Shown: in pieces, positions 1 to 64,000 of the stretch
Layout of the letters: each line of letters opens with the position of its first letter
How positions within the stretch are numbered: position 1 is the first letter of the stretch
Assembly: GCA_964385825.1 (NCBI GenBank)
Contig: CAYLPX010000002.1
Span: 1,281 to 65,280 of the forward strand
Length of the DNA stretch: 64,000 nt
Source: an uncultured Candidatus Saccharibacteria bacterium
Lineage (GTDB): Bacteria > Patescibacteriota > Minisyncoccia > Phycocordibacterales > JAKFXT01
Direction: 5' to 3'
Made by a program: the position numbers and the translations under genes
Notes under the pieces: model-generated
What the model was told of the DNA's origin: nothing
Databases searched by the model: none
What the model saw: the letters and a program-made list of their open reading frames with translations, nothing else

Positions 1-467
1 ATTGGTAGTTCAAGAGTTACTTCAAACAGAGTCATGTGAAGAGCTTGAAAAAGAGTGCTTTTCTCCTTAAGTCCCTCAACAGGTAGATTCTTCTTTATAT
101 ATTGAATAAGCACACGGTGGAAATCGTCCTCTAGCTGCGAATCACGCAAGTTTTCAATAACTGAAAGTGTATTCAAAACCCCCTTCACCTCCATAATCCC
201 AAGGAGCTCCTCCACCCTACTGTCAGTACTTTTGGGCATCAGATCTAGTACTATCTCCTCGTGCTCAGCTATAGAAAGTGGGTGCTCCAAGGTTTCTGAG
301 GGTACTCGAGTTTTGTGCTCTTCTATATTTGCTCGCACAATCTCATCACGTCGCGCGGGGGCACCTTCTGCTTTTAAACGCTCTTCATGACGCAAGACTT
401 CACTGCGAAGAAATTGTATTTCTTCTTCTGGAGTTTTAAATTTTGGTGCGTATCCCGCCTGTTCCAT
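1..467 (-). CDS. hypothetical protein, 5' part only (continues beyond window start)
   Basis: Manual translation of the minus strand from ATG at 465-467 gives an open frame to position 1: MEQAGYAPKFKTPEEEIQFLRSEVLRHEERLKAEGAPARRDEIV... It is missing from the ORF track because there is no stop inside the window. Helical and charged; no recognisable family. Confidence 0.45.
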   Translation of the reverse strand, partial: MEQAGYAPKFKTPEEEIQFLRSEVLRHEERLKAEGAPARRDEIVRANIEEHKTRVPSETLEHPLSIAEHEEIVLDLMPKSTDSRVEELLGIMEVKGVLNTLSVIENLRDSQLEDDFHRVLIQYIKKNLPVEGLKEKSTLFQALHMTLFEVTLELP

Positions 468-499
468 GAAAAAAGTATAGCATGGGCTCGTTATACTTT

Positions 500-874
500 T
501 TAAAAATTAACTAATTTTTTGATTTTACTTAAACTACCTCCTGCGCAAGTTTGATTAGTAGTAATTATCCCATCTTCATTAGTAGCAACATTCTTTCTAT
601 ATACTCGATTACAGCTTGTTTTAACTATAATCCACTCATTCTCAACATAAATTTTTTCAATATTATCTTCACAAAGATTAAGTGTAGCTATATGAAAATT
701 ATCATTAGCCCTTACAATTTCTTCTTGACCACAAAGACCATTTTCTTTAATACTCCTATGAGTAAAAATGTCCCCACTACTTAAAACTTGGTGCTTAGAT
801 GTATTTAAAAAGTAATAAATACTGAACAAAAGAGCTGAAGCGGTTAGAAATAATAGGATTTTAATAAATTTCAT
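500..874 (-). CDS. small secreted Cys-containing hypothetical protein
   Basis: 124 aa ORF. The N-terminal hydrophobic signal or anchor is MKFIKILLFLTASALLFSIYYF. There are six Cys. The gene is very AT-rich, about 30% GC. Confidence 0.5.
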   Translation of the reverse strand: MKFIKILLFLTASALLFSIYYFLNTSKHQVLSSGDIFTHRSIKENGLCGQEEIVRANDNFHIATLNLCEDNIEKIYVENEWIIVKTSCNRVYRKNVATNEDGIITTNQTCAGGSLSKIKKLVNF

Positions 875-879
875 AGTAT

Positions 880-1662
880 TTACTTACCGTGATAGCGAGT
901 TATAACTTCACAGCCATCTTCTGTAATAAGTACCGTGTGTTCAAAGTGAGCTGAGAGTTTACCGTCGGCTGTTTTAAAAGTATAGCCATCATTTTCAAGC
1001 ACTACATGCTTAGTACCAAGATTAATAATGGGCTCAAGAGCTAAAACCATTCCAGCTGCCATAGTTGGACCTTTCTCTTTCATACAAAAATTAGCAACGT
1101 AAGGCTCCTCATGCACTTTGTGTCCTACTCCATGCCCGCCCAATTCTTCTACTATAGAATACTTCTTCATAGGTTTTATATACGCCTCAATAGCACAGCC
1201 AATATCTCCCACCTTGTTCCCCGGCTTACAAACTGAAATTCCCACCTCAAGCGCTTCGCGCGTCACATCCATAAGCGCATATGCTTCTTTTGAAACCTCG
1301 CCAACCGCTACCGTTTCTGCCATATCCACAAATATACCGTTATGAGTGAGTACCAAATCAAGCCCTACAATGTCGCCTTCTTTAAACGTCTTCACGGTTT
1401 CATTCGGAATACCGTGCACTATTTCATCATTAATAGAAATACAAATAGTCGCTGGGTAAGGGCGGTTAGCACCGTAGGGCTTGTAGTTAAGGAGTGAAGG
1501 TTCATCCCCATATTCCGCAATGAGCTTAGTCGCAAGATCGTTAATATGGAGCGTTGTTTTCCCTACTTTCACGTGCTTTTTAAGCTCGTGCATAATAGCA
1601 CTTAGATGTTTCCCTCCCTCACGCAAAAACTTAATGTCTTGTTCGCTTTTTAACTTAGTCAT
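880..1662 (-). CDS. map: methionine aminopeptidase type I
   Basis: 260 aa. Pita-bread fold motifs are present (DIVGLDLV, HGIFVDMAETV, ELGGHGVGHKVHEEP, LEPIIN). The position after adk-secY is canonical. Confidence 0.9.
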   Translation of the reverse strand: MTKLKSEQDIKFLREGGKHLSAIMHELKKHVKVGKTTLHINDLATKLIAEYGDEPSLLNYKPYGANRPYPATICISINDEIVHGIPNETVKTFKEGDIVGLDLVLTHNGIFVDMAETVAVGEVSKEAYALMDVTREALEVGISVCKPGNKVGDIGCAIEAYIKPMKKYSIVEELGGHGVGHKVHEEPYVANFCMKEKGPTMAAGMVLALEPIINLGTKHVVLENDGYTFKTADGKLSAHFEHTVLITEDGCEVITRYHGK

Positions 1663-2248
1663 GGAACATGTTGCTTAGTAACTCTTTGCTTACCTCTTCT
1701 ACTGTTTGCTCCCCATTAATTTCAAGAAAATTGTAGTCGGAATTATCACGGAAAAAATTAATAGCAGGAATAACATCAGTATCAAACCAATTAAGACGCT
1801 TCTCAATATCATCACTATGATCATCCCCTCTTCCACGACCCAAAAGCCTCTCCCTAGACCACTCACGACTGACGTTGATATAAACTAGGTGTGGCTTAAC
1901 CCTTCCATAAAACTTCATAGCAGAATCAAACACAGGAGCCTCATGAAGGCGTCGTGGTGTCCCATCAATTATTAGATGCTCATTTTCCTTCATGCGATCA
2001 ACCAAAAGATGTGACCACGCCCAAACCGCCAAAAACTCTGGTTGCAATTCTCCAGAATCACTAACCTTTTTAGCTAAAGAGCCTGAGTACCCACCTTCCC
2101 CTATAAAATTACGAAAAGATTGGCCGGTCTCCAAATAATAAATTTCACGTGCTGGGTCTACTACCCGAAGATGATCAATGAGTAATTGCGCTTGAGTACC
2201 CTTACCGCACCCAGAGCGCCCGATAAAAATAGCTGTTTGTGGAGTCAT
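1655..2248 (-). CDS. adk: adenylate kinase
   Basis: 197 aa. P-loop GRSGCGKGTQA, IIDGTPRR, RGRGDDHSDDIEKRL. Sits in the canonical secY-adk-map position. Confidence 0.8.
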   Translation of the reverse strand: MTPQTAIFIGRSGCGKGTQAQLLIDHLRVVDPAREIYYLETGQSFRNFIGEGGYSGSLAKKVSDSGELQPEFLAVWAWSHLLVDRMKENEHLIIDGTPRRLHEAPVFDSAMKFYGRVKPHLVYINVSREWSRERLLGRGRGDDHSDDIEKRLNWFDTDVIPAINFFRDNSDYNFLEINGEQTVEEVSKELLSNMFHD

Positions 2249-2292
2249 AGTGGCTAGTGTATCGCAAAATAGATAAGTTGTAACGTCTCTTT

Positions 2293-2330
2293 AAAAACAC
2301 CAGCGATTCATTTCAATCGCTGGTGTTTTT
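2293..2330. terminator. bidirectional intrinsic terminator hairpin downstream of secY
   Basis: aaaaacaccagcgattcatttcaatcgctggtgttttt: a 10 bp stem flanked by an A-run and a T-run. Confidence 0.65.
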
Positions 2331-2358
2331 GCACTATGCCGGTGCTATTGCATGTTTA

Positions 2359-3630
2359 TTAGTACTCACGCATTGAGACTTGAGCGTCAATCTTGCGAAC
2401 AAGATCAAGCACCACTGACACCACAATAAGAAGTGAAGTTCCGCCGAGGGCTAGAGTTTGAATACCAGTAACACCTTGCATAATAAGTGGCAACACCGCA
2501 ATAAAGCCGAGGAACACAGCACCAACCAGCGTGATGCGGAGTACTATACGGCTGATATAGAGAGCAGTTGAAGTTCCGGGTCGTACTCCTGGGATAAAGG
2601 CGCCGTTTTTCTGGAGGTTTGTTGCGATTGTTTCTGGATCAAACGTTACTGCTGTATAGAAGTAAGTAAAAAGAAACACAAGAATAAAGTACGCGATACC
2701 ATAGAACCAGTGGTTAGCGATAAGGCCATTGAAGAACGTACCGATACGGTTAATCGTATCATTGTGAACGTAGGTCAAAATGTTGAAAAGCATTTGTGGG
2801 AACAAAAGAATAGAGAGTGCAAAGATAATCGGAATCACTCCAGCCTGGTTCATACGAAGTGGTAGGTAGGTAGAGATACCACCAAACACCTTGGAACCAC
2901 GAATGCGTTTAGCATACGTTACCGGAATTGGGCGCTCTGCCTCAGTTACCGCAACTACTGCCGCAATAATAGCGAGACCCACCACTATAAATCCTAGATA
3001 AAGTGGAATTTGTGAAGCTGTAAATGAGAAAGAGAGCTGAGCTAACTTAGTGGGTAGTGCTGCTACGATACCAGAGAAAATAATGAGTGAAACTCCATTT
3101 CCAATACCGAACTCAGTAATAAGTTCACCAAGCCACATAAGGAGAATAGACCCTGCAGCGATAATCAGCATGTTAAGTAGGAATGGGTAGAGCGTTAGAT
3201 GCTCTACGATACCCTGACGCTCAAGAAGCATAAGAAATGATGCCCCCTGAATGAACGCAAGTGGTACCGTGAGGAGGCGTGAGTACTGTGACATACGCTT
3301 GCGACCGAGCTCCCCTTCTTCTTGGTAAAGAGCCTTTAGACGAGGCGAGAGCATCGTAAGAAGCTGCATGATAATAGACCCCGTAATGTATGGACCAACT
3401 CCAAGCATCACGATAGAGAGGTTGGTAAGCCCACCACCTGAGAAAATATTAAGTAGTCCCAAAAGCTGGTTATTGGCAAGGAATGATTCAAGACGAGCAG
3501 TATCTACACCTGGAATCGGAATTGACGCTAAAATACGAAAAATAACAAGCGCCGCGAGTACGAAAAAGAGGCGTGAACGTAGTGAACTGTCTTTTATGAC
3601 CAGTGCTAATTTTCCGAATATATTTTTCAT
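2359..3630 (-). CDS. secY: preprotein translocase subunit SecY
   Basis: 423 aa polytopic membrane protein with SecY signature regions; follows rplO. Confidence 0.9.
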   Translation of the reverse strand: MKNIFGKLALVIKDSSLRSRLFFVLAALVIFRILASIPIPGVDTARLESFLANNQLLGLLNIFSGGGLTNLSIVMLGVGPYITGSIIMQLLTMLSPRLKALYQEEGELGRKRMSQYSRLLTVPLAFIQGASFLMLLERQGIVEHLTLYPFLLNMLIIAAGSILLMWLGELITEFGIGNGVSLIIFSGIVAALPTKLAQLSFSFTASQIPLYLGFIVVGLAIIAAVVAVTEAERPIPVTYAKRIRGSKVFGGISTYLPLRMNQAGVIPIIFALSILLFPQMLFNILTYVHNDTINRIGTFFNGLIANHWFYGIAYFILVFLFTYFYTAVTFDPETIATNLQKNGAFIPGVRPGTSTALYISRIVLRITLVGAVFLGFIAVLPLIMQGVTGIQTLALGGTSLLIVVSVVLDLVRKIDAQVSMREY

Positions 3631-3639
3631 AAAAAGAAA

Positions 3640-4083
3640 TTAGAGTGCGATAGTGCCTCCGGCCTTTTCTATCTTTTCTTTGGCAACGCTAGAAACGAGA
3701 CAATCCGAAACAATAAGTTTCTTGGTGATGTCCCCAGTTCCTAGGATCTTAACAGCAGCCGTACTTCCCTTGTTGATTGAAACGAGTTTCTTCTCTACAA
3801 GAATATCGCGTGAGACACTATCGCCTGAGGCAAAGTGCTTATCAAGTACAGAGAGGTTGATAACCACATTAGGAAGCACGATTGACTTTAGGAAGTTGCG
3901 TCCACGACCACGAAGTTTTGGAATCTTCTTAATGGTGTCACGCATCTGAGGACGTACCTTGTGTCCCGCACGAGCAAGCTGACCCTTAGTTCCACGGCCC
4001 GATGTCTTACCACGCTTACCACCACGCCCTACACGTGGCGCTTTGTGATTCTTTGTTGTTCTTTTAAGTTCGTGTATCTGCAT
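3640..4083 (-). CDS. rplO: 50S ribosomal protein L15
   Basis: 147 aa. The N-terminus is Gly/Arg/Lys-rich (GRGGKRGKTSGRGTKGQ). It sits between rpsE and secY. Confidence 0.85.
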   Translation of the reverse strand: MQIHELKRTTKNHKAPRVGRGGKRGKTSGRGTKGQLARAGHKVRPQMRDTIKKIPKLRGRGRNFLKSIVLPNVVINLSVLDKHFASGDSVSRDILVEKKLVSINKGSTAAVKILGTGDITKKLIVSDCLVSSVAKEKIEKAGGTIAL

Positions 4084-4084
4084 A

Positions 4085-4783
4085 TTAGTTGGTTGAAGTT
4101 ACTGCCTTTGGAGACTTACGGGTACGGATGGTTTCGAGAGCCTTGATAGTAGCGCGAGCATTGTTGATACCGTTCTTACTGCGAGAGAAAATCTTGCTGG
4201 TTACATCAGTTACCCCTCCAAGTTCAAGTACACTTCGCACAGCTCCTCCAGCTACAAGTCCGCGACCACGGCTTGGCACCAACATAGCAACTGAAGCTGA
4301 ATACTTAGCCTCAACATCATGAGGGATGGAACTATTCTTAGTAAGAGGAATGGTGATCATGTGCTTCTTTGCATCACGAAAAGCTTTTTCAATTGCTCCA
4401 GCTGTGTCCCCTGCCTTACCGGTTCCAACACCTACCTTACCTTTACGGTTTCCTGCTACAACCGCAACAGAGAAACTCATACGACGTCCACCGGCAACTA
4501 CACGAGTCACGCGACGGAGTGAGATAATCTTCTGGTCAAACTCTGGCTTTACACGTTCTTCACGACGATTGCCGCGGCGTGCTCCAGGACGTCCTCCCTT
4601 GCGAGTATCACGCTGTGTATTACGAGGGCGAAACTCAGGATTAGCAGCTGTTTTTGAAGCTGGCGCTCCTTCAGCAACAACTTCAGGTGTAGCCTCTTCC
4701 TCTGCCATAGTAAGAGGCGTAGCTTCAGCCACAACATCTGCTGCTGTCTCTACTGTTTCAGTTGTAATAATTTCGTCATTCAT
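4085..4783 (-). CDS. rpsE: 30S ribosomal protein S5 with low-complexity N-terminal extension
   Basis: The S5 core (VTRVVAGGRRMSFSVAVVAGNRKGKVGVGTGKA) is preceded by about 75 aa of acidic or Ala/Thr-rich extension. It directly abuts rplO, so there is no L30 gene. Confidence 0.85.
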   Translation of the reverse strand: MNDEIITTETVETAADVVAEATPLTMAEEEATPEVVAEGAPASKTAANPEFRPRNTQRDTRKGGRPGARRGNRREERVKPEFDQKIISLRRVTRVVAGGRRMSFSVAVVAGNRKGKVGVGTGKAGDTAGAIEKAFRDAKKHMITIPLTKNSSIPHDVEAKYSASVAMLVPSRGRGLVAGGAVRSVLELGGVTDVTSKIFSRSKNGINNARATIKALETIRTRKSPKAVTSTN

Positions 4784-4786
4784 ATA

Positions 4787-5149
4787 TTAAAAATTGAGTC
4801 CTCCCTTACGTGCCCCCTCTGCCACTGCCTTCACATTTCCGGTATATAGGAATCCGCCGCGATCAAAGACTACTGTTCCTACCTTCTTTGCGGTAAGTGC
4901 CTTAGCAATCTCTTCACCTACACGGAAAGACTTTTCAAGCATAGTCCCCTTCTTGTCTTTAAGTGAGGTTGCAGAAGCAAGTGTAACACCTTTTATGTCA
5001 TCAATCGCCTGCGCGTAAATATAACGATTGGACTTAAAGACTGCAAGACGAGGTGTTGTAGCAGACCCCTCCATGTGCGATCGACTCCGATTGTGACGTC
5101 GGATACGAGCGAGTGTTTTTGCATTAGTTGTAGTTTTAACGTAAGCCAT
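4787..5149 (-). CDS. rplR: 50S ribosomal protein L18
   Basis: 120 aa; basic N-terminus ARIRRHNRSRSH; operon position. Confidence 0.85.
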   Translation of the reverse strand: MAYVKTTTNAKTLARIRRHNRSRSHMEGSATTPRLAVFKSNRYIYAQAIDDIKGVTLASATSLKDKKGTMLEKSFRVGEEIAKALTAKKVGTVVFDRGGFLYTGNVKAVAEGARKGGLNF

Positions 5150-5164
5150 AAATAAAAAGTGGGA

Positions 5165-5698
5165 TTATACAGATTTCTTACCTTCCTTACGGCGGATAAC
5201 CTCATTGCGATAACGGAATCCCTTACCCTTGTATGGTTCTGGTTTCTTAAGCGCGCGAACTGAAGCAGAGAATGATCCGACCTCTTCTTTGTTAATACCA
5301 GAAATGGTAATAATGTTCTTTTCAGCCTTAACCGCAAGTGAAGCAGGTATTGGTACATGTACAAGATGAGAAAAACCAAGTGCAAGAATAAGTTCTGCCC
5401 CCTTCACTTCTGATTTAAAACCTACTCCTTCAAGAATAAGCTCCTTAGTGTATGGAGTATTAACACCCTGCACCATGTTCTTAATATGAGAAGCCGTTGT
5501 TCCCCAGAGAGAAATAGTCTGCTTATCCTCTTTCTTAGGACTTACCTTCACATGATCTCCCTCAACAATAATATTGAGCTCTGGACGAAAATCCCGAGTG
5601 AGTTCACCCTTAGGACCCTTAACCACAACAGTAATCCCAGAAACAGAGACTGTGGTTCCAGTTGGGATTCCGATAAGTTGTTTGCCGACGCGACTCAT
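5165..5698 (-). CDS. rplF: 50S ribosomal protein L6
   Basis: 177 aa. Starts MSRVGKQLIGIPTGTTVSVSG, like L6 (MSRIGKxPI). Two-domain L6 pattern. Confidence 0.9.
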   Translation of the reverse strand: MSRVGKQLIGIPTGTTVSVSGITVVVKGPKGELTRDFRPELNIIVEGDHVKVSPKKEDKQTISLWGTTASHIKNMVQGVNTPYTKELILEGVGFKSEVKGAELILALGFSHLVHVPIPASLAVKAEKNIITISGINKEEVGSFSASVRALKKPEPYKGKGFRYRNEVIRRKEGKKSV

Positions 5699-5722
5699 AA
5701 TGTTGAATATAAATATAGAAAA

Positions 5723-6115
5723 TTACCAGATTGAAAAGAGAGCCTCTCCACCGACCTTTTCCTTACGAGCCTCACGATCAGTCATAAGCCCCCTTGGAGT
5801 TGAAAGTACCATAATTCCCTGTCCGAACTTCACTGGGCGAATGTCGCGCACACCAAAGTACACACGCTTACCAAGCTTACTTACACGCTTAACTCCGCGG
5901 ACCTCAGGCTTAGTACCTTCGTACTTTACAGCAACCTCTAGATACTTCTTCACCTTCTTACCTTTTTTCTCAAAGGCAGTAATGAATCCCTCACGAAGTA
6001 GGATCTCCGCAATAGCCTGCTTCATCTTTGAGTGAGGTACGACAACAGTCGCCTTCCCTGCCATAGAAGCATTCTTAAGACGCGTTATGAAGTCTGCAAT
6101 AGGATCGCTTACCAT
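5723..6115 (-). CDS. rpsH: 30S ribosomal protein S8
   Basis: 130 aa; [21 protein letters not shown] matches the S8 N-terminus (DPIADMLTRIRNA). Confidence 0.9.
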
Positions 6116-6294
6116 GATGATTTTTTAATTCCTGGAATATTTCCATCATTAGCTAACTCGCGGAAACAAATGCGGCAAAGGTCAAAGTCACGCATATATC
6201 CACGCTTTCTTCCGCAACGAAAGCAACGATGAGTAGCCCGAGAAGAGAACTTCGGGGTCCGAGTTGAACGTACTACTGTTGATGTTTTTGCCAT
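6109..6294 (-). CDS. rpsN: 30S ribosomal protein S14 type Z (zinc-binding)
   Basis: 61 aa with CxxC...CxxC ([20 protein letters not shown]). Confidence 0.9.
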
Positions 6295-6475
6295 TGTGTA
6301 ATGTAGCTAACTACCACCAAGGATTTCTTGATGATTTTACTTGTTTTTTGGTAACCCAGCCACTAAAGAAACGGTGGTTTCTCTCGCGCTCCAGCATTAC
6401 CTCCAACAAAAAAGGCACTAAGTGCTTAGAGAGGATATTAGCAAGGATTATAGGGGGTGTCAAACAGGAGAACTT

Positions 6476-6501
6476 GTAGGGACAAACCGTAGGGACAAAC
6501 C
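6476..6501 (+). repeat. perfect tandem direct repeat gtagggacaaacc x2
   Basis: Read directly from the sequence: gtagggacaaacc gtagggacaaacc. It lies about 80 bp upstream of the island ORF at 6579. Confidence 0.9.
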
Positions 6502-6578
6502 TAAGAAATCTAGCTATTTTACAAGTGGTTTGCTAGAGTGCAGCCAGCTGTAAACATCCACCAATCGAAGGAGGTCGC

Positions 6579-7004
6579 ATGATCTACCAAGTAGGCAGTC
6601 ACACCTTCACTCCCGGTCTCTACATGAAACTGAAGACGGGTGAGCTTTTTCTCTTCCACCACGCCGTCCAAAACAGCCGCAAGGGCACCGGGGAGCCAGG
6701 TTCGACCAAGATGGTATATGTCTACTCGAACATTGCCGACGGGGACTTCATCTACCGACATCTTCCCTACTCACAGCTTCTTGCACCCAGCATCGCATTG
6801 CAGCTCTGCGACATGTGCAACCCAATGGACAAAGCGCTTGTAAGGATAGTGTACGATGCCTTCATGCAAAATACTGTTTTCGCGCGAAATTTTGCAAAGC
6901 CATTCGCCGAGTGGGCGAGCATGCACCGTATCCCGCTTTCGGTAAGCACCTCGATTGCAGGGATTCTGCATTTCGACACCCACCCCATGTTTCATGGGGT
7001 CTGA
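6579..7004 (+). CDS. hypothetical protein on GC-rich island, antisense to the ribosomal operon
   Basis: 141 aa ORF preceded by AGGAGG (gaaggaggtcgcATG). It has high GC and high GC3, unlike its neighbours. A GC-rich terminator follows. Confidence 0.5.
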   Translation: MIYQVGSHTFTPGLYMKLKTGELFLFHHAVQNSRKGTGEPGSTKMVYVYSNIADGDFIYRHLPYSQLLAPSIALQLCDMCNPMDKALVRIVYDAFMQNTVFARNFAKPFAEWASMHRIPLSVSTSIAGILHFDTHPMFHGV

Positions 7005-7010
7005 CTCATC

Positions 7011-7051
7011 CCCCCCCCCGCCGCGGAGTACCGCGGCGGGGACTATTTTTT
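7011..7051 (+). terminator. GC-rich hairpin plus T-run after the island ORF
   Basis: cccccccccgccgcggagtaccgcggcggggac followed by tatttttta. Confidence 0.65.
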
Positions 7052-7060
7052 ATATTCCTA

Positions 7061-7103
7061 AAACAAAAACTCCTCCCTAGTTTAGGGAGGAGTTTTTGTT
7101 TTG
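7061..7103. terminator. bidirectional intrinsic terminator immediately downstream of rplE
   Basis: aaaacaaaaactcctccctagtttagggaggagtttttgtttt: a perfect 10 bp stem with A/T runs on both sides. It falls between rplE and rpsN, which are normally co-transcribed. Confidence 0.75.
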
Positions 7104-7104
7104 C

Positions 7105-7662
7105 TTATTTCTTTGCAGCTTCTTTCTTAAAGGGAAAACCTAAGTGATCAAAGAAGGCCTTAGCTTCAGCGCGAGTCTTGGCAGTTGTTACAATAGTGAT
7201 AGCAAGACCGAATACATCTTTGATTTCTTCATCCACCACTTCTGGGAACACTACATGCTCCTTAAGACCGATGGTCATGTTACCGATATTGTCTACTCCA
7301 GAAGCATTAATGCCACGAAAGTCCTTAGTACGAGGAAGAGACACGTGGAGCAGTTTATCTAGAAAACCGATCATGCGGCTTCCGCGAATGGTTACCTGAT
7401 ATCCAATAGGGTCTCCAATACGAGTCTTGTAGCTCGCAATAGCTTGCTTAGCCTTACGAACTACTGGCTTCTGACCAGTGATTTTGGCAAGACGATCAGC
7501 AACCAGTTCTAGCTTTTTCTTATCCTTAAATGAACCAGTTCCAACTGAAACCACCACCTTAGTAAGACGAGGTGCCTGCATCACGTTCTTGTAGCCGAAC
7601 TGATCCTTCATTACCTTGAAGGATTCTTCACTTAATGTTTTTACGCTTTTGATAGTTGCCAT
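7105..7662 (-). CDS. rplE: 50S ribosomal protein L5
   Basis: 185 aa; L5 family (MQAPRLTKVVVSVG...); position between rplX and rpsN. Confidence 0.9.
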   Translation of the reverse strand: MATIKSVKTLSEESFKVMKDQFGYKNVMQAPRLTKVVVSVGTGSFKDKKKLELVADRLAKITGQKPVVRKAKQAIASYKTRIGDPIGYQVTIRGSRMIGFLDKLLHVSLPRTKDFRGINASGVDNIGNMTIGLKEHVVFPEVVDEEIKDVFGLAITIVTTAKTRAEAKAFFDHLGFPFKKEAAKK

Positions 7663-7697
7663 ACAATTTAAATTAGGACAGTTAGTCGGTTCAAGAA

Positions 7698-8012
7698 TTA
7701 TTTGCCAGAAATAGTCGCTCCACTCTTTGCTGCAACACGGCTACGCTTCCCTTCTTCACGTACGATACGCACGCGAGTAGCGCCACCCTTCTTTGGATCA
7801 ACAATACTTACATTTGAAACATGTATAGGCATAGCTTTCTCCACAATCTGCCCCTTAGATCCACCCTTACGTGCCTTCTGGTGACACTTCTTAACATTCA
7901 CACCATCGACGAGCACCATATCGCGACTTGGGAGCGCGCGAGAAACCGTCCCGGTCTTACCTTTGTCCTTACCAGAAGTCACTATGATGTTGTCGCCTTT
8001 TCTGATTTTCAT
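7698..8012 (-). CDS. rplX: 50S ribosomal protein L24
   Basis: KOW-motif L24 (MKIRKGDNIIVTSGKDKGKTG). The start is more likely the second Met of the tracked ORF. Confidence 0.85.
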   Translation of the reverse strand: MKIRKGDNIIVTSGKDKGKTGTVSRALPSRDMVLVDGVNVKKCHQKARKGGSKGQIVEKAMPIHVSNVSIVDPKKGGATRVRIVREEGKRSRVAAKSGATISGK

Positions 8013-8024
8013 ATGCATTAAAAA

Positions 8025-8396
8025 TTACACTACTTCTGGAGCTAGAGAAATAATCTTTTGGAATCCCATTTCAGAAAGTTCACGAGGAATAGGACCGAAT
8101 ACACGTCCGCCACGTGGCTCCTTACGCTCCTTATCGAGTACCACAACTGCATTCTCATCAAAACGAATGTAAGAACCATCCTTGCGGCGAAAATCTTTCT
8201 TAGTGCGAACTACAATAGCAGGAAGAATTTCCTTTTTCTTTACGCCCTTACGAGGCTCGGCGATTTGCACTGAGAGAATAACGATATCCCCAATACGAGC
8301 ATAGCGCTTCTTAGAGCCACCAAGCACCTTAAACACACGTCCGATTTTAGCTCCGGTGTTATCTGCTATTTTGACGATTGATCGTGGTTGAATCAT
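8025..8396 (-). CDS. rplN: 50S ribosomal protein L14
   Basis: 123 aa; MIQPRSIVKIADNTGAK matches the L14 N-terminus (MIQ..T.L.VADNSGA). Confidence 0.9.
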   Translation of the reverse strand: MIQPRSIVKIADNTGAKIGRVFKVLGGSKKRYARIGDIVILSVQIAEPRKGVKKKEILPAIVVRTKKDFRRKDGSYIRFDENAVVVLDKERKEPRGGRVFGPIPRELSEMGFQKIISLAPEVV

Positions 8397-8420
8397 ACGG
8401 TTTAGTTTATCTTAAAGTAG

Positions 8421-8699
8421 TTAGACTACCTTGAAGTGCTTATCTTTAGAAATTGGCGGACACTCAACGATAGTTACCGTATCCCCTAGCGCCTTAGTGT
8501 TCCCAACATCATGCGCCTTAAAACGCTTACTCTGCATAACGTACTTGTCGTACTTTGGGTGTTTTTCGTAACGGTCGATACGGACAACAATAGTGTCCTT
8601 CATCTTGGTAGACACAACAACCCCAGTAAGCTCACGAGGAGCTCCAGTTGTTACAACTACTTTAGTTGCGGCTGTTTGTTGTGTTTTCTTGGTTGCCAT
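8421..8699 (-). CDS. rpsQ: 30S ribosomal protein S17
   Basis: 92 aa; OB-fold S17 pattern; operon position. Confidence 0.85.
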   Translation of the reverse strand: MATKKTQQTAATKVVVTTGAPRELTGVVVSTKMKDTIVVRIDRYEKHPKYDKYVMQSKRFKAHDVGNTKALGDTVTIVECPPISKDKHFKVV

Positions 8700-8705
8700 A
8701 TGGTT

Positions 8706-8897
8706 TTACTTTGAAGTAACCGTACTGTCATTAAGAAGGGTCATGATATGTGCAATTGTCTTCTTAATACCACGGCCCTCGCGAACATTACGGGTTTTAC
8801 TCCCTGCAATACTGAAACGAAATACTCGCAAAGCCTCTCGCTTATCAGCAAGTAGCTTCATGAGTTCTGATTCAGTTTTGGTTCTAAGTTCCTTCAT
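8706..8897 (-). CDS. rpmC: 50S ribosomal protein L29
   Basis: 63 aa; MKELRTKTESELMKLLADKREAL is L29-like. Confidence 0.8.
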   Translation of the reverse strand: MKELRTKTESELMKLLADKREALRVFRFSIAGSKTRNVREGRGIKKTIAHIMTLLNDSTVTSK

Positions 8898-8927
8898 AAG
8901 TCCTTGATATTAGCCTCTTTTTAGTGC

Positions 8928-9353
8928 TTACGCAAGTTCGCGAGAAATCACCTTACACTTTACGGGAAGCTTAGCTCCAGCCTTGCGAAGTGCTTCACGA
9001 GCCTCTTTCTCTGGTACCCCATCAATCTCAAAAATGATACGTCCTGGGCGAGTTTCAAACTGGTATCCCTGAAGGTCTCCCTTACCCTTTCCCATACCTA
9101 CTTCAGCTGGCTTACCTGTATATGGGAAATCAGGGAAAATACGGATCCACATCTTACCAGTCTTACCAGCAGCACGTGATACTACCTTACGAGCTGCTTC
9201 AATCTGGTTAGAGCGAATACGAGCAGCTGTGGTAGCTTTGAGCCCAAAGGATCCAAAAGAAAGAGTCACGCCGCGAGTGTCCGCAGTCATACGCTTTGGG
9301 TTACGACGAGTTGTTTGTCGCTTTCGGTATTTAACTTTCTTTGGGACTAACAT
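8928..9353 (-). CDS. rplP: 50S ribosomal protein L16
   Basis: 141 aa; MLVPKKVKYRK..., the L16 family N-terminus. Confidence 0.9.
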   Translation of the reverse strand: MLVPKKVKYRKRQTTRRNPKRMTADTRGVTLSFGSFGLKATTAARIRSNQIEAARKVVSRAAGKTGKMWIRIFPDFPYTGKPAEVGMGKGKGDLQGYQFETRPGRIIFEIDGVPEKEAREALRKAGAKLPVKCKVISRELA

Positions 9354-9380
9354 AGTAGTGTAATTAAAAAATATCTAAAA

Positions 9381-10055
9381 TTATGAACGACGTTTCTTGT
9401 CCTCGGCGAACACCTCACCTTTGTAAATCCAAACCTTAATACCAAGGTCTCCATAAGGAAGGTGTGCACGCTCGCGAGCAAAGTCAATATCAGCACGGAA
9501 CGTCTGAAGTGGGATACGGCCACGCTTCAACTGCTCAGAGCGAGCAATATCTGTTCCACCAAGGCGTCCTCCGATTAAGATACGCACTCCCTTCACATCG
9601 CGGTTGGCTACTACCTTATCAATAGTCTGCTTGAGTACACGGCGGTATGGAAGACGCTTTTCAAGCCCTTCAACAATCATGAAAGCAACAATGTGTGCAT
9701 CAGATTCAGGTGAGCGAACTTCCTCTATATCCATCTTGAACTCTTTAGTCTTAGCTAGATTGTTCTTTTCAATAAACTTAGTGATGTCTTTGCGGAGCTT
9801 CTCTGATCCCTCACCGGAGCGACCGATAATCATACCAGGGCGTGAAGTCTTAATGATAAGACGCATCGTGTCTGCTCCACGCTCAATACCAACATCACTC
9901 ACAAAGAAACCACGAAGGCGTGTCGCTAAATACTTGCGAAGGAGTGTATCACTCTTAAGAAAATGCTTGTACGTGTCACCCACTCCAAACCAGCGGCTTT
10001 TCCAGTCGCGGATGATTCCAAGTCTATGTGCGTATGGGTGAACGGTGTGTGACAT
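9381..10055 (-). CDS. rpsC: 30S ribosomal protein S3
   Basis: 224 aa; KH domain; GIIRDWKSRWF motif. Confidence 0.9.
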   Translation of the reverse strand: MSHTVHPYAHRLGIIRDWKSRWFGVGDTYKHFLKSDTLLRKYLATRLRGFFVSDVGIERGADTMRLIIKTSRPGMIIGRSGEGSEKLRKDITKFIEKNNLAKTKEFKMDIEEVRSPESDAHIVAFMIVEGLEKRLPYRRVLKQTIDKVVANRDVKGVRILIGGRLGGTDIARSEQLKRGRIPLQTFRADIDFARERAHLPYGDLGIKVWIYKGEVFAEDKKRRS

Positions 10056-10069
10056 ACTTTATAAAATAA

Positions 10070-10495
10070 TTATTTATCGGTTTTCTTAGTTACTTTCTTA
10101 GCAGCCTTTTTTGGTGCAGCCTCTACAGCAGCTACCGCTACTTTCTTACTACCCTTCTTTGGAGCTTCCTTACGAGTATCAAGAACAACTGCAATATGGC
10201 TTGAACGCTTCTTGATAACGTACGCAGCTCCACGAGCACGAGGAGATACACGCTTAAGCACAAGCCCCTTGTTCACCGTAACACTCTTTACTACAAGCTT
10301 ATCAGCATCAATGCCGAGGTTTGCCTTAGCATTGGCGGCAGCAGAGGAAATGAGCTTATGCACTGGGTTAGCCCCACGCTTCACAAGAAAAGCAAGCTCG
10401 CCGAGCGCTTGAGGCACGCTCTTACCAGTTACGAGGTTAGCGATAAGGCGAACCTTGCGAGGAGACTGTCTGTAATTAGTAAGTTGTGCTTTCAT
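10070..10495 (-). CDS. rplV: 50S ribosomal protein L22 with Lys/Ala-rich C-terminal tail
   Basis: L22 core plus an AAVEAAPKKAAKKVTKKTDK tail. Confidence 0.9.
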   Translation of the reverse strand: MKAQLTNYRQSPRKVRLIANLVTGKSVPQALGELAFLVKRGANPVHKLISSAAANAKANLGIDADKLVVKSVTVNKGLVLKRVSPRARGAAYVIKKRSSHIAVVLDTRKEAPKKGSKKVAVAAVEAAPKKAAKKVTKKTDK

Positions 10496-10512
10496 AATAT
10501 TAAAATTCTAGC

Positions 10513-10860
10513 CTACTTCTTCTTAGCATCGGCTGTTGATGCAGTAGCGGCTTTAGCGGCAGCGATTTCGCTCTCCTTACGCTTCTGCTCTAGTTCCTTC
10601 TGCATCTTACCACCATGGCGAGTAAACTTCTTAGTTGGTGAAAACTCACCAAGGCGATGTCCCACCATGTCTTCAGTCACGAGTACAGCGATATGATCCT
10701 TACCGTTATGCACCCCGAAAGAAAAACCTACCATTTCAGGAGAAATCTGACTGCTGCGGTACCACGTCTTAATGACCCCAGTTTCCTGTGGCTTTTTGCC
10801 CTCAATTTTCTTGAGTAGCTTTGGTTCAACGTATGGACCTTTTTTAAGTGATCGTGACAT
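10513..10860 (-). CDS. rpsS: 30S ribosomal protein S19 with C-terminal extension
   Basis: [19 protein letters not shown]... FTRHGGKM; S19 family. Confidence 0.9.
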
Positions 10861-11027
10861 GAAAAATGTAAGTTTTTGGTTGGCTCAGCTTCTTTTTTGG
10901 CAATTAAAAAAACCTTATCGCTAAGGTCTCCAAGGCGCCAACCATGGAAGCTATAGGAGTAGACTATCAAACCCATACAAATTGTCAAACCCCCGCCATC
11001 CCCCCACCAAAAGTAGTAAATCATAAA

Positions 11028-11055
11028 TTGACAAAAACTATAAATGTGTTAGATT
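11028..11055 (+). promoter_or_regulatory. sigma70-like promoter candidate for the island ORF at 11126
   Basis: TTGACA (11028-11033), a 16 nt spacer, then TAGATT (11050-11055). A hairpin plus T-run follows at 11061-11087 (ccggttcacttaggtgaacgttttttg), and the SD and ATG follow that. Confidence 0.4.
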
Positions 11056-11125
11056 AAAAGCCGGTTCACTTAGGTGAACGTTTTTTGTTCCTCACAACGC
11101 CCCCCTAGGGGGAGAAAGGTAGCAC

Positions 11126-11695
11126 ATGCTTAGCAGGAAAAAATACCCCACCCTCGTGGGACTCATGGCCACCATTCCGGCTGTGAAAGTGGAAGTGGAG
11201 CAACTTCTCGCGGAGAAGTCCACTCCGAGCGGCGCCGCCGACAGGGCCGTGCACCAAATCGGTGCGGTGTTGGCCAAGCACGGCATGCTGAACGGCTTCG
11301 CGAAGTTGGCAGCAACCCCTCCGACCGCGCAAAGTACGGGTTCGGACGCTACCAGCTTCGGCTTCCCGATCGGCAACGATCGGCATGAACTCACCCGCCT
11401 GCGATTGCTTGCGGCCAAGGCTGAGGGCAACTACGATGAAGTGCGCGCCGAGGCCATGGCCACGCTTACGAACTGGGGAGGCAAGAGCCCCAGACGAGTC
11501 ACGGCCGGCCTCATCAGCCAAATCGTGGAAGGCACAGGGCGGCCCCGCTTCATTGCGGAACTGCTTGCCGCCAGCCCCACCGAACAGCATGGCGAGTTGC
11601 TGAAGCATGTCGCAGGCTACTACAGCAGAATCGGCCTGCGGGCTTCGCCCAAAAAGCTCCTCGCCGAGGCGCGGCAGGCAGGCTACCAGATCTAA
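11126..11695 (+). CDS. hypothetical protein on GC-rich island, antisense to the ribosomal operon
   Basis: 189 aa ORF with very high GC3 (gcc, ggc, ctg codons). SD ggggagaaaggtagcacATG. A strong terminator follows. The product is Ala/Leu-rich and helical. Confidence 0.5.
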   Translation: MLSRKKYPTLVGLMATIPAVKVEVEQLLAEKSTPSGAADRAVHQIGAVLAKHGMLNGFAKLAATPPTAQSTGSDATSFGFPIGNDRHELTRLRLLAAKAEGNYDEVRAEAMATLTNWGGKSPRRVTAGLISQIVEGTGRPRFIAELLAASPTEQHGELLKHVAGYYSRIGLRASPKKLLAEARQAGYQI

Positions 11696-11726
11696 GCTCT
11701 AGGCCGAGTAGGCCATGTTCTTCTCC

Positions 11727-11765
11727 GTCGGGAACCCTTCGTGGTTCCCGACTTTTTTATTTTTA
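11727..11765 (+). terminator. intrinsic terminator of the island ORF
   Basis: gtcgggaacccttcgtggttcccgac followed by ttttttattttt. Confidence 0.75.
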
Positions 11766-11897
11766 GAAAAATATTTGTAACCTTTTTTAAAATCTTCTAG
11801 TTTCATTAATACAAATTGATACTTGATGATTGCTAAGCCGAAAGTAGTTTAGCAGTCGCCAAGTGGAAATTTGGAAGTTTCCGTTTTGAATGCAAAT

Positions 11898-11925
11898 CCC
11901 CGCCGGCGCATGCGCGCCGGCGGGG
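11898..11925. repeat. perfect 28 bp GC palindrome
   Basis: ccccgccggcgcatgcgcgccggcgggg, sitting at the 3' end of the minus-strand island ORF. Confidence 0.85.
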
Positions 11926-11941
11926 TGTTCCGATGGCACCG

Positions 11942-12373
11942 CTACGAATGAGGTGCCGAACTGGTGTTGAAGAGTTCGGGGTCCGGCCAATCAAGCTTCG
12001 CCCCATCCAAAAGCGGCAAGGCCGCCTGGAAAAGATGGGCGATGTTGAAACACGCCGACTGGACGTCTTTTCCTGCCGTGTCGTCCTGCGCATCCTTCTG
12101 CAGAACGCGTATGAACATCTCCCCCACACGTATCCGACAGCGCCCCTCCTCACCTCGGCTCAAAACGCCTTGCCGAAAGGAAGCGGTGAGGATCTGGAGC
12201 AGTGTCTTGATTTCGTCACGATTCGGCCACGCTGAAGACTGAGCCCCAACCGATACCCTCTTCGTGAGTTGCTCAAGACGGTCCAGAATGAGCTCAACCA
12301 GAGTGTCCGCGACGCTCTTGATCGGCCGCTGCACGTACGCAACAGCCTCATTTATTTCAGGGTTTTCGTGCAC
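11942..12373 (-). CDS. hypothetical protein on GC-rich island
   Basis: 143 aa ORF with a GTG start preceded by GGAGGTG. High GC. The overlapping alternative ORFs on both strands make the coding call uncertain. Confidence 0.4.
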   Translation of the reverse strand: MHENPEINEAVAYVQRPIKSVADTLVELILDRLEQLTKRVSVGAQSSAWPNRDEIKTLLQILTASFRQGVLSRGEEGRCRIRVGEMFIRVLQKDAQDDTAGKDVQSACFNIAHLFQAALPLLDGAKLDWPDPELFNTSSAPHS

Positions 12374-12435
12374 GGGGCACCTCCAAGAAAAAAGGGTTAT
12401 ACAGCTCGCTTGAGCTTATACTCCACTAGTAAAAA

Positions 12436-12476
12436 GTCAAACGCCGCGGGCCTCCCGCGGCGTTTGACTTTTTGTT
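12436..12476. terminator. bidirectional intrinsic terminator immediately downstream of rplB
   Basis: gtcaaacgccgcgggcctcccgcggcgtttgac, flanked by aaaaa and tttttgttt. Confidence 0.75.
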
Positions 12477-12490
12477 TAATTTTTTCCGAA

Positions 12491-13333
12491 TTATCGCTTC
12501 TTTCCAACCTTGCGGCGAGAAACGATAAGGCGATTTGAGTATTTCTTTGGAGTTCGTGTCTTCTGACCCTTTCCAGTTGGGCGTCCCCACTTACTCTTAG
12601 CGCGGCGGAGTCCTCTTCCCTGACGTCCTTCACCTCCTCCATGTGGGTGATCAACTGGGTTCATAGCAGATCCGCGAACTGTTGGGCGAATACCCTTCCA
12701 GCGATTACGTCCTGCTTTACCAATCTTCTCGAGATGGTGTTCGTCATTAGATACTTCTCCAACTGATGCCCATGCAGTGTTGTGTACCTTACGAACTTCA
12801 GTTGATGGCATCTTAAGAAGGGTGTAGTCACCATCTTGCGCGATAACCTCAGCTGAGTTTCCGGCAGAGCGGCAAAGCTTAGCTCCACCTTCTGGCTTAA
12901 TTTCAATATTATAAACAAGCGTACCTACTGGCATAGCACCGAGCGGAAGACGGTTAGCAGCTGTAATAGGAGCCTTCTCTGCTGTTACAATCTCCTGTCC
13001 TACTACCACACTCTTTGGAGCCAACAGGTAACGCTTGTCACCATCCTTGTACCCAACAAGTGCAATAAAGCCTGTGCGGTTTGGGTCGTACTCAATAGTC
13101 AAAACCTTTCCCGGAACATTAAGTTTGTTCATCTTGAAATCAATAAGACGATACTGACGCTTGTGTCCTCCTCCCTTATGGCGAGTGGTGATGCGCCCAG
13201 CATTGTTGCGTCCTGATCCGCGGCGAAAACCCGTAAGGAGTGCCTTGTGCGGCTTATCCCCTGAAAGGAGATCACGATATGGAATCGTGGTCATGTTACG
13301 GCGTGATGGACTTGTTGGTCGGTACGTTTTCAT
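12491..13333 (-). CDS. rplB: 50S ribosomal protein L2
   Basis: 280 aa. The L2 signature (GGGEGRQGRG ... HPHGGGEG) is evident. Confidence 0.9.
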   Translation of the reverse strand: MKTYRPTSPSRRNMTTIPYRDLLSGDKPHKALLTGFRRGSGRNNAGRITTRHKGGGHKRQYRLIDFKMNKLNVPGKVLTIEYDPNRTGFIALVGYKDGDKRYLLAPKSVVVGQEIVTAEKAPITAANRLPLGAMPVGTLVYNIEIKPEGGAKLCRSAGNSAEVIAQDGDYTLLKMPSTEVRKVHNTAWASVGEVSNDEHHLEKIGKAGRNRWKGIRPTVRGSAMNPVDHPHGGGEGRQGRGLRRAKSKWGRPTGKGQKTRTPKKYSNRLIVSRRKVGKKR

Positions 13334-13347
13334 AGCTCTTTAATTAT

Positions 13348-13698
13348 CTATACAAATTCAATCTTATCTCCGTCCTTAAGATATACGTAGGCCTTGCGAG
13401 AAGCAGCGGTCTTACCACGCTTGCCACGAGCAACCACACGCTTAGCGGGAGTCTTCACAATAGCGATCTTAAGTGGGTGTACTTTGTAGAGTTTAAACAC
13501 TGCCTCCTCAACAGCCCCCTTAGTAGTTCCCTGTGGAATATCAAAGGTGTAGACGTTGCGTTCAGCAAGTACCGTTGCCTTCTCAGTGATACGAGGAATC
13601 ATACGAAAAGTAGCTTGGTTTACACCTGACTTTGCCTTAGTAGTAGCTTCTACTACTGCAGCTGATCCTTCTTCTTTTTTATTGGAGAAAATAGCCAT
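13348..13698 (-). CDS. rplW: 50S ribosomal protein L23
   Basis: 116 aa; operon position between rplD and rplB. Confidence 0.85.
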   Translation of the reverse strand: MAIFSNKKEEGSAAVVEATTKAKSGVNQATFRMIPRITEKATVLAERNVYTFDIPQGTTKGAVEEAVFKLYKVHPLKIAIVKTPAKRVVARGKRGKTAASRKAYVYLKDGDKIEFV

Positions 13699-13700
13699 AC

Positions 13701-14354
13701 CTATTTAGTTATACTCTTAACATAACTCTCTCCATCAACGATAGCCACATACTTGTAGTTAATGAGGTCTGCTACGTTTAAGTTACGGGCTTCAACAAGA
13801 GAAATATTACCAAAGTTGCGGAAACTCTTTTCAACAGCAGTGTCCTTCTTGGCAAGGGCCATCATAAGTGCGTTCTTACGCTTTGTTGGCATAGCTTCAA
13901 ACCCCTTAACGTTTCCAAGCTTGTTGAACACAGCCTTAGCTTCTTTTGTCTTGGCCTCAGGGAGAGCGATACTATCTAGGAAAAGCACTTCATTATCACG
14001 AACCTTTTGAGAAAGAAGTGTGTAGAGCGCCTTCTTACGCATCTTGTCGTTTACCTTACGATCATAGTTCTTATCATTCTTTGGACCGAAAGTTACACCT
14101 CCATGGCGCCAGATTGGCGAGCGCTTTGAACCATGACGTGCACGTCCTGTTCCCTTTTGCTGCCACGGCTTCTTGTTGCTACCTGCAACCTCTCCACGAT
14201 CTTTAGTGTGAGCCGTACCGTTGCGGCGACTTGAGAGCATAGAAGTTACTACTTGGTGAACCAAGTCAGCATTCCAAGGTAGTCCAAAAATGTCCTCAGG
14301 TAGTGTAAGAGTACCTGCTTTCTTTCCTTCTTGATTGTAAAGTGTTGCTTCCAT
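13701..14354 (-). CDS. rplD: 50S ribosomal protein L4
   Basis: KPWQQKGTGRARHGSKRSPIWRHGGVTFGPK motif. Confidence 0.9.
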   Translation of the reverse strand: MEATLYNQEGKKAGTLTLPEDIFGLPWNADLVHQVVTSMLSSRRNGTAHTKDRGEVAGSNKKPWQQKGTGRARHGSKRSPIWRHGGVTFGPKNDKNYDRKVNDKMRKKALYTLLSQKVRDNEVLFLDSIALPEAKTKEAKAVFNKLGNVKGFEAMPTKRKNALMMALAKKDTAVEKSFRNFGNISLVEARNLNVADLINYKYVAIVDGESYVKSITK

Positions 14355-14359
14355 ATGTT

Positions 14360-14968
14360 TTATTTTGCCTTGATCTCAAGTAAAGTACCGCGACGACCAG
14401 GAACAGCTCCTTTGATTATCATTTCATTCTTGTCAGTATCAATAGCAAGTACCTTAAGGTTACGCACCGTAATACGATCAGATCCCATGCGACCTCCCAT
14501 GCGCATACCCTTTGGTACGTGTGAGCGAAGTCCGCCTGAAATTGATCCTGGTTCACGCTCGGCGTGAGCATTACCGTGAGTGCGAGGACCTCCCGCGAAA
14601 CCATGGCGCTTAATAACACCCTGGAATCCCTTACCCTTAGAAATACCAGAAATCTCGAGTTTGTCCCCCACAGTAAAGTTAGCTAGCGTTACTTCATCTC
14701 CCACTTGCATAGTAGATTCTGCAGCAAGACGAACCTCAATAAGTTCTGAGAAGTTAGGAAGCTCCTTTAGGTGTCCTTTCATGGCCTTGTTTGCAGCTTT
14801 TTTACCGGGGAAACCACCGAGCTGAACAGCAAAATATCCGTCTGTCTTCTCGCCCTTCACTTGAGTAACAATAAGAGGGCTGATAGACACTACGGTACCA
14901 GCAGAAACACGCCCCTTCTCATCGAAGATCTGTGTCATCTCTTTCTTTTTACCAAGTAAGAATTTCAT
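14360..14968 (-). CDS. rplC: 50S ribosomal protein L3
   Basis: 202 aa; L3 family; follows the rpsJ region. Confidence 0.9.
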   Translation of the reverse strand: MKFLLGKKKEMTQIFDEKGRVSAGTVVSISPLIVTQVKGEKTDGYFAVQLGGFPGKKAANKAMKGHLKELPNFSELIEVRLAAESTMQVGDEVTLANFTVGDKLEISGISKGKGFQGVIKRHGFAGGPRTHGNAHAEREPGSISGGLRSHVPKGMRMGGRMGSDRITVRNLKVLAIDTDKNEMIIKGAVPGRRGTLLEIKAK

Positions 14969-15135
14969 TCTATAAAAAATGCGACCCCATAAAACTATAG
15001 TGTCGCCAGTAGAAAGGTCTCAAATACTAACCGAGGCCTTTTTGTCTGGCGGAACTTTCTCTCGGAATCCGAAAGTGTTCACAGAACGCAATAGAAGGCA
15101 TATTACACGACCCTAGAAAAAATGCAAATGTTAAA

Positions 15136-15158
15136 GCCGAGGCGCAGCGCGCCTCGGC
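15136..15158. repeat. GC-rich palindromic hairpin
   Basis: gccgaggcgcagcgcgcctcggc followed by cttttgggg. Confidence 0.7.
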
Positions 15159-15176
15159 CTTTTGGGGAACACCCCG

Positions 15177-15491
15177 CTACACACGAGGATTCTTGGGAAG
15201 CTGCGCGGAAAAGACGATAGGGGCTCCGCGTCCTCGACGAGGGGGCTTTTGGGAAACTCCAGCCCCCTCCTTTTTCGCAGCATTCTTCTGTGCCCGGGCC
15301 GCCCTTTCCGCCAACACCTTTGTCACATGTTGGGGTGCCAACACTTGCCCGGTTGCACTTTTCCATTTCTGATCTATCGGACTTAACCGATAGACCGTTC
15401 CATAATGCACGAGTTCATCTTTACGCATAAAAGCCCTCTCTAAACAATTCTTAAGAAACCTTATCACAACTATCTTTTTCACAAAAATCAA
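15177..15491 (-). CDS. possible small basic protein on GC-rich island (uncertain)
   Basis: 104 aa ORF. Its C-terminal half is GC-rich and basic (RAQKNAAKKEGAGVSQKPPRRGRG). The overlapping alternative frame means it could be noncoding. Confidence 0.25.
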   Translation of the reverse strand: MIFVKKIVVIRFLKNCLERAFMRKDELVHYGTVYRLSPIDQKWKSATGQVLAPQHVTKVLAERAARAQKNAAKKEGAGVSQKPPRRGRGAPIVFSAQLPKNPRV

Positions 15492-15570
15492 TTGACGTAT
15501 ATGAAGGATGAGGAGTACGCTTATTATTGGGTTAGTTCACCACACTGAAGTACCAACCAGGAGAAGAGCC

Positions 15571-15927
15571 ATGCCAGGAAGAGTGGTTGATACCTATAGT
15601 TCCCGCAGCATAGATGAGCTGCTTGCCATGATGACAGCAGACGTGGTCAATCGACCAAGGCCTACTGCTTCCCCCCTTTTTCAAGCTATTGAACACCGCG
15701 GACTACATCGCGGTGAAAAAGGAAAACCCGACAAGGTAACCCTGGCAGGGATCCTGAAGTACGCCAGGGCCCAACTGGAACAGGAAACTGAGACCAAGAT
15801 ACTTCTCGCCTTCGCCAAGCTCATCAATTCAATCCTAGACGACGTTGCCGATTTCGATGATGGGCTGCCGCGGCAATCCTTCGAGAAGGCTGTTGCGAAA
15901 ATTCCGCCACACTTGGCACAGAACTGA
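15571..15927 (+). CDS. hypothetical protein on GC-rich island, antisense to the ribosomal operon
   Basis: ATG at 15571 preceded by AGGAGA (ccaggagaagagccATG). It is the internal start of the tracked ORF 15508..15927. High GC; terminators follow. Confidence 0.45.
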   Translation: MPGRVVDTYSSRSIDELLAMMTADVVNRPRPTASPLFQAIEHRGLHRGEKGKPDKVTLAGILKYARAQLEQETETKILLAFAKLINSILDDVADFDDGLPRQSFEKAVAKIPPHLAQN

Positions 15928-15939
15928 TCTGTGCCAGCC

Positions 15940-15970
15940 CCCCCGCCCTAAGGCGGGGGTCGTTTTGTGC
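15940..15970 (+). terminator. GC hairpin plus T-run after the island ORF
   Basis: cccccgccctaaggcggggg followed by tcgttttgtg. Confidence 0.6.
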
Positions 15971-15986
15971 CACGAACTTCAAAAAA

Positions 15987-16029
15987 CAAAACCCCTCCCT
16001 CGCGTCGCGAGGGAGGGGTTTTGTTTTTT
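15987..16029. terminator. bidirectional intrinsic terminator immediately downstream of rpsJ
   Basis: aaaacccctccctcgcgtcgcgagggaggggttttgtttttt. Confidence 0.75.
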
Positions 16030-16042
16030 GATAATGCTTTAT

Positions 16043-16414
16043 TTACATCATCTTCACATCAATTGAAACACCGGAGGGAAGTGAGAGGTTGGTGAGCGCC
16101 TCTACAATCTTCGCTGTTGGGTTCACAATATCAATCAAACGCTTGTGCACTCTCATTTCAAACTGCTCACGAGCATTTTTGAAAATAAATGACGAACGAT
16201 TAACTGTATATTTCTTGATGGTCGTTGGGAGAGGAACTGGTCCTTCAATCTTGGCATCAAAACGCATTGCAGTGTCCATAATTTGCTTGACTGATGCGTC
16301 AAGAATCTTATGCTCATACGCCTGTACACGGAGACGAAGTTTACCCATATCCCCTCCTTCAGTAGCCTTAGCTTTTTTAGGAGCGGCTTTCTTTTTAGTG
16401 GTTACTTCGGCCAT
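16043..16414 (-). CDS. rpsJ: 30S ribosomal protein S10 with Lys-rich N-terminal extension
   Basis: S10 core (LRLRVQAYEHKILD ... FEMRVHKRLIDI) with an MAEVTTKKKAAPKKAKATEG leader. Confidence 0.9.
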   Translation of the reverse strand: MAEVTTKKKAAPKKAKATEGGDMGKLRLRVQAYEHKILDASVKQIMDTAMRFDAKIEGPVPLPTTIKKYTVNRSSFIFKNAREQFEMRVHKRLIDIVNPTAKIVEALTNLSLPSGVSIDVKMM

Positions 16415-16451
16415 ATAGTTTTAGGTTAAGGAATAATCCTTAGCACTTAAT

Positions 16452-17651
16452 TTAGGCAACGATCTTAGTAACAACTCCAGCACCAACTGTCTTACCTCCT
16501 TCACGGATAGCGAGACGCTGCTTTTCTTCAAGAGCAATAGGAGCTACAAGCTTTACCTTAAAGGTAACGGTGTCTCCCGGCATAACCATTTCAACACCTT
16601 CCTTAAGGGTTACTTCACCAGTTACGTCAGTAGTACGTACGTAGAACTGAGGCTTGTATCCAGAGAAGAATGGAGTGTGACGTCCTCCTTCCTCCTTACT
16701 TAGAATGTACACCTCAGCCTCAAACTCGGTGTGTGGATTAACAGATCCTGGCTTTGCAAGCACCTGTCCACGATGGATATCATCTTTCTTAAGACCGCGA
16801 ACAAGGAGTCCAGCATTATCTCCCGCCTGACCTTGCTGAAGACTCTTGTTGAACATTTCAACACCTGTAACGGTTGTCTTTACCGTGTCCTTAAGACCGA
16901 TAATTTCCACTTCTTCACCTACCTTGATAGTACCGCGTTCGATACGACCGGTTACTACCGTTCCTCTTCCTTCAATAGAGAAGATGTCTTCAACTGGCAT
17001 AAGGAATGGCTTATCAAGTTCACGTTCTGGAACTGGAATGTAGGTATCAAGCGCGTTAACGAGCTCAAGTACCTTCTTTGCCCACTCATCATCAGCAGAG
17101 GTTGCTTCAAGAGCCTTAAGACCTGATCCACGGATAACTGGGGCGTTAGCTCCATCAAATCCCTGTTTGGTCAAAAGCTCACGAACCTCTTCTTCCACAA
17201 GATCAAGCATATCCTTGTCATCCACCATGTCACACTTGTTGAGGAACACGATAATGCGAGGTACACCCACCTGCTTTGCAAGGAGCACGTGCTCACGAGT
17301 CTGAGGCATCACACCATCAGTTGCAGCTACCACAAGAACAGCACCGTCCATCTGAGCGGCACCAGTAATCATGTTCTTAATGTAGTCCGCGTGTCCTGGG
17401 GCATCAATGTGCGCATAGTGACGGGTGTCGCTAGCGTACTCGTTGTGCGAGATATTAATTGTAATACCGCGAGCCTTTTCTTCCGGTGCTGAGTCAATGT
17501 CATCAACTCCCTTCATTTTAACTTCTTTACCTGCAAGGTGAAGAACGTTAAGAATAGCCGCAGTAAGAGTGGTCTTACCGTGGTCTACGTGACCGATAGT
17601 ACCTACGTTTACGTGAGGCTTACTACGATCAAAAACTGCTGCTTCTGCCAT
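16452..17651 (-). CDS. tuf: elongation factor Tu
   Basis: 399 aa; [18 protein letters not shown] and NKCD GTPase motifs. Confidence 0.95.
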
Positions 17652-17892
17652 ATGTTAAAAGCTTATGCAAAACCCCTTCCGTTAAAAGAAGTGGTTTTAC
17701 TGGTTATTAATCCTTCCTCGCAAAGTTTTTCCTGTTTCGTCCCCTACTACAAGAGGTACTAAGGAATGGTCTCTCCAACATCTCCGAAAAGTGCTAGAAA
17801 CAGACAAAGAAAAACCTTATAAGCGATAGGGGCAATACTACCAGAGAGGTGTGAATAGTCAATATAAATGTCCTGGGGGTAAACATCAAAAA

Positions 17893-17927
17893 CCCCCGCA
17901 GGACTCCGTCCTGCGGGGATTTTCTTT
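17893..17927 (-). terminator. intrinsic terminator downstream of the 1175 aa giant gene
   Basis: On the minus strand: ccccgcaggacggagtcctgcggggg then tttttgatgttt. Confidence 0.7.
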
Positions 17928-17946
17928 ACGCTACTTTGTTTAACCC

Positions 17947-20900
17947 TTAGTGCTGACTTGCCTTAAGATCTTGAATAAGCTTAGCGAGGGCTGAAATGGC
18001 ATTTGCCATTTGATCCAACCGTTCGTCCTTGAGTGACGCCCCCACTGAACCAAAATCAGTGGCAGGAACAGGAGCAGCAGGAATTCCAATGTAGCCAATG
18101 TACTTGTTTGCACTAGCTCCTGTTGTAAAGCCCCAGAAAACCAAGTTTTGACCCCTATAAGCACTGGCGTCAAAACTAAAGCCGTGATAAAGCGTGGCCG
18201 TACTGCAAGCACTTGCTACAGACTGGGTCGATAAGAGGTTTGCATTTCCTGATCCAACAGCTTGATTGCCAACATAGGCTCCAAAAGTAATAGACTGATT
18301 AACTCCTTTTTCACACATCCAGCCCGTTACTATTCCATCCTGAGTAACATTATCAATAGAGCCCATAACAACCGGGGTGACAGCTGGAGCCACTGGAGCC
18401 TGAACCACTGGTGCTGGAGCCACTGGAGCCTGAACAGCTGAGGCCACCACCTTAACTGGAGTATTTGTTCTGAATAAATATGTATACCCATTAGAAGAGC
18501 CCGGTATTTTTTCAGTGAGATACACAACATCATAATCTCCAGCAACTGCTGGCGCTTTTATTGTTCCACTTCCTTGTAATTGCGCTTGAGTATAAACACC
18601 TGAGTACGAGAGGGCTGGATCCCACTGTTGTCCTGCCTTAGCAAACACAACTAAGTTAGATGGGCCAAGATATGAACTAGACAAATCCCTAACATCCCAC
18701 GTGACTGTAACAAGACCACCTGGCGCAACAGAGGCTGGGGTTGCGGTTAGTTTTAGTGGAATACCTGATTTTGCAGAAACGGGAGAGGATAAGGCACTCA
18801 CATTTCCCGCCGCATCATATGCTTCTACTGTATACGTATACAGAGTATCTGGGGCAAGTGGTCCATCAAGATAATTAAAATTATATGTTGTTACCCCTGT
18901 AATGTTTCCTGTGTCATACCCCGTCACACCCAATGCTGTACCGAGTGTTTTTACCAAAACGCCATTACGGTATATTTTATATCCTGCAACTCCGACATTA
19001 TCATCAGACCTGTTAACCACAACAGTCATGTTTAGATTATTTTCCGCCTTACTAAAGGCTGCTACAAGGGCAATACTTGGAGTAGTTGGGGCTTGTGTGT
19101 CACCAATAGTAGGATTTGTGGTTACAGTAAGAACATTTTTAAACCTCCTCAATTCACTTGGGGCGTTTTCTTGAGTCTGTCCTGTAAGGGGCCATATGGT
19201 ATACGTCGAAGAATATAAAACAATATCATATACACCCGGGGAAGTTGGGGCGTTTTGCTTAGCAGATCCTTTGAGTATGTTGTTCATTGAGATTAGAGGG
19301 AGTCCATTTTGAGCATCTGAGTTATACCCACGGGCAACAAAGCCCAGAAAAGGTTTCGACGGGCTACCGATAGTAGAGATGTCCCAGTCTACGGTAACCA
19401 AAGCGCCCGGCACCACAGAATTAGGAGATATCATTACTGATACTGGATTAATTTCAGTTGATATGAGGAGTGGAGATGATGCCATGGACATGTTTCCAGC
19501 AGCATCTAATGCCTTTATTTCATAATAATAACTTGTGCCTTTTGTAAGGGTACTGTCTGTATAGGTTGTAACGTTGCCAAGTGTGGTAACAAGTACTCCC
19601 CCACGATATAGCTTGTACCCCGTTACTCCCACATTATCAGTTGAAGGAGACCATGAAATAGTTACTGATGTCTGAGTGATACCCGACGAAACTACATTTG
19701 ATGGAATAGATGGTGCTTGAGTATCAGCAGTACCCACTGGACCAGTAATCCTTGTTGTAATGGGCATAATAGAAGACCTTGCTTCATTTCCTCTTGCATC
19801 GAACGCTACAACAATAAAATTATATTTCGTTCCGGGTGTTAAGCCGGATATTGCAATTGATGTAGATGTAGTAGTCCCAACAATAATATCATTTGCCGCA
19901 TTTGGGTCGGAGGAACCTTGCAGTACCCTGTACCCTACTACTCCTACATTATCCGTTGAAGCGGCCCAGGAGAAATTGAACCCTGTCTGTGAAAGACCTG
20001 ATGAAGATAATCCTGTTGGAGCAGTTGGTGGTTGTGTATCTGGGTTTGCACTAGTTGTTATAGTAAGGGGTGATGATTGTGATGAAAGATTCCCAGATGT
20101 ATCCTCAGCAGCTACTGTAAAACTGTATATAGTGCTGGGGGTTAACCCTAAAACGGTATAAAAGTTACCATTAATAACAGCAATCTGTTTTCCATTTTGA
20201 TATAATCTGTAATCTTTAATACCAACATTATCTGTTGATGATTGCCATTGGATAGTTGCGACCGAACCGAGCACATTGTATGAATTTACATTAGTTGGTA
20301 CCGATGGAGCTTGAGTATCATTATTAGCATTAGAAAGCAGTCCTATCTCTGGCGTAGCCACAAGAAAGGCTGTTGACTGAGAAGAAGTGTTACCAGCACT
20401 ATCCTGAGCGCTAACCGTAAAGCTGTAATTGTTTCCAGCAGAAAGACCGGTAACTGCATATGAGGTTGTTTGGGAAGATCCAATTTGAACACCATTCTTA
20501 TAAACCTTGTACACAACGGCCCCACTGTTTCCAATTGAAAATGAAGCGTTCCATGAAAGAGTTAAACTGGTTTGGGTTAAGTTAGATGCACTCAGATTTT
20601 GTGGAATTGATGGACCCTGAGGAACTAAAGCCTGATCCCGAAATCCTACACTACTAGTAGCTGCCACAGGCGCTACGGGAGCAGCAACGTTAGAAGCAAC
20701 TACACTTGCACTAGTTGTGACTGTAAGGCCAGATGACTGTGGAGAAACGTTACCAGCAGCATCAACCGCAGCAACAGAATACGTACCGGTAGTATTTGGC
20801 TGGAAACCAGAGAGCTGAATCTTATTTGAAACCGAAGAGCCAATAAAAGTTCCATTTCTAAAAATCCTATACCCTGTCACCCCAACATTATCAGAAGGGG

Positions 20901-21474
20901 TCGTCCACGTAAGACCGAAACTTACTGTTGTGATGTCAAAAGCACTGAGATTAGTTGGGATGCTTGGTGCTTGGGTATCAGAGGCACTGTTTGAAGCAGC
21001 TGGGGCAACTACAGATGAGGAAGTTGCTGCTACTGATTGCTGATTGTTCGATACCCCATTGTTTGCTGTGGCCACTGGAACCACTGCACCTGAAACGGTG
21101 TTTGAAACTGGTTGAGCAGAAGCCGAGGATGAAGAGCCGCAACTAAGCTCTTTTACCTTCGCCCGCGTAACCGGCCCCACATTACCAATAGGCGAAATAT
21201 TGTTAGCACTCTGGAAAGCTTGAACTGCCTTTTTAGTGAGTTTGCCGAAATAACCTGTTGGGTCAGCATCTAGATAATTAGTTTGAGCTAAGTACACCTG
21301 TAATTCTGTAACGTCTCCTCCCGTATTTTTGTCTCGTGAGCCGAGGACTAGGTTGTGTGTAATGGTAGTACATTCTACTTGTACAGCAGCATCGTTCACT
21401 AAGTCTTGAACTATGGCTTGTGCATTAGCTAGTAGTGGAGCTACTAAGATACTGCTAAGAGCAAAAGATACCAC
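17947..21474 (-). CDS. giant secreted surface protein (1175 aa): N-terminal peptidoglycan-binding-like domain plus multiple fibronectin type III repeats
   Basis: A signal peptide is followed by a PG_binding_1-like segment (TGYFGKLTKKAVQAFQSANNISPIG). Then about 8 FN3-like repeats with the recurring DTQAPSxPxNL ... SDNVGVxGYxxYRNG pattern. Confidence 0.8.
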   Translation of the reverse strand: MVSFALSSILVAPLLANAQAIVQDLVNDAAVQVECTTITHNLVLGSRDKNTGGDVTELQVYLAQTNYLDADPTGYFGKLTKKAVQAFQSANNISPIGNVGPVTRAKVKELSCGSSSSASAQPVSNTVSGAVVPVATANNGVSNNQQSVAATSSSVVAPAASNSASDTQAPSIPTNLSAFDITTVSFGLTWTTPSDNVGVTGYRIFRNGTFIGSSVSNKIQLSGFQPNTTGTYSVAAVDAAGNVSPQSSGLTVTTSASVVASNVAAPVAPVAATSSVGFRDQALVPQGPSIPQNLSASNLTQTSLTLSWNASFSIGNSGAVVYKVYKNGVQIGSSQTTSYAVTGLSAGNNYSFTVSAQDSAGNTSSQSTAFLVATPEIGLLSNANNDTQAPSVPTNVNSYNVLGSVATIQWQSSTDNVGIKDYRLYQNGKQIAVINGNFYTVLGLTPSTIYSFTVAAEDTSGNLSSQSSPLTITTSANPDTQPPTAPTGLSSSGLSQTGFNFSWAASTDNVGVVGYRVLQGSSDPNAANDIIVGTTTSTSIAISGLTPGTKYNFIVVAFDARGNEARSSIMPITTRITGPVGTADTQAPSIPSNVVSSGITQTSVTISWSPSTDNVGVTGYKLYRGGVLVTTLGNVTTYTDSTLTKGTSYYYEIKALDAAGNMSMASSPLLISTEINPVSVMISPNSVVPGALVTVDWDISTIGSPSKPFLGFVARGYNSDAQNGLPLISMNNILKGSAKQNAPTSPGVYDIVLYSSTYTIWPLTGQTQENAPSELRRFKNVLTVTTNPTIGDTQAPTTPSIALVAAFSKAENNLNMTVVVNRSDDNVGVAGYKIYRNGVLVKTLGTALGVTGYDTGNITGVTTYNFNYLDGPLAPDTLYTYTVEAYDAAGNVSALSSPVSAKSGIPLKLTATPASVAPGGLVTVTWDVRDLSSSYLGPSNLVVFAKAGQQWDPALSYSGVYTQAQLQGSGTIKAPAVAGDYDVVYLTEKIPGSSNGYTYLFRTNTPVKVVASAVQAPVAPAPVVQAPVAPAVTPVVMGSIDNVTQDGIVTGWMCEKGVNQSITFGAYVGNQAVGSGNANLLSTQSVASACSTATLYHGFSFDASAYRGQNLVFWGFTTGASANKYIGYIGIPAAPVPATDFGSVGASLKDERLDQMANAISALAKLIQDLKASQH

Positions 21475-21607
21475 TGCGAAACCTTGGACCCACGAAAAAT
21501 TTTAGTAATCATTGTGATTAAATACGGAAGAAAACATTATCTTAATAAGTATCTATAATTAAACCATAGGAAGATGGCGGAGTAAAACGAGCTTAGAGTA
21601 TAAGAAA

Positions 21608-21644
21608 CCCCCTACAAACCCGCTGGTTTGTAGGGGGTTTCTTT
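21608..21644 (-). terminator. intrinsic terminator downstream of the 171 aa gene
   Basis: ccccctacaaacccgctggtttgtaggggg, flanked by T-rich sequence on the minus strand. Confidence 0.65.
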
Positions 21645-21653
21645 AAAAACTTA

Positions 21654-22169
21654 CTATTTAACCTCAAAAAGAATGTCAAAATCATCCACATTATCAATAG
21701 CTCGCCACTTAGTCTTATCCCCCCTCCTCACAAATCCCTGTTCAAGTGAACGGGTCATGCCAAACTCCTTAATAACTGCAATCTCAGTAGTAGTTCCAAG
21801 GGAAGTACACACAATACCTGCCAATTCCCCCTTTAAATACTGGTAATTGGTGCCATTTACCACTTCACAGGTCCCATCATAGTGTCCCGCATCATACTTA
21901 GTACCGAGCTCGTTTAATGTAACAAGGGTTACCGGCTCCTCATGGTCTTCAAAACGAGGTAACTTAGTCAACTTCCAACTAAAAGAATCCCTGGTAATTG
22001 GCACAGGATCTTTTTTGAAACTAGATTTAAGAAAAGAGGAAATGTCGTCATTTTGCCAGACAAAATAATTTGTCCCTACAAGGAAAAAAAGGAGAAGGAT
22101 AAGAGCTCTATTATTTCGTATTCGCTCCTCATTCTTTCGTACAACTTCTTCAATACTCCTTTTACTCAT
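21654..22169 (-). CDS. membrane-anchored hypothetical protein
   Basis: 171 aa with an N-terminal TM anchor (ALILLLFFLVGTNYFVW). Located between the two giant genes. Confidence 0.5.
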   Translation of the reverse strand: MSKRSIEEVVRKNEERIRNNRALILLLFFLVGTNYFVWQNDDISSFLKSSFKKDPVPITRDSFSWKLTKLPRFEDHEEPVTLVTLNELGTKYDAGHYDGTCEVVNGTNYQYLKGELAGIVCTSLGTTTEIAVIKEFGMTRSLEQGFVRRGDKTKWRAIDNVDDFDILFEVK

Positions 22170-22200
22170 GTGGGTTAATTATACATACAAATATACAATT

Positions 22201-22228
22201 AACAGCTCACGTTAAAGCGTGAGCTGTT
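22201..22228 (-). terminator. hairpin downstream of the 2831 aa giant gene
   Basis: aacagctcacgttaaagcgtgagctgtt. Confidence 0.6.
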
Positions 22229-22250
22229 AATAATTAGGCTATGCCAGTAA

Positions 22251-25200
22251 TTATTTCAAGGTTTTAATAAAAGCTCGTGTTCCCGCACCAAAGAAGCCAC
22301 TCCCCCTCGTAAGCCCATTTGGGGTTAAAATCTCTGCTGTGTGAGCTTCTTGGAACTTTGCTAAAGCACGAGAGGTTGCAACACCAAAATAGGTAGTCTC
22401 ATTGCCGAGAGAACCTGCCCCACTACTTGCTACAGTAAATCCATGGATATTAAGGAATTGTTGAAGTAGTCGTACGTCCTCGCCGCGCATACCAACTTTT
22501 AGATTACGGGTAAATGAGCTGGCTGCACTAGTTTGCACTTGTGTTCCAACGGCAGAAGTGGGGGTGGCACTAACAGCCCCGCCACTTGCCGCATTTAATT
22601 TTGCACGAGTAAGCGGCCCCACTAAGCCATATCCTTCAACTGAGCTGTCACAGCCTAATCCTTGTGCACACTGGAACTTTCCAACAGCTGCTTTTGTGGC
22701 TACTCCATAAAAACCACTATCACTCCCAACTTCAAGATATCCAGTTTTAATCAAGAACTGTTGGAGCAACCGCACTTCATTGCTACGAAGCCCCACATAC
22801 AGAGGGTTTTTAAACACCGTGACATATACTACTGCCCCGCTACCAGTGCCAGTACTACCTGTTGATCCGCCAACTGCTCCTATGGCACCATTACCAAGGG
22901 AAAGTGATACACTTCCTCCTGCGCCCGCGTTACTTACTGTACCAGAAGAAGATCCTCCGCTACTTACAGAACCTCCCCCACTACTTCCCGAAGATCCCTT
23001 TACAGGAACTGTTACTGAAGTGGTGGTCATGTCTGAGAAATCACCAGTATCGTTGACTGAGAAAATACCATAATAGTATGTTCGACCCTCATTTACATTC
23101 ACATCAATCATGGTTGGTAGTGTTGTAGTTCCAACCACAATAGCCGCTGCATCATTTGGACCTGTTAGCGTTGAGTCACTTCTAATAACCTTAAAATACA
23201 CCGAACCATCAGGATAATCAGCTGCTGACCAGGAAAGGATAACACTACCAAACGTAACAGCTACAAGATTCGGCTTTGGTGGCAAAGCTTTAGTCTTCAC
23301 CGTGACTACGTTCGAAATCGGAGAGAGATTACCACTGTCGTCTTTTGTACGAACACCAATTGAATACGTAGTGCCCGGTAAAAGATTCTGAAGTTTTAGT
23401 GATTCAGTTAAACCAGCAGCTTCTGGTGCCTTAACTGCATTTGAAGGAAGTAGTGTAGCTGCTGTCCAGTTATCAACTGATATTACGTCATTTGCAATAT
23501 ACCGAACTTCATAAGCAGTTGGTTTTACGAACTGACCTGAGTTTGCTGGCGCACTCCAAGCCAATTGGAGTGCCTTTGCAGCTCGCTCTTTAATATTGAG
23601 GTTGTTAATCGGGGCTAAATTGCTATTAGCTGAAGCAAGAGTGGTGGTCTTAAAGGTACTGTCTTCCGAAACAAGTGGTGCTGTTACCCCATCAGTAATA
23701 CGCACCCTAAAGTGATATAGCGTCCCCGGAAGAAGATTTGGAATAGTCACCACACTACTCATAGCAGCAGCTGCTGATTGCACTTGTCCATATGAAGCTG
23801 TAATTCCGTATTCAACAGTTGCGGTAACTACTCTATCCGCTCCAATTGAAATAACGGCTCCGGTACTACTTGCTGAGGAATTCATACTAAGTAACTTAGG
23901 TGGAGTAACAACAATATTAGAGACAATTACTGAAACATTGCTTGATACTGTCTTATTACCAGCCGCATCACGCGCCTCAGCGGTCAAAACATGAGCGCCG
24001 TTTGTAACTGATTGAGTATTAAAGCTAAAAGTATATGGAGCTGAGACATCCTCAGTAAGTGCCTGTCCATCAACCTTAAGCACTACCCCAACAACGCCAA
24101 CATTGTCAGTTGCAACAGCTGTAACAGCGATAGTCCCGCTCAAACTACCACCAAGATTTGAGTTTGTGATAGATACTGATGGTGCTTGTGTATCACCCGC
24201 GGAAGACCCACCATTATTTACTGGTACAACTGGCACTACAGGTGCTGGTTGAGCTGGATTCCCAGGATTCGCAAAGTTTGGTTGAGTATACCCATTAGTA
24301 AGAGCCGAGGCACGAAGCTTAAACTGACAAGTGTTACCACATGAAAGATTGGAAAGTGTAACTGATTGTGCTGTGCCAGCAGATGCAACTTGAGGCATGT
24401 TTGGCACATTAGTGGCTGCCCAGAAAGCTATATTACTTGCAGGATCGAACTCATAGGTAAACGTGAGGCTATTAAAGTTAAGGTTTGGAACAATATTTTT
24501 ATTTGCATACTTGAGCTGGTACACATCCATACCCGCTGGGGCTGTCCAGGATATCCGGTATGTTCCACCACCAAGTGGTGTAACGTCGAGCGGAACAAAA
24601 CTTACTTTTACATCACCTGCATGAGCCACGTCATAAAGAAAACGTAGATTACCAATATCAGAGTTAGCGACGGTGTCTTGGTCCTTATCAACGTTAACTG
24701 CAAGCTGCTTACCAAGTGTGAGGAATGTTGAATCGCCAGTTGCTTCATAGGCAATAGATGCGCCACGACCAAAATCATAGGTACGTCCATCCTTTGACGT
24801 GTCTGGAACTGTTACATCATAGTCATATGCCACCCACGGCTTACCATTATTCGCAGGGTATCGATAACTCTCTTTTAGGTTAAAGTATCCAAGACCCTCA
24901 AGGAAATCCATGAGATCTTGTTTGGTATAACTTAGTCCTGGATAAGCAGCGTTCTGGTAGACATGCCCCTCTGGCGTATAGCGATACACTTCATAGAGCG
25001 TGGCCGGGAAATACGTTGTTGAGAACATAGAGTGCGATGCTTGTGGGTAGCCATTTACCGGAGCTGCAGTATAACCACGAGTAAGATTGCGTCCCACATC
25101 AGGCTTACCTGGATACTTAGTCTCGGTTGAAAGGAGATAATCTACATACCTATCAATCTTTGTTAGGTAGCGAGTGTTCCCTGTCAGCATGTAAGATTGT

Positions 25201-28200
25201 GCTGCAACTCTCGCGCCAGATAGTCCCAGTCTATACTCAATGTTTCCATCAGCTGCACCACCATAGCGATTATAAGCAGATTCGGCTAACTCAGTAACAG
25301 CGTCTTTATAACGCTCATCGCCCGTGAAGTAATACGACATGAACACGCTATACACCCAGATATGCTCAAAATCATCTTCCATCCCGTTTATTCCGCCATC
25401 AATTGGCTTGGTTGGCACTAAACGATTGTAATGATAATCATTTCTAGCTGTGCCAAAATCAAAGTCATCAGAGTACCAAGGGAACTGATCAGACACGAAG
25501 TGTGTTCGCTCAAGTGCATTTAACATTTGACCTGTGTTTCCATTTCGTACATACGTAAGTTGCCATGCAAGCGCAATATCACGCTGGTTAAGTGTCCCAC
25601 CCTGACTTGAATCCCAAAGACGAGTCACTGCACGGCTACTATTAGGGATAGTAAAGTTAGGCCGGCCATTAGCTGCAAAAATAGTCTGCTGTTCTTGCAT
25701 TGAGGCAAGACGCTTCTCACCAAAGAAAGCGCCAGAGTCACGATACTGCTCAAACGCCGCACGACCAAAAAGTGGTGTCTGGTTTTCAGTATTAATAGCT
25801 GCATTATCAACAGGAGTTGTGTGGAAGTTGAACATTAAATCACGTGACTCATGTACCCCCCAATCGATACCGAGCCCTGTTTTATTGTTACGTTTTGAGA
25901 ATATACCAACTGTTACCTCTCCATTCCCATTGAACTCAAGGCCGGATGGGAAGTAAGCGGCCATATTGCGATAGGCTACAGTAACCCCATCATCATTAGT
26001 ATCTTTAAGTTCTCCATAACCAAGTGCATAGTCAGTAAGATTATCAGCGATGAAATCTTTAACTACTGTTCCATTTTTTACAAACCGAGTTCCAATGTCG
26101 GTTGTGTAGTTAACTGGCGGTATGAAGTACCCACCTATATTCCATTGCCAAAAATCACTGTATGAAGTATCTGCTAGGCGCTTAGTGTACCCCTGGAAAA
26201 GATACACATTGTCACCACTTGCAAGCACCCCAGTTTGATTACCTTTACTTGTTGGCAAACTATATGAAAGGTTTTGTTTTAATGCAGTTCCTAAAACAAG
26301 TTCAAAGGAATTAATCGGGATAACCGAGTGGGTTGCATAGTATGCATTACGTAATACTGGAACCACTTTAACGCTGCTTGAGTTTTTGCTAAAGGTGAGA
26401 TAAAGGGTGTAGCCAAGTGGGGCCTGATTCCCTGCGGCATCCTTAAAACGACCTTCAACTTTTACTACTGATTTAGCTGGACCGTTTTCAGTAACGGTTA
26501 CGGTTGGCGTATCGTAAAGCGATGAGTAAGTTAAGTTACCCGGCAAAGTAAGTACTGCTCCTCCATTATTTCCTGATTCAACGAGTGTAGTACCATTCAC
26601 CACCACCTTATCAAAAATATTGAAACCATTTTTGCGAATAGTGAACTGAGCGACTCCCGTATCAACATTGACCGCATTACCCACGTCAACTGCCATGTTC
26701 GGTCCCCCACTACTACCGGAGCCATTGGTGAGAGTTACAGTAGCAGTCCCCCCTGCTGGAATATTTGCTAATGTATCAACCAAAACCCATTGCAAATTAC
26801 CGCTTGGATGATAACTGAGGGGTTTGAACTGATACACCGCAGCACCAGAAAGACCGAGCTGACTAACTGAACGAATATTATCTCCGTCCTTAAGTGGGAT
26901 ACCGAAAGAAGCTAGGCCGTTTGTTCGAGTTGTACCAGACTCTCCAGATGGAAGGAGTTCATTAATCGTAATAGGGATGTTAAGTGAACCTACATTCAAA
27001 TTAACTCCTGCAGTAACTACATTTGCAGATGTCGATTGAGCAGAATTATTCCCGGCAGCATCATAGGCTGAAACAGCATATGTATAAGACGTGGCAGGCG
27101 AAAGACCTGAATCGACATAGCTACTCGAAAGCGCTGTGCCGATCTGCACACCATTACGAAATACTTTGTAGCCAGTAACTGCTACATTGTCAGTTGCAGC
27201 TGTCCATGAAAGATTTGCTTGGAAAGATGAGGCGGCAGAAACAGAAAGACCTTGTGGGACCGTTGGAGCTTGAACATCCTGTGGCCCTTGATTTTGGTTC
27301 GCAGGCGGAACTTGGTTTACAACAGGAGCTGCTGCTAGAGTTGTAGTACTAACACTTGATGACTGAGCAGAATTATTCCCGGCAGCATCATAGGCTGAAA
27401 CTGTATACGTATACAGTGTTGAGGTGGCTAATCCCGTATCACTATAACTAGCCCCCTGAGAGGTACTAATCTGTGTACCATTACGAAATACTTTGTAACC
27501 AGTAACACCAACATTGTCAGTTGCAGCATTCCAAACAAGCGAAACAGCGTTTGGTGACGTGGGAGTAGTACGAAGATTCTGAGGAATACTTGGGGCCTGT
27601 GCATCGGGAGCACCAGGCTGAACCACCACAGGCGCTACCAATGCTCCGCCAGCCGATGCCCCAGCAGTTGCGGTAAGAGTAACTACTGACATAGTGCCAA
27701 TATTTCCAGCAGCATCATAGGGAATTACTGCGTATGAATATTTGGCCCCCGCTATTAAACCAGAATCTGTATAACTAGTGCCAGATGTTGTAATAGTTAC
27801 TAATTGCTGAGCATCAGCATGACGAGCAATCCTGTAACCAACAACTCCAACATTATCGGTTGCGGCGTTCCAAACAAGGCTTATGGAAGTATTTGAAGTG
27901 GCTTGTGCTGAAAGATTTGAGGCAGCGGAGGGAGCAACTTTATCACTTGGCACTACCCCTTTTACAGCGTTTGGATCTAGCTTATAGAAAAATACTGGCT
28001 CGTTCTTGTGATTATTCACCAAAATGAAAACATTTTTTGAAGGAATATAACTAAAACGAGAGAAGGTAGCATTGTTGGCCCCATTATTAAGAGCCCAGGA
28101 GTTCCTTGGAATGGAACTAAGCGCACTGGTGCCAATTCTTGTAACTGCAAACGTATCTGGATTAATAACGTATATATCCTCCGGCAAAATCACGTGATCG

Positions 28201-30746
28201 ATAGAAATATCTCCGTTTTCATCTGTCGCCTCCCCATTCCAGGCCACATACACATCATCAACTGAATCATAGGCAAAACCAGATCGCCTACCTTTTACAA
28301 TTTCTATGTCTCCCGTAAGAGGTCCTTTATTTACAGAAAGAATTCCAGACGCATTAAGATCGTACCAATAAAGTCCCCCTGCCCCAAAGCGAACAAAGCG
28401 ATGACGCTTAGTATCGATTACAGCAGTGTAGTAACCACTATCATTTTCATTAGGACCACGAACCACCCAAGAGTCAGTTAATGGGCTCCATTCTGAAAGC
28501 GTACCAATACCTGGCCAATTCCATACGTGGCCCGTTGCAGGATCTACAGCGGTACTTGGTACAACGCTACCCCCAAAGTAGGTCACATCTTTCTTTTGCT
28601 CCCAACGATTGTTGTTTATGTCGTAACAATTAAGCTGTTTAGTTGTTCTTTGTCCTGTTGGGTATGGAGCAGTCGTACCAAATCGACAAAAACGATCAAT
28701 AGCAGGAACATACTGTATATAGTTATACGAGTGCACAGAGCGAGGTTGCTGCAAATCAGGATTACCATTTGTATCTGGATAGTACCCCGAAGCCTCAATT
28801 GCGCTGTTAGGATCAACATCTAGACCTGGTTGCCGAATAGTTCTCCATTGAAGCGTGTTTATATCAAACGCATAAATCTCATTTCCATAATAATCATTAT
28901 GCCCCCCACCATGAATATAGAAACGATTACGAGTTGAGTCATAAGTTGCACTACTTTCTGTAAAATAATCGGTGTAGTTCCCCGAAGTTTGATTCCCCGG
29001 CCAAATGAAATCTATTTTCTTAATTTGTGAATTAGGAACGGCATACCATGTTCCTGGAGCCATGGCATCAAGCGGGTTGCTCGCAAGTGGAGCTAAAGTA
29101 GTTGCACCAACTGAGCCTGTTTGAGCTGATGTATTACCAACCATATCTCTCGCCTGTATAGCGTAGGTATAGTTTGTGTTGGCCGAAAGACCAGTATCTT
29201 GGAAATTCAAACTGGCCGTTGAAGCGATTTTGATACCATTTCGATAAATATCGTACATGACAATACCGGCTGCGACATTATCCCGAGCAATGTTCCACGT
29301 AAGATTTACTTGATCGTATGCAGCTCCAACTGCTGTAAGTCCGATTGGAGTTGCTGGAGCAACCGTATCCTGTGTTCCCGCAAGTGAAAGAGAAGACTCC
29401 TTAATCCAACCATCTCTACCTGTATCATTATCTACTTTCCAGAATCGCACGCCGGCAGTATCGGTAACGGGACCCCCCACAATTGAACCTGATATACTTG
29501 AAGCAAGTGTTGCAAAAAGATTTGGTGTATTAACCCCTGGAATCAGGCTTACTACCGAAGTAGGGTTAGCATAGAGAGATGCACCAGACCCACTCTGTAC
29601 CCTTGCTCCGTATGATAGAGCATTTATAGCACTTTGAATGTTGGCGGCCTGTGCCACTACTGCCGGAGCAGCTACTACGTTTTGAGCCACAGCCGCAATG
29701 ACTACAGCTTGAGCGGCAGCCGTAGTAGCAGAAGCAGCAGCAGACTGCCCACTTACATTTCCTGCAGCATCAAAAGCCTGCACTGTATAGGAATAAGATG
29801 TCCCAGCAGTAAGTCCTGTATTTGAATACGTTGTTGCCGCACCGAGTGTGGCAAGTAATACTCCACCACGATAAATCTTATAACCCGTAACCCCAACATT
29901 ATCAGACGAGGCACTCCATGAAAGATTTATTTGTGTAGATGAAATAGAGGAGGCAGTAACATTGGCTGGCACAGAAGGTGGAGTGACATCTGCTACAGCG
30001 GGAACTCCCTGAGAAACAACAACTTGGCCTGATGAAGTTTTACCAAATGCGTCCCACGTAGCGTTACCGTCATTAAGAGTAAAAGCAACACCATTAATGG
30101 GCCTACTCTCCAGCCCAACTAATGAAGCAGCAACTTCTAGCCGTACCCACTGTCCCTTAACTGGAAGTGGCCCCATATACCTGCGGCTAACCGTTCCATC
30201 GGCTCCCCAAGTAATAGTATTTGCCCCCCAATAAGCACGATGCTCCCAACTTCCATCATTAAACTGGAGCATTAACTCTGTGGGAGTATTCGTTGGATCA
30301 AGGTATACATAGACAAAAAGCTTATCTCCCACATTTGGAGTTAGCTTATTTGTTGCATTAGTAAAATAATGTTGATGTCTTCCCGCCTTATTGGCACCCT
30401 GATGAGCAGAGGAACCAGAAAATGGAGCTGGGTTGCTACTTACCCAAGTAAAAGAATCGTCCCCCCCTGCAGTAGCTCCCGCAGGAAGCGCGTCCTCTAT
30501 CCAAACGGTATCAGCAGAACTAATTGCGCCTGCAACTTGAGCCAAAAGTGCCTGCTTCCCACTTTGAGCAAGTAACTTATTAATGCTTTCTCGCAAAGAC
30601 TTAATTTTTGATTCAAGCTCCTCTAGTGTAGGGGGTGCTGACTTACTCTTGCTTATTGCCGCCAATGAAGTAACCGGGTTGATGAAAAAAGTAAACACAA
30701 AAACACTGACCAGTATGAGTTTAAGGATTTGTTTTGTGTTTTGCAT
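22251..30746 (-). CDS. giant secreted multidomain protein (2831 aa): FN3 repeats, Kelch-like beta-propeller, central polysaccharide lyase/hydrolase-like region, Ig-like domain, two C-terminal peptidoglycan-binding repeats
   Basis: Signal peptide MQNTKQILKLILVSVFVFTFFINPVTSLA. Repeated FN3 motifs (DNVGVTGYKxFRNG). A Kelch-like YIHGGGHNDYYGNEIYAFDINTLQWRT. A bacterial Ig-like VVGVVLKVDGQALTEDVSAPYTFSF. C-terminal PG_binding_1-like repeats (VRLLQQFLIKTGYL..GFYGVATKAAVGKFQ, and EDVRLLQQFLNIHGF..YFGVATSRALAKFQ). Confidence 0.8.
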   Translation of the reverse strand: MQNTKQILKLILVSVFVFTFFINPVTSLAAISKSKSAPPTLEELESKIKSLRESINKLLAQSGKQALLAQVAGAISSADTVWIEDALPAGATAGGDDSFTWVSSNPAPFSGSSAHQGANKAGRHQHYFTNATNKLTPNVGDKLFVYVYLDPTNTPTELMLQFNDGSWEHRAYWGANTITWGADGTVSRRYMGPLPVKGQWVRLEVAASLVGLESRPINGVAFTLNDGNATWDAFGKTSSGQVVVSQGVPAVADVTPPSVPANVTASSISSTQINLSWSASSDNVGVTGYKIYRGGVLLATLGAATTYSNTGLTAGTSYSYTVQAFDAAGNVSGQSAAASATTAAAQAVVIAAVAQNVVAAPAVVAQAANIQSAINALSYGARVQSGSGASLYANPTSVVSLIPGVNTPNLFATLASSISGSIVGGPVTDTAGVRFWKVDNDTGRDGWIKESSLSLAGTQDTVAPATPIGLTAVGAAYDQVNLTWNIARDNVAAGIVMYDIYRNGIKIASTASLNFQDTGLSANTNYTYAIQARDMVGNTSAQTGSVGATTLAPLASNPLDAMAPGTWYAVPNSQIKKIDFIWPGNQTSGNYTDYFTESSATYDSTRNRFYIHGGGHNDYYGNEIYAFDINTLQWRTIRQPGLDVDPNSAIEASGYYPDTNGNPDLQQPRSVHSYNYIQYVPAIDRFCRFGTTAPYPTGQRTTKQLNCYDINNNRWEQKKDVTYFGGSVVPSTAVDPATGHVWNWPGIGTLSEWSPLTDSWVVRGPNENDSGYYTAVIDTKRHRFVRFGAGGLYWYDLNASGILSVNKGPLTGDIEIVKGRRSGFAYDSVDDVYVAWNGEATDENGDISIDHVILPEDIYVINPDTFAVTRIGTSALSSIPRNSWALNNGANNATFSRFSYIPSKNVFILVNNHKNEPVFFYKLDPNAVKGVVPSDKVAPSAASNLSAQATSNTSISLVWNAATDNVGVVGYRIARHADAQQLVTITTSGTSYTDSGLIAGAKYSYAVIPYDAAGNIGTMSVVTLTATAGASAGGALVAPVVVQPGAPDAQAPSIPQNLRTTPTSPNAVSLVWNAATDNVGVTGYKVFRNGTQISTSQGASYSDTGLATSTLYTYTVSAYDAAGNNSAQSSSVSTTTLAAAPVVNQVPPANQNQGPQDVQAPTVPQGLSVSAASSFQANLSWTAATDNVAVTGYKVFRNGVQIGTALSSSYVDSGLSPATSYTYAVSAYDAAGNNSAQSTSANVVTAGVNLNVGSLNIPITINELLPSGESGTTRTNGLASFGIPLKDGDNIRSVSQLGLSGAAVYQFKPLSYHPSGNLQWVLVDTLANIPAGGTATVTLTNGSGSSGGPNMAVDVGNAVNVDTGVAQFTIRKNGFNIFDKVVVNGTTLVESGNNGGAVLTLPGNLTYSSLYDTPTVTVTENGPAKSVVKVEGRFKDAAGNQAPLGYTLYLTFSKNSSSVKVVPVLRNAYYATHSVIPINSFELVLGTALKQNLSYSLPTSKGNQTGVLASGDNVYLFQGYTKRLADTSYSDFWQWNIGGYFIPPVNYTTDIGTRFVKNGTVVKDFIADNLTDYALGYGELKDTNDDGVTVAYRNMAAYFPSGLEFNGNGEVTVGIFSKRNNKTGLGIDWGVHESRDLMFNFHTTPVDNAAINTENQTPLFGRAAFEQYRDSGAFFGEKRLASMQEQQTIFAANGRPNFTIPNSSRAVTRLWDSSQGGTLNQRDIALAWQLTYVRNGNTGQMLNALERTHFVSDQFPWYSDDFDFGTARNDYHYNRLVPTKPIDGGINGMEDDFEHIWVYSVFMSYYFTGDERYKDAVTELAESAYNRYGGAADGNIEYRLGLSGARVAAQSYMLTGNTRYLTKIDRYVDYLLSTETKYPGKPDVGRNLTRGYTAAPVNGYPQASHSMFSTTYFPATLYEVYRYTPEGHVYQNAAYPGLSYTKQDLMDFLEGLGYFNLKESYRYPANNGKPWVAYDYDVTVPDTSKDGRTYDFGRGASIAYEATGDSTFLTLGKQLAVNVDKDQDTVANSDIGNLRFLYDVAHAGDVKVSFVPLDVTPLGGGTYRISWTAPAGMDVYQLKYANKNIVPNLNFNSLTFTYEFDPASNIAFWAATNVPNMPQVASAGTAQSVTLSNLSCGNTCQFKLRASALTNGYTQPNFANPGNPAQPAPVVPVVPVNNGGSSAGDTQAPSVSITNSNLGGSLSGTIAVTAVATDNVGVVGVVLKVDGQALTEDVSAPYTFSFNTQSVTNGAHVLTAEARDAAGNKTVSSNVSVIVSNIVVTPPKLLSMNSSASSTGAVISIGADRVVTATVEYGITASYGQVQSAAAAMSSVVTIPNLLPGTLYHFRVRITDGVTAPLVSEDSTFKTTTLASANSNLAPINNLNIKERAAKALQLAWSAPANSGQFVKPTAYEVRYIANDVISVDNWTAATLLPSNAVKAPEAAGLTESLKLQNLLPGTTYSIGVRTKDDSGNLSPISNVVTVKTKALPPKPNLVAVTFGSVILSWSAADYPDGSVYFKVIRSDSTLTGPNDAAAIVVGTTTLPTMIDVNVNEGRTYYYGIFSVNDTGDFSDMTTTSVTVPVKGSSGSSGGGSVSSGGSSSGTVSNAGAGGSVSLSLGNGAIGAVGGSTGSTGTGSGAVVYVTVFKNPLYVGLRSNEVRLLQQFLIKTGYLEVGSDSGFYGVATKAAVGKFQCAQGLGCDSSVEGYGLVGPLTRAKLNAASGGAVSATPTSAVGTQVQTSAASSFTRNLKVGMRGEDVRLLQQFLNIHGFTVASSGAGSLGNETTYFGVATSRALAKFQEAHTAEILTPNGLTRGSGFFGAGTRAFIKTLK

Positions 30747-30870
30747 TGATGAATTAAAAAAATAAAACTAACTAAATTTTAACATTTACTGGCCATACAA
30801 CTAAAGCGGGGGTTGCATAATGCAATTCCCCCTCTTCCTATTTCTTAGTATATACACTTCAAAAGAAAAT

Positions 30871-30898
30871 ACACAGCCCCGCATATGCGGGGCTGTGT
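30871..30898 (-). terminator. intrinsic terminator downstream of fusA
   Basis: Perfect palindrome acacagccccgcatatgcggggctgtgt followed on the minus strand by attttcttttg. Confidence 0.75.
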
Positions 30899-30931
30899 AT
30901 AACTCCTTAAAAGCGCCCGTAATAACAGTTT

Positions 30932-33064
30932 CTACTGGCGACTTTCAATAATATCCTTAGCAACGTTCGCTGGGACAATATCGTAATGGTCAAACTCCAT
31001 AGTAGATGTACCACGTCCCTGAGTAAGTGAGCGGAGAGTGGTGGTATAACCGAACATTTCAGAAAGTGGCACTTTAGCCGAAACTACTTTAAGCCCTGAA
31101 CGATCTCCCATACCCTCAATCTGAGCACGCTTACTTGAAAGATGTCCTGAAATATCTCCCATAAACTGCTCTGGCACTAGTACTTCCACCTTCATAATAG
31201 GCTCAAGGATAACTGGGCCAGCCTTTTGTGCAGCCTCTTGGAGAGCCTGAGAAGCCGCGATCTTGAAAGCGATTTCTGAAGAGTCCACGTCGTGATATGA
31301 CCCATCGTAGAGCTCACAAGAAACATCTACCAGCTTAAAGTGCGCCACAATTCCGCGTTCCATCCCTTCCTTAATACCCTTTTCAACCGCTGGGATGTAT
31401 TCCTGAGGGATAACTCCTCCCTTAATGCTATTTACGAACTCAAAACCTTCAGAACGCTTAGTGTTACGAGGAAGTTCCTCTGGGGCTGGTTCAAGTGGTT
31501 TAATCTTAATCTTAACGTGTCCGTACTGTCCGCGACCTCCTGTCTGCTTCACATACTTAACTTCAGCTTCTGCAGGACGAGTAATAGTTTCTTTGTATGC
31601 TACCTGTGGCTTACCAACATTAGCCTCAACCCCGAACTCACGCTTCATGCGATCAACAATAATTTCAAGGTGAAGTTCACCCATTCCAGAAATAATAGTT
31701 TCGTTAGTTTCAGCGTCCGATGCTATACGGAATGTTGGATCTTCATCAGATAGTTTCTTAAGAGCCACACCCATTTTCTCCTGATCAGCCTTTGTTTTCG
31801 GTTCAATACGAAGAGAGATAACCGGCTCAGGGAATTTAATTTCTTCAAGAATAATAGGGTTCGCTTCATCACAAAAGGTATGTGAAGTACGAGCACTCTT
31901 AAGTCCTACCGCTGCTGCAATTTCTCCAGCGTACACCTTCTTCACTTCTTCGCGATCATTAGCTTGGAGTCGCACAATACGTCCCAAACGTTCCTTTTCT
32001 CCCGTGGTTGCATTGTAAATATATGATCCAGCTTCAATAGTTCCTGAATACACACGGAAGAAAGTAAGTTGTCCTACGAAAGGATCAGCCTGAAGTTTAA
32101 AAGCGAGGGCACAAAATGGCTCCTTGTCATCTGCATGGCGGAAAATTTCTTCGCCGGTGCGAGGATCAAGTCCCTTAATAGCTGGAATATCGAGTGGAGA
32201 AGGTAGAAAATCAACCACCGCATCAAGTACGAGCTGTACTCCCTTATTCTTAAGAGCAGACCCTGCGTATACTGGGAAAATTTCATTAGCAATAACGGCC
32301 TTGCGAAGCAGTGCCTTAAGACGAGGAAGATCAATTTCTTTTCCTTCAAGGTATTCAGTCATGGTAGCCTCATCGTGCTCCACGATACGTTCAACAAGCT
32401 CATGACGATACTTTTCAGCATCAGCTTTAAGATTTTCTGGTATTTCAGCTTCACGAATAGTGTTTCCCATTTCACCCTCAAAGTAGAAAGCTTTCATTTT
32501 AAGAAGGTCGATAACTCCCTCATGTGCATCTTCTTCACCAATAGGGATCTGGAGACGAACTGCCTTTTTATTGAGGCGATCAAGAATACTTGCGTATGAT
32601 CGTTCAAAAGATGCACCAGTACGATCAAGTTTGTTGATGAAACAAATACGTGGCACTGAAGCTTCGTCAGCATAACGCCAGTTAGTTTCTGATTGTGGCT
32701 CTACTCCTGCAACGCCGTCAAACACCACCACAGCTCCGTCTAGCACGCGAAGCGAGCGCTTCACTTCCACGGTGAAATCAATGTGTCCTGGGGTATCGAT
32801 AATATTGAAACGATACTTGGTATCATCCTTAGTCGCATCAGTCTTACCCCAAAAACAAGTGATGGCAGCAGCCGTAATAGTAATACCGCGCTCACGCTCC
32901 TGTTCCATCCAGTCAGTCACAGTCGCCCCATCGTGCACTTCTCCGATTTTATGAGTCATTCCTGTGTAGTAGAGAATGCGCTCAGAGGTAGTAGTCTTGC
33001 CCGCATCAATGTGGGCAATGATACCAAAGTTACGGACGTGCTCTAATGGATAATCGCGGTTCAT
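30932..33064 (-). CDS. fusA: elongation factor G
   Basis: 710 aa; GTPase motifs AHIDAGKTT and DTPGHIDF; EF-G domains IV and V. Confidence 0.95.
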
Positions 33065-33068
33065 ATAA

Positions 33069-33099
33069 TTAGTTTATAGTCTTTAGTTTATAGTCTATA
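33069..33099. repeat. tandem tagtttatagtct motif immediately upstream of the fusA start codon
   Basis: attagtttatagtctttagtttatagtctatag. A related agtttatagt...tagtcttatag motif recurs at 36021-36051, after rpmB. Confidence 0.7.
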
Positions 33100-33970
33100 G
33101 AAGCCCCACAAAAGAAAAAGCCCCTAGATAGGTAGCAAGCAGAATATCATCAAATATCCAAAAAAGAAAGCACGCCGACCCAAGTTTCCGGTCGGCGTGT
33201 AGCTCATGGTATTGGTATAGTCCAAAACTGCAGACTATTACTGTGCGCTCGGGGGGTACTTCATTTTCTTTGTACTCACTTCCTGTGAGGTACCCCCCCC
33301 TGTTCCCCCTATCTACCCAAGGGTAAGTTGGGGAACCCCCACTTCTGCTTTTGGCTTTCGCCTGGTCTGTCGTCTTGTCCGTTCGCACATACGCATATTG
33401 GGTAAGTAACGTTTCGGGAAACTACTAGGACTCTGGCGGACGTTGCGCCATTTTTCGCTTTGGGGTGTTGATCCCTCAACTTGACTCCATTGCCCGTCTT
33501 GAACTTACACGCCAATCGTCTTCTGGCCACAAGAGAGGTAAGGCCGAATCATGGCATACAATACAGGCAACCGACCACGAGTTTCTCTAAGGGGCACCCA
33601 GCAACATACTATACTATTTGCCCAAGATTGCACTGCCTCCAAGGGGCTACTTACTTTCCAAAAAATCAACAAGGGTAGGTTCGTTTTTCAAACTTGTATC
33701 AAGCTCTGTTTCTACTCCTGTGTGGGCTATATGATCAAAAACTGTTTCTGCGATGGTGTGATAGTTTGCGTTAAGGAGTTTCAGTAATAATGCTCTTAGC
33801 TCGTCCTTACACACATCAAGTTTAGGATTCTTAAATTTTGTTTCCATATTAGTTGCTACTAACAATACTACTCCTTAGATAAAAAGGTAAGGTTAAAAAT
33901 CTCGCGTAAGTTTAAGGCACAAAATTTCTGTAAGAAACCCTATTTTGAGATGCAGTACGAGGCGGGGAAT

Positions 33971-34011
33971 GAAAAAAGTCACTAGCTGTACAAGTAGTAC
34001 TGCTAGCGACT
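33971..34011 (-). terminator. intrinsic terminator downstream of rpsG
   Basis: Minus-strand hairpin (aagtcgctagcagtactacttgtacagctagtgactt, one mismatch) followed by tttttt. Confidence 0.6.
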
Positions 34012-34112
34012 TTTTCAAATTATTTAAAGTTATACTACCTATTCGTAACTTCAGAAAGTTCCTCAGGGCGCTCCATTTTGCAGTTGGAATTTACTTCGCT
34101 TGCGCTCGTAAA

Positions 34113-34583
34113 TTACCAAGCAAAATGGGCGAAGGCTTTGTTGGCTTCTGCCATTTTGTGAGTATTCTCGCGCTTCTTCATAGCCTCACCTTCATTCTTG
34201 AAAGCAGCCATAAGTTCATCAGCAAGCTTCTCAGCCATAGGCTTACCCTTCTTTGAAGAAGCCGCGTCAATGATCCAGCGGAAAGCAAGAGCTTGCTTAC
34301 GCTCTGGACGCACCTCACGAGGTACTTGATAGTTAGCTCCACCCACACGGCGTGAACGTACTTCCATGTTTGGTGCAACATTGCGAATAGCTGTTTCGAA
34401 AACTTCAAGAGGATTCTCCACCTTTGCCTTTTCCTTGATAGTATCGAGGGCTCCGTATACTACCTTAGTAGCAGTTACACGCTTACCATCCTTCATCACA
34501 CAGTTGATGAACTTCCCTACTACATCTGACTTGTAGGTAAGGTCGGGTTTTGCAATATTTCGATTTTTAACTTTTCGACGCAT
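34113..34583 (-). CDS. rpsG: 30S ribosomal protein S7
   Basis: 156 aa; S7 family; downstream of rpsL. Confidence 0.9.
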   Translation of the reverse strand: MRRKVKNRNIAKPDLTYKSDVVGKFINCVMKDGKRVTATKVVYGALDTIKEKAKVENPLEVFETAIRNVAPNMEVRSRRVGGANYQVPREVRPERKQALAFRWIIDAASSKKGKPMAEKLADELMAAFKNEGEAMKKRENTHKMAEANKAFAHFAW

Positions 34584-34602
34584 ATATAAAATTATTTACA
34601 GT

Positions 34603-35031
34603 TTACTTTTTAGCTACAGCTCCTTCCTTAGGACGCTTGTTACCGTATCGGCTGCGGGCCTGGCGACGCTTCTCAACACCTGAGGCATCAAGCACACCAC
34701 GAACAATGGTGTAACGAAGTCCGATATCCTTTACACGACCACCACGAATCATAACCACTGAGTGCTCTTGCAAGTTATGTCCTTCTCCTGGGATATAGGC
34801 AGTTACTTCCATACCATTAGTAAGACGTACACGCGCAATCTTACGAATAGCTGAGTTAGGTTTCTTAGGAGTTTTGGTAGTTACCTTAGTGCACACACCA
34901 CGCTTGAAAGGAGAAGCATAGAACATTGGCTTGTTTTTCACGAGGTTAAAACCACGTGTCAAAGCCACCGTTTTACTCTTACGGATTGGTGATTTGCGGG
35001 ATTTCCGCACAAGCTGGTTGATGGTAGACAT
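34603..35031 (-). CDS. rpsL: 30S ribosomal protein S12
   Basis: [13 protein letters not shown]...; S12 family with a C-terminal basic tail. Confidence 0.9.
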
Positions 35032-35110
35032 TACGAAATTAAAATAGAGCCCATAGCTCTTAGTAGGAAGTACTTTACTATAGAGGAGATTCTAATGCAA
35101 TAGCCTTTTC

Positions 35111-35719
35111 CTAACTGCCTATTATAAGGTGGGCAATAAAGCTAATAAGCGGGGTTACGTACTGCCAGAGGAAAAACACAAAGAAAATAAGGATGGCAAA
35201 ACTCCAGCGCTCAAGGGAGCGACTCCAGTGCTGGAAGCGGAAGGGTAAAAGGCCGAAAAGCACCTTAGAGCCATCAAGTGGTGGTATGGGAACTAGGTTA
35301 AAAACAGCCAAAAGCACGTTAATAAAGACGATGGCTGACGCAATATCTATAAAAGAAGCGGGTAGCGCTGCTCCAGCAAAACGAATAGTAAGGCCAAAAA
35401 TAATGGCCAAACAGAGGTTGGCAAAGGCGCCTGCCCCTGCCACAGCCACTTCGGCATACTTACCCCGCAGGTTATAGGGGTTATACGGCACCGGCTTAGC
35501 CCAGCCAAAGATAAAACCAGCGGAAAAGAAGGAAAGTATAGGTAAAATTACTGAGCCAAGAGGGTCAATATGGGAAATGGGGTTAATCGTAAGGCGCCCT
35601 GCCATACGAGCTGTTTTATCACCCAAGAAATCAGCCACGTATCCATGCGCTAGTTCATGGACAATAACTGACATAATAAGGATAGCTACCTCGAAAAAGA
35701 GTACTACTGGATCATTCAT
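35111..35719 (-). CDS. M50 family (site-2 protease-like) membrane metalloprotease
   Basis: 202 aa polytopic protein with HELAHGYVADFLGD (HExxH) inside a TM helix. Confidence 0.75.
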   Translation of the reverse strand: MNDPVVLFFEVAILIMSVIVHELAHGYVADFLGDKTARMAGRLTINPISHIDPLGSVILPILSFFSAGFIFGWAKPVPYNPYNLRGKYAEVAVAGAGAFANLCLAIIFGLTIRFAGAALPASFIDIASAIVFINVLLAVFNLVPIPPLDGSKVLFGLLPFRFQHWSRSLERWSFAILIFFVFFLWQYVTPLISFIAHLIIGS

Positions 35720-35774
35720 AGATATTGCGAAATTTCATGAGTAATGATAGCATAGCGTCTATTGTTTCAAACAT

Positions 35775-36017
35775 ATGGCAAAATCTTGCGCAATCACCAA
35801 TAAGACTTCAATCGTAGGCGGGGGCTACTCGAACGAGACTCGTGCTACCCAGTTCAACCCTACTGGCAAGCGTCGCCGCCATGTGAACCTCCAAAAGAAG
35901 CGTATTTTCATACCTGAACTCAACAAGAGTATGACCCTTACCCTCTCAACAGCTGCTATCCGTACTATCAACAAGAATGGGGCTTACGCCACACTCAAGA
36001 AGGCAGGACTCATCTAA
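35775..36017 (+). CDS. rpmB: 50S ribosomal protein L28
   Basis: 80 aa; MAKSCAITNKTSIVGGGYSNETRATQ...; L28 family. Confidence 0.8.
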   Translation: MAKSCAITNKTSIVGGGYSNETRATQFNPTGKRRRHVNLQKKRIFIPELNKSMTLTLSTAAIRTINKNGAYATLKKAGLI

Positions 36018-36060
36018 AACAGTTTATAGTTTTTAGTGGATAGTCTTATAGAAAACAAAA

Positions 36061-36097
36061 GCAAACTGCCGGCACGCGAAGCGTGCCGGCAGTTTGC
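36061..36097. terminator. bidirectional terminator after rpmB
   Basis: gcaaactgccggcacgcgaagcgtgccggcagtttgc followed by ttttcccc. Confidence 0.7.
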
Positions 36098-36173
36098 TTT
36101 TCCCCTTGACTCATTTTAAAACCGGCGTAAAGTTAATAGTGTCCCATTTCGGACTACACTCAAGGAGAGCATC

Positions 36174-36593
36174 ATGCAAAAGCATCGCCCGTCCCTGTGG
36201 AAATCGTTCTTCGCCAACCCCGCCAATGCGTTCGTCGGTATCGTGTCCCTGTTCGTCGGCATCCTCGCCTGGCTCGCCGAGCCCGATGCGCTGGCCGCGG
36301 CCTACACGACGTTCGACTTGCGTCCCTGGCTCGATCCGGTCCACGTCTTCGGCATGCTGTCGGCGTTTGGCCTCTTCCTGGTCGGCCTCGGTATTGCGTT
36401 CATCGTTGCGAAAACCGTCGCCCGGCACTACTTCAGCCACCGCCGGCCCGCGCTTCGCCAACTGTTGACCTTCGCCGTCGCCCAGACCAAAACTGCCTGG
36501 AAAAACCTGATCGCCATCGGCCACGCTACGGCCGCCATGATCGGCGCCGCGCTGCCGGCCTTCCGCCACCGCTCGGCTCCCCTGCTGAGCTGA
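36174..36593 (+). CDS. hypothetical small membrane protein on GC-rich island
   Basis: 139 aa. SD caaggagagcatcATG. GC3 is above 80%. Two or three predicted TM helices (FVGIVSLFVGILAWL; VFGMLSAFGLFLVGLGIAFIVA). Terminators follow. Confidence 0.55.
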   Translation: MQKHRPSLWKSFFANPANAFVGIVSLFVGILAWLAEPDALAAAYTTFDLRPWLDPVHVFGMLSAFGLFLVGLGIAFIVAKTVARHYFSHRRPALRQLLTFAVAQTKTAWKNLIAIGHATAAMIGAALPAFRHRSAPLLS

Positions 36594-36615
36594 CCGGTCG
36601 GCGTACTACAGTCCC

Positions 36616-36673
36616 GGCGCAACTGCGAGAGCTAGTTGCGCCAAAACCCCGCTTCGGCGGGGTTTTTTATTTT
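36616..36673 (+). terminator. tandem hairpins ending in a canonical intrinsic terminator
   Basis: ggcgcaactgcgagagctagttgcgcc, then aaaaccccgcttcggcggggttttttatttt. The T-run overlaps the stop codon of the convergent comEC-MBL gene. Confidence 0.8.
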
Positions 36674-37548
36674 ACCGAAACCTTACTACCATCAGAATCT
36701 ATTTCTATTCTCCCCAAGTTATCAGTGCGGAGAGTTTCAATATGAAGTGCATTAAACGTAGCAAGTGTTTCTTTATGTGGATGCCCATACCTATTATCCT
36801 TCCCCACCGATATCACCGCTATACTGGGGTGCACCGTTTGTACATACGTAGGATCACTCGAGGTGTGAGACCCATGATGCCCAGCTTTGAGCACGTCACT
36901 TTCTAAACCGGTTCCATCTAGCTGTGTTAGATGTTGCTCAATGTCTCTCGGTGCATCACCGCTAAATATAAAGTGGGTAGAGCCATACGTGAGACGCGCG
37001 ACAATTGAAGCTTCATTACTTTCTACATATGTCACATCTTTATCCGGATAGAGAATGTCTAGTGCTACTCCATCTTCCTCATCAAGTACCAGTCTCATCC
37101 CGCGTTTTGCAATAACTCTTTGATTCCCCAACTTTACTGCTTCAGTATCTAACCTCTTAAATGCCTGCGTATCTTTAGTTCTATTCCCCGACTCAAGAAA
37201 CATGCCTACTTTATAGCGTGACAATACTTCAGGTAACCCTCCCACATGATCTGCATCAGGGTGAGTTGCTATAACCACATCAATATCATGATCAAGTGGC
37301 GAAAGTACTGCTCCGAGTTCCGTGAGCACTTTATTATCTGTAGGACCTCCATCAATCAATACTTGATTTCCATTCGGTGCTTCAATAAGTGTGGCGTCTC
37401 CCTGTCCAATATTAAGATAAAAAACTTTCAAAGTAGTTTTTCTTGTTTGAGGGGAAAAAGCCTCTCGCCAAACAAAAACATTGCTGAACAATAAGATAAA
37501 TACTACCCCTGGCAATATATAATTTCGCACACTTCGCAGTTTATCCAT
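36667..37548 (-). CDS. ComEC-like MBL-fold metallo-hydrolase domain protein (stand-alone ComEC C-terminal domain)
   Basis: 293 aa. An N-terminal TM is followed by a metallo-beta-lactamase fold (HPDADHVGG; GHHGSHTSS). Confidence 0.7.
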   Translation of the reverse strand: MDKLRSVRNYILPGVVFILLFSNVFVWREAFSPQTRKTTLKVFYLNIGQGDATLIEAPNGNQVLIDGGPTDNKVLTELGAVLSPLDHDIDVVIATHPDADHVGGLPEVLSRYKVGMFLESGNRTKDTQAFKRLDTEAVKLGNQRVIAKRGMRLVLDEEDGVALDILYPDKDVTYVESNEASIVARLTYGSTHFIFSGDAPRDIEQHLTQLDGTGLESDVLKAGHHGSHTSSDPTYVQTVHPSIAVISVGKDNRYGHPHKETLATFNALHIETLRTDNLGRIEIDSDGSKVSVK

Positions 37549-37619
37549 CCCCTTAAGTATAGCTAAAACGTAGTAAGAAGGGATGTGTTAAAATACCCTT
37601 AAGTAACTAATATAAAAAC

Positions 37620-38213
37620 ATGCACCATTACGAACCACGAAAGTTTAATCTCCCAGAATTAGCTGGCATTTCAACTAAGCAGTTAGAAGTTCATATCAAA
37701 CTCTATGAGGGGTATGTGAAGTTCACTAACACCTTGCGCGATACTCTCGCTGAATTACGAAAAGACAGTGAGAAGAATGCTTATGCCATCAGCGAGGTCC
37801 TTCGCCGTTTCGGCTTTGAGTTTAACGGCATGCGCATGCACGAGTACTACTTTGAACAATTTGAAGGTGGGGCTACAGCAGCCAATACTGAAAGCACAGT
37901 AGCCAAGGCACTTATAGAAAAGTATGGATCATGGGATGACTTCATACTTCACTTTAAAAACACTGGTCTTATGCGCGGTATTGGCTGGACCATACTTGCC
38001 TACGATCCAATTGGCAAAACTCCACATATATACTGGGTAGCTGATCATGAATTGGGGCAACTTGCCGGACTTCCCGTCCTTCTTGCTATGGATATGTGGG
38101 AGCATGCCTACATGGTTGATTATGTACCAGCTGAAAAAGCAAAGTATGTTGAGGCTTTTCTTTCAAATGTGAACTGGTCCCATGTGCAAAATAGATTTGA
38201 TAAAATAGCCTAA
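37620..38213 (+). CDS. sod: Fe/Mn superoxide dismutase
   Basis: 197 aa; motif DMWEHAYMVDY (the D-x-WEHAYY signature) plus N-terminal His ligands. Confidence 0.85.
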   Translation: MHHYEPRKFNLPELAGISTKQLEVHIKLYEGYVKFTNTLRDTLAELRKDSEKNAYAISEVLRRFGFEFNGMRMHEYYFEQFEGGATAANTESTVAKALIEKYGSWDDFILHFKNTGLMRGIGWTILAYDPIGKTPHIYWVADHELGQLAGLPVLLAMDMWEHAYMVDYVPAEKAKYVEAFLSNVNWSHVQNRFDKIA

Positions 38214-38267
38214 ATAAGGTTAACTTGTTTTTAGTATCATCCGATCAACTATTGTGAGGAGTTCGGC

Positions 38268-38483
38268 ATGCGTTCCGCTCAAAATGAACAAAATGTCCGG
38301 GAGTTCGCTTTCGGATGCTCCCCGCCGGCAGTCAACAAGCCCGTACCACGAATGACCTTGCGGGAGATGGCGCAGAACGCCCGCATCGACAAGGTGAACG
38401 AGGCATGCCTTGGTGTCCTGCGCAATCTTCGGTCACGGGCCAAAGACAAAGGCGGCGCTTTCCCGGGAGTTCCGGGGTTCTGA
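38268..38483 (+). CDS. hypothetical small protein on GC-rich island
   Basis: 71 aa ORF; SD gtgaggagttcggcATG; about 58% GC; a terminator follows. Confidence 0.35.
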   Translation: MRSAQNEQNVREFAFGCSPPAVNKPVPRMTLREMAQNARIDKVNEACLGVLRNLRSRAKDKGGAFPGVPGF

Positions 38484-38494
38484 AAAATCCCGCA

Positions 38495-40021
38495 TTACAC
38501 GCCGGCAATTGCCGGCGTGTTTTTCTTTTGGAGTTTCCATAGGAAAATTCCAATACTTACATAGGAGAGGAACATGACCCAAGCTGGAAATTGCGGCACC
38601 GCAAAAGATGCAAAAGATAAGTTGCCAAATCTTTCAGCAATTAGTATTTCATAGTGAAGGAGCCAGTAGGTGACATATGCGAAGGGAGTTGCAATAGCAG
38701 TACTTATAAGAGCACATACTCCTGTAATAAATCCAAGAAGCATAGTGAGTGGGATGAGTGGCAAAACCAAAAGATTGGCAAGGAGAGCTACCACTGAAAA
38801 AGTCCCGATGCTGTAGAGAATAAATGGCAATACAAATAGCTGCGTTGAAAGTGTAGCTACTACTATCTCCTGCAGGCCAAACTTTCTCGGCACCACACGT
38901 AGATACCGCTCAAACAATGGTGAAACATAAATAAGCCCCACTGTTGAGAGAAATGATAATTGAAAAGAAAGATCAAATACTAAAATTTTGGGATTAATGA
39001 ACACCATAAGTACTCCTGCCAAAATAAGTGCTCGCGTGATGTCATAGTCTCGCCGAATAAATGTAGCGAGAAGTGCGAGTATTGCCATAACTGATGCGCG
39101 TACCACCGTTGCCGAACCTCCCGTCATAATAGCGAAAAGTAAAATCCCCACCACCCCGAAAAATATTCGTTTGCGAATAGCAAGAAACGAAAACAGAAAC
39201 ATGAATGCCGTTGCCACAATCGTGATGTTGTAACCCGAAAGCACAATGATGTGAACGAGCCCCGCACTGCGAAAACTATTTTGCAAATCTTTTGAAAGGG
39301 ATTGATTGCCACCAAGGAGTATCCCACCAAGAAATGAACTTTCGGGGGTTGTTATAACTCTATTAAGTCCACTTAAAAATTTCTGCTTAAGTAGAAAAAG
39401 ATTTCTCTTTAAGCTATTGCCCCCACCCTCCCCCACAACGGTAATACCGGGAAAGGTCATTTCATATAATATTCCTGACTTTGCTAAATAGGCTTCGTAG
39501 TTAAATATTCTCCCGTTTGATGTCTCGAAATTCTGTGGTTTCTTAAGAGTACCTACAATTGTTACTTCCTCGCCATAGTTATAGAGCGTCGGGGGAAGTG
39601 TGGTTATAAGTACTTTTTCTTTTACTGGATATGTTACTCCGCGATACTCCAATGTAGTAACTAAAACAGTGAGTCTTGTTGTTTTCTCACGATAGTCTGA
39701 CTCTTCAGTAATGAGTCCGTGAAATGCCGCTCTCGTACCTAAAGCCACTGCCATGCTATCTACCTGCGAAGTGTCATACTCAAATCGCAGTATTCCAAGG
39801 ACTGTCCCAAAAAGAAAAACACTCACTAGAAACGAGTGAGTGTTTTTCTTTTTAAGTATGAGACCGAGACCAAAGATTGCAAAAGCCAGAAGCAAAAGGC
39901 TATAAAGTATATACTCTGGGACATCATAGAGTGACCGAATAAAAATTCCGACTAAGAAACTCCCGAGTATGGAAAAAATAAGTCGATTCGTGCTCACAAA
40001 AATTATGTAGTTGTATCCCAC
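38495..40021 (-). CDS. comEC: competence protein ComEC (DUF4131 plus competence membrane domain; no MBL domain)
   Basis: 508 aa polytopic membrane protein with the ComEC/Rec2 architecture but no C-terminal lactamase domain. Confidence 0.75.
   Translation of the reverse strand: MGYNYIIFVSTNRLIFSILGSFLVGIFIRSLYDVPEYILYSLLLLAFAIFGLGLILKKKNTHSFLVSVFLFGTVLGILRFEYDTSQVDSMAVALGTRAAFHGLITEESDYREKTTRLTVLVTTLEYRGVTYPVKEKVLITTLPPTLYNYGEEVTIVGTLKKPQNFETSNGRIFNYEAYLAKSGILYEMTFPGITVVGEGGGNSLKRNLFLLKQKFLSGLNRVITTPESSFLGGILLGGNQSLSKDLQNSFRSAGLVHIIVLSGYNITIVATAFMFLFSFLAIRKRIFFGVVGILLFAIMTGGSATVVRASVMAILALLATFIRRDYDITRALILAGVLMVFINPKILVFDLSFQLSFLSTVGLIYVSPLFERYLRVVPRKFGLQEIVVATLSTQLFVLPFILYSIGTFSVVALLANLLVLPLIPLTMLLGFITGVCALISTAIATPFAYVTYWLLHYEILIAERFGNLSFASFAVPQFPAWVMFLSYVSIGIFLWKLQKKNTPAIAGV
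38497..38529 (+). terminator. GC palindrome plus T-run; the same sequence encodes the last 8 codons of comEC on the other strand
   Basis: acacgccggcaattgccggcgtgt followed by ttttctttt. Confidence 0.7.
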
Positions 40022-40686
40022 TCACGGATAAGTGCGTCCTCTTCCTCCTTACTAAGCACTTTTTTAAACTTTGCCCCCGTCCGCCCTTCCACCTTTTTCT
40101 TGCACGCGTCCCAAGTCGCGTGTCGTGTGATATGTCCATCTACCTTACTCACATACGAGTATGCCTTACCCTTCCTTGTACCACTCGCTTTGATAAGTCC
40201 CACTGCTTGATGCGGGTAATGCTTTTTGCTTCCGGTATACAGTTCTACTTCCTTACCACGCGCAAATGAGTTCGCAATAATGTCCACCCGCTCATTGAGA
40301 GCAATTCCAGCATGCCCCTTCACATGCACCCACTCAACCGTTCGGTCTTCCACAATAGCAAGGAGTTCCTCCCAAAGATCTTTGTTGAGAACTGGCTGCT
40401 TCAGCGATGTTTGCCAATTATTTTTCTTCCAACCAAAAATCCATTTGGTAATACCATTAATCACATACTGCGAATCAGCATGTAGTTTAATCTCACTATT
40501 TTTAGGCGTGACACGGAGACCTTCAATAGTTGCCTTAAGTTCCATTCTGTTATTGGTCGTGTGTGGCTCACTTCCCCCTAGCTCTACAATATGTGACCCA
40601 TCAGTAACATATGCCCCCCATCCTCCAGGACCCGGATTGCCGATTGCTCCCCCATCGCTATATATAGTGTATATGCTCATTGCCAT
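40003..40686 (-). CDS. rnhA: ribonuclease HI with C-terminal hybrid-binding (Cauli_VI/HBD-like) domain
   Basis: RNase H core (YSDGGAIGNPGPGGWG ... NNRMELKA ... HVKGHAGIALNERVD). The C-terminal roughly 60 aa is AYSYVSKVDGHITRHATWDACKKKVEGRTGAKFKKVLSKEEEDALIREW. This matches the HBD pattern (Y-x-V..G...TW.EC...V.G..GA.FKKF...EEA). Confidence 0.8.
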   Translation of the reverse strand: MAMSIYTIYSDGGAIGNPGPGGWGAYVTDGSHIVELGGSEPHTTNNRMELKATIEGLRVTPKNSEIKLHADSQYVINGITKWIFGWKKNNWQTSLKQPVLNKDLWEELLAIVEDRTVEWVHVKGHAGIALNERVDIIANSFARGKEVELYTGSKKHYPHQAVGLIKASGTRKGKAYSYVSKVDGHITRHATWDACKKKVEGRTGAKFKKVLSKEEEDALIREWDTTT

Positions 40687-40767
40687 CTACTATACCAAAT
40701 TGAATTATGATTGACTTCCCTTCTCTATATGATTGACTACAGAAAGACCCTAGAGAAGGAGATGGGC

Positions 40768-41142
40768 ATGAAACAGGAAGACAAGCATGTTGCCTTCGTT
40801 CGCTTCACTCCGGCTCGAAAACTGGAATGGGAAGCGAACAATCATCAGCTGGAGCTGAGCTTTGATACCGATGACACTATTGTCCCCGAAGTCGGGGCAA
40901 AACTCACGGTATACATCCCACGCGGAGCGCCTGACTCGGTACGCTATGTGTCCCGAGGCCTTGCTAGAGTAACCAAGGTTCACAGGAATGTGACTGGGAT
41001 TTTTGAGATCACCGTCTCTTACCAAGGAAACTCGGTTTCTGATCCGCCGCAACACACCGCGGCGGATCATTTGTTTATACAATATCGACAATACGCAATC
41101 GGATTTCTGGATATCGTCCAAAAGTTGATCGCTCCAGGTTAG
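40768..41142 (+). CDS. hypothetical ORF on moderately GC-enriched segment, overlapping the 3' end of recJ (uncertain)
   Basis: SD agaaggagatgggcATG. About 50% GC. An internal hairpin plus T-run lies at 41043-41080. It overlaps recJ by 68 bp, so the coding call is low confidence. Confidence 0.3.
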   Translation: MKQEDKHVAFVRFTPARKLEWEANNHQLELSFDTDDTIVPEVGAKLTVYIPRGAPDSVRYVSRGLARVTKVHRNVTGIFEITVSYQGNSVSDPPQHTAADHLFIQYRQYAIGFLDIVQKLIAPG

Positions 41143-42760
41143 CAATCAACGTTATTCTCTCGCCCTCCTTTACTTCTCTCGTGCTGAAAAATTCTATTGC
41201 TCTCACAAAATCCCCATTTGTTTTACGAAAAGTTAATTCCAAATGTTCCCCTGTTTTACCAAACATTCGTGCCTTCTCCGGCACAATATTCTGGAGCATA
41301 AAAATAGGTTTTGGGTTCCCCATTCCAAAAGGAGCAAGGGGTTCAATAGCTCGCCAAGTCGCCATGTTCACTTCATCGAGTGGAATAATACTATCAACAA
41401 AAACTTCTTCGCTTTCCCCAACCTCCTTAACTGTCATATAAGCCTTAGAAAGTTCTTCTTCAAGGAGATGGACATATTCTTGCGCTACCTGAAAACCACC
41501 CGAGGCTGCGTGACCCCCAAACTCAAGAAACAAATCTTTCGGTACCGCCCCCATAAGAGCTACTAAGTCCACCGTCCCATCGGAGCGGCAAGAACCTTTG
41601 AGAGTTTCTCCTCCTTCTCGTCCCCAGAGAAACACTGGGCGACTATGTTCTTCAACTAACGTGTTGGCAGCGAGTCCCAAAAGTCCTGGACGCCAATTCG
41701 GGTTCCCTAACACAATAACCTCGCGGAGCTCCTCGCGCTCTGAAAGGTTGTGCTTCATTTCTTTAACCATAGAAGCCACTACTCCTTTCCGAGTGTCATT
41801 TAATTTTTGTAACTCTTTAGCTAGGGTCTCACCATTTCCTCCCTCACTCGCGGAAAGTAAATCAAAAGCAAGACGAGGATCACCCATACGTGAGGCAGCG
41901 TTGATGCGTGGCGCTATCATAAAGCCAATGTCATCCTCTGTGATAGTAGCTTGATTCATTTTCATCACACGCAAAAGTTTCTGTAGTCCAGGACGAGGCG
42001 ACTTACGAAGTACTTTTAATCCATAATGTGCAAAGACTCTATTCTCTCCAGTAAGTGGGACCATATCCGCCACGGTTGAAATACCTACTAAGTCGAGTAG
42101 CCATTTCTCCCACCCTTCTACTAAATTAAAATTTCCTTTGGCAATAAGGGCTTGTACTAGTTTGTAAGCAACAGCTGCACCACAAAGCATGTCATAGGCG
42201 TACTCACAATCTTCTTGTTTACTATTAAGTATGGCGAACGCTGGGGGTAATTCGCCGTGTGGCAAATGGTGGTCAGAAATAATTACATCCATCCCAAGTT
42301 CATTGGCTCTCGTTACTGGCAGGACATCAGTGATACCACAATCAACAGTGATAATAAGCGTTGTTCCCTCTTTTGCTAACGTCTCCATCGCCTTCACATT
42401 CATCCCATACCCTTCGGTATACCTATGGGGAATGTAGTTAGTGAAATTGGCATACCCAATCTTTTTAAAAAAATCATGAAGGATGACTCCACCCGGTATT
42501 CCATCATGATCATAATCACTATAGATAGTGATACGCTCCGCGTTTTCTATTGCCTTAAGTATCCGAATAACTGACTTCTCCATGCCAAGAATAGAAAGTG
42601 GGTCGTGAGTATGATCTTCATACGAAGGCTGCAAAAACTTTTGTGCGTCCTCTAGGGTAGTAACCCCTCGCGAGACTAAAAGTGATTGCTGAAGTGGGTG
42701 AAATATTGAGAGTGCTTCATGGGATATTTGGGGAGGTTGTTTAAGGGAGTACTTTCGCAT
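41075..42760 (-). CDS. recJ: single-stranded-DNA-specific exonuclease RecJ
   Basis: 561 aa; DHH family motifs (DYDHDGIPG, ISDHHLPH) plus a DHHA1 region. Confidence 0.9.
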   Translation of the reverse strand: MRKYSLKQPPQISHEALSIFHPLQQSLLVSRGVTTLEDAQKFLQPSYEDHTHDPLSILGMEKSVIRILKAIENAERITIYSDYDHDGIPGGVILHDFFKKIGYANFTNYIPHRYTEGYGMNVKAMETLAKEGTTLIITVDCGITDVLPVTRANELGMDVIISDHHLPHGELPPAFAILNSKQEDCEYAYDMLCGAAVAYKLVQALIAKGNFNLVEGWEKWLLDLVGISTVADMVPLTGENRVFAHYGLKVLRKSPRPGLQKLLRVMKMNQATITEDDIGFMIAPRINAASRMGDPRLAFDLLSASEGGNGETLAKELQKLNDTRKGVVASMVKEMKHNLSEREELREVIVLGNPNWRPGLLGLAANTLVEEHSRPVFLWGREGGETLKGSCRSDGTVDLVALMGAVPKDLFLEFGGHAASGGFQVAQEYVHLLEEELSKAYMTVKEVGESEEVFVDSIIPLDEVNMATWRAIEPLAPFGMGNPKPIFMLQNIVPEKARMFGKTGEHLELTFRKTNGDFVRAIEFFSTREVKEGERITLIANLERSTFGRYPEIRLRIVDIV

Positions 42761-42787
42761 CAGCGCATTTTACCATATACTCACTTC

Positions 42788-43198
42788 ATGGACTCGAACT
42801 GTATTTTTTGCAAAATTGTCGCTGGAGAGATCCCCGCAACCAAAGTATACGAAGATGAACTAACGTTTGCTTTTTTGGATATCAACCCAGTAAACCTAGG
42901 TCACACTCTTGTTATCCCTAAAAAACACTTAGTCAATCTATACGAACTAGAAGAAGCCTCAAGGAACGCACTCCTTGCAACCGCACAAAAAGTAGCCAAA
43001 GCTATAAAAAGTGAGCTTAAGGCTGATGGTGTCAATCTTGGCATGAACAATGATAGTGCAGCGGGACAAATTATTTTCCACGCCCACCTGCATGTTATCC
43101 CCCGCTTCAACAATGATGGACTAGTCCACTGGGGACACGCTAAAGTAACGCCAGAACAACTCACAGAAACCGGAGAAAAACTAAAGGGGGTTTTATAA
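42788..43198 (+). CDS. HIT family (histidine triad) hydrolase
   Basis: MDSNCIFCKIVAGEIPA..., HTLVIPKKH, HAHLHVIPR (the HxHxHxx motif). The start is taken at the internal Met of the tracked ORF. Confidence 0.85.
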   Translation: MDSNCIFCKIVAGEIPATKVYEDELTFAFLDINPVNLGHTLVIPKKHLVNLYELEEASRNALLATAQKVAKAIKSELKADGVNLGMNNDSAAGQIIFHAHLHVIPRFNNDGLVHWGHAKVTPEQLTETGEKLKGVL

Positions 43199-43456
43199 AA
43201 CAAAAACAGCCTGCACTACCCCGTGAGGTTAAGTGCAGGCCGGGCTCCAATCGCAGATTCCTACTAAAAGCGTGTGGTATTTCAACGTCGGCTCCACCCA
43301 TCCCGGAAGCAGGGTTTCAAAGCCTCCCACATATCCTACACCCTCTTTTTTCACAATCTTTGACCACTGCAAGGAGTCGAACCTTGCACCATGTGCGGTA
43401 CCGTAGTGTTGTTACGAGCCAGAAGGAGTATACCCCCTCAACTTTAAAAAGTAAAA

Positions 43457-44575
43457 TTATTTCAAAGCCTCAATCCCCACTAAAGTTCCGTTAGCGAGAA
43501 AATCAAGCATAGCCCCGCCTCCTGTTGAAATAAAGGAGAGGCGATCAGTTAAACCGAGGGACTCAATAGCAGCAATAGTATCCCCTCCTCCAACTATAGA
43601 GCGGGCCGAGCTTTCAGCAAGCATAGTAGCAACAGCTTTCGTTGCATGATCATATCCTTTTTCATAAAAGCCTAAGGGGCCATTCCACAGTACAAGTTTT
43701 GCATGCATGATATGCTCGCGGAGCATTTCGAGTGTGTGACTCCCAGCATCGCTTACTATTTCATTCGGCAGAATTTCGGTTGGCGCACGTAGCACTCTTC
43801 GACCATCACTTCCTCGCACCACCACATCACTTGGTAACAGTAATTTTCCATTAGTTACAACCTCTTCCTCAGGCATTTTCCCTGAGACAATGGAGCCGCC
43901 AATTTCATACCCCTTCACTTTAAAAAAATCATTTCCGAGCGCCCCTCCTACAAAGACATGATCAGCAACCTCTAAAAACTTTTTTATTAACGGCTCTTTT
44001 GTTTCAAACTTAGCTCCGCCCAATATAAAAAGAAATGGGTGCGGGGGATTAAAAGCACGCGAAAGTTCCGTAACTTCATGTTCAACTAAAAACCCAGCAT
44101 AATGTGGCAGAAACTTAGGTACCCCCACAACCGATGCGTGCTTGCGATGCGAAACCGCAAAAGCATCATTCACGTATATATCAGCAAGTTGTGCCAACTC
44201 TTTAGCGAACTTTTCATCGTTCTCTTTTTCTTCCTTGAAACGGCGAATATTCTCAAGGAGTACAATTTGCCCGCCTTGTGCTTTAGCTACCTCCTCCTTA
44301 ATTACAGTCAGCTCACTCTCCTTAACAAAGGTAAGCGGTAATCCCTTTTGTTTTAAAAACTCTGATACCGGCAGCAATGTTTCTCCCTCATCATTTTCAA
44401 TGTGACTCACTAAAATAACCACAGCCCGCTTTTCCAAAAGAAAATTGATAGTGGGTAGTGCTTTTTCTATACGGAACGTATCAACAAGTGCTCCGTCTTT
44501 AACCGGCACATTGAAGTCTACCCGCACAAGTACTCGTACTCCTTCCTGTATTTCTGCGTCTTTAAGTATGTGCAT
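43457..44575 (-). CDS. pgk: phosphoglycerate kinase
   Basis: 372 aa; PGK N-terminal (RVDFNVP) and C-terminal (GGGDT) signatures. Confidence 0.9.
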   Translation of the reverse strand: MHILKDAEIQEGVRVLVRVDFNVPVKDGALVDTFRIEKALPTINFLLEKRAVVILVSHIENDEGETLLPVSEFLKQKGLPLTFVKESELTVIKEEVAKAQGGQIVLLENIRRFKEEKENDEKFAKELAQLADIYVNDAFAVSHRKHASVVGVPKFLPHYAGFLVEHEVTELSRAFNPPHPFLFILGGAKFETKEPLIKKFLEVADHVFVGGALGNDFFKVKGYEIGGSIVSGKMPEEEVVTNGKLLLPSDVVVRGSDGRRVLRAPTEILPNEIVSDAGSHTLEMLREHIMHAKLVLWNGPLGFYEKGYDHATKAVATMLAESSARSIVGGGDTIAAIESLGLTDRLSFISTGGGAMLDFLANGTLVGIEALK

Positions 44576-44578
44576 ATG

Positions 44579-45349
44579 TTAGGCTCTGCGTACACCAGCA
44601 ATAATCTCAGCAAAATTCTTTGATTTAAGGCTCTGATGCCCCACTAAGAGTCCATCTACTTCCCCCTCACGCACAAGTGTCTCGGCATTTTCTGGTGCTA
44701 CCGCCCCACCATAGAGAACCCTTGTTTCTTTGGCACTAGTACCGAAGTTTTCAATTAAGATTTTTCGAATAAGGAGTGAAGTTTGATGAAGGCTGTGTCC
44801 ATCCATCGCTTCACTTGCCGACCTACCAATGGCCCAAATGGGTTCGTAGGCTATTACTACTTCTTTAATAGAGTTTTTTGGTAACAATGAAAGCGAAGAT
44901 AGAAGCTGGCTCTTAAGTGTTTCAAGATATGCACCATGAGTATCCCGTTCATGTTCCCCAATACAAATAATGGGAGTGAGTTTGGCTTTTTTTACCATAA
45001 GTGCCTTACGGGCAACTATCTCATCCCCTTCCCCCATAGCCCTACGTTCTGAATGTCCGACAATCACATAGGTAATGCCGAAATTTTTACCCATGGAGAG
45101 TGACGTTTCTCCCGTATGTGCCCCCTCATCATATTCGGAAATATTTTGTAGCCCGAGAGTCATCCCCTTCTTTATCTTAGTCTTTGCAATAAGCGGTAGA
45201 TACACTGCCGGTGGACATACCACAACCTCGAGGGCCCCTCCGATACTTTTGACGGTTTCCTTATAGATAGAGAGAGCTTCTGCTGTAGTGCTTGGATTCA
45301 TTTTCCAATTAGCTACTACCAGTTTTCTTAATTTCTTTGTTTTTTGCAT
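44579..45349 (-). CDS. tpiA: triosephosphate isomerase
   Basis: VVANWKMN start, IAYEPIWAIG, GGAVAPENA. The start is taken at the internal Met (MQKTKKLRKLVVANWKMN); the tracked ORF carries a spurious N-terminal extension. Confidence 0.85.
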   Translation of the reverse strand: MQKTKKLRKLVVANWKMNPSTTAEALSIYKETVKSIGGALEVVVCPPAVYLPLIAKTKIKKGMTLGLQNISEYDEGAHTGETSLSMGKNFGITYVIVGHSERRAMGEGDEIVARKALMVKKAKLTPIICIGEHERDTHGAYLETLKSQLLSSLSLLPKNSIKEVVIAYEPIWAIGRSASEAMDGHSLHQTSLLIRKILIENFGTSAKETRVLYGGAVAPENAETLVREGEVDGLLVGHQSLKSKNFAEIIAGVRRA

Positions 45350-45381
45350 ACGTCTTATTTTATCATGTAGGCAGAAAGTCA

Positions 45382-45421
45382 CCACAAAGAAAGCCGGCTT
45401 TGTAGCCGACTTTCTTTGTGG
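45382..45421 (-). terminator. possible terminator hairpin downstream of the pilus operon
   Basis: ccacaaagaaagccggctttgtagccgactttctttgtgg: an imperfect stem with a weak U-run. Confidence 0.4.
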
Positions 45422-45426
45422 TGAAG

Positions 45427-46923
45427 CTATTTTATCTCCTGCCAATACAAGGTTTGATACTGATCAGAGAGTAGTGGGAAAGAAGGCGGTGGGCTATAAA
45501 GCAGATTAGGATCGTAGTAAGAAATCTGTGTTTGATACCCACTTATAATGGTTCCATTATTATCCCAAGCAAAACCACCACTTTGATTCGTTGCCTGCAT
45601 CCCATAAAGCGTTAGTAGCGTTCGCAAATCTGTCTGGCAACTATTTGAGCCATAGTAATATCGGCCTATCCATTCATTTTGAGCAATCATAGCAGCATCG
45701 ATACGCATCGTATCAGCACTGCGGAGTCCTATGAGCACTTTTCCCTGTGCAATAAGTGCGATTGTATCCTGACCGTCGGTATTGGTATACCGCAAATTAT
45801 CATTAACAATAATATTCGTATAAGTAGCACTACTTACTGGGAACCTTCCAGAAGCAATCGTAACTCGAGCAGAATTTATAGTCCCGTCAACCCACACATG
45901 ATCTTCAAAAAACATAACTCCATTTGAAGGAAAGGCGTAATTACCAAGTAATGTTTGTGCCCCACCTGTTGTTCCAACACTCCAAGAACCCCACCCAGGC
46001 TGACTACTAGAATTGGAACTATTGGAACATCCATTGCCCGGGTTAACTAAACTATTAACCTTATAAAGATCGAAAGTATCATTGGTCTTTAAAACAACGT
46101 GATACCCCGCCACCCCGGAAGAAGCTCGATAGAAACCGGCTGCTTGTGCTTTTGTTTTATAATCCTGCAGGTTATTAGTAATACCGCTGAAATCGACCGC
46201 AGGAACTGGAAATTGTCGACCCCCCACAAACACATCACTACGCGAAGGAACTGGATTAGGAGGGGCCTCAAGAGGGCGGAAACTCTGAACCGTAGAAGCT
46301 CCTCCTGGTGGAGGATTCCTGTGCGTATGTACAGCAAATTCTTTGTTCGTATCATTGTGTACAGGATCGTCATAGGAGGAAATTGCGCTTGAAACCGTGT
46401 TGTAAGCAATACCGTCAACCCTTACTCCTGAATTACTGTGTACCGGCCCATATATTGTTTCCGATATTCCAAACCAAATCCCTGCATTTGATACTGCTGC
46501 GTATTTTGCCCATGAGGGTTTTGCGAATTGTACTTCAACCGTACGAGTAGCCCCCGTATCAGCAAAAACTTCCCCCTTAGATCGAACAGTTACTTTAGTT
46601 GATCCAATAGAAGGAGGCGTGATAGTTAATGTGTAGCGTCCAATAGTAGCACCATAGAGATCAAGAAATGAGTGAACATAGGGACCCGCCGCCCCCGTTC
46701 CATCCTGATAGTCTGTTGGCGCATGGGCTAAATGCCAACGATAGTAATCAATTCCTGCTTCAGCTATTTGAAATGCCTGCTCTCTATAGAGAGCATGTTT
46801 GGCTGAGCGTACTGATACACCAGCCCAACCAATGAGTGCAGTTAGAGCTAGAACTGCAATACCAGCAAACACCAATGTCTGCAGTAGCATGAAACCTCTC
46901 TGCTTTGAAATTTTTGTAAACAT
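45427..46923 (-). CDS. large prepilin-like (pseudopilin) protein
   Basis: 498 aa. The N-terminus KQRGFMLLQTLVFAGIAVLAL resembles a class III (type IV pilin) leader plus hydrophobic helix. Confidence 0.6.
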   Translation of the reverse strand: MFTKISKQRGFMLLQTLVFAGIAVLALTALIGWAGVSVRSAKHALYREQAFQIAEAGIDYYRWHLAHAPTDYQDGTGAAGPYVHSFLDLYGATIGRYTLTITPPSIGSTKVTVRSKGEVFADTGATRTVEVQFAKPSWAKYAAVSNAGIWFGISETIYGPVHSNSGVRVDGIAYNTVSSAISSYDDPVHNDTNKEFAVHTHRNPPPGGASTVQSFRPLEAPPNPVPSRSDVFVGGRQFPVPAVDFSGITNNLQDYKTKAQAAGFYRASSGVAGYHVVLKTNDTFDLYKVNSLVNPGNGCSNSSNSSSQPGWGSWSVGTTGGAQTLLGNYAFPSNGVMFFEDHVWVDGTINSARVTIASGRFPVSSATYTNIIVNDNLRYTNTDGQDTIALIAQGKVLIGLRSADTMRIDAAMIAQNEWIGRYYYGSNSCQTDLRTLLTLYGMQATNQSGGFAWDNNGTIISGYQTQISYYDPNLLYSPPPSFPLLSDQYQTLYWQEIK

Positions 46924-46924
46924 A

Positions 46925-47539
46925 TTAATAATTATCTTTAAGATTACGCAGTGAAACCTGACTTGAAACTACAATTGGAACGGGAGAACGATTGGGATCA
47001 TTGTCCAAAGTAACATCTATTTTAACTAGACGTACTGCAGCTATATCTACCGGCTGGGAAAGTGCCGCACTCGTTCCAGTATAATTTTTATCAAAATAGC
47101 TAAAAATTGAAGTTCCATTAACGACATTACTAATAACCGTTGATGTAGTACTCGCATTTTCATTGTATGCAAGTGGGGCACCAGTTGGCTTAAGCACTGC
47201 TTTTTTAAGTGTTTTCCCATCAGAAGCTATGTAGTATTGAACCTCCTCTTTGACTCCATCACCTTCAAGATCACTAAAAAATCGCACCCGGGTGGGTAGT
47301 GTTTCTATAATTGGGTACGAACCTGTATTGGAGATAGAAGCTGTACGGAGCTCCTTTACTATCTGACGAAGCACTACGCGTGCATTCTCCTGGGCAGACA
47401 AAGAGCCACTCAATGTTGCATTTAATGAAAAAACATCCTTACTAAAAAGTGTAATGACGTTAAAAAGTATAACAACGAGACCAACACTTAGAAGTGTTTC
47501 AAGTAATGTAAAACCTTTTTTGAGTACGATTTTTTTCAT
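46925..47539 (-). CDS. type IV pilin-like protein (prepilin N-terminal cleavage/methylation domain)
   Basis: MKKIVLKKGFTLLETLLSVGLVVIL: the G/FTLLE prepilin peptidase site. Confidence 0.7.
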   Translation of the reverse strand: MKKIVLKKGFTLLETLLSVGLVVILFNVITLFSKDVFSLNATLSGSLSAQENARVVLRQIVKELRTASISNTGSYPIIETLPTRVRFFSDLEGDGVKEEVQYYIASDGKTLKKAVLKPTGAPLAYNENASTTSTVISNVVNGTSIFSYFDKNYTGTSAALSQPVDIAAVRLVKIDVTLDNDPNRSPVPIVVSSQVSLRNLKDNY

Positions 47540-47543
47540 AGGG

Positions 47544-49349
47544 CTAATTTACTTGTAGCGGGACATCAAGGTTCTGCCGAGTTGACGAGATGGTAAGGGT
47601 ACCGGTAAAGGTTTGATACCCTGTTCTTGTAATAGTATACGAGTAATTCCCACTTGAAAGGTTAGTAAACAGTACTTGCCCAGGTGGCACGCAGGCTGAG
47701 GTAAAGGTAAATGAAACATCCGAAATTGTTGGTGTTTTACTAGTATCGTCAGTTGCTAAAAACATTTTATATCGTAAATATCGATCTCCATTGTGAGACG
47801 TAGAAATATTTTGGTTACTTGCACTGTAGTATGTACCAGAAGTTCCATCAGGTCCCTTGTAGACCCATGTGGCATTATCATTGTTGGTGGCAATCTGAAA
47901 CCGCACACTATTTAACCCTACACCCTGTGGTTGCGAACCAGGGTTCCATAATAACTGGTGGAAATTACTAGCTGAACCTGTATCAAAAGTTGAAGATGTT
48001 AATACTCCAGAGGATTGATATATACCTAGAATTGATTTCAAACTAACCACCCCTGGCGTTGCTATATATTCAACATTGCCATCTGAACTCAAGAATTTGG
48101 TTTCATCATTGGCAAAATTAGTTTGACTATCTCCCCCCGACCAATCTGTTTGCTTAAGAAAGCCCCGGTCTGTGATAAAAGACTGATTGTATTCATCATT
48201 ATCGGTTAAATTAACTGTAGCATCAGTAAGTGGAAGTCCTGTAGCGGCATCTTTCACGGTAACCAAAAGTGCATTGGGGTCTTTCGCTTGAACTACCAAA
48301 GTTACATTTTGAGTACTATTCGGTGCCAGGTTTACCGGAAGCGGTGAAATAGTTCCCGCCAAGTCATATGCGGTATCCAAAAAATTTACATTATATGTAT
48401 CCCATTCAAGACTTGAAAGAGTTTTAAGTCCTCCACTGTCAGTAACAAAATTATTATTATATTTGTAAACCGTACTCCCACTATTAGTCCCCTTAACCTT
48501 AGCCCCCGTAAGATTAAAATTGATATTCCCCACAGGAGCACAGTTACTCTTTACGCTATTAACATTAATGGTACTTGTTTTATCAATAAAGAAACTATTT
48601 TGAGTTACCTGCTGTACGAGCACAGTTGAATCGGGGTTAGCGGGATTGCTAAGACCAACACCATTTAAGGGATATGTCTGGTCCGTTGAGTAGCCAGCCT
48701 TACTCACCACGACATGATACCCATTAGCTGCAGGTGGGGTATCAATAAGATCGTACAAACCATTGGTGTCAGTTACGTCGCTAATAGAAATCCCGGCAGC
48801 TGTGTTAGTGATTAAAACATTGGCATTACTGACCGGAGTGCCATTAGCATCAAATGCACGTATAAAAAGTGATCCATTAGTTGAAGCAGCTTCTACATCT
48901 TTAGGGTTAATTCGACCGGTAAAGGTCATTGGCTGAAAATTAACACAGGTTGAACACCCAATAATAATTTCCATCTCTTTGTAGTCCGCCGGTGAAGTAT
49001 CATTCGGAACACCTCCCGCTACACCATCAAAAGGATCGTCCATATTCTGAATACTAGTAGTAGCTTGAAAGGTAACGCCATCACGCACCAATGTTTGGGT
49101 TCTAGAAAGCACACCTGCTGGAACACCATTAATGAGTCCAACCGAGGCGTACGGTAGATTTCGGGCTATTTCAAACTGTTCATTAGCCAAGTTCGTTGCA
49201 GTAATTTTAACTCGTGAAATCCTCACAAGCTCAAGTGTTTTAGAGTATGTTGCATAAACTGATAGGGCAATGAAAAGAAATACTGCCGCCGAAATCAAGA
49301 CTTCAATCAGTGTCATTCCCTTTTGCCTATGTAACATGTGAAGATTCAT
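47544..49349 (-). CDS. large type IV pilin-like protein
   Basis: 601 aa. HRQKGMTLIEVLISAAVFLFIAL: the canonical G/MTLIE prepilin N-terminus. Confidence 0.7.
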   Translation of the reverse strand: MNLHMLHRQKGMTLIEVLISAAVFLFIALSVYATYSKTLELVRISRVKITATNLANEQFEIARNLPYASVGLINGVPAGVLSRTQTLVRDGVTFQATTSIQNMDDPFDGVAGGVPNDTSPADYKEMEIIIGCSTCVNFQPMTFTGRINPKDVEAASTNGSLFIRAFDANGTPVSNANVLITNTAAGISISDVTDTNGLYDLIDTPPAANGYHVVVSKAGYSTDQTYPLNGVGLSNPANPDSTVLVQQVTQNSFFIDKTSTINVNSVKSNCAPVGNINFNLTGAKVKGTNSGSTVYKYNNNFVTDSGGLKTLSSLEWDTYNVNFLDTAYDLAGTISPLPVNLAPNSTQNVTLVVQAKDPNALLVTVKDAATGLPLTDATVNLTDNDEYNQSFITDRGFLKQTDWSGGDSQTNFANDETKFLSSDGNVEYIATPGVVSLKSILGIYQSSGVLTSSTFDTGSASNFHQLLWNPGSQPQGVGLNSVRFQIATNNDNATWVYKGPDGTSGTYYSASNQNISTSHNGDRYLRYKMFLATDDTSKTPTISDVSFTFTSACVPPGQVLFTNLSSGNYSYTITRTGYQTFTGTLTISSTRQNLDVPLQVN

Positions 49350-49350
49350 A

Positions 49351-50571
49351 CTAAATATTAGAAAGTACTGAATAGGTAGGTGAGATCATGGCAACCGCAA
49401 AGAATCCAACTCCCGCACCAATGAAAAGCATAAGGAATGGCTCAATAATGGTTGAGAGATCTTTAGTCCTCTGATCAACTTCTGTTTCATAAAAAAGTGC
49501 AAGTTTAGCGAGCATATCAGCCAAAGCGCCTGTTTCCTCTCCTACACTCATCATTTCTCCCACAAGAATTGGGAAAATATTTTCGTGCCGCATGAACACA
49601 GCCGACATGGGGGCACCTTTCTCAATCTCTTTCTGTGCCTCATCGAGCACTTCCTTATAGTAAGTGTTATCAAGCACATCACGCGTAATGGTGAGCGCTG
49701 TCACCACCTCAACTCCCGCTTGAAGCAAGGAAGCTAAGGTACGAGAGGTTCGGGCTGCGTATGCTTCCTGTACAATTCCGCCAATGATTGGGAATCGTGG
49801 GGTTATGTAATCAAGCCCACGATTGCCCCATGTAGTTTTGGCCATTGAAATGAGGCCTGCGATACTTCCACCCAAAAGGAAGATGAAGAGGAAAAGGTGG
49901 TTTTTAAGAAAATCACTCACTCCAATAATTATTTTAGTGCTCGTTGGTAGTTGCACATTCAGTTCCTTAAACGTGGCTGTGAGTGATGGAACCACGAAGA
50001 TCATCATAAGCACTCCGATCAAAATCATGGCTGAAATAATAATGGCAGGATAAATCATTGCTCCTTTAATTTTCTTGATGAGCATGTAGGTTTTTTCCAT
50101 CTGATCAGCTACCACCACAAGTGTGTCGCTTAGTCCTCCACTCTCTTCACCTGCCCGCACCATAGAAACGAAAAGATTAGAGAAAATCTTCGGGAACTTA
50201 GCGAGTGCACTTGAAAAAGTTGCTCCCTTTCCTATTTCTTCGTTGATTTGCTGTAAAACAGTTTTAAATTTCTTATTCTTTGTTTGCCTTTCCATGATGG
50301 AAATCGCTCGCGAGAGAGCAAGTCCTGCAGCAAGCATAGCGGCGACATTGCGAGCAAAAGTAATACGATCTTGAAGTTTTACAGAACCAAGAAAGTTGTT
50401 TATTTTCTCCATGATCATATCAAGCCCCGCTTGATTGAGTTCATGAGAAGATACGAGACGCTGCCCGTCCTGACGCACCTGTTCATAGAGCGCTGTTTTA
50501 TTCGCCGCCTCAAGTGTTCGCGTTTCGATGGCCCCTTCTTTAGTTAGTACTTTTACTTCAAATTGCGCCAT
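49351..50571 (-). CDS. pilC: type IV pilus / type II secretion platform protein (GspF/PilC family)
   Basis: 406 aa. Two GspF repeats and three TM segments. Adjacent to the pilB ATPase. Confidence 0.85.
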   Translation of the reverse strand: MAQFEVKVLTKEGAIETRTLEAANKTALYEQVRQDGQRLVSSHELNQAGLDMIMEKINNFLGSVKLQDRITFARNVAAMLAAGLALSRAISIMERQTKNKKFKTVLQQINEEIGKGATFSSALAKFPKIFSNLFVSMVRAGEESGGLSDTLVVVADQMEKTYMLIKKIKGAMIYPAIIISAMILIGVLMMIFVVPSLTATFKELNVQLPTSTKIIIGVSDFLKNHLFLFIFLLGGSIAGLISMAKTTWGNRGLDYITPRFPIIGGIVQEAYAARTSRTLASLLQAGVEVVTALTITRDVLDNTYYKEVLDEAQKEIEKGAPMSAVFMRHENIFPILVGEMMSVGEETGALADMLAKLALFYETEVDQRTKDLSTIIEPFLMLFIGAGVGFFAVAMISPTYSVLSNI

Positions 50572-50572
50572 A

Positions 50573-52330
50573 TTATTCTGAATTAACTACACGAAGCACT
50601 TCCTCTATAGTAGTGAAGCCTTGCGCTGCCATAAAAATTCCATCCTCAAGCATGCTCATCATTTTCTCTTTCTTAGCCTGCGCTTCCAGCTCATCTGATG
50701 ACACCCCTTTAATGATAAGATCGCGAATAGCGGGTGACATTTTAAGCACCTCATGAATACTAACGCGTCCACCATACCCATCCTCACAATCCTTTGAAGG
50801 TTTGGCCTTAAAGAAAGGAACTTTTTCCCATGTTGTAGTGGGCCCAACAACTTTTTCTTCTCGCAGGAACCCGAGCACACGGTCCATGTCTACATTTTTT
50901 GCAAGTTGCGCCAACTCATCTTTATTCAAATAGTACTGCTCCTTGCTAGCACACAATCTACGTACCAATCGTTGTGCAATAATCACTTTAATAGTTGAAA
51001 CGAGTAGGAATGGTTCTACTTTCATATCAACAAGGCGCGGAATAGCTCCAGCAGCAGAGTTAGTGTGCAGTGTTGAAAGCACTAAGTGGCCAGTTAACGC
51101 CGCATTCACAGCCAAAGAAGCTGTCTCTTCATCTCGGATTTCACCCACCATGATAATGTCTGGGTCCTGACGTACGAGTGTGCGCAATCCCTGCGCAAAA
51201 GTAAAACCGATTTCTGGTTTTACCTGCGTTTGGTTAATACGCGCTACTTGATATTCAATAGGATCTTCAATAGTTGAAATATTAACGTCCGGTGTATTCA
51301 AAAGATCGAGCAGTGTATAAAGTGTTGTGGTTTTACCAGACCCTGTTGGACCAGTGGTTAGAATAAGTCCGTTGGCAAGACGCGTTGCTTCGTGCACTCG
51401 CTCGAGCCCTTCACCATGAAGTCCTAAACCTTCAAGCGAGAATCCTCCAGCATTCTCCTTAAGGAGACGCATTACCGTCTTCTCACCGAAGTAAGTAGGT
51501 AGCACAGAAACACGGAATGAAACCTTTTGTGAATCAGATTCTATTTTAAAGCGCCCATCTTGGGGGAGACGCTTTTCATCAAGCTTTAAATTAGAGAGAA
51601 CTTTAATACGGGCGGTAATAGAGTTCCCAGCACTTTTAGGGAGCACCATAGCGTCGCGAAGTATTCCATCTATGCGATACCGAATAAGTACCTGAGTTTC
51701 CATCGGCTCAATATGGATATCAGAAGCATCCTGCAAAATAGCATGATGCAGCAATGAGTCCACAATGCGCACAACTGGCAAATCTTCCGCTAACTTTTTA
51801 AGATCCGAGGCTGACTCTTCTCCCCCGCCAGTGTCTTCCACCAACGTCTTCAGCGAATCAGTTTCTTTTTGGATAATGTCACCAAACTCAGCCTTCAGAC
51901 TTTTCTGATACTGAAGTAACACACTCTTCATAGACTCCGTATCGGTAAGGCGAGGCAATACCTTAAGTCCCACCTTCTTTTTAACGAAATCAATAGCCCC
52001 CAAATCCTCTGCATCAAGCATCGCTACCTCTATAGAGTCCTCTGTCTTTCTGAAGGCAACAATATTGTGATTACGCGCAATAGGTTCTGGAATCAGCGTT
52101 AAAATATCAAAATCAATTTTTTGTCCCTTAAGGTTTACAAAAGGGATACCGAGAATATAGGCCTGCACACGACGCAGATCATCCTCTGACATCTTGCCTT
52201 CCGCGATTAAAATATGACCAACACTTTGATCACGTGCTATGGCCTCAGCTTCAGCTGCATCCAAATCAGTACGCGATACAAGTCCTGAATCAAGTATGAA
52301 CTCCTTTAGTTGATCATCTTTAATGTGCAT
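50573..52330 (-). CDS. pilB: type IV pilus assembly ATPase (GspE/PilB family)
   Basis: 585 aa; Walker A GPTGSGKTTT; N-terminal GSPII_E_N-like domains. Confidence 0.9.
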   Translation of the reverse strand: MHIKDDQLKEFILDSGLVSRTDLDAAEAEAIARDQSVGHILIAEGKMSEDDLRRVQAYILGIPFVNLKGQKIDFDILTLIPEPIARNHNIVAFRKTEDSIEVAMLDAEDLGAIDFVKKKVGLKVLPRLTDTESMKSVLLQYQKSLKAEFGDIIQKETDSLKTLVEDTGGGEESASDLKKLAEDLPVVRIVDSLLHHAILQDASDIHIEPMETQVLIRYRIDGILRDAMVLPKSAGNSITARIKVLSNLKLDEKRLPQDGRFKIESDSQKVSFRVSVLPTYFGEKTVMRLLKENAGGFSLEGLGLHGEGLERVHEATRLANGLILTTGPTGSGKTTTLYTLLDLLNTPDVNISTIEDPIEYQVARINQTQVKPEIGFTFAQGLRTLVRQDPDIIMVGEIRDEETASLAVNAALTGHLVLSTLHTNSAAGAIPRLVDMKVEPFLLVSTIKVIIAQRLVRRLCASKEQYYLNKDELAQLAKNVDMDRVLGFLREEKVVGPTTTWEKVPFFKAKPSKDCEDGYGGRVSIHEVLKMSPAIRDLIIKGVSSDELEAQAKKEKMMSMLEDGIFMAAQGFTTIEEVLRVVNSE

Positions 52331-52445
52331 AGAAAAAACAGAAGCCGATCACAAAGCAAACGTTTCCGTGACGACACTTCTTATACAAGAAGTATAACAG
52401 TAGAGTGCCGAAATATTTTCAAAAGTAATACACAACGCAAACTCC

Positions 52446-52853
52446 CTACCTTTTTATGTTACCTCTCCCACCAAAGAACATAATGAAAAGTAAAAAAAGT
52501 ACTGTAACAAAATAACTTCCTAACAACTTTGGCCAAACCAAGCTAAATGGCACAAGATCCTGATGCTGATAAAAAAAGAAAGATACTCCACCAAAAACAA
52601 GTGTTACTATAGCCACAATATGTGCTGCACCAAAATTAATTCCATGAGTTACTCCATACTGATAAGCGAGGGTGACCTCTTTGTGACTAAAAAATGGGAT
52701 GACTATTAAAACAAGCGTTATATATAAAATAAGGGGAATAACTACATATAAAAATATCGAGGCATACTCATTATTTCTAAAAAAAAGAATATGAAATAAG
52801 ACCAAAAAACAAAGTGGACCAAGAATTAATGAGCGGGCGGTACGTGTTTCCAT
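52446..52853 (-). CDS. hypothetical integral membrane protein
   Basis: 135 aa; four predicted TM helices; AT-rich. Confidence 0.4.
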   Translation of the reverse strand: METRTARSLILGPLCFLVLFHILFFRNNEYASIFLYVVIPLILYITLVLIVIPFFSHKEVTLAYQYGVTHGINFGAAHIVAIVTLVFGGVSFFFYQHQDLVPFSLVWPKLLGSYFVTVLFLLFIMFFGGRGNIKR

Positions 52854-53012
52854 GACTAAAGTATACCTTCTCTTAGTTTATACAGAGCATGTACCCACAG
52901 TTGACAACCACCCCTCTCTCTGCTATCGTATTCTCTGTTAGTGGTCAGTCCGGGTCTCCCCGGGCTTTTTTAATAGCCACTTTTCATACTATCTATATAT
53001 AAACCTAAACCT

Positions 53013-54173
53013 ATGTTTGATCTAAAAGTAATTAATTCAGTATTAGCTGAACTAGAACAAGAGCGTGGTATCCCTCGTGAAAGAATCATTGAGGCTATTG
53101 AAGCTGCCCTAGCTACCGCCTACCGTAAGGAGTACGGAAAGAAGGGGCAAATTGTTCGCGCCCACTTTGACCTTTCTGTAGGAGGAGTTGTTTTTGAACA
53201 AATTAAGAGCGTGGTTGATGAAACCCGAGTAAAAATGCCCGAGGAAGTAGAGGCCGAGATTTCAGGTGAGAAGGAAGTAGACCCAGAGGACTTCCGCCCT
53301 CGCTACAATGAAGACCACCACATCCTTATCGGAGATGCAAAGCGTATTAAGCGGGATGTTGAACTTGATGACGAAATTACCTTCCCCCTTGAAACTAAGG
53401 CTGACTTCGGTCGTATTGCTGCTCAAACTGCAAAGCAAGTTATTATCCAGAAAATCCGTGAAGCTGAGAAGACTGCTATGGTTTCTGAGTACGGTAAGAA
53501 AGAGGGTGAAATCGTCACTGGTACAGTAGAGCGTGTAGAGCGCGGTACCATTTTCCTAAACCTAGGCCGCGCTGTTGGACAGCTTGCCTATGAGGAACAG
53601 ATTCCAGGAGAGCGCTATAAGCAAGGAGAGCGCGTACGAGCCTACCTATACGCTATTGAAGAGAGTCCTCGTGGCGTATTCCTCAAGCTTTCTCGCTCAC
53701 ATCCTAAGTTTTTAACCAAACTTTTTGAGCAAGAGACCCCTGAGCTAGCAAGCGGCGTTGTAGAACTTAAGGCCATTGCCCGTGAAGCAGGTTCTCGCTC
53801 CAAAATTGCCGTACTCTCTAGCGACTCACATATTGATCCTGTTGGTTCTCTTGTGGGTCAGCGTGGGGTACGTGTATCTACTGTTATGAGTGAGCTTGGC
53901 GGCGAGAAGATTGATGTTATTGAGTGGTCCGAGGATCCAAAGAAGTTTATTGAGGATGCTCTCTCCCCTGCTAAAGTGCTTTCAGTTGAGACTGATATTG
54001 AAAACCACCAAGCAAAAGTAACCGTAACTGAGGACCAGCAGTCACTTGCAATCGGTAAGGGCGGACAAAATGTACGCCTCGCAGCAAAGCTGACTGGCTG
54101 GAGAATTGATATCACCTCCCTTGGAGGAGAGAATGTTGTCTCCGCTACCGAAGACGGTGCCGAATTAATCTAA
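53013..54173 (+). CDS. nusA: transcription termination/antitermination factor NusA
   Basis: 386 aa. N-terminal domain, S1 domain (GEIVTGTVERVERGTIFLNLG) and two KH domains (GSRSKIAV...GQRGVRV...; GKGGQNVRLAAKLTGWRIDI). Confidence 0.85.
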   Translation: MFDLKVINSVLAELEQERGIPRERIIEAIEAALATAYRKEYGKKGQIVRAHFDLSVGGVVFEQIKSVVDETRVKMPEEVEAEISGEKEVDPEDFRPRYNEDHHILIGDAKRIKRDVELDDEITFPLETKADFGRIAAQTAKQVIIQKIREAEKTAMVSEYGKKEGEIVTGTVERVERGTIFLNLGRAVGQLAYEEQIPGERYKQGERVRAYLYAIEESPRGVFLKLSRSHPKFLTKLFEQETPELASGVVELKAIAREAGSRSKIAVLSSDSHIDPVGSLVGQRGVRVSTVMSELGGEKIDVIEWSEDPKKFIEDALSPAKVLSVETDIENHQAKVTVTEDQQSLAIGKGGQNVRLAAKLTGWRIDITSLGGENVVSATEDGAELI

Positions 54174-54197
54174 ACTAATTTAGAAAGATCTAAAAAA

Positions 54198-54227
54198 GAA
54201 CCCCTCCCTGCTTGCAGGGAGGGGTTC
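54198..54227 (+). terminator. intrinsic terminator after nusA
   Basis: gaacccctccctgcttgcagggaggggttc followed by ttgcttc. Confidence 0.65.
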
Positions 54228-54288
54228 TTGCTTCTCCACTATTTAGACTATATATTAGCCTTATTATTTCTAATTCTAATTACATACT

Positions 54289-54813
54289 ATGAACTTGTGG
54301 CACGATATTGAACCTGGAACCCCCGAAGAGATGAATGTTATTGTCGAAATCAATAAAGGATCTAACAATAAATACGAAATTGATAAAAAAACTGGGCTTA
54401 TTGCCCTCGACCGCGTTTCTCACACCGCCCAAAGTTTTCCTTTCGACTATGGCTTTGTACCTCAAACTCTTTGGGAAGACGGGGATGCCCTTGATGTAAT
54501 CCTTTTAACTACATATCCCCTATTTCCTGGAGTATTAGTCCGCGCCCGTCCCGTCGCCATTATGCATATGGTTGATTCAGGTGAAGGAGATGATAAGGTC
54601 ATAGCCGTACCAGCAGACGATCCACGTTGGAATGACATTAAAGACCTGGCTGACGTCAACAAGCACACCCTCAAAGAAATAGAGCACTTCTACAGCACGT
54701 ACAAAAAACTACAAAACAAGGTAGTTGAAATTAAAGGCTTTAGTGGAAAAGACGAAGCAACAAAAGCTTTCCAAAAATCACTCACTCTCTACAAGGAAAA
54801 ATTCCAGAAATAA
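54289..54813 (+). CDS. ppa: inorganic pyrophosphatase (family I)
   Basis: 174 aa; EIDKKTGLIALDRV, DYGFVPQTLWEDGDALDVILL motifs. Confidence 0.85.
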   Translation: MNLWHDIEPGTPEEMNVIVEINKGSNNKYEIDKKTGLIALDRVSHTAQSFPFDYGFVPQTLWEDGDALDVILLTTYPLFPGVLVRARPVAIMHMVDSGEGDDKVIAVPADDPRWNDIKDLADVNKHTLKEIEHFYSTYKKLQNKVVEIKGFSGKDEATKAFQKSLTLYKEKFQK

Positions 54814-54958
54814 AAACGGTGAGCTAAGACCTGTTTTTATCCCCAACGCCTCTCCCTCACTTGTGAAGGAGAGGCGGTATACTTTACAGCAAGAGAAAGC
54901 TTTTTAGTTAGCTTTGGGCTTTTCTTTCTATTAGCTTATACAATTTAAAAAAATAATT

Positions 54959-55948
54959 ATGAACAAACGTACTGTATCGTTCCTCGTTGGAACAGCCCTT
55001 GCCAGCACCCTCACACTTGGTGCTGCTGGCCTTGTATTCGCGCAAGACAATGATGGTGCACTGCCCCCTCCAAATGAGGGTTCACGTCCACCACTACGTG
55101 GTCAAGTAAGAGATATTCAACAGCTAAAGAGAACTGATGTAGCTGGTATGCGCGCTTCAACCACCGCACAAATCAAGGGAATTCGTACTGACGCCCGTGG
55201 TGCCATTAAAAACGAGCGTGAAGATATGAAGGCGGCCATGATGAATGCCACCACAACCGATGCGCGCATGGGACTTCGTGACAAGCGCGACCAAATGCAT
55301 GAAGACATTCAAGATATTCGTCGTGCAGCCGTCGCTTCAACTACTGATCTCCGCCAAAAAATGCGCCTCGAGATAGAAGATCGCCGTGACGAGGCAAAAG
55401 ATGACATTATGGAAGCGGTACGTGAGCGCAACATGCGCCTTGCTAGTTCTACTGAAAAAATGATGCGTATGGGTAGTACCTCTCCTCGTATGAACACTGG
55501 AACCTCAACTGACGCTGAAAAAGCAAAGCGCGCTGCAAAAGCAGTAGAGCAAGCTGCAAAATTCGCCGCTCAAGCAGTAGATCGTATGGGCGCAGCGATT
55601 GACCGTATGAATACTATTGTTGCTCGTCTTCAAAGCCGTATAGATAAAGTAACAGCTGCTGGTGGCAACACCACAGCAGCTAAAGCAGCTCTTGCTGATG
55701 CTCAAACTAAAATAACAGCAGCAAAAGATGGTATTACCACTGTTTCAGCAACCTTTGCCGAAGTAGCGACCCTTAGTAACCCCAAGGATGGCGCTTCTAA
55801 AGTAGAAACTGCTATGAAAAATGAACAGGCTCTTATGAAAGCTGCACAAGATGCCCTTATGAAAGTAGTAGGAACTCTTATTGGCCAAAAGGGAGCTGAC
55901 ACACCAGCTACGCCAGTTACTACGGGAACCACCACTTCTTCGATTTAA
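54959..55948 (+). CDS. secreted low-complexity coiled-coil protein (Ala/Thr/Arg/Met-rich)
   Basis: 329 aa. Signal peptide MNKRTVSFLVGTALASTLTLGAAGLVFA. Repetitive helical body. Confidence 0.5.
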   Translation: MNKRTVSFLVGTALASTLTLGAAGLVFAQDNDGALPPPNEGSRPPLRGQVRDIQQLKRTDVAGMRASTTAQIKGIRTDARGAIKNEREDMKAAMMNATTTDARMGLRDKRDQMHEDIQDIRRAAVASTTDLRQKMRLEIEDRRDEAKDDIMEAVRERNMRLASSTEKMMRMGSTSPRMNTGTSTDAEKAKRAAKAVEQAAKFAAQAVDRMGAAIDRMNTIVARLQSRIDKVTAAGGNTTAAKAALADAQTKITAAKDGITTVSATFAEVATLSNPKDGASKVETAMKNEQALMKAAQDALMKVVGTLIGQKGADTPATPVTTGTTTSSI

Positions 55949-55972
55949 AAATTAATAATGTAATACACACGT

Positions 55973-64000: not shown

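Follow-up and report, generated by a model that had tools for sequence, protein, structure and literature searches.

Does the GC-rich DNA that parts rplB from rpsS in the window analysed here (a stretch of 64,000 nt) contain a protein-coding gene, and how might such a gene have come to lie inside a ribosomal-protein operon? The window has an overall GC content of 44% (0.444), and uL2-based retrieval groups its host, by sequence likeness, with CPR MAGs of the Paceibacteria/Parcubacteria type. The S10 operon lies on the minus strand (window positions 9381–14968) in the canonical order rplC, rplD, rplW, rplB, then rpsS, rplV and rpsC, and is broken by a gap of 1,630 bp between the end of rplB (12491) and the start of rpsS (10860). 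Two GC-rich ORFs converge inside this insert: ORF189 on the plus strand and ORF143 on the operon strand.

An earlier note on this DNA had described, between rpsS and rplB, a GC-rich segment with a minus-strand GTG ORF of 143 aa, a GGAGGTG Shine–Dalgarno motif in front of it, an rplB terminator at the 5′ end of the segment, and approximately 130 bp of AT-rich, host-like DNA between the segment and the first island, that of ORF189. All of these features were found. The GC-rich core (11852–12341; 490 bp, defined by 200-nt windows of >58% GC) has an overall GC content of 0.586 compared with 0.444 for the window, a 20-bp stem stands directly after the rplB stop, and the AT-rich separation covers 11753–11895 with a GC content of 0.23–0.36. 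The spacer is host-like in that it aligns over 111 bp with the DNA of the nearest species, L011 (CAZIPS010000006.1), with 78 of 82 positions identical in its core (11801–11882). The features are collected in Table 1.

Table 1. Features in and around the rplB–rpsS insert (window coordinates)
Feature	Position	Strand	Basis
rplB (uL2, 280 aa), upstream flank of the insert	12491..13333	-	ORF; the identical L001 gene matches Pfam Ribosomal_L2_N/C; 94% identical to L011
rplB terminator hairpin (predicted), 20-bp stem, 3-nt loop	12431..12473	.	A-run and T-run flanks; directly after the rplB stop
ORF143 cassette, whole; indel relative to L011	11883..12490	-	DNA comparison with L011
ORF143 leader, 57 nt, with Shine–Dalgarno-like GGAGGTG at 12378–12384	12374..12430	-	Sequence; promoter scan
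ORF143, GTG start, 143 aa, orphan, predicted all-alpha four-helix bundle	11942..12373	-	Periodicity, AF2, homology searches
12-bp all-G:C inverted repeat, 4-nt loop, 3′ of ORF143	11898..11925	-	Fold, terminator scan
AT-rich spacer, conserved, ancestral host DNA; holds a hairpin	11774..11882	.	88% identity over 111 bp to L011
ORF189, GC-rich orphan gene of the first island, convergent with ORF143, 63% GC	11126..11695	+	ORF; L011 homologue at the same site
rpsS (uS19), downstream flank of the insert	10513..10860	-	ORF

In the direction of the operon, the cassette runs from the rplB terminator through the GGAGGTG motif and the GTG-initiated ORF of 143 codons to a G:C hairpin. The motif stands 4 nt (CCCC) before the GTG. 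The leader contains weak −10-like hexamers (TATAAG and TATAAC) and folds unremarkably (z 0.0), and a promoter scan of the minus strand in the leader region found no consensus promoter for ORF143. The hairpin behind rplB has a free energy of −35.2 kcal/mol (z −7.2). With UUUUU following it on either strand, it has the features of a predicted intrinsic terminator and is terminator-like on both strands; rplB of L011 also has a terminator at the corresponding place, of different sequence.

At the other end of the cassette, the earlier note had reported a perfect palindrome of 28 bp. The inverted repeat is indeed there, and its two arms of 12 nt (CCCCGCCGGCGC and GCGCCGGCGGGG) are perfectly complementary, but the central four bases are not self-complementary, so that the element is a 12+4+12 hairpin and not a continuous palindrome. 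The hairpin occurs once in the window, has a free energy of −31.7 kcal/mol (z −3.2) and sits 16 nt past the ORF143 stop, followed on the minus strand by the tail AUUUGCAUU. This tail is a weak U-tract, which passes only a lenient terminator scan (five T in eight), and the hairpin is terminator-like on the minus strand alone, i.e. in the orientation of ORF143. Both cassette hairpins resemble Rho-independent terminators in their G:C-rich stems and short loops; the one behind rplB shares with them a clear U-run on each strand, whereas the one behind ORF143 differs in its weak AUUUGCAUU tract. It is likely to be the putative 3′ end or terminator of an ORF143 transcript.

The coding status of ORF143 had been called uncertain, with several frames open in the same DNA. 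Overlapping frames are present (100 and 92 aa on the plus strand, 106 and 63 aa on the minus strand); ORFs of ~100 aa occurred in 45% of dinucleotide shuffles of the segment, and the overlapping frames are thus expected noise. Length alone is also weak evidence for ORF143, as 6.6% of the shuffles contained one of 143 aa or more (p≈0.066). The per-frame analysis of codon periodicity that the earlier note had proposed gave a highly significant result for the ORF143 frame and favours coding: its 3-base periodicity (χ² 34.1) compares with 6.0±3.4 in shuffled sequences, none of 5000 shuffles being as high, and was significant in each half of the ORF, whereas the adjacent non-coding DNA showed none (χ² ~5). 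Base usage at the codon positions (G1 0.36, A2 0.31, G2 0.17 and GC3 0.66) resembles that of bona fide genes. We conclude that the segment has at some time coded for protein in the frame of ORF143.

Codon models were also applied to the competing frames. Under a model of host codon usage the ORF143 frame ranked top; under one trained on ORF189 and its L011 counterpart ORF188 it tied with its mirror antisense frame (+,0), which has a similar GC1/2/3 pattern. The mirror frame is interrupted by a stop and has neither a Shine–Dalgarno motif nor a terminator in its own orientation. As RNA, the body of ORF143 folded with a z of −2.0, the same as ORF189 (−1.9), and a special RNA structure within it was rejected. 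Rfam returned only sub-threshold, terminator-like matches for the segment.

The search for homologues, which the earlier note had suggested in the form of BLAST, was carried out and returned none. No match to ORF143 was found in Pfam, PHROGs, PADLOC or NCBIfam, nor among PDB sequences, in tblastn and blastn searches of phages and plasmids or in IMG/VR. A search of 5.8 billion clusters recovered only the protein itself, and a full, filter-free phmmer search of 1.84 billion representative proteins recovered itself and two spurious matches; these two are tandem-repeat proteins and were dismissed as artefacts on a BLASTP check. ORF143 is a strict orphan. One of five AF2 single-sequence models was confident (pLDDT 69.7, pTM 0.61), with predicted helices at residues 5–43, 52–69, 75–96 and 99–123, and on this model the product would be soluble, cytoplasmic and small, with an all-alpha structure that is probably a four-helix bundle. 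Foldseek searches with the model against PDB and BFVD yielded generic helical bundles, none of them significant (lowest E: PDB 0.047, BFVD 0.029). In size and in up-down four-helix topology the model resembles Avd/23S-rRNA-IVS proteins, ROP and the copper-storage protein Csp (Foldseek TM 0.5–0.65); unlike these, ORF143 matches none of the families in Pfam, lacks copper sites rich in Cys and is not associated with a retroelement or an rRNA intervening sequence.

We compared the locus with its other copies and with L011. Fourteen metagenome contigs from different runs (ten from ENA/Logan and four from JGI) share the junctions at 99.7–100% identity, and these independent assemblies with identical junctions rule out an assembly chimera. 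The contigs, from samples of several studies, showed no SNP in the cassette; since ORF143 is identical in all copies, no dN/dS can be derived from population variants. The amino-acid identity between this species and L011 is 94% for uL2, 99% for EF-Tu and 96–98% for uS19 (global versus local alignment), with a synonymous divergence (dS) of 0.6–1.5. At the DNA level the window aligns with L011 at 80–88% throughout, except for the insert-borne ORFs. Where the ORF143 cassette stands here (608 bp, 12490→11883), L011 has ~70 unrelated bp. Because the AT-rich spacer between the two islands is conserved with L011, the cassette is an indel separate from the ORF189 island. The hairpin in this spacer has undergone one compensatory base-pair swap relative to L011, and an Rfam search with the spacer gave no match. 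A search of metagenomes with a 21-mer from the conserved spacer found no further close relatives, and a uL2-based metagenome scan added one truncated, L011-like contig; neither yielded an outgroup that could be used to tell gain of the cassette here from loss in L011.

For ORF189, L011 has a counterpart at the same site and on the same strand, ORF188, with 36% amino-acid identity and no DNA similarity; an open frame of matching length has been kept, with a dN/dS of roughly 0.4 at dS ~1. ORF189 has its own signals (a predicted terminator at 11727–11752 and a promoter-like site at 11028–11055), no match in Pfam, PADLOC or NCBIfam, and only the two species' copies were recovered by single-sequence and two-sequence profile searches. 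A further island ORF of the window, ORF139, may have a similar partner: a 116-aa ORF of L011 lies at the same site with matching length (118 and 116 codons) and 24% identity, homology being unproven. Both pairs have conserved promoter, leader and terminator blocks, and their GC content is high in the two species alike. Since ORF189 is equally GC-rich yet has an L011 homologue at the same site at dS ~1, high GC content would be no proof of recent transfer.

The translation signals of the island ORFs differ from those of their host. A strong Shine–Dalgarno motif precedes all five GC-rich island ORFs: GGAGGTG for ORF143, GGGGGAGAAAGG for ORF189, AAGGAGG for ORF141, AAGGAGAG for the ORF at 36174–36593 and CCAGGAGAAG for ORF139, the last when read from an internal ATG. 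By contrast, among 52 host ORFs with a length of 110 aa or more, only 3 had GGAG, GAGG or AGGA within 20 nt upstream (Fisher ~1e-5), and the ribosomal-protein genes of the host have AT-rich leaders. The island ORFs also have a GC3 of 0.66–0.75 compared with ~0.40 in the flanking ribosomal-protein genes; ORF143 itself, with 57% GC, has the value of 0.66 given above against ~0.40 in six such genes. The anti-Shine–Dalgarno motif has been reported as detected in just 48% of Parcubacteria (PMC9297842), with which the scarcity of the motif before host genes agrees, and no 16S rRNA gene is present in the 64-kb window. The Shine–Dalgarno contrast and the GC3 together appear to mark the cassettes as compositionally and functionally foreign, and for the same two reasons their efficient translation in this host is doubtful. 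From the sequence we infer that ORF143 may be transcribed and translated in the host, with transcription either reading through the rplB terminator or starting at a weak promoter that belongs to the cassette. Translation is doubtful, as the host evidently does not use Shine–Dalgarno initiation and ribosomes may start poorly at a GTG that follows a GC-rich leader.

The rplB–rpsS spacer is itself unusual in this clade. Among 35 loci with uL2 at least 60% identical, its median length was 506 bp and its maximum 6.4 kb, with 21 of the loci reaching at least 400 bp and 14 at least 1 kb, whereas the median in 99 loci of other bacteria was 16 bp and none reached 400 bp. Thus the spacer is a clade-wide insertion hotspot. 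Upstream of rpsS lies a TTGACA-16-TAnnnT element, conserved with L011. The flanking ribosomal genes are already separate transcription units, one ending in the rplB terminator and the other starting behind this element, and an insert between them can persist.

Known kinds of mobile or accessory element were considered for the cassette. Integron attC sites are imperfect inverted repeats of 57–141 bp with GTTRRRY core sites, and intI or attI lies nearby. The 3′ repeat of the cassette is a 28-bp hairpin with perfect arms, no GTTRRRY was seen on reading either strand of 11885–11945, and the flanks are ribosomal-protein genes; an integron cassette was therefore rejected. An IS or MITE was rejected in the same way, as no inverted or direct repeats bound 11883–12490 and no transposase domain was found. 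The sole boundary-like repeat pair (10977–10993 and 12459–12475; 17 nt, 82%) coincides in part with the rpsS −35 element and with the rplB terminator, and L011 does not share it. A toxin–antitoxin or anti-phage defence system was set aside because PADLOC, Pfam and NCBIfam gave no match and ORF143 and ORF189 are convergent with their own terminators. A phage or plasmid gene was likewise set aside, with nothing found in PHROGs, by tblastn or blastn, or in IMG/VR and with BFVD folds that were not significant. A DGR target was also rejected: no repeat pair of at least 25 nt occurs in 10800–12600, and the likeness to an Avd-like fold was not significant.

On balance we think it rather probable that ORF143 is a lineage-specific orphan protein gene, probably foreign, in a permissive, terminator-bounded gap of the ribosomal operon. 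The cassette would then have been acquired horizontally from a GC-rich, Shine–Dalgarno-using donor once this lineage had parted from that of L011, and would form a self-contained monocistronic unit lodged directly behind rplB, with a transcript that ends at the 12-bp G:C hairpin. As a strain- or species-restricted accessory gene it is fairly ordinary of its kind; its location and the pattern around it are less commonplace. A rival that we take seriously, while regarding it as unlikely, is that the cassette is a foreign fragment which was coding in its donor and is untranslated or unselected here, a neutral passenger awaiting decay. Coding in the donor would explain the periodicity, the Shine–Dalgarno motif and the terminator. 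The host setting agrees with it too, with host genes that have AT-rich leaders and no Shine–Dalgarno motif and an anti-Shine–Dalgarno motif found in under half of Parcubacteria (48%; PMC9297842), and with a cassette in which ORF143 starts with GTG behind a GC-rich leader, lacks a consensus promoter and follows a strong terminator. Moreover, the cassette has no homologues, is missing from L011 and carries no polymorphism that could show constraint. What tells against this rival is that ORF143 is intact across the whole periodic region, that samples from several different studies all carry the cassette in fixed, identical form, and that ORF189, with the same foreign-looking signals, is maintained in L011 (dN/dS roughly 0.4). 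As the open frame of ORF189 has been kept across a dS of ~1, such cassettes can be maintained in the genus.

ORF143 might instead be native: a fast-evolving, old resident of the operon gaps like ORF189 and ORF139, deleted in the L011 lineage. This we hold to be improbable, since L011 keeps only the ~70 unrelated bp and no trace of a cassette, no relative was found even by the full phmmer search of 1.84 billion representatives, and the GC and Shine–Dalgarno signatures are unlike those of the host; in its favour, rapid divergence would soon hide homologues and so explain the orphan status, and the ORF189/188 (36%) and ORF139/116-aa (24%) pairs share sites, conserved regulatory blocks and high GC. 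That the segment is a non-coding structured element, or that the true gene is one of the plus-strand ORFs (100 or 92 aa), strikes us as very unlikely indeed. The whole 606-nt transcript does fold with a z of −5.5, but the low value stems from the two terminal hairpins and not from the ORF143 body, Rfam gave no match, and a 3-base periodicity is unexpected for a structural RNA. The other strand can claim the similar GC1/2/3 pattern of the mirror frame and its tie under one codon model; its ORFs are of the length that shuffling predicts, have no Shine–Dalgarno motif or terminator in their own orientation, and have poorer G1 and A2 values. The lineage-specific, probably foreign orphan gene thus remains our preferred reading.

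A more far-reaching idea, to which we would give little credence at present, is that ORF143 is one of an unrecognized class of GC-rich, Shine–Dalgarno-led, very fast-evolving micro-cassettes in the terminator-bounded gaps of the ribosomal super-operon in those Paceibacteria that initiate translation without Shine–Dalgarno motifs. In such cassettes a GC3 of ~0.7 is kept across speciation at dS ~1, and promoters, leaders and terminators are conserved. If the class were real, coding cores might be swapped repeatedly between conserved flanks by recombination, or there might be selection for an 'orthogonal', Shine–Dalgarno-dependent, GC-rich expression tied to the transcription of ribosome genes, for example for host-interaction or conflict proteins. 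The combination of a clade-wide hotspot, Shine–Dalgarno-led GC-rich cargo in a host without Shine–Dalgarno initiation, and regulatory flanks better conserved than the coding cores merits systematic study. More generally, the S10 and spc operons, otherwise near-invariant, are split in one CPR clade into terminator-bounded units, and genes that are foreign or evolve fast land in the gaps between these units. The Shine–Dalgarno contrast offers a way to pick out foreign or atypical genes in genomes of this kind, and the cassette may help to trace DNA donors, possibly the hosts of these episymbionts. It also raises the question of whether bacteria that do not use Shine–Dalgarno initiation can still translate Shine–Dalgarno-led genes.

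The closest parallels to the cassette are the strain- or species-specific ORFan 'genomic islets', compositionally atypical accessory genes that horizontal transfer has brought into intergenic hotspots, and with these it shares atypical GC and GC3, its own translation and termination signals, presence or absence between sister species, orphan status and a spacer with variable cargo. It differs from them in lying inside the S10 operon and in having no integrase, tRNA gene or flanking repeats. Small insertions have also been described by Brandis 2021 (PMC8046335), mostly between operons (e.g. tusDCB, bfd-bfr and ilv-leu) in Gammaproteobacteria and Bacilli, and such an insertion was regarded as the first step of operon disconnection. 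Those events involve genes of known function, whereas the genes inserted here, inside the S10 and spc operons of a CPR bacterium, are orphans. It is unusual for insertions to fall inside these two operons. In this genome two further gaps, rpsJ–rplC (14969–16042) and rplE–rpsN (6295–7104), make three in all across the S10 and spc operons; each of the two opens with a predicted bidirectional terminator and holds orphan ORFs, and no paralogy was found among the insert ORFs of the window. The cargo of the rplB–rpsS spacer varies among relatives, including dgkA (PF01219, E 2e-32) and other ORFs. Also among this cargo is an ORF that was judged by eye to be pilin-like.

The gap between rplB and rpsS that holds the GC-rich cassette also carries genes in other members of the lineage. 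In several relatives (L014, L018, L031, L033 and L034 being those listed), dgkA, a diacylglycerol-kinase gene, lies there on the operon strand. A family scan of the L014 copy matched PF01219 (E 2e-32), and the copies of the other relatives were 50-65% identical to it by BLASTP. The extra genes in the L014 gap total 6.4 kb, and inspection by eye of the L031 gap revealed an additional putative pilin-like ORF. Since relatives hold dgkA and other genes at this position, the gap takes native genes and orphan cargo alike.

The AT-rich spacer separating the cassette from the neighbouring island was analysed against the sister species L011. Window positions 11801-11882 were identical to L011 positions 8914-8995 at 78 of 82 sites, despite a dS of 0.6-1.5 at synonymous sites of the flanking genes. 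Its sequence forms a hairpin, ACUUGGCGACUGCUAAAC…GGCUUAGCAAUCAUCAAGU, and the two species differ there by a compensatory change that swaps a U-A pair for A-U. It had no match in Rfam. The spacer is thus a candidate for a small RNA or a regulatory element.

ORF189, the convergent orphan ORF of the neighbouring island (11126-11695), and its L011 counterpart (9135-9701) differed with a dN of 0.72 and a saturated dS of ~1.8. GC3 was 0.69-0.75 in both ORFs and ~0.40 in their genomes. Because GC3 is still this high in both species, the GC content of the pair has not drifted toward host composition since the species split, which suggests either repeated replacement of the coding cores or selection maintaining high GC.

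Further interruptions of the ribosomal super-operon and further GC-rich segments were found in the window.

Other operon gaps and GC-rich segments in the window
Feature	Position	Description
rpsJ–rplC gap	14969-16042	interrupts the same ribosomal super-operon; orphan ORFs ORF139 with ORF104/83
rplE–rpsN gap	6295-7104	interrupts the same ribosomal super-operon; orphan ORF141
Fourth GC-rich island	36094-36745	~60% GC; between rpmB and a ComEC/metallo-beta-lactamase-like gene
Smaller GC-rich patch	15102-15372	
Smaller GC-rich patch	38254-38538	

Both operon gaps start with a bidirectional terminator. In the rpsJ–rplC gap, three elements are conserved with L011, namely the promoter (TTGACG), the terminator (CCCCCGCCC…GGCGGG) and a motif in the leader (GAGGAGTACGCT), and the ~117-aa ORF between the conserved promoter/leader and terminator is just 24% identical to that of L011. 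The fourth island contains a Shine-Dalgarno-led 139-aa ORF (36174-36593; GC 0.65) with strong periodicity and no Pfam match.

Shine-Dalgarno motifs (GGAG, GAGG or AGGA) were surveyed across the whole window in the 57 ORFs that reach 110 aa or more. Only three of the 52 host ORFs had one, showing that host genes, whose leaders are AT-rich, essentially lack such motifs, whereas each ORF of the GC-rich islands had a strong motif. Within this lineage, the difference could serve to mark genes that are foreign or atypical.

Separately, 82 nt on the minus strand at 43266-43347 gave an isolated match (53.8 bits; gathering score 50) to positions 2130-2211 of bacterial 23S rRNA, which we take to be the L1-stalk region. 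The spacer that contains it is flanked by ORFs of 372 aa and 159 aa, presumably pgk and a HIT-like gene respectively. The match may represent a mimic of the L1-binding site or the remnant of a leader.

Follow-up and report, generated by a model that had tools for sequence, protein, structure and literature searches.

The S10-spc ribosomal cluster is among the most conserved gene orders in bacteria. We analyzed an island that interrupts it in the genome of an uncultured member of the Patescibacteria (CPR), and several kinds of described system resemble parts of this island. Type II toxin–antitoxin (TA) systems, such as MazEF, RelBE, and Phd-Doc, are compact units of two small genes that combine a palindromic element with a protein made of a folded domain and a disordered tail; they are bicistronic, and their distribution is patchy or multi-copy. 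Divergent regulator–target pairs, among them CI/Cro switches, the controller proteins of restriction-modification systems, and LysR-type pairs, consist of small genes with back-to-back promoters within ~140 bp and a palindrome block. The Escherichia coli S10 leader, which is controlled by L4, follows a promoter and forms a structured leader ahead of an rplD-containing block. Bidirectional intrinsic terminators between convergent genes have a long GC stem, an A-run and a T-run, and a U-tract on both strands. In the literature, no description was found of such inserts at the ribosomal junction considered here.

The island fills the 1,074-bp gap between rpsJ and rplC (positions 14969–16042 of the window, by which we mean the whole 64,000-nucleotide stretch of DNA that was analyzed). 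The list of open reading frames (ORFs) and the comparison of contigs gave the gene order tuf–rpsJ–[island]–rplC–rplD–rplW–rplB, with tuf (16452–17651), rpsJ (16043–16414), and rplC (14360–14968) all on the minus strand. The island contains a plus-strand ORF (P118), a divergent minus-strand ORF (M83), and three strong hairpins, and its GC content is 0.55–0.575, compared with 0.42–0.47 in the flanks. The start codons of the two genes (15428 and 15571) lie 142 bp apart. An earlier note on this DNA had described a divergent pair embedded antisense in the ribosomal operon, with hairpins at its edges. A divergent pair is indeed located inside the tuf–rpsJ | rplC cluster, and the structural reading of hairpins at both edges of the gene pair holds. 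However, only the plus-strand ORF is antisense to the operon, and the minus-strand ORF is co-directional with tuf–rpsJ–rplC.

The same island sequence is present in 13 contigs that were assembled independently (ENA, JGI, and Logan), which rules out a chimera or an assembly artefact. The only variation among these contigs of the host species is the length of a T-run in a terminator, and polymorphism is thus uninformative. The host genome is Paceibacterota/Nomurabacteria-like. Among species-representative genomes, the closest relatives of rplC are 50–62% identical and come from metagenome-assembled genomes that carry these labels. In 19 of the 23 other Patescibacteria loci that have both genes, rpsJ and rplC are separated by 8–186 bp, and the insertion is therefore derived. 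No terminal inverted or direct repeats and no transposase, integrase, or recombinase domain were found in the island, which has no second copy in the window and does not have the features of an insertion sequence, a MITE, or an integrative element. A 13-mer direct repeat (14970 and 15113) was considered as a flanking repeat and dropped, as it is absent from the sister species described below.

The comparison rests on one sister species (GCA_964541455.1, a 53-kb contig), which was found through a 107-aa variant of M83. Its locus contains tuf, rpsJ, an opposite-strand 116-aa ORF, an M83 homologue, and rplC, arranged at the same junction as in the window. Protein identity between the two species is 99% for tuf (dS 0.61), 92% for rplC (dS 1.4), and 89% for rplD (dS 1.5), so DNA free of constraint is expected to be near saturation at this distance. 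Against this background, identity is 94% in the promoter block of rplC, 100% in a 23-nt block between the genes, 82% in the terminator next to rpsJ, and 39% in the DNA of P118. The non-coding control blocks are thus far better conserved than both genes. The conserved control motifs occur only at the loci of these two species, and since only these two carry the cassette, every comparative statistic given here is a single pairwise comparison.

P118 is an orphan gene of 118 aa on the plus strand (15571–15927), whose product is predicted to be helical (pI 6.8) and is fast-evolving. The ORF and its Shine-Dalgarno sequence are present as had been proposed, with AGGAGA at 15559–15564 and a suitable distance to the start codon; the sister species has GGGAGA in the corresponding position. 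The counterpart there is the 116-aa ORF, in the same place on the plus strand, with a homologous Shine-Dalgarno sequence and ATG. The two proteins are 24% identical over 80 residues (BLASTP E = 8e-6). Detection of this similarity required gapped alignment, as ungapped tblastx of the two regions returned nothing. The in-frame pair scores 66 (z = 9.5 versus shuffles), and none of the 35 other frame pairs exceeds 33. The dN of P118 is 0.93, which is near saturation, and the periodicity of differences over codon positions is not significant (0.58/0.53/0.65, p = 0.21). Its structure model is poor (pLDDT 51). A longer, 139-aa version from ATG 15508 has no counterpart in the sister species and is disfavoured because this ATG falls within the putative promoter of the gene. 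The window has no open counterpart of a 138-aa antisense ORF, a shadow ORF that some gene callers report in the sister species.

On the minus strand, the ORF 15177–15491 that had been noted earlier exists and would encode 104 aa if it began at TTG, but a different start is preferred. M83 most likely begins at ATG 15428 (15177–15428, 83 aa), because this ATG and its Shine-Dalgarno sequence (AGAGAGGG, 15441–15434) are kept in the sister species and the conserved -10 element is located downstream of TTG 15491. The product is a basic orphan protein (pI 11.1) with one homologue. Substitutions between the two are codon-periodic: in a nucleotide alignment that was blind to frame, differences at codon positions 1/2/3 number 27/27/47 (p = 0.0009). 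For the final 14 codons, which specify the invariant IVFSAQLPKNPRV, they number 1/1/6. In the AlphaFold model, the N-terminal 50 residues form three strands and a helix (beta-beta-beta-helix), with pLDDT of 76–86 for residues 1–40. They are followed by a disordered tail that is rich in Lys, Arg, and Pro and ends in IVFSAQLPKNPRV. Neither sequence nor fold comparison detected a DNA-binding domain in M83. In 10 of 11 contigs of the sister species, the M83 orthologue is frameshifted ahead of the conserved C-terminus by a G-run that is one base shorter (GGG versus GGGG), and the one contig with an intact frame has a coverage of 1.19x. In that species, the gene is decaying unless its tail is dispensable. 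A hairpin internal to M83 (15238–15270) is absent from the sister species, is probably incidental, and was dropped.

Length by itself gives the two ORFs weak significance: among dinucleotide-shuffled versions of the island, the longest ORF reaches 139 codons or more with P = 0.078, and a second ORF reaches 104 codons or more with P = 0.066. Codon usage was scored by log-likelihood, with 41 long ORFs of the window as the training set. The scores were 0.133 for the 118-aa ORF and 0.100 for the 83-aa ORF, whereas ORFs from island shuffles average -0.18 ± 0.11 (P = 0.002 and 0.007, respectively); both scores are below the range of the host genes (mean 0.37, minimum 0.17). As in coding sequence, GC1 exceeds GC2 in both ORFs (0.63 versus 0.40). 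Both ORFs are probably real genes, because conservation in the sister species is frame-specific and the Shine-Dalgarno sequences and ATGs are kept. The earlier note had allowed that one ORF or neither might show coding signal or homologues; both have an orthologue with such conservation.

Searches for families returned little. Pfam, PHROGs, NCBIfam, and PADLOC gave nothing significant for both ORFs, their longer versions, or the sister orthologues. In a word-indexed search of 5.8 billion proteins, P118 and M83 returned only their own sequences. A full HMMER pass over 1.84 billion cluster representatives, with P118 and M83 concatenated as the query, yielded one M83 homologue of 82 aa that is 61% identical over its whole length (E = 7e-20) and nothing for P118. 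A profile built from the two M83 sequences added only the 107-aa frameshifted variant. Scans of metagenome and viral contigs revealed no new lineage and no relatives in viral contigs. Sequence-profile searches of the PDB gave E-values of 0.35 or worse, and neither protein has a fold match.

The 142-bp region between the two start codons contains the putative control signals of both genes. For P118, the putative promoter consists of TTGACG (15492–15497) and TACGCT (15516–15521) with an 18-nt spacer. Both hexamers and their spacing are identical in the sister species and the letters of the spacer differ, a promoter signature that we assign to P118. The first of these hexamers ends a 23-nt block (TTTTTCACAAAAATCAATTGACG, 15475–15497) that is 100% conserved, includes the palindrome TCAATTGA (15488–15495), and occurs once in the window and otherwise only at the loci of the two species. 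We regard it as a candidate operator that may be shared by the divergent promoters. On the minus strand, a putative extended -10 element of M83 (TGATAAGGT, 15458–15466) lies inside the conserved block AGTTGTGATAAGGT, which is identical in the sister species. These promoters were called from consensus and conservation, and promoter rules in Patescibacteria are poorly known. The earlier suggestion of a small regulatory module fits a shared control region that is this highly conserved. Back-to-back promoters within ~140 bp, small genes, and a perfectly conserved palindrome block also make the region similar to the divergent regulator–target pairs. However, the proteins of the cassette have no detectable helix-turn-helix, ribbon-helix-helix, or other DNA-binding domain, and the operator is putative.

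On the rpsJ side, P118 is followed by two successive terminator-like hairpins, as had been noted earlier. The first (15940–15959, plus strand) has an 8-bp all-GC stem (CCCCCGCC-CTAA-GGCGGGGG then TCGTTTTGTG) that is partly kept in the sister species (CCCGCC/GGCGGG). The second (15979–16031) has perfect 26-nt arms and a GC core (15990–20) between an A-run and a T-run, and is located 12 nt past the rpsJ stop. It folds as a 25-bp stem on both strands. For the surrounding 115 nt, the folding energies of the two strands are -66 and -70 kcal/mol (z = -9.3 and -10.2), and the structure is kept in the sister species with two compensatory pair changes. In line with the fold on both strands, the A-run and T-run, and the position next to rpsJ, this element is read as a bidirectional intrinsic terminator for the convergent rpsJ and P118. 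It has the long GC stem and the U-tract on both strands of described terminators of this kind, and its only oddity is its position inside a normally continuous ribosomal operon.

At the opposite edge, the GC hairpin that had been placed at 15136–15158 is present as a terminator hairpin of M83 (15133–15161, minus strand, z = -3.5), with arms at 15133–15145 and 15149–15161. It is located 15 nt beyond the M83 stop, and the sister species retains its stem, with base changes. Because its U-tract is interrupted (TTTAACATTT), this terminator may be leaky. Downstream of it, TTGCAT (15127–15122) and TAATAT (15105–15100) with a 16-nt spacer form a putative promoter on the minus strand (15100–15127), within a block (15085–15132) that is 94% identical (45/48) to the sister species. 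This promoter would restart the rplC–rplD–rplW–rplB operon. It replaced an earlier candidate, the promoter-like TTGAGA-18-TATAGT (15023–14994), which is unconserved in the sister species.

The putative promoter is followed by a 5′ leader of ~125 nt with two hairpins (15004–15080, minus strand; H1 at 15052–15080 and H2 at 15004–15051), both of which are common to the two species. Two of its 28 predicted pairs have compensatory double changes, and the folding z-scores in the two species are -3.1 and -4.5. The leader adjoins the ORF pair and is not part of it. Like the E. coli S10 leader, it follows a promoter, here a conserved one, and forms a structured leader ahead of an rplD-containing block, with hairpins that compensatory changes have kept. 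Here, however, the leader precedes rplC and not rpsJ and has no Rfam match, and rRNA mimicry or protein binding by it would be hypothetical. An Rfam search of 14969–15132 with E-values of up to 10 gave chance-level matches only, none of which reach the gathering score. Across the island, a permissive E-value returned only sub-threshold terminator-like matches (ohsC, the rnk leader, and the RsaJ 3′ end); the ohsC_RNA match (29.7 bits, with a gathering score of 50) corresponds to the terminator hairpin only. No tRNA or tmRNA was found in the island.

The earlier note had likened the pair to a TA module. The two genes do form a compact unit with a palindromic element and, in M83, a folded domain with a disordered tail, as in type II systems. 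However, type II genes are co-directional and co-transcribed, and mostly overlap or are separated by a few bases, whereas P118 and M83 are divergent and have separate promoters. Type II antitoxins combine a recognised DNA-binding fold (RHH, HTH, AbrB/SpoVT, or Phd/YefM) with a tail that binds the toxin. Neither P118 nor M83 matches a known toxin superfamily (RelE/ParE, MazF/CcdB, PIN, HicA, Doc/Fic, HipA, GNAT, zeta, and others), and the search for TA families and folds that had been proposed returned none in Pfam, NCBIfam, PADLOC, PHROG, and the PDB. Unlike the patchy, mobile, or multi-copy distribution of such systems, the cassette is a vertically inherited single locus, with one copy in the window and one in the sister species. 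It also differs in its partners, of which P118 is hypervariable and M83 carries a frameshift in the sister species. Type I systems have a short hydrophobic toxin ORF and an antisense sRNA, and both proteins here are hydrophilic (GRAVY -0.31 for P118 and -0.71 for M83). The cassette is best described as a lineage-specific orphan two-gene islet, and the evidence so far does not make it a new class of system.

The explanation that we favour, with moderate confidence, is a self-contained cassette of two genes that is specific to this lineage and splits a ribosomal operon. We are considerably more confident of its anatomy and of the reading as genes with their own signals; a regulatory role of M83 is tentative and on balance doubtful. 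The cassette would have reached fixation at the rpsJ/rplC junction in the ancestor shared by the two sister Patescibacteria (Paceibacterota-like) species. Read along the minus strand, the proposed layout runs from the rpsJ stop through the bidirectional terminator, the hairpin at 15940–15959, P118 (antisense, towards rpsJ), the 142-bp control region, M83 (sense), and its weaker terminator to the promoter and two-hairpin leader of rplC, with three putative promoters and three putative terminators. An antisense gene and a strong terminator cut the cluster, and the downstream ribosomal genes therefore need a new promoter and leader. An ancestral S10-type operon would in this way have been divided into tuf–rpsJ and a separately promoted rplC operon. 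The tuf–rpsJ and P118 transcripts would both end at the bidirectional terminator, and transcription of the rplC block would start anew at the conserved promoter and leader, perhaps with a contribution from transcripts that read through the weaker M83 terminator. M83 might be a small nucleic-acid-binding protein that acts on the shared control block and regulates itself and P118, and P118 may be a fast-evolving, dispensable helical accessory protein.

Of the other explanations, the one that survives best, although we consider it unlikely, is that the genes are the decaying cargo of an old insertion, real but neutral remnants of foreign DNA, with selection acting mainly on the non-coding parts (terminator, promoter, and leader), on which the ribosomal operon would now depend. 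The far better conservation of the non-coding blocks speaks for it. The atypical GC content and codon usage of the island, the near-saturated dN of P118, and the frameshift in the M83 orthologue are also consistent with it, as are the unrelated inserts that 4 of 23 relatives have at this junction, a sign of turnover. On the other hand, both frames, their Shine-Dalgarno sequences, and their ATGs have stayed open across a dS of ~1, which for a frame of 116–118 codons is not expected by chance. M83 is under purifying selection, the conserved promoter hexamers of P118 would be useless to the ribosomal genes, and no transposase, integrase, or terminal repeats of an inserted element were found.

Compared with decay, it is less probable still that M83 is a lineage-specific ribosome-associated protein or regulator of the ribosomal operon that acts on the ribosome or on the rplC leader RNA and not on DNA. 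M83 is co-directional with rplC and directly upstream of it, with the conserved structured leader immediately downstream, and it resembles many ribosomal proteins in being very basic and having a disordered tail. The interrupted U-tract would also allow co-expression with rplC if the terminator is leaky. However, M83 occurs in two species only, has no similarity to any ribosomal protein family, and is frameshifted in one of the two, and its codon score is 0.10, compared with 0.41–0.59 in the highly expressed neighbours. We give an equally small chance to the cassette being a control unit of a new kind in ribosome synthesis, in which M83, expressed from a promoter of its own a short way ahead of rplC, acts on the palindrome block, on the rplC leader, or on both. 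If this were true, expression of rplC–rplB would be coupled to the state of the divergent P118 gene. In a variant, the pair may persist since the ribosomal operon depends on its promoter and terminators, a toxin-free 'addiction by operon capture'.

Slightly less probable again is a reading in which at least one of the ORFs is no gene and the island is a non-coding spacer or encodes RNAs, with frames that are open by chance. It would agree with the marginal ORF lengths (P = 0.07–0.08), the lack of homologues beyond the sister species, the missing codon-position periodicity of P118, and the disagreement of gene callers over the shadow ORF in the sister species. Set against these points are the frame-specific similarity of P118, the closure of the shadow ORF in the window, the periodicity of M83, the conserved Shine-Dalgarno sequences and start codons, and the codon scores of both ORFs, and the island contains no Rfam family at threshold and no tRNA. 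Least probable of all is an addiction module of a growth-inhibiting toxin and a labile antitoxin that neutralises it and represses a shared promoter region: two small adjacent genes with their own signals, the antitoxin-like layout of M83 (folded N-terminal domain, disordered tail, and invariant C-terminal motif), and the conserved palindromic block between the genes would suit it, but each gene has its own promoter and terminator and the two are not co-transcribed, no toxin, antitoxin, or defence family is matched, the single-copy cassette has no viral-contig relatives, P118 has diverged to 24% identity while the M83 tail is invariant, and that tail is lost by frameshift in the dominant allele of the sister species with no sign that the other gene has been lost.

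The favoured reading of a lineage-specific cassette is of modest interest for the evolution of CPR genomes and opens no major question alone, but it is a clear-cut case of orphan genes persisting together with control signals that are well conserved. The host genome also contains further GC-rich orphan islands at (at least) the rplB/rpsS and rplE/rpsH junctions. No sequence is shared among the GC-rich islands in the window, which therefore do not form a repeat family. Together with the inserts at the rpsJ/rplC junction in 4 of the 23 other Patescibacteria loci, these islands point to a tolerated insertion hot-spot in reduced Patescibacteria genomes. The four inserts are 654–1,409 bp long, are unrelated, and carry ORFans, a DUF4395 membrane protein, and a protein with a sub-threshold match to sigma-70 region 4.

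Unrelated inserts of 654–1,409 bp were found at the rpsJ/rplC junction in four of the 23 other Patescibacteria genomes compared (locus L018, positions 170–1577; L028, 4790–6000; L029, 5348–6000; and L033, 5070–6000). Besides ORFans, these four inserts encode a DUF4395 membrane protein and a protein of 204 aa whose match to sigma-70 region 4 falls below the threshold. L029 and L033 come from close relatives, yet their inserts differ. The rpsJ/rplC junction thus has the appearance of a hot-spot at which insertions turn over.

Within the window species, the island was found to vary only in the length of a T-run (six versus seven) within the tail of the bidirectional terminator that lies between rpsJ and the 118-aa gene (window 15981–15986, corresponding to ∼1150 in locus L009). 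In the sister species, the orthologue of the 83-aa gene differs in the length of a G-run (GGG/GGGG; ∼8196–8199 in L096 versus ∼378–382 in L094). The frame is shifted ahead of the conserved C-terminal motif in 10 sister-species contigs and is intact in one contig, which has a coverage of 1.19× and one mismatch nearby. A genuine minor allele, an error in the reads, or a slippage site could each account for this difference.

Upstream of rplC, on the minus strand, positions 14969–15132 contain a promoter-like block (TTGCAT-16-TAATAT), which is 94% identical to that of the sister species, and a leader of ∼125 nt with two hairpins, the pairs of which include two compensatory changes. No Rfam family matched this leader; it is possibly an operon leader for ribosomal proteins that has so far gone unrecognised. 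Elsewhere in the window, on the minus strand (43266–43347), there is an isolated 82-nt match to positions 2130–2211 of bacterial 23S rRNA, in the L1-stalk region. It scores 53.8 bits, above the gathering score, and plausibly represents an rRNA mimic that binds L1 within an rplK/rplA leader rather than a genuine rRNA gene.

The same ribosomal cluster contains two further GC-rich orphan islands, at the rplB/rpsS (10861–12490) and rplE/rpsH (6116–7104) junctions, with ORFs of 141–189 aa for which a Pfam search returned no match. Part of the rplB/rpsS island is kept in the sister species, and the frames antisense to the operon are the best conserved, a pattern suggesting that the plus-strand ORF at 11126–11695, and not the called minus-strand ORFs, may be the real gene of this island. 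Another GC-rich patch (0.53–0.57 versus a background of 0.44) lies outside the ribosomal cluster, at 36000–37000.

Follow-up and report, generated by a model that had tools for sequence, protein, structure and literature searches.

In E. coli and B. subtilis the canonical str operon consists of rpsL, rpsG, fusA and tufA separated by intergenic distances of tens of bases, and secondary promoters serve tuf, which is partly autonomous. Here we examined a str cluster in the genome of a member of the Paceibacteria, small-genome Patescibacteria, within a stretch of 64,000 nucleotides that we refer to as the window. The genes and their order are identical to those of the canonical operon. However, the distances at this locus are 1.0 and 13.3 kb, strong terminators lie past rpsG and fusA, the cluster encloses four extra genes, rpsL has an M50 protease gene ahead of it, and SD motifs are absent at nearly all genes.

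Multigene insertions between operons have been described for the translation/transcription super-cluster of Gammaproteobacteria (Brandis, Cao and Hughes 2019; PMC6735719). As in that account, lineage-specific insertions at our locus interrupt a conserved order while the flanking order is retained. Unlike the cases described there, the breaks here disrupt a unit that is usually one operon, as well as the S10 cluster, and they recur over a whole CPR class with a preferred type of cargo. Each Patescibacteria genome reportedly encodes about 15 proteins of >1,500 aa, many of which have FN3/adhesion domains and signal peptides (PMC13059738). The likeness of our giant proteins to those of the Absconditicoccaceae epibiont in that study lies in size (>1,500 aa), signal peptide, FN3/Ig-like repeats and inferred host contact, whereas PG_binding_1 wall-anchoring modules together with Kelch and PcRGLX-like domains, as predicted from sequence, set ours apart. 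We did not find an earlier description in the literature of giant surface proteins in the slot between fusA and tuf.

The split str cluster and its inserted genes

The genes of the cluster, which run in the order rpsL, rpsG, fusA, tuf, rpsJ on the minus strand, and those lying before and between them are as follows.

35111-35719, minus strand: Peptidase_M50-like membrane protease gene (Pfam PF02163, E 2.7e-14)
34603-35031, minus strand: rpsL, ribosomal protein S12 (Pfam PF00164, E 3e-34)
34113-34583, minus strand: rpsG, ribosomal protein S7 (Pfam PF00177, E 4e-59)
33647-33847, minus strand: sORF66, gene for a conserved hypothetical protein of 66 aa, predicted in both JGI and ENA assemblies
30932-33064, minus strand: fusA, elongation factor G, 710 aa (five of five EF-G Pfam domains)
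22251-30746, minus strand: giant secreted multidomain protein, 2,831 aa (Pfam)
21654-22169, minus strand: 171-aa single-pass membrane protein
17947-21474, minus strand: secreted 1,175-aa protein, 1,150 aa in the JGI call (Pfam)
16452-17651, minus strand: tuf, elongation factor Tu (three EF-Tu Pfam domains)
16043-16414, minus strand: rpsJ, S10 (Pfam PF00338)

These identities and coordinates bear out the first-pass annotation, which described a str cluster that is split, carries terminators of its own and contains a 12.8-kb block of surface-protein genes. The fusA-tuf gap of 13,280 bp holds the genes for the 2,831-aa, 171-aa and 1,175-aa proteins, and rpsJ, the first gene of the S10 cluster, follows 37 nt past tuf. 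In most related loci rpsL is preceded by an M50 homologue, which is thus a conserved upstream neighbour in the lineage. Among the matches listed, the fusA product aligns with Patescibacteria EF-G over residues 1-710 at 76-81% identity. The minus strand carries nearly all genes between 1 and 52 kb of the window.

The 2,831-aa protein starts with the signal peptide MQNTKQILKLILVSVFVFTFFINPVTSLA and contains five FN3 domains, a Kelch-like propeller, PcRGLX-like and RGI-lyase-like beta-sandwiches and Big_7, followed by two PG_binding_1 domains at the C-terminus; residues 1250-2200 had no match by sequence to a solved structure. In the 1,175-aa protein, a signal peptide and a PG_binding_1 domain (aa 51-106) at the N-terminus are accompanied by five FN3 domains and a C-terminus that is unannotated. 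The FN3 regions of the two giant proteins are paralogous (31-60% identity to the FN3 blocks of the larger one), database relatives of the 1,175-aa protein match across the FN3 repeats only (28-41% identity), and the database search revealed no orthologue outside the strain. The 171-aa protein, which falls in an unannotated family of small proteins, combines an N-terminal TM helix with an all-beta ectodomain of ~110 aa bearing two invariant cysteines. The two giant proteins may have a role at the surface and in host contact; the label "adhesin", whose only basis is domain content, should be read as putative.

The interval between rpsG and fusA

Five further features bear on the region before fusA.

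33972-34016, minus strand: rpsG terminator hairpin, 45 nt (dG -25.6 kcal/mol, z -8.3, 0/200 shuffles as stable)
33200-33646, minus strand: non-coding DNA, ~450 nt, from the sORF66 stop to the following terminator
33158-33199, minus strand: second intrinsic terminator (hairpin 33171-33199 plus T-tract; dG -25.7, z -5.6)
33062-33108, minus strand: 46-nt promoter-like module ending in the fusA ATG and including the tandem AGACTATAAACTA x2 (33070-33096)
36011-36058, minus strand: second copy of the 46-nt module (39/46 positions identical in the alignment)

What had been taken for a 1 kb spacer is of that length (1,048 bp, 33065-34112) but is not empty, since it contains the 66-aa gene, the ~450 nt of non-coding DNA and the second terminator. 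The stem of the rpsG hairpin is flanked by an A-run and a T-run, and this terminator could be bidirectional. sORF66 has a 66-aa homologue of 67% identity in an unrelated context (Logan contig L172, 4528-4728) and no Pfam or PHROG family match; it is an independent small gene sitting in the rpsG/fusA slot. The second terminator closes the sORF66 unit.

We regard it as unlikely that 33150-33646 encodes a structured RNA private to the lineage, be it an independent ncRNA or a long leader that regulates fusA in the manner of an attenuator. The non-coding stretch lacks gene calls in every assembly, its GC content is raised (~51% compared with ~44% for the background), it forms several long G/C-rich hairpins with local z of -3 to -4 at 33140-33410, and a strong terminator stands at its end ~95 nt before the fusA ATG, all of which would suit such an RNA. 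However, the local fold signal is limited to ~33140-33410, half of the interval (33410-33650) folds like shuffled sequence, and in part of the region the plus strand scores equal to the minus strand; the non-coding interval as a whole gives a fold z of -2.3. In addition, 33200-33646 has no Rfam match even at E<=10, no homologue was found in 171 related loci, phage genomes and viral contigs, and the sole homologue of sORF66 has no such region downstream.

The first-pass annotation noted a tandem repeat abutting the fusA ATG, and two exact copies of AGACTATAAACTA are indeed present (33070-33082 and 33084-33096), but they end 5 nt away from the start codon. Allowing <=2 mismatches, AGACTATAAACTA has 7 matches in the window against 2.1 expected, 4 of which fall in two tandem sites. 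In the module that includes the tandem, TATAAA stands 8 nt ahead of the fusA ATG, with TTCTAT 18 nt further upstream; the module may function as a promoter for a leaderless mRNA. The second copy of the module begins 10 nt past a hairpin at 36057-36101, overlaps the rpmB stop region and ends in the ATG of an ORF of just 9 codons antisense to rpmB; there is no third copy in the window or in ~25 kb of additional same-strain sequence.

It is true that fusA lacks an SD, although this is not a trait specific to fusA. SD motifs are missing upstream of nearly all of the ~55 genes in the window, and fusA of the relatives is likewise SD-less, about one third of these genes having a hairpin and T-run just upstream; the SD-less fusA start is therefore genome-typical. 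In Actinobacteria and Deinococcus, leaderless mRNAs occur whose -10 element lies 6-9 nt ahead of the start codon. Like these, fusA (TATAAA) and the 171-aa gene (TATAAT, located after the hairpin at 22198-22231) have such a hexamer 8 nt before an SD-less ATG, and both may be leaderless. The enrichment of -10-like hexamers at leaderless spacing across the window is weak (9/31 hits, some of them inside operons).

Terminators, promoter-like sites and co-transcription

Downstream of fusA we located four more hairpins and one conventional promoter candidate.

30869-30900, minus strand: fusA intrinsic terminator, 14-bp stem including 9 GC pairs, plus T-run (dG -31.7, z -9.1)
22198-22231, minus strand: hairpin after the 2,831-aa gene, 14-bp stem (dG -20.9, z -6.3)
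21602-21643, minus strand: hairpin terminator after the 171-aa gene, 19-bp stem (dG -33.9, z -7.6)
17888-17924, minus strand: hairpin terminator after the 1,175-aa gene, A-/T-run flanks (dG -31.5, z -6.6)
17835-17862, minus strand: sigma-70-like tuf promoter candidate, TTGACT, 16 nt, TG-TAGTAT (consensus scan 9/12 plus TG)

The terminators previously noted after rpsG and fusA were thus both recovered, as the 45-nt hairpin at 33972-34016 and the hairpin at 30869-30900, and six minus-strand hairpin-plus-T terminators have dG values of -21 to -34 kcal/mol and z of -5.6 to -9.1. The 17888-17924 hairpin scored on the plus strand too. Only tuf has a conventional promoter-like match, a consensus match ~180 nt before its ATG. 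Promoter positions for the other genes, such as that implied by TTTAAT 6 nt before the ATG of the 2,831-aa gene, are guesses.

It had been suggested that the location of the surface-protein genes inside a functional translation-factor operon couples their expression to growth rate, through read-through co-transcription with fusA and tuf. The genes are contiguous and all co-oriented, we found no conventional sigma-70 match directly upstream of the 2,831-aa or 1,175-aa genes, and the fact that PG_binding_1 genes recur downstream of fusA in related loci (see below) could mean selection for expression context. Nevertheless we consider this proposal quite unlikely. Six strong hairpin-plus-T terminators bracket the units; the 14-bp stem after fusA, with its 9 GC pairs and T-run, is matched by comparable hairpins past each inserted gene, TATAAT and TTTAAT near the ATGs of the 171-aa and 2,831-aa genes fit start sites of their own, and the promoter-like site of tuf comes after a terminator. 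Co-orientation weighs little because of the minus-strand predominance between 1 and 52 kb. Efficient termination is predicted at the hairpins, and some partial read-through from fusA may occur, as hairpin terminators can be leaky. Since each inserted gene has its own strong hairpin terminator, the sequence argues against coupling of expression by co-transcription and, as far as it can show, the operon that these genes were thought to lie inside no longer exists.

Related loci and the origin of the slot after fusA

We compared the locus with at least 100 related Patescibacteria loci, all from distant relatives, the closest EF-G among the matches listed showing 81% identity. The architecture was called unusual, which holds against textbook bacteria but not within the lineage, where both junctions are routinely expanded. 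Among the matches listed, the median fusA-tuf gap is 758 bp, the gap falls below 300 bp in only 12/63 loci and reaches at least 3 kb in 8/63, and a further 14 loci have no tuf within 3 kb or more; the rpsG-fusA gap is at least 500 bp in 23/79 loci and measures 7,388 bp at its largest. Non-Patescibacteria loci from the same scans have gaps of mostly 35-250 nt. Gap contents are not orthologous from genome to genome: in L092/L117 (81% EF-G identity) translations suggest a small ORF and a receiver-domain-like ORF, identities unconfirmed, and in L073 the fusA-tuf slot is only 450 nt. The arrangement is therefore recurrent, with contents that differ per genome, rather than universal. With a closed gap about twice the largest elsewhere (6.6 kb among the matches listed), the window is an outlier in size and an extreme case of a lineage-typical arrangement. 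Related genomes are broken up in a similar way, which makes this a habit of the lineage and not a special regulatory design.

Secreted proteins with an N-terminal module of signal peptide and PG_binding_1 are encoded directly after fusA in 7 further loci among the matches listed. Of the 15 PG_binding_1 domains detected, 11 lie in the fusA-downstream stretch, which makes up 15% of the DNA searched (binomial P 7.5e-7; at the level of loci 7/11, P ~3.5e-4), with loci taken as independent and open-ended downstream DNA counted as "between fusA and tuf". Pfam confirmed PG_binding_1 in L009, L011, L023, L026 and L040. The N-terminal module shared by the 1,175-aa protein and the fusA-downstream proteins of relatives aligns from residue 1 at 30-44% identity.

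A recent acquisition of the 12.8-kb block, as a genomic island or mobile element which landed by chance between fusA and tuf, is in our view very unlikely, even though the block is missing from the closest relatives among the matches listed (L092/L117, L073) and the database search gave no orthologue of the 1,175-aa protein from outside the strain. The three inserted genes (GC 0.40-0.45, GC3 0.30-0.37; for the 2,831-aa gene 0.45 and 0.31) match housekeeping genes in composition, unlike the foreign-looking GC-rich ORFs elsewhere in the window (GC3 0.66-0.85), and the block contains no integrase, transposase, tRNA gene or flanking repeats. Moreover, the giant proteins are mutually paralogous, suggesting expansion in place, and the proteins that occupy this position in relatives have their N-terminal module in common with the 1,175-aa protein. 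The chance that a metagenome assembly or binning chimera joined ribosomal genes to unrelated surface-protein genes, giant repeat-rich genes being difficult to assemble, is negligible, as independent assemblies (at least 6 JGI samples, among 3300045345-54, ENA ERZ4216102 and contigs of the two Logan runs SRR23702459/505) cover every junction at 99.97-100% identity, the sole discrepancy is a split gene call in L082 due to an N run, and base composition is uniform over the junctions; the split arrangement is not an assembly artefact.

We think it likely that the ancestral str gene order has been kept while the operon was lost, leaving autonomous terminated units with insertion-tolerant junctions. 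These units would be M50-rpsL-rpsG, the 66-aa gene, fusA, the 2,831-aa gene, the 171-aa gene, the 1,175-aa gene and tuf-rpsJ, each with a predicted strong intrinsic terminator and presumably its own promoter, and translation initiation would be SD-independent throughout the genome. The rpsG/fusA and fusA/tuf junctions would tolerate insertions because the units are autonomous, and would thus hold different genes in almost every genome of the lineage. The evolutionary scenario we infer for the fusA/tuf slot is that it recurrently hosts genes for secreted proteins, probably peptidoglycan-anchored, whose common N-terminal module consists of a signal peptide, a short helical linker and PG_binding_1 and whose passenger domains vary. 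In this genome it would have been enlarged by FN3-repeat expansion and paralogy to give two giant, putatively wall-anchored proteins and a small membrane protein; the three inserted genes are native in composition and therefore appear to be long-resident. The features that merit attention are the recurrent slot downstream of fusA and the duplicated 46-nt promoter-like module.

Layout of the cluster and its predicted transcription units

The four genes of the classical str operon, rpsL, rpsG, fusA and tuf, lie on one strand of the window in that order, as established by their coordinates and Pfam identities. The first-pass annotation had described this cluster as split, and the ORF listing, the Pfam assignments and the terminators after rpsG and fusA all bear it out. 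The tight spacing of a str operon is not found here, since rpsG and fusA are 1,048 bp apart, fusA and tuf 13,280 bp apart, and four additional genes occupy these gaps. The three genes inserted between fusA and tuf span 12.8 kb.

Genes and predicted terminator hairpins of the cluster, in order along the minus strand (genes other than the 66-aa gene from the ORF listing, with Pfam support except for the 171-aa ORF)
35111-35719, minus, M50-type protease gene
34603-35031, minus, rpsL
34113-34583, minus, rpsG
33972-34016, minus, hairpin after rpsG; dG -25.6, z -8.3; clear GC-rich stem and T-tract
33647-33847, minus, 66-aa gene just past the rpsG terminator, called by independent pipelines
33171-33199, minus, hairpin closing the unit of the 66-aa gene; dG -25.7; clear GC-rich stem and T-tract
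30932-33064, minus, fusA
30869-30900, minus, hairpin after fusA; dG -31.7, z -9.1; clear GC-rich stem and T-tract
22251-30746, minus, 2,831-aa ORF
22198-22231, minus, hairpin after the 2,831-aa gene; strong stem, weaker T-tract
21654-22169, minus, 171-aa ORF
21602-21643, minus, hairpin after the 171-aa gene; strong stem, weaker T-tract
17947-21474, minus, 1,175-aa ORF
17888-17924, minus, hairpin after the 1,175-aa gene; clear GC-rich stem and T-tract
16452-17651, minus, tuf
16043-16414, minus, rpsJ

A str operon lacks strong internal terminators, whereas six strong hairpin-plus-T structures are predicted here between its members, and a promoter-like site of the form TTGACT-16-TG-TAGTAT precedes tuf. 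Judged by sequence, at least six autonomous units follow one another in this interval. It had been proposed that the large surface-protein genes sit inside the operon and that this may couple their expression to growth rate. The predicted hairpins after every unit, together with the site before tuf, argue against such coupling through co-transcription, and we do not find the proposal supported.

The elongation factor G (EF-G) encoded by fusA is 76-78% identical to those of the best GTDB species representatives among the matches listed (Kaiserbacteria, Minisyncoccia, Paceibacterota and "Patescibacteria group" MAGs) and 81% identical to that of the best metagenome contig listed. These identities indicate that the source is a Paceibacteria-class Patescibacterium, without a close sequenced relative among the matches listed. 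The same arrangement recurs at 99.97-100% identity in six JGI samples (numbered within 3300045345-3300045354), in ENA assembly ERZ4216102 and in the Logan runs SRR23702459 and SRR23702505, and this agreement excludes a chimera. One assembly (L082) appeared to represent a strain variant with a split giant gene; we rejected this, as the split gene call stems from a run of N at an assembly gap.

The rpsG-fusA interval and the start of fusA

The spacer of 1 kb noted between rpsG and fusA has that length but is not empty, as it contains the 66-aa gene, ∼450 nt without a called ORF and a second terminator. The sole homologue found for the 66-aa gene is also 66 aa long and 67% identical (positions 4528-4728 of L172, a contig from Logan run SRR24236059). 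That contig is unrelated and has 51% GC and no str genes nearby; the homologue is flanked there by a hypothetical gene and, in convergent orientation, by one for a glycosyltransferase. The independent gene calls and the occurrence of a homologue elsewhere indicate a real small gene that moves between contexts; it is conserved but not syntenic.

The ∼450-nt stretch that follows is bounded by the terminator at 33171-33199. It matched no Rfam 15 family at the gathering threshold or at E<=10, the best matches for the whole interval (E ~1) falling on the terminator hairpin only. No homologue of the non-coding part was detected in 171 related loci by nhmmer, blastn, tblastx or blastx, nor among the phage genomes and viral contigs searched. 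As a whole the stretch has a fold z of -2.3, and in sliding windows the fold signal is limited to ∼33140-33410 and absent from 33410-33650. That it represents a lineage-private RNA is possible but unsupported. Searches of the GC-rich islands against Rfam, at the gathering threshold and at E<=10, likewise returned nothing except hairpin look-alikes. We also considered a common origin, as copies of a single element, for the island in this spacer and the remaining GC-rich islands and rejected the idea, their similarity being confined to the 46-nt module described below.

The absence of a Shine-Dalgarno (SD) sequence before fusA, to which the first-pass annotation drew attention, is true but not specific to this gene. 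A GGAG-type motif at a suitable distance is missing from almost all of the ∼55 genes of the window, whose start codons follow A/T-rich sequence, as do those of fusA in relatives, so the lack of an SD is a property of the genome. The tandem repeat reported at the same place, two copies of AGACTATAAACTA, is exact (33070-33096) but ends 5 nt from the ATG rather than abutting it. It forms part of a 46-nt module, TTCTAT(A)AGACTATnnACTAAAnACTATAAACTnnTT(T)AnATGA, which occurs twice on the same strand:

33062-33108, minus, copy 1, ending in the fusA ATG
36011-36058, minus, copy 2, just after a strong hairpin, overlapping the stop region of rpmB and lying upstream of the M50-rpsL-rpsG unit

The copies are identical at 39 of 46 positions, and no third was found in the window or in ∼25 kb of additional sequence from the same strain. 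Their conserved span consists of a -35-like TTCTAT, an 18-nt spacer, TATAAA and a further 8 nt before the ATG. With TATAAA 8 nt from the start codon and no SD, fusA has the sequence features of a leaderless transcript, and the module resembles a promoter that would yield a leaderless fusA mRNA. A TATAAT is found 8 nt upstream of the ATG of the 171-aa gene, and several first genes of units in the window have a -10-like hexamer 6-9 nt before their ATG. The near absence of SD motifs, the A/T-rich sequence before start codons and these hexamers suggest SD-independent and partly leaderless initiation across the genome. A window-wide test of -10 spacing and leaderless-mRNA enrichment was only weakly suggestive.

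A different leader, short and conserved, was observed in the 60 nt upstream of fusA in a group of Kaiserbacteria-like loci (L002-L005, L007, L010, L012, L027, L093, L100 and L104). In order, it shows a -10-like hexamer (TATCTT, TATTGT or TACACT), a small hairpin ("AACGC...GCG"), a run of T and, before an SD-less ATG, ∼20 nt rich in A/T. The hairpin could be an rpsG terminator or a stabilising hairpin at the 5' terminus. This leader is absent from the window.

Other features of the window and adjoining sequence

A 1.6-kb GC-rich insert (10861-12490; up to 65% GC against a background of 44%) separates rplB from rpsS in the S10 cluster and is also present in independent assemblies. It carries hairpin terminators and two SD-bearing ORFs of 143 aa (minus strand) and 189 aa (plus strand, GC3 0.75), neither of which belongs to a Pfam or PHROG family; the GC-rich 189-aa ORF had no homologue among 5.8 billion proteins. 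A further gap of 1.07 kb in the same cluster, between rpsJ and rplC (14969-16042), contains a long inverted repeat (15979-16031) and two ORFs, one of 139 aa on the opposite strand (15508-15927) and one of 83-104 aa; neither could be assigned to a family. Adjoining rpmB, between long hairpins at 36057-36101 and 36643-36666 (region 36057-36666), is a hydrophobic ORF of 139 aa (36174-36593, plus strand; 65% GC, GC3 0.85) that has a strong AAGGAG SD in a genome otherwise without them and looks foreign. It too gave no family.

Between pgk and a HIT-family gene we observed an orphan, near-perfect mimic of the 23S rRNA L1 stalk, helices 76-78 (43266-43347, minus strand, flanks 43196-43440; model positions 2130-2211, 47.7-53.8 bits, E ~1e-13). 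It is preceded by a segment resembling a tRNA T-arm (GGTTCGACTCC) and followed by a strong terminator hairpin, with no rplK or rplA gene nearby. This could be a small RNA or an element that binds L1. The window also has a complete tRNA-Gly(TCC) (61628-61699) and, cut by its end, a partial tRNA (63944-64000, minus strand; Rfam, 31 bits). Beyond the window start, on a contig of the same strain (L173, 10408-16910), the spc cluster closes with map and an ORF of 124 aa; next come genes for a DUF87/TraG-like (type IV secretion-type) ATPase of 907 aa and an unannotated protein of 1,236 aa, and the usual infA-rpmJ-rpsM-rpsK-rpsD-rpoA genes are absent from this stretch.

The fusA-tuf slot and its proteins in Patescibacteria

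To place the arrangement among relatives, rpsL, rpsG, fusA, tuf and rpsJ were located in 160 loci, taken among the matches listed from GTDB species representatives and from metagenomes, and the 100 loci with an EF-G identity of at least 61.5% were treated as Patescibacteria-like. Among the loci of this set that were listed, the fusA-tuf gap had a median of 758 bp; of the 63 showing both genes, only 12 had a gap below 300 bp and 8 had one of at least 3 kb (maximum 6.6 kb), while 14 further loci extended at least 3 kb downstream of fusA without reaching tuf. The rpsG-fusA gap was at least 500 bp in 23 of 79 loci listed, with a maximum of 7.4 kb. In contrast, gaps in the non-Patescibacteria loci listed mostly stayed at 35-250 nt in the same scans. 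Gap contents vary from genome to genome. In the closest relative among the matches listed (81% identity), fusA and tuf are separated by a pair of small ORFs, one of which, judged by its translation, resembles a response-regulator receiver. Very large secreted proteins were seen at both junctions in other loci, namely a 2,010-aa protein that combines a subtilase (Peptidase_S8) with FN3, between rpsG and fusA (L019, 3750-9782), and a 1,251-aa PG_binding_1 protein between fusA and tuf (L040, 2229-5984).

These widened gaps indicate that break-up of the cluster is typical of the lineage. The architecture had been called unusual with the proviso that an arrangement universal in the lineage would be lineage-typical instead, and the synteny comparison (100 loci listed) largely came out the latter way. 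The window stands out in size only, as an extreme case of a str cluster that has loosened throughout the lineage.

Both large inserted proteins have classical signal peptides. By Pfam, the 2,831-aa protein contains five FN3 domains, a Kelch-like propeller, RGI-lyase-like and PcRGLX-like beta-sandwiches, Big_7 and, at its C-terminus, two PG_binding_1 domains; in the 1,175-aa protein PG_binding_1 is N-terminal and is followed by five FN3 domains. The FN3 blocks of the two are paralogous (31-60% identity). Database searches for an orthologue of the 1,175-aa protein returned only generic FN3-repeat matches at 28-41% identity, its relatives bearing automatic names such as "chitodextrinase", "FN3 domain-containing" or "fibronectin type III domain-containing protein". 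No PDB sequence matched the central 950 aa of the 2,831-aa protein, and the unknown ORFs had no Pfam or PHROGs family. With a secretion signal, an envelope anchor (PG_binding_1) and tandem Ig/FN3-like repeats (FN3 x5, Big_7), the domain composition of a surface adhesin is present. What is demonstrated, at the domain level, is that these are secreted, wall-anchored multidomain proteins; the "giant adhesin" label of the first-pass annotation stands to that extent, adhesion itself being plausible from the analogy to other Patescibacteria (PMC13059738). Glycan binding or glycan processing would be an equally good reading of the Kelch and PcRGLX-like domains.

A genomic island or mobile element would be one source of such genes. 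We found no integrase or transposase Pfam domains and no flanking repeats at the inserted genes and no tRNA in the part of the window from 16 to 36 kb, and all three genes have native GC and GC3. We therefore rejected a recent island and regard them as resident genes.

A profile built from the PG_binding_1 domains of the window was run against the 100 Patescibacteria-like loci and identified 15 domains in 11 of the loci listed. Eleven of the 15 fell in the stretch downstream of fusA, in seven loci (L009, L011, L023, L026, L040, L099 and L115), although this stretch makes up 15% of the searched DNA (binomial P 7.5e-7 for domains and 3.5e-4 for loci, ignoring phylogenetic non-independence). Pfam confirmed the domains and revealed varied C-terminal passengers (cupredoxin, TIG, PKD, DUF4214). 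At their N-termini these proteins have a signal peptide, then a short helical stretch, then PG_binding_1, and those of L009, L011, L023, L026 and L099, with two of the four from L115, align with each other from residue 1 at ∼26-38% identity. The 1,175-aa protein aligns with the fusA-downstream proteins of relatives through its PG_binding_1 region (30-46%). Wall-anchored secreted proteins in the fusA-tuf slot are thus recurrent but not universal, by statistics that are blind to kinship.

In Paceibacteria the slot proteins may form one rapidly diversifying family, in which the common N-terminal module of signal peptide, helical linker and PG_binding_1 is joined to swappable passengers (FN3, cupredoxin, TIG, PKD and DUF4214) and to unannotated C-terminal regions; the giant genes of the window would be its most expanded form. 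The split cluster may also be co-regulated in trans rather than in cis, through the module copies at the fusA ATG and upstream of M50-rpsL-rpsG. The joint reading, a conserved slot downstream of fusA for diversifying wall-anchored proteins combined with trans co-regulation by the duplicated module, is one that we consider rather unlikely.

Taken as it stands, the finding adds another example of insertions loosening a conserved translation-gene cluster, and giant surface proteins were already familiar from this phylum. For annotation of CPR genomes it cautions that conserved gene order does not imply an operon, that a missing SD is uninformative and that small real genes can hide in "spacers". 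Only the recurrent slot downstream of fusA and the duplicated promoter-like module might repay more work. If the slot and trans co-regulation were both true, genes for translation factors would be linked to those for surface or host-contact proteins by selection and not by accident. If the excess downstream of fusA holds after phylogenetic correction, it would define a locus at which the surface or host-contact proteins of episymbionts diversify and, if true, a convenient handle on host range in uncultured Patescibacteria.

Follow-up and report, generated by a model that had tools for sequence, protein, structure and literature searches.

The gene at 22251..30746 of the 64,000-nucleotide stretch of DNA analysed here (the window) appears to encode a protein that is tethered to the wall, is displayed on a stalk, and binds and probably depolymerises a surface or extracellular polysaccharide of bacterial origin, a reading to which we give a probability of about 0.55. 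The gene itself is genuine, strongly constrained and derived from a Saccharibacteria (CPR) bacterium. Its features and flanking elements are listed below in the order of the protein, with residue numbers (aa) given for the translation.

30869..30900, (-) strand: terminator-like hairpin in the interval between fusA and the giant gene (14-bp stem, 9 GC pairs, T-run; consensus scan only)
22251..30746, (-) strand: giant gene, a single intact open reading frame with an ATG start (2,831 aa; secreted modular protein)
30660..30746, (-) strand: signal peptide, aa 1-29, cleavage predicted after TSLA (read by eye)
30012..30515, (-) strand: N-terminal CBM-like beta-jelly-roll, aa ~78-245
29721..29981, (-) strand: FN3-1, aa 256-342 (jackhmmer; best stretch of Pfam fn3, 259-337)
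29358..29720, (-) strand: unassigned Ala/Val-rich linker and small domain, aa 343-463 (91.7% identical in the ortholog)
29097..29357, (-) strand: FN3-2, aa 464-550 (jackhmmer; overlapping Pfam RGI_lyase/fn3 matches, 469-531)
27942..29084, (-) strand: Kelch-type beta-propeller region, aa ~555-935 (Kelch_4 and Kelch_3 on the isolated region)
27012..27932, (-) strand: FN3-3, FN3-4 and FN3-5, aa 939-1027, 1052-1136 and 1161-1245 (jackhmmer; Pfam fn3)
24327..26993, (-) strand: PL26-like module, aa 1252-2140 (889 aa)
23925..24182, (-) strand: Big_7 bacterial Ig domain, aa 2189-2274 (Pfam, 53.1 bits against 24.1)
22977..23903, (-) strand: three FN3-like beta-sandwich units, aa 2282-2590 (Pfam matches sub-threshold or overlapping; jackhmmer)
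22797..22976, (-) strand: Gly/Ser-rich flexible linker, aa 2591-2650 (composition of the translation)
22263..22787, (-) strand: two PG_binding_1 repeats, aa 2654-2716 and ~2757-2828 (Pfam)
22198..22231, (-) strand: terminator-like hairpin directly past the stop codon (14-bp stem, 6 GC pairs; consensus scan only)

The open reading frame proposed in the first-pass annotation was recovered exactly, as one intact frame on the (-) strand. The identical protein was called on four metagenome contigs, and an ortholog of 2,829 aa (92.4% identity) was found in a Candidatus Saccharibacteria MAG, which was located by a genome scan with four close module sequences aligned. Comparison of the whole gene with this ortholog gave a dN/dS of 0.06, and these findings together exclude a chance open reading frame. 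The dN/dS was 0.03 in the propeller and likewise 0.03 in the toroid of the central module, the region of the gene under the strongest constraint (95% identity to the ortholog). The same MAG is close in the central module (94% identity) and in fusA (96.5%) and tuf (99%), the two genes between which the giant gene sits. Elsewhere in the window, rpsE (4085-4783) abuts rplO (3640-4083), leaving no space for an L30 gene. The lack of L30 between S5 and L15, together with the close Saccharibacteria relative, agrees with the earlier description of the organism as CPR-like. Co-transcription of fusA and the giant gene is doubtful because of the strong terminator-like hairpin between them. No EPS-biosynthesis genes flanking the giant gene were found within the window.

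The N-terminus, composed of MQNTKQILK, LILVSVFVFTFFINPV and TSLA-A, resembles a Sec signal peptide when judged by eye, with a basic n-region, a hydrophobic core and a small-residue c-region, consistent with the proposal that the protein is secreted. The CBM-like domain that follows is widespread and highly conserved, although it has no Pfam model, and it strengthens the glycan theme of the protein. This domain was missing from the first-pass annotation. The fn3 model (PF00041) scored 163.4 bits against a cut-off of 25 over five stretches in Pfam, above its gathering score, and the positions of the FN3 domains were taken from an iterated self-search with jackhmmer, which also gave weaker FN3/Ig-like units at 2189-2274, 2282-2354 and ~2417-2485. 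The Pfam match to Big_7 spans aa 2189-2256. Within aa 2282-2590, the sub-threshold or overlapping Pfam matches were Pur_ac_phosph_N (2295-2367) and Ig_Rha78A_N/fn3_4 (2382-2486), and the third FN3-like unit was assigned by eye. With fn3 and Big_7 above their curated cut-offs, the previously described FN3 arrays and Ig-like domain were recovered, and the domain order proposed for the protein was borne out by the domain searches. The NCBIfam model 'exoglucanase CbhB' covers the FN3 region at aa 931-1141 only, with a score of 300 against a cut-off of 1950, and was discarded as an FN3 artefact; an SH3-like identity for aa 343-463 was likewise rejected, the SH3_2 match being non-significant (E 0.13).

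When aa 549-935 were searched in isolation, Kelch_4 (29.5 against 21.6) and Kelch_3 (26.8 against 22) passed in Pfam, with one motif above cut-off. The suggested Kelch-like propeller is thus supported only in part, as whole-propeller models remained below cut-off there (34.8 against 50). The propeller region is homologous to areas N-terminal of the module in other family members, namely P0019 (37% identity, E 3e-70), P0082 (34%), P0014 (26%, E 3e-20) and L004 from Acidobacteria. At the other end of the protein, PG_binding_1 (PF01471) scored 57.2 bits against 23, above its gathering score, in two stretches of which 2654-2716 was the best. The motif VRLLQQFL...FQ, by which two C-terminal peptidoglycan-binding repeats had been recognised, is present in both, which bears out the domain assignment. 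The same C-terminal pair recurs in the family member P0047 (42% identity). The wall of the producer itself is an equally plausible attachment point for these repeats.

The central module was modelled with AF2 (pLDDT 82.8) as an N-terminal beta-sandwich, a central super-sandwich, an alpha/alpha toroid (~1681-2045) and a C-terminal FN3-like domain, and the alpha/alpha-toroid shape anticipated for the central ~900 aa was thereby found as part of a PL26-like fold. PL26 enzymes are exo-lyases acting on rhamnogalacturonan I (EC 4.2.2.24), and their overall fold, an N-terminal beta domain, a central super-sandwich and a C-terminal alpha/alpha toroid, is matched by the module. Its best structural match is PcRGLX of Penicillium chrysogenum (PL26; 5XQ3/5XQG/5XQJ/5XQO), at 14-16% identity. 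Two homologous beta domains are shared with PcRGLX, as are, with low confidence, the local motifs FLRTG-like and Y-x3-G-D-E-R; unlike PcRGLX, the module has an extra C-terminal FN3-like domain and forms part of a giant surface protein. In Pfam, PcRGLX_2nd (PF21345) matched aa 1356-1463 with 33-35.5 bits against a cut-off of 23.5, and no match in the module was obtained for PF19501 (PcRGLX_1st) or PF21346 (PcRGLX_3rd), whereas P0016 and P0017, which are true PL26 proteins, are matched by all three models. Profile-profile comparison with hhalign indicated that the beta domains are homologous to those of PL26 (probability 99.3%, E 3e-20); the toroid gave no significant match to PL26 (E 0.019), and the invariant PL26 toroid motifs YGDFMH, RHTxEVDVYHIG, RHxVxHW and AKxARISQ are absent from the module.

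The presumed catalytic Tyr of PL26 was deduced from the lone Tyr-to-Phe change that separates 5XQO, the substrate complex with its bound tetrasaccharide, from the wild-type chain (residue 437, LEITYEDW). In an extended hhalign alignment, for which aligner confidence was low, the ~30-residue PcRGLX segment carrying this Tyr falls opposite a gap: between the well-aligned flanks there are 5 residues in the giant protein and 36 in PcRGLX, and the AF2 model, confident at this position, shows short beta-strands instead of a long loop. On sequence grounds, the module is placed in an uncharacterised sister family of PL26, outside PL26 proper, and the kinship is apparent mainly from the fold. Because the toroid is dissimilar and the Tyr segment is lacking, catalytic activity is something that we infer. 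Searches of the module against PDB sequences, as a single sequence and as a profile, returned nothing relevant, and a GH88 identity was discarded, the Pfam match being non-significant (E 0.049).

The module defines a large family of ~980 clusters at 50% identity. A word-indexed search with 6 matches had suggested a rare family, but an exhaustive HMM search returned thousands of matches, and that reading was dropped. Over 128 family members, His1795 is the only residue other than glycine that never varies, and six Tyr/Asp/Glu residues reach at least 90% conservation. The stretch MEDDFEHIWVYSVFMSYYFTGDERYKDAV, quoted in the first-pass annotation, belongs to the helical part of the module and includes His1795. 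His1795 together with Tyr1805, Tyr1668, Asp1760, Glu1811, Asp1947 and Glu1959 are candidate catalytic residues. The invariant His, the six highly conserved residues and the toroid dN/dS of 0.03 indicate an enzyme-like constraint on the module. Many family members comprise little beyond the module alone (~900-1,000 aa); Kelch propellers occur in 13 of the 24 long members, and further partner domains are CBM96, Laminin_G_3 and a right-handed beta-helix.

Modules with 47-53% identity were found in MAGs assigned to Acidobacteria and Nitrospira, and more distant members lie inside their bearers' own EPS-biosynthesis loci of the exosortase type, indicating that the module is not specific to epibiosis. 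Two of these loci (L009 and L004) adjoin a TIGR03097 exosortase-A-associated ligase; L009 additionally contains Wzx, GT2 and modifying enzymes, and L004 contains GT4. A PF13480 acetyltransferase is encoded directly downstream of the family member in two other loci, and a member from Parcubacteria adjoins mraZ-mraW-ftsI-murE. Another member is located on a phage-like contig (L010), two genes past an Mtd_N tail-fibre-like gene. It has a signal-like N-terminus of its own and may represent a moron rather than a tail depolymerase. PHROGs gave no clear phage assignment for a second phage candidate, L013. Pattern scans of IMG/VR and tblastn against INPHARED gave negative or trivial results for the module, and the phage link therefore rests on the single contig L010. 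Altogether, the family contexts point to bacterial surface polysaccharide, and the members in EPS loci of other phyla suggest that the polymer acted on is the producer's own and not that of a host.

The results above establish the gene and its domains, their folds, the family, the genomic contexts and the selection on the gene; export, wall tethering, catalysis, substrate and host targeting we infer as follows. The protein would be exported by the Sec route as a modular surface protein, with cleavage of its signal peptide, and its C-terminal repeats would grip peptidoglycan non-covalently, most simply in the monoderm-type wall of the producer itself. About twelve beta-sandwich domains would serve as spacers, glycan would be bound by the distal CBM-like domain and the propeller, and the PL26-like module would cleave, or at least grip, a polysaccharide on the surface or in the extracellular material of bacteria. 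For an epibiont, the target could plausibly be the cell-surface glycans of the host. The cutting of foreign cell-wall polymers and the host penetration envisaged in the first-pass annotation stay hypothetical.

Enzyme classes already described account poorly for the module. That the protein is a true PL26 exo-rhamnogalacturonan lyase serving to scavenge pectin from plants would explain why PcRGLX tops the structural matches and why PcRGLX_2nd is matched, but it is very improbable given the low identity, the unmatched first and third PcRGLX domains and the lack of the presumed catalytic Tyr segment; furthermore, PL26 is homogeneous and connected at E 1e-5 in a published analysis. An enzyme of the heparinase II/III or alginate-lyase type (PL12/15/17/21), for whose catalytic residues the first-pass annotation had proposed a search, has a negligible probability and is effectively refuted at the fold level: its structural matches extend over no more than ~180-200 residues, with ~55 other matches ranking higher, Pfam and PDB sequence searches gave no match, and the module does not combine a closest fold and sequence match to such enzymes with a Tyr/His/Asn(Arg) catalytic set in its toroid.

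Readings that keep the surface location and change the activity deserve more weight. The PL26-like module may have lost catalysis and, with the CBM-like domain and the propeller, form a lectin-like head on a wall-anchored stalk, so that the protein would be an adhesin only. The missing PcRGLX Tyr segment and PL26 toroid motifs, an architecture dominated by binding and spacer domains, and the essential adhesins known in cultured Saccharibacteria (PMC10633639) are in line with this. We nevertheless regard it as unlikely, since the toroids of 128 diverse members retain an invariant His as well as several Tyr/Asp/Glu residues at 90% conservation or more, the lowest dN/dS of the gene is found in the toroid, and many members are close to the module alone, some of them in EPS loci, where an enzyme is more usual. 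Alternatively, a self-directed enzyme would remodel or release extracellular or wall polysaccharide made by the producer itself, in the manner of the lyases and hydrolases of EPS operons, and the host would not be attacked. The members beside TIGR03097 ligases (one with Wzx and GT2, the other with GT4), those followed by a PF13480 acetyltransferase and the Parcubacteria member beside cell-wall and division genes all fit such an enzyme, as does the producer's own wall being the natural ligand of PG_binding_1. Its probability is nonetheless small: EPS-biosynthesis genes do not flank the giant gene in the window, where its neighbours are fusA and tuf, the member on the phage-like contig would suit attack on the surface of another cell, and the long stalk with its distal CBM-like domain suggests outward reach.

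The preferred reading of a wall-tethered protein that binds and probably depolymerises polysaccharide can be extended, and we offer the extension tentatively and as a whole. The module may found a new depolymerase family in which the PL26 scaffold carries a different catalytic apparatus, with catalysis around His1795 and the Tyr/Asp/Glu residues, no PL26 Tyr loop and a Kelch-type propeller as the usual partner. Such a family would cut bacterial exopolysaccharide or wall glycopolymers: EPS producers would use the module on polymer of their own making, a phage-like element carries it in at least one instance, and CPR epibionts would present it on a stalk tethered to peptidoglycan so as to open the glycan coat of the host.

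Wall- or S-layer-anchored multimodular glycanases of monoderms combine a CBM, FN3/Ig spacers, a catalytic module and cell-wall-binding repeats. Unlike these, the giant protein has PG_binding_1 as its anchor instead of SLH, LysM or sortase, its putative catalytic module belongs to an uncharacterised family, and its bearer is an ultrasmall epibiont. The genomic settings of family members match those of both EPS-operon and phage-tail depolymerases; with the classical depolymerases (beta-helix tailspikes and AlgL-type PL5) the module has no sequence or fold kinship, and the analogy is one of function only. Genetic work on one cultured Saccharibacterium points to essential envelope proteins whose domains bind or degrade glycans and which have been proposed to target host glycans, and for SEML1_0890, 0891 and 0315 of Southlakia epibionticum, all essential envelope proteins, a role in adhesion or degradation was speculated by the authors (PMC10633639). 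These proteins, likened here by domain type, are likewise saccharibacterial and extracytoplasmic and have FN3 or lectin-type domains; unlike the giant protein, they have no reported PL26-like module, Kelch or PG_binding_1 domain.

To our knowledge, little is established about the way in which ultrasmall CPR epibionts recognise their hosts and breach them. The giant protein is a concrete candidate for host interaction, with separable parts: anchor, stalk, CBM-like tip, propeller and PL26-like module. The module family, with its ~980 clusters, has no characterised member and no solved structure. Assignment of an activity would add a new carbohydrate-active enzyme entry and would annotate thousands of environmental proteins, some of them in exosortase-type EPS loci.

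The giant gene was recovered on the minus strand with the extent and length described in the first-pass annotation, and its surroundings in the window are listed here.

22251-30746, minus strand: giant gene, single ORF with ATG start, 2,831 aa
30932-33064: fusA, neighbour of the giant gene on one side
16452-17651: tuf, opposite boundary of the interval holding the giant gene
17947-21474, minus strand: gene for another large protein of surface type (1,175 aa), with PG_binding_1 at the N-terminus and five or more FN3 domains after it
21654-22169, minus strand: 171-aa ORF without any Pfam match
30900-30869, coding (minus) strand: terminator-like hairpin upstream of the giant gene, GC-rich 14-bp stem
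22231-22198, coding (minus) strand: terminator-like hairpin downstream of the giant gene, GC-rich 14-bp stem
3640-4783, minus strand: rpsE (S5)-rplO (L15) junction, genes abutting with no room for rpmD (L30)

An identical giant protein was called on each of four metagenome contigs, and a 2,829-aa ortholog with 92.4% identity over the full length was found in the same fusA-tuf interval of a Ca. Saccharibacteria MAG. The dN/dS between the two genes by Nei-Gojobori counting was 0.06 overall and 0.03 for both the toroid (about aa 1681-2045) and the propeller. Together, these results show that the gene is real and that its position as a giant surface-protein gene in the fusA-tuf interval is conserved in a related MAG. 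The rpsG/rpsL genes and the S10-spc ribosomal cluster adjoin the region. Lack of L30 is a trait of the CPR, and the nearest genome to the window was a Saccharibacteria MAG (fusA 96.5% and tuf 99% identical); both the abutting rpsE and rplO and this closest genome identify the source organism, by sequence, as a CPR bacterium. Since strong terminator-like hairpins were detected by consensus scan on both sides, the giant gene looks like its own transcription unit. A further terminator-like hairpin lies 3′ of the 1,175-aa gene (17894-17918). This gene and the 171-aa ORF, both located between tuf and the giant gene, are missing from the Saccharibacteria MAG, where synteny is otherwise kept, and look like a strain-specific insertion. 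At a distance of about 8 kb from the giant gene, 38495-40021 on the minus strand encodes a ComEC-type competence protein (Competence and DUF4131 domains); Saccharibacteria have been reported to be naturally competent (PMC10633639).

Pfam searches bore out the FN3 arrays (fn3, 163 bits against a cut-off of 25, five stretches), the Ig-like domain (Big_7, 53 bits against 24.1, aa 2189-2256) and the two C-terminal peptidoglycan-binding repeats (PG_binding_1, 57 bits against 23, two stretches, best at aa 2654-2716) that had been noticed by eye. Iterated self-search placed canonical FN3 domains at aa 256-342, 464-550, 939-1027, 1052-1136 and 1161-1245, and weaker FN3/Ig units at aa 2189-2274, 2282-2354 and about 2417-2485. 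Support for the Kelch-like propeller is partial: Kelch_4 (29.5 against 21.6) and Kelch_3 (26.8 against 22) passed their cut-offs on the isolated region, but whole-propeller models stayed below theirs (34.8 against 50). The N-terminus reads by eye as a predicted Sec signal peptide. The observation was thus confirmed, and its interpretation as a surface enzyme-adhesin is partly supported. The first-pass annotation had not described one further domain.

30012-30515, minus strand: N-terminal CBM-like jelly-roll domain, aa ~78-245 of the giant protein

This domain had no Pfam match, and 440 homologues were found; the 39 that were put into an alignment are 47-70% identical. Among the named sources are Dehalococcoidia, Rubrivivax, Blastocatellales and Nitrospira, and Big_5, PKD or discoidin domains often adjoin. 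Such conservation is unusually high for an extracellular domain, and once the signal peptide is cleaved the domain would form the terminus most distant from the wall-binding repeats.

Sequence searches of the central module (aa 1252-2140) against the PDB found nothing; in Pfam, PcRGLX_2nd matched at aa 1356-1463 (33 bits against 23.5). A confident AF2 model (mean pLDDT 82.8, pTM 0.87), computed from 18 sequences, divides the module into four parts: a beta-sandwich at the N-terminus, a second, large beta-sandwich in the centre, helices over module residues ~430-790, and an FN3-like domain at the C-terminus. The proposed alpha/alpha-toroid lyase or hydrolase was therefore right at the fold level, but the families suggested for checking are not its relatives, and a heparinase- or alginate-lyase-type enzyme is effectively excluded.

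The relation to PL26 was analyzed by profile-profile comparison with an alignment of PcRGLX, the Penicillium chrysogenum exo-rhamnogalacturonan lyase, and two true PL26 proteins (P0016 and P0017). A published analysis describes the PL26 family as homogeneous, with a single enzyme characterised. The match was highly significant for the two beta domains only (probability 99.3%, E 3e-20, module residues 21-364), and the toroid alone gave E 0.019. Pfam PcRGLX_1st and PcRGLX_3rd matched the true PL26 proteins but not the module. The deposited chains of the substrate complex (5XQO) and the wild type (5XQ3) differ solely by Tyr to Phe at chain residue 437 (LEITYEDW), and by this proxy Tyr437 was taken to be catalytic and the substitution inactivating. 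In the extended alignment, where aligner confidence is low, the ~30-residue segment bearing this Tyr falls opposite a gap in the module family. The length between the flanking matches, 36 residues in PcRGLX versus 5 in the giant protein, likewise points to its absence, and the AF2 model has only short, confidently predicted strands at this point. None of the invariant PL26 toroid motifs sought in the module was kept; local, low-confidence echoes were an FLRTG-like turn and Y-x3-G-D-E-R. The module is thus not a PL26 enzyme, and a true PL26 pectin lyase is effectively excluded. The model and profiles indicate a PL26 fold in an uncharacterised sister family without the PL26 catalytic loop.

A profile of 885 positions, run exhaustively against 1.84 billion representatives by HMM search, recovered 4,922 proteins when the limit was E<=1e-3 and 979 when it was E<=1e-30. 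Among the best 150 matches listed, most cover all 885 positions; no source name among the listed matches points to a function. Proteins with a module 47-53% identical to that of the giant protein come from Nitrospira and Acidobacteria MAGs, and two more, of unassigned origin, from metagenomes. Conservation was counted over 128 near-full-length members.

His1795, toroid: 100%, the only invariant non-glycine residue
Asp1760, toroid: 94%
Tyr1805, toroid: 95%
Glu1811, toroid: 90%
Asp1947, toroid: 95%
Glu1959, toroid: 91%
Arg1709, toroid: 88%
Tyr1668, just ahead of the toroid: 93%
Lys1372, Asp1412, Asn1421, Asn1467 and Gln1518, beta domains: 91-96%

This pattern and the low toroid dN/dS look enzyme-like; the residues would fit His/Tyr beta-elimination and Asp/Glu hydrolysis alike and cannot discriminate between them.

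Long family members carry Kelch propellers (13 of 24), Big_7 (9) and FN3 (8), and single ones PG_binding_1, CBM96, Laminin_G_3 or a right-handed beta-helix. The propeller type of the giant protein recurs N-terminal to the module in the relatives P0019 (37% identity, E 3e-70), P0082 (34%) and P0014 (26%, E 3e-20), and in an Acidobacteria locus, where Kelch and FN3 precede the module. The C-terminal end of another, P0047, is a PG-binding pair as in the giant protein (42% identity). P0007, a 1,660-aa metagenome protein, has after its module (47% identical) a Kelch propeller, then FN3 domains and, at the very C-terminus, PT-HINT (PF07591); the layout recalls that of polymorphic toxins or autoprocessing proteins.

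Genes for a TIGR03097 'exosortase A-associated O-glycosylation ligase' (473 and 189 bits, cut-off 188) are found a few kb or less from two family members, and in two loci a PF13480 acetyltransferase gene is directly downstream.

TIGR03097 ligase and PF13480 acetyltransferase entries near family members: Acidobacteria locus L004, 4527-5843; EPS locus L009, 14539-15828; locus L008, 6940-7980; L009, 11017-12072

L009 also encodes Wzx, GT2, MBOAT, methyl- and sulfotransferases, and L004 has GT4 and cupin-domain genes. The ligase neighbours and downstream acetyltransferases, found in other phyla, suggest that the family is a so far overlooked part of PEP-CTERM/exosortase-type EPS loci. On a phage-like contig (L010), the member P0004 (2501-5263) lies two genes after an Mtd_N/tail-fibre-like gene, and PHROG-matching genes come after it, among them one for a Holliday-junction resolvase; since P0004 has a signal- or lipoprotein-like N-terminus of its own, it could be a moron and not a virion component. 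A Parcubacteria member adjoins mraZ-mraW-ftsI-murE. Each of these settings has to do with the wall or the surface polysaccharide of bacteria.

We propose that the giant protein, given its predicted signal peptide, would be exported by Sec and attached to peptidoglycan by the tandem C-terminal PG_binding_1 repeats behind a Gly/Ser linker. The wall bound could be the producer's own, the simpler reading, or the host's. About a dozen FN3/Ig-type domains would serve as an extended spacer, the CBM-like tip and Kelch-type propeller would bind glycan, and the PL26-like module would depolymerise, or at least grip, a polysaccharide of the bacterial surface or the extracellular space. Absence of the PL26 Tyr segment would also suit a protein whose module has lost catalysis and acts as an adhesin only; the conserved polar residue set argues against this, as do those family members in EPS loci which consist of hardly more than the module. 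Those same loci would favour a module remodelling the producer's own EPS or wall, with which the local context of the giant gene and the phage-like member agree poorly. Under the proposed glycan-targeting role, the target in a Saccharibacterium is plausibly the host's glycan coat, in agreement with published speculation on a cultured relative and its essential envelope proteins that bind glycan (PMC10633639).

The giant protein is best read as a modular surface protein of a known kind, probably wall-associated and glycan-targeting, with a large PL26-fold module from a sister family. It is well suited to experiment and not in itself surprising.

Follow-up and report, generated by a model that had tools for sequence, protein, structure and literature searches.

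We analysed a window of 64,000 nucleotides from the chromosome of an uncultivated Candidatus Saccharibacteria bacterium (Patescibacteria/CPR), whose nearest genome is the Ca. Saccharibacteria MAG L008. In the gap between rpmB and a convergent gene for a ComEC-type metallo-beta-lactamase (MBL), the window carries a monocistronic accessory gene unit (36057-36673; hereafter the cassette) with an ORF of 139 aa (ORF139), and its features are listed in Table 1. The neighbours of the cassette (rpmB, an M50 protease, the MBL and SOD) are core chromosomal genes, no tRNA lies near it, and no integrase was found among the window's ORFs or the called genes of related loci.

Table 1. Features of the interval from rpmB to the convergent MBL gene, in window coordinates
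Feature	Position	Strand	Description
rpmB	35775..36017		Pfam Ribosomal_L28
Bidirectional intrinsic-terminator hairpin	36057..36101	.	20-bp stem, A-run left, T-run right; directly after rpmB
Sigma-70-type promoter-like site	36106..36133	+	TTGACT, 16-nt spacer, TAAAGT; 9/12 consensus matches
5' UTR	36134..36173	+	Small hairpin GTCC 36141-36144 / GGAC 36151-36154; Shine-Dalgarno GGAGAG 36164-36169
CDS (ORF139), 139 aa	36174..36593	+	Shine-Dalgarno and ATG start
First 3' hairpin	36616..36642	+	GGCGCAACT / AGTTGCGCC; not conserved in L008
Intrinsic terminator	36643..36673	.	AAAACCCCGC-TTCG-GCGGGGTTTT and T-run; stem-loop 36643-36666
MBL gene (metallo-beta-lactamase, ComEC-type)	36667..37548	minus	Convergent with the cassette

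Terminators close the gap at both ends, in line with the first-pass annotation, which had described a unit bracketed by the rpmB terminator and by tandem hairpins that end in a terminator. The hairpin behind rpmB is predicted to terminate rpmB transcription and to insulate the cassette; in the sister lineages another GC-rich hairpin stands in its place. The terminator at the opposite end is common to the cassette and the convergent MBL gene, and its T-run (36663-36668) does overlap the MBL TAA stop codon (36667-36669, minus strand), as had been claimed. An equivalent terminator (CCCCGC..GCGGGG) is present 3' of the cassette in L008. Both the promoter and the terminator of the cassette are calls by consensus match; the promoter motif is unique within the window, and the region has no excess of promoter-like sites (5, with 6.2 expected). 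The block CTTGACTC..TAAAA..GCGTA(A/G)AGT.AATAGTGTCC is kept in the window, L008 and L170, and the adjoining intergenic DNA is unalignable. Transcription would start at this conserved sigma-70-like promoter of the cassette's own and end at the shared terminator, giving an mRNA of ~0.5 kb, and translation would start from the GGAG Shine-Dalgarno sequence.

Coding status and predicted product

The first-pass annotation had taken ORF139, with a GC3 above 80%, to be genuinely coding, and both points hold. Its GC content at the three codon positions is 0.62/0.49/0.85, compared with a mean GC3 of 0.39 (sd 0.083) for the window's long ORFs (n=43), which places it ~5.5 sd out, and the phase-specific GC excess was reached by none of 10,000 nucleotide shuffles in any phase. 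GC3 periodicity is present in every third of ORF139 and of its L008 ortholog, a Shine-Dalgarno sequence precedes the start codon, and the reading frame is kept across the orthologs despite indels. Judged from these features, together with a dN/dS below 1, ORF139 is truly protein-coding. In public assemblies, gene callers chose three different wrong frames for the cassette, so such genes are under-represented in protein databases.

The product is predicted to be a basic inner-membrane protein (139 aa, pI 11.3) with its N-terminus inside and two TM helices. Kyte-Doolittle analysis gave two strong hydrophobic segments (residues 17-35, score 2.09; residues 61-79, score 2.44) and one of marginal strength (residues 112-130, score 1.69), in agreement with the small protein of two to three TM helices described at first pass; TM1 is predicted at ~17-35 and TM2 at ~56-80. 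A short acidic outer loop is predicted to join the two helices, with a basic cytoplasmic segment next, and the C-terminus is predicted to be a conserved amphipathic helix carrying the motif WK.L.AIGHATA, the other conserved motifs being WKSFF and LAWL.EP.AL. AlphaFold2 on a two-sequence alignment produced a poor model (pLDDT 55), so the topology is read from hydropathy and charge alone. The protein might be a non-essential component of the envelope, such as an adaptor or a modulator acting on the membrane of the epibiont.

When 1.84 billion representatives were searched exhaustively with phmmer, only two clusters (at 50% identity) came up, and in a profile search four alleles made up all of the family members among ~15 billion proteins, showing that the ORF139 family is a taxonomically restricted orphan of four alleles in one narrow Saccharibacteria clade. 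No family reached threshold for ORF139 and its orthologs in the Pfam, PHROGs, PADLOC, NCBIfam and PDB sequence searches run for each; the sole sub-threshold match of the family was LPXTG_anchor (for P0002 and P0004), which arises because TM2 is followed by an RRR stretch. A family-profile scan of viral contigs (IMG/VR) found no relative, and no donor homolog was found in any database searched. A phage holin or other small phage membrane protein was rejected as an identity (no PHROG or Pfam match, core chromosomal neighbours, no IMG/VR relative), as was a known anti-phage defence protein (no PADLOC model match). Type I toxins usually have fewer than 60 aa and one TM helix, and are paired with an antisense sRNA that overlaps the toxin gene and has a promoter to itself; compared with these, the ORF139 product is atypical, having 139 aa and two TM helices, and inside 36100-36670 no promoter-like site was reported on the antisense strand.

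Base composition, inheritance and rate of change

Seven stretches of the window, which has 44.4% GC overall, exceed 58% GC, and the island at 36135-36706, with 61% GC, is one of them. Within the cassette, only the CDS and the hairpins show the excess; for the promoter and UTR (36101-36173) the GC content is 0.44, which is normal for the genome. The RSCU of ORF139 correlates at -0.14 with that of highly expressed genes and at -0.45 with that of other genes, and its codons CTG, GCC, GTC and CCC are the rarest in the genome, from which low or slow translation is predicted. Codon bias as translational optimisation was ruled out, as ORF139 favours the codons that are rarest in ribosomal-protein and elongation-factor genes. 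At third positions, A/C/G/T frequencies are 0.04/0.55/0.30/0.10 in the window and 0.05/0.56/0.30/0.09 in L008, and lysine is encoded by AAA and AAG at 4:1 in both orthologs, a ratio that is unusual in high-GC donors.

The window holds at least seven GC-richer orphan units, five of which interrupt the S10/spc ribosomal-protein cluster, and the GC3 of the cassette and its companions is 0.65-0.85 compared with 0.39. No family reached threshold for the companion cassettes 6579, 11126, 11942 and 38268 in the libraries scanned for each. When five islands were compared for shared repeats or boundary motifs, only chance 10-12-mers were found; integron gene cassettes were rejected on this ground, together with the presence of an own promoter in each cassette and the lack of an integrase. 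A literature search found no published description of GC-rich orphan cassettes in Saccharibacteria.

Orthologs of ORF139 occupy the same rpmB/MBL site in three related Saccharibacteria lineages, represented by the L008 type (five datasets), the L170/L187 type (two datasets) and the L171 type (one contig). Between L008 and the window, the MBL is 84% and rpmB 100% identical at the amino acid level. L008 was the one close relative in a genome scan, and a metagenome scan with the MBL protein gave no relative between 48% and 100% identity. In more distant Saccharibacteria the same gap has other occupants, a 79-aa ORF with a GC3 of 0.69 in L014 and a 166-aa ORF of normal GC in L016. In contig L171, 2.85 kb of phage-tail DNA (62-70% GC) is joined directly to the cassette gene; viral contigs scanned with the L171 baseplate fragment gave no match. 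Terminator hairpins that flank cassettes are exchanged between strains and between species.

Between the window and L008, the dN of the cassette is 0.485 compared with 0.005-0.16 for the flanks, where dS (1.5-1.9) is saturated. In close pairs, the cassette has a dN/dS of 0.46-0.70 (0.46-0.72 overall) compared with 0.00-0.11 for the flanks, and a dS of 0.12-0.16 compared with 0.15-0.37. It thus co-diverges with the flanking genes, and its protein changes 4-10 times faster than the neighbours, mainly in TM2 and the loops, a pattern suggesting that constraint on a membrane anchor has been relaxed while the motifs towards the N- and C-termini are conserved. The comparison shows vertical inheritance of the cassette at the rpmB/MBL site since before the lineages split.

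GC3 is ~0.86 in the window and L008 and 0.80-0.82 in L170 and L171. Where the amino acid is identical, the codon is identical too at a frequency of 0.71 in the cassette (0.54 expected by chance) and of ~0.50 in the flanks (~0.38 by chance); from these retention figures, a GC3 starting at 1.0 should by now have decayed to ~0.65-0.75 under the flanks' equilibrium of 0.39. Since the synonymous sites of the flanks are saturated, yet both orthologs hold a GC3 of ~0.86, the GC-rich composition of codons and amino acids appears to be long-resident and roughly stationary rather than decaying, an estimate that draws on four alleles and few polarised changes (AT>GC 8, GC>AT 8 and GC<>GC 7 in two tips). 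A slow erosion of the GC content may nevertheless be under way, because GC>AT changes outnumber AT>GC changes (5 to 1) at third positions alone and GC3 is slightly lower in the L170 and L171 alleles.

Origin of the cassette and comparison with known systems

Could the cassette be an assembly chimera or contamination? The abrupt change in GC would fit, and contig ends are frequent near GC-rich islands. However, the rpmB-ORF-MBL junctions are identical in more than 15 independently assembled contigs from several sources (JGI 3300045345-53, Logan SRR237025xx and SRR12487035, ENA ERZ4216102; 99.97-100% nucleotide identity), and the sister-lineage orthologs stand in the same context. The window cassette is therefore not an assembly chimera; the doubt raised at first pass about its junctions was not borne out at the contig level, and for the window this explanation is refuted, its probability being close to nil. 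A non-protein island, whether a structured RNA rich in GC or just a spurious ORF, is conceivable because several reading frames are open in GC-rich DNA. Two ORFs overlap ORF139, one antisense (152 aa) and one in another frame (182 aa), and gene callers picked them in several assemblies; the RNA fold z-score of the cassette mRNA is -2.35. This score is unremarkable, however, and mostly accounted for by the terminators, and no Rfam match passed the gathering threshold, those at an E-value ≤1 being only terminator look-alikes that sit almost entirely on the terminator hairpins. Moreover, the phase-specific GC pattern persists in both orthologs, including stretches in which the sequence itself has changed, the Shine-Dalgarno sequence and ATG are conserved, and hydrophobic helices and conserved peptide motifs occur only in the ORF139 frame, which together make a non-protein island very improbable.

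The first-pass annotation had called the gene 'compositionally foreign', a description that is apt for its codon usage, which is alien to the genome and like that of one with 65% GC. The recent import from a high-GC donor, not yet ameliorated, that the word implies is another matter. In its favour, natural competence is a property of Saccharibacteria, which live on high-GC Actinobacteria (PMC10633639), and L171 joins GC-rich phage-tail DNA to the cassette gene. Against it, syntenic orthologs exist in three lineages, including those with synonymously saturated flanks, and GC3 is 0.80-0.86 in all of them; the dS of the cassette follows that of the flanks in close pairs; the two deep orthologs are equal in third-position composition and share the lysine codon ratio; and no donor homolog was found among ~15 billion proteins or in IMG/VR. 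The mobility signatures of a genomic island (integrase or transposase, direct repeats, tRNA target) were likewise not found at the cassette. Recent import is thus disfavoured, with only a slim chance of being correct. Recurrent replacement, in which a hotspot is re-seeded by recombination from an unsampled GC-rich pool of phage, plasmid or host DNA so that the composition never has time to decay, would account for the different gap occupants in L014 and L016, the L171 junction and the swapped terminator hairpins. Yet the promoter and 5' UTR block is conserved along with the gene, allele divergence parallels that of the flanks, no member of such a pool was found in representative, profile or viral searches, and the islands have no common repeats, att-like sites or mobility genes. 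We consider recurrent replacement unlikely.

The explanation we prefer, with a probability of roughly 0.7, is that the cassette is a real, self-contained and long-resident orphan membrane-protein gene unit that was probably captured once. The GC-rich DNA probably came from a high-GC host bacterium or its phage and entered at a terminator gap permissive for insertion, likely by natural transformation, since this has been documented experimentally in Saccharibacteria: competence via ComEC and integration of a cassette between convergent ORFs have both been shown, and cultivated Saccharibacteria grow on Actinobacteria (Wang et al. 2023, PMC10633639). The result would resemble a phage 'moron' in a cellular chromosome, whose atypical composition would have been held since by selection or a biased fixation process.

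Compositional outliers are routinely taken as recent horizontal transfer or MAG contamination, and the cassette appears to be neither. As it is reproducible, syntenic across species and, by our estimate, compositionally stationary, the usual amelioration clock would not apply to it. If the pattern is genome-wide, it would suggest that a force acting on particular genes shapes base composition in the reduced genome of an epibiont, and it would mark a lineage-specific set of envelope or accessory proteins, the sort of genes expected to underlie the poorly understood interaction between Saccharibacteria and their hosts. It is a long shot that these units form an undescribed class, insulated, fast-evolving orphans in the most conserved parts of the chromosome, the S10/spc ribosomal-protein operons included, with high-GC codons actively maintained in the long term against the bias of the genome; if so, they would give epibiotic CPR bacteria a set of genes dedicated to interaction with the host. 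Their codons might be tuned to the high-GC actinobacterial host or, alternatively, the units may be exchanged continually with host or host-phage DNA, as the L171 phage-tail junction hints.

Phage 'morons' are said, by Hendrix and colleagues, to be additional genes of atypical base composition that are inserted between conserved ones, each with a promoter and a terminator of its own. The cassette is similar in being autonomous, with a predicted promoter, Shine-Dalgarno sequence and terminator of its own between conserved neighbours, in its dispensable look and composition unlike that of the neighbours, and in that a single conserved gene array contains several of these units. Unlike morons, it resides in a cellular chromosome (other units even inside ribosomal-protein operons) rather than a prophage, and it is vertically inherited across species, its composition persisting rather than signalling recent arrival. 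The cassette gene resembles the bacterial ORFans, or taxonomically restricted genes, reportedly treated by Daubin and Ochman in 2004: it is short, evolves fast, has no detectable homologs and occurs in a single narrow clade. However, ORFans are typically AT-richer than their own genome, whereas the cassette and the companion units of the window are far richer in GC. With the horizontally acquired islets for which Lawrence and Ochman reportedly put forward an amelioration model in 1997, the cassette shares an atypical GC content at all three codon positions and a position adjoining highly conserved genes; it differs in having no mobility genes, flanking repeats, tRNA site or donor, and in remaining un-ameliorated over a divergence that saturates the synonymous sites of its flanks. 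The engineered cassettes of Wang et al. (2023, PMC10633639) were integrated by natural transformation at neutral intergenic positions, and like the present cassette they lie in a convergent-gene gap in the same phylum. They demonstrate that a promoter-gene-terminator cassette can be inserted by ComEC-dependent homologous recombination. Unlike that laboratory construct with its designed homology arms, the present cassette would have been captured naturally, as we infer.

Composition and anatomy of ORF139

The gene between rpmB and the convergent metallo-beta-lactamase (MBL) gene, hereafter ORF139, lies in one of seven stretches of the window exceeding 58% GC in a 150-nt sliding scan (36135–36706, 61%; window 44.4%). 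GC by codon position was 0.62/0.49/0.85, compared with a GC3 of 0.39 ± 0.083 for the 43 window ORFs of ≥150 aa, and the phase-specific excess was matched by 0 of 10,000 shuffles. GC2 was likewise high, via an Ala/Gly/Pro/Arg-rich protein. The GC excess was limited to the coding sequence and hairpins; promoter and UTR had 44% GC. Hydropathy analysis predicted two strong TM segments (17–35 and 61–79) and a marginal third. The first-pass annotation had described a 139-aa ORF with GC3 >80% for a small 2–3 TM protein, bracketed by the rpmB terminator and tandem 3′ hairpins that end in a terminator, with a T-run reaching over the MBL stop codon; all of these factual elements were confirmed.

Features of the ORF139 locus and of the other GC-richer units (window coordinates unless a contig is named)
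Feature	Position	Strand	Product	GC3	Context
rpmB	35775..36017		Ribosomal_L28 (Pfam)		upstream of ORF139
Bidirectional hairpin	36057-36101				after rpmB; perfect 20-bp stem
Candidate promoter	36106-36133				TTGACT-16-TAAAGT, promoter scan
ORF139	36174..36593	+	139 aa	0.85
Hairpin	36616-36642				downstream of ORF139
Terminator + T-run	36643-36666				downstream of ORF139
MBL gene	36667..37548				convergent; TAA 36667-36669 overlapped by T-run
Unit	6579..7004	+	141 aa	0.66	S14/L5 interruption, 6579-7004
Unit	11126..11695	+	189 aa	0.75	S19/L2 interruption, 11126-12373
Unit	11942..12373	-	143 aa	0.66	S19/L2 interruption
Unit	15177..15491	-	104 aa	0.49	L3/S10 interruption, 15177-15927
Unit	15508..15927	+	139 aa	0.52	L3/S10 interruption
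Unit	38268..38483	+	71 aa	0.65	between SOD and ComEC; own Shine-Dalgarno sequence and terminator
71-aa ortholog	L008 3101-3277	-	59 aa	0.66	syntenic
Small ORFs	L014 43-234, 4860-5099, 6154-6426, 7699-8055
Small ORFs	L103 3430-3675, 4816-5091

An upstream block, CTTGACTC...TAAAA...GCGTA(A/G)AGT.AATAGTGTCC, was kept in three lineages and is read as a putative promoter (TTGACT-16-TA(A/G)AGT). The three lineages also share the GGAGA..CATCATG stretch and a small hairpin in the UTR; the remaining intergenic DNA had turned over. Divided into thirds, both deep orthologs had a GC3 of 0.83–0.87 throughout, even in the middle, where they cannot be aligned. This periodicity and the conserved 5′ signals bear out the earlier claim that ORF139 is genuinely coding. 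Rfam gave no family above threshold over the region; the RNA fold z-score was −2.35. The ORFs called at the locus varied with the pipeline (139-aa sense; 152-aa antisense; 215-aa and 169-aa in another frame), which in part explains the apparent rarity of the family in protein databases.

Junctions, orthologs and persistence of composition

The exact ORF139 protein was encoded on contigs of six JGI samples and one Logan run, always in the order M50–rpmB–ORF–MBL–SOD, and look-up with the rpmB protein yielded further contigs (ENA ERZ4216102; Logan SRR12487035, SRR23702504 and SRR23702507). All were 99.97–100% identical with the window over both junctions. These junctions, which the first-pass annotation had singled out for checking, are thus reproduced at the contig level in JGI, ENA and Logan, and an assembly artefact was rejected. 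Only two SNPs were seen in ~20 kb of population contigs around the locus, both G>A and both within the 420-nt ORF; one gives A79T, the other is synonymous (P128).

The nearest genome was CAZIPS01, a Ca. Saccharibacteria MAG (here L008 and L184; protein identity 84% for MBL and 100% for rpmB), which carries at the equivalent site a 129-aa ORF 38–45% identical with ORF139 and sharing the motifs WKSFF, LAWL.EP.AL and WK.L.AIGHATA. A profile search added two alleles, P0004 (contigs L170 and L187; M50–rpmB–ORF–MBL) and P0005 (contig L171), and exhaustive phmmer against 1.84 billion representatives found no clusters beyond those of this family. More distant Saccharibacteria keep the synteny of the rpmB/MBL gap with a different occupant, a 79-aa ORF (GC3 0.69) in L014 and a 166-aa ORF of ordinary composition in L016. 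The hairpin behind rpmB in L008 and L170 (CCCCTCCCTCGC..GCGAGGGAGGGG) is nearly identical with window 15987–16022, another locus; the window has three hairpins of the type CCTCCCT..AGGGAGG, where zero were expected.

Between the window and L008, dS was 0.68 (pS 0.447) for the cassette, 1.5–1.9 (saturated) for MBL, SOD, M50 and ComEC, and 0.47–0.98 for rpmB, rpsL and rpsG, and dN/dS was about 0.7 (dN 0.485) compared with 0.01–0.10 for flanking genes. Close pairs (L008, L170, L171) gave a cassette dS of 0.12–0.16 (flanks 0.15–0.37) and dN/dS of 0.46–0.70 (flanks 0.00–0.11). Therefore ORF139 co-diverges with its neighbours, as expected from vertical descent, under far weaker protein constraint. 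Close alleles differ mainly by conservative exchanges among hydrophobic residues of TM2 and by changes to the basic loop behind it, for which relaxed constraint would be a better fit than an arms race.

Third-position A/C/G/T was 0.04/0.55/0.30/0.10 in ORF139 and 0.05/0.56/0.30/0.09 in the L008 ortholog, with GC3 at 0.80–0.86 across all four alleles. At identical amino-acid sites the same codon was used at 0.71 in the cassette (random 0.54; ~37% residual signal) and about 0.50 in the flanks (random about 0.38; ~20%). A two-lineage signal of 0.2–0.37 would correspond to about 0.45–0.6 per lineage, and a cassette relaxing from GC3 1.0 towards the flanks' 0.39 should now stand at about 0.65–0.75, compared with the 0.86 observed in both lineages. 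Polarised changes at the L170 and L171 tips were balanced (AT>GC 8, GC>AT 8, GC<>GC 7); third positions alone gave GC>AT 5 against AT>GC 1, in small numbers. Translational optimisation was rejected as the source of the codon usage: ORF139 uses CTG, GCC, GGC, CCC, CGC and AAA, whereas ribosomal-protein and elongation-factor genes prefer CTT, GCT, GGA/GGT, CCA, CGT and AAG, and its usage correlated at −0.14 with highly expressed and −0.45 with other genes. The GC-rich composition is thus resident, not recent. Of the earlier description as compositionally foreign, codon usage unlike that of the genome's own genes stood; the implied recent import was not supported, given the shared third-position composition of deep orthologs and the co-divergence with flanks.

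Other GC-richer units

ORF139 is one of a class. The further GC-richer units of the window had no Pfam match, the 189-aa protein likewise being an orphan, and each unit whose flanking sequence was read had a Shine-Dalgarno sequence and a hairpin terminator of its own. GC3 of the units at 15177 and 15508 was well under that of the others. Five orphan units break the minus-strand S10/spc ribosomal-protein cluster three times, and the flanking terminator hairpins imply an operon split into separately promoted pieces. The 71-aa gene is 34–36% identical with its L008 ortholog. Within the window, no repeats common to the GC-rich islands were found. A more distant Saccharibacteria pair, L014 and L103, has small GC3-rich ORFs of its own (GC3 0.57–0.73 against 0.27–0.32 background; two orthologous pairs with 41–43% identity) in gaps around MBL, rpmB, M50 and rpsL; therefore the phenomenon extends beyond the window's lineage.

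Several side observations were made. L172 (ENA ERZ4216102) is identical with the window over 8.3 kb except for 22 differences, all within a 75-nt terminator-hairpin region (7019–7093) downstream of the 141-aa cassette, where the hairpin allele has been swapped. At a contig end, L173 has 29 mismatches in 190 nt of rplE (7432–7621), many of them spaced at multiples of three bases, the remainder of the contig being identical, which suggests recombination in this tract or a second strain. L001 and L003 end or diverge within the 71-aa gene (38328 and 38372), hinting at strain heterogeneity. An isolated 82 nt (43266–43347, minus strand) between convergent pgk and HIT-family genes resembles the bacterial 23S rRNA L1-stalk region (helices 76–78, model positions 2130–2211; 48–54 bits), with no rRNA genes detected elsewhere in the window. 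It may be a piece of rRNA that was captured, or a mimic or decoy for L1 binding. Between rpsG and fusA, in the str operon, which is normally contiguous, lies a ~1 kb gap (33065–34112) of ordinary GC, holding only short ORFs without family matches (a 66-aa gene is called in one assembly).

Origin of the cassette

Taken together, our results show ORF139 to be a real orphan gene, moron-like and long resident, that codes for a predicted small membrane protein; reading it as 'foreign' is correct only in part. Contig L171 (JGI 3300045388 Ga0490039_006601) matches the L008 type at 92% from position 2845, at codon 7–8 of the gene. Positions 1–2845 are 2.85 kb of phage-tail genes with 62–70% GC (a tail fibre with a collar domain, and baseplate J, truncated), and the fusion takes the place of rpmB, promoter and start codon. 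Either L171 is a chimera, or GC-rich DNA of a phage was truly captured here. Actinobacteria are hosts of cultivated Saccharibacteria (PMC10633639); the Saccharibacteria type IV secretion system is generally without relaxase (PMC12102498), which argues against export of DNA to hosts. For ORF139, one ancient capture of GC-rich DNA in a permissive terminator gap would be a plausible origin, because Saccharibacteria are naturally competent via ComEC and promoter–gene–terminator cassettes are integrated between their convergent ORFs by homologous recombination (PMC10633639).
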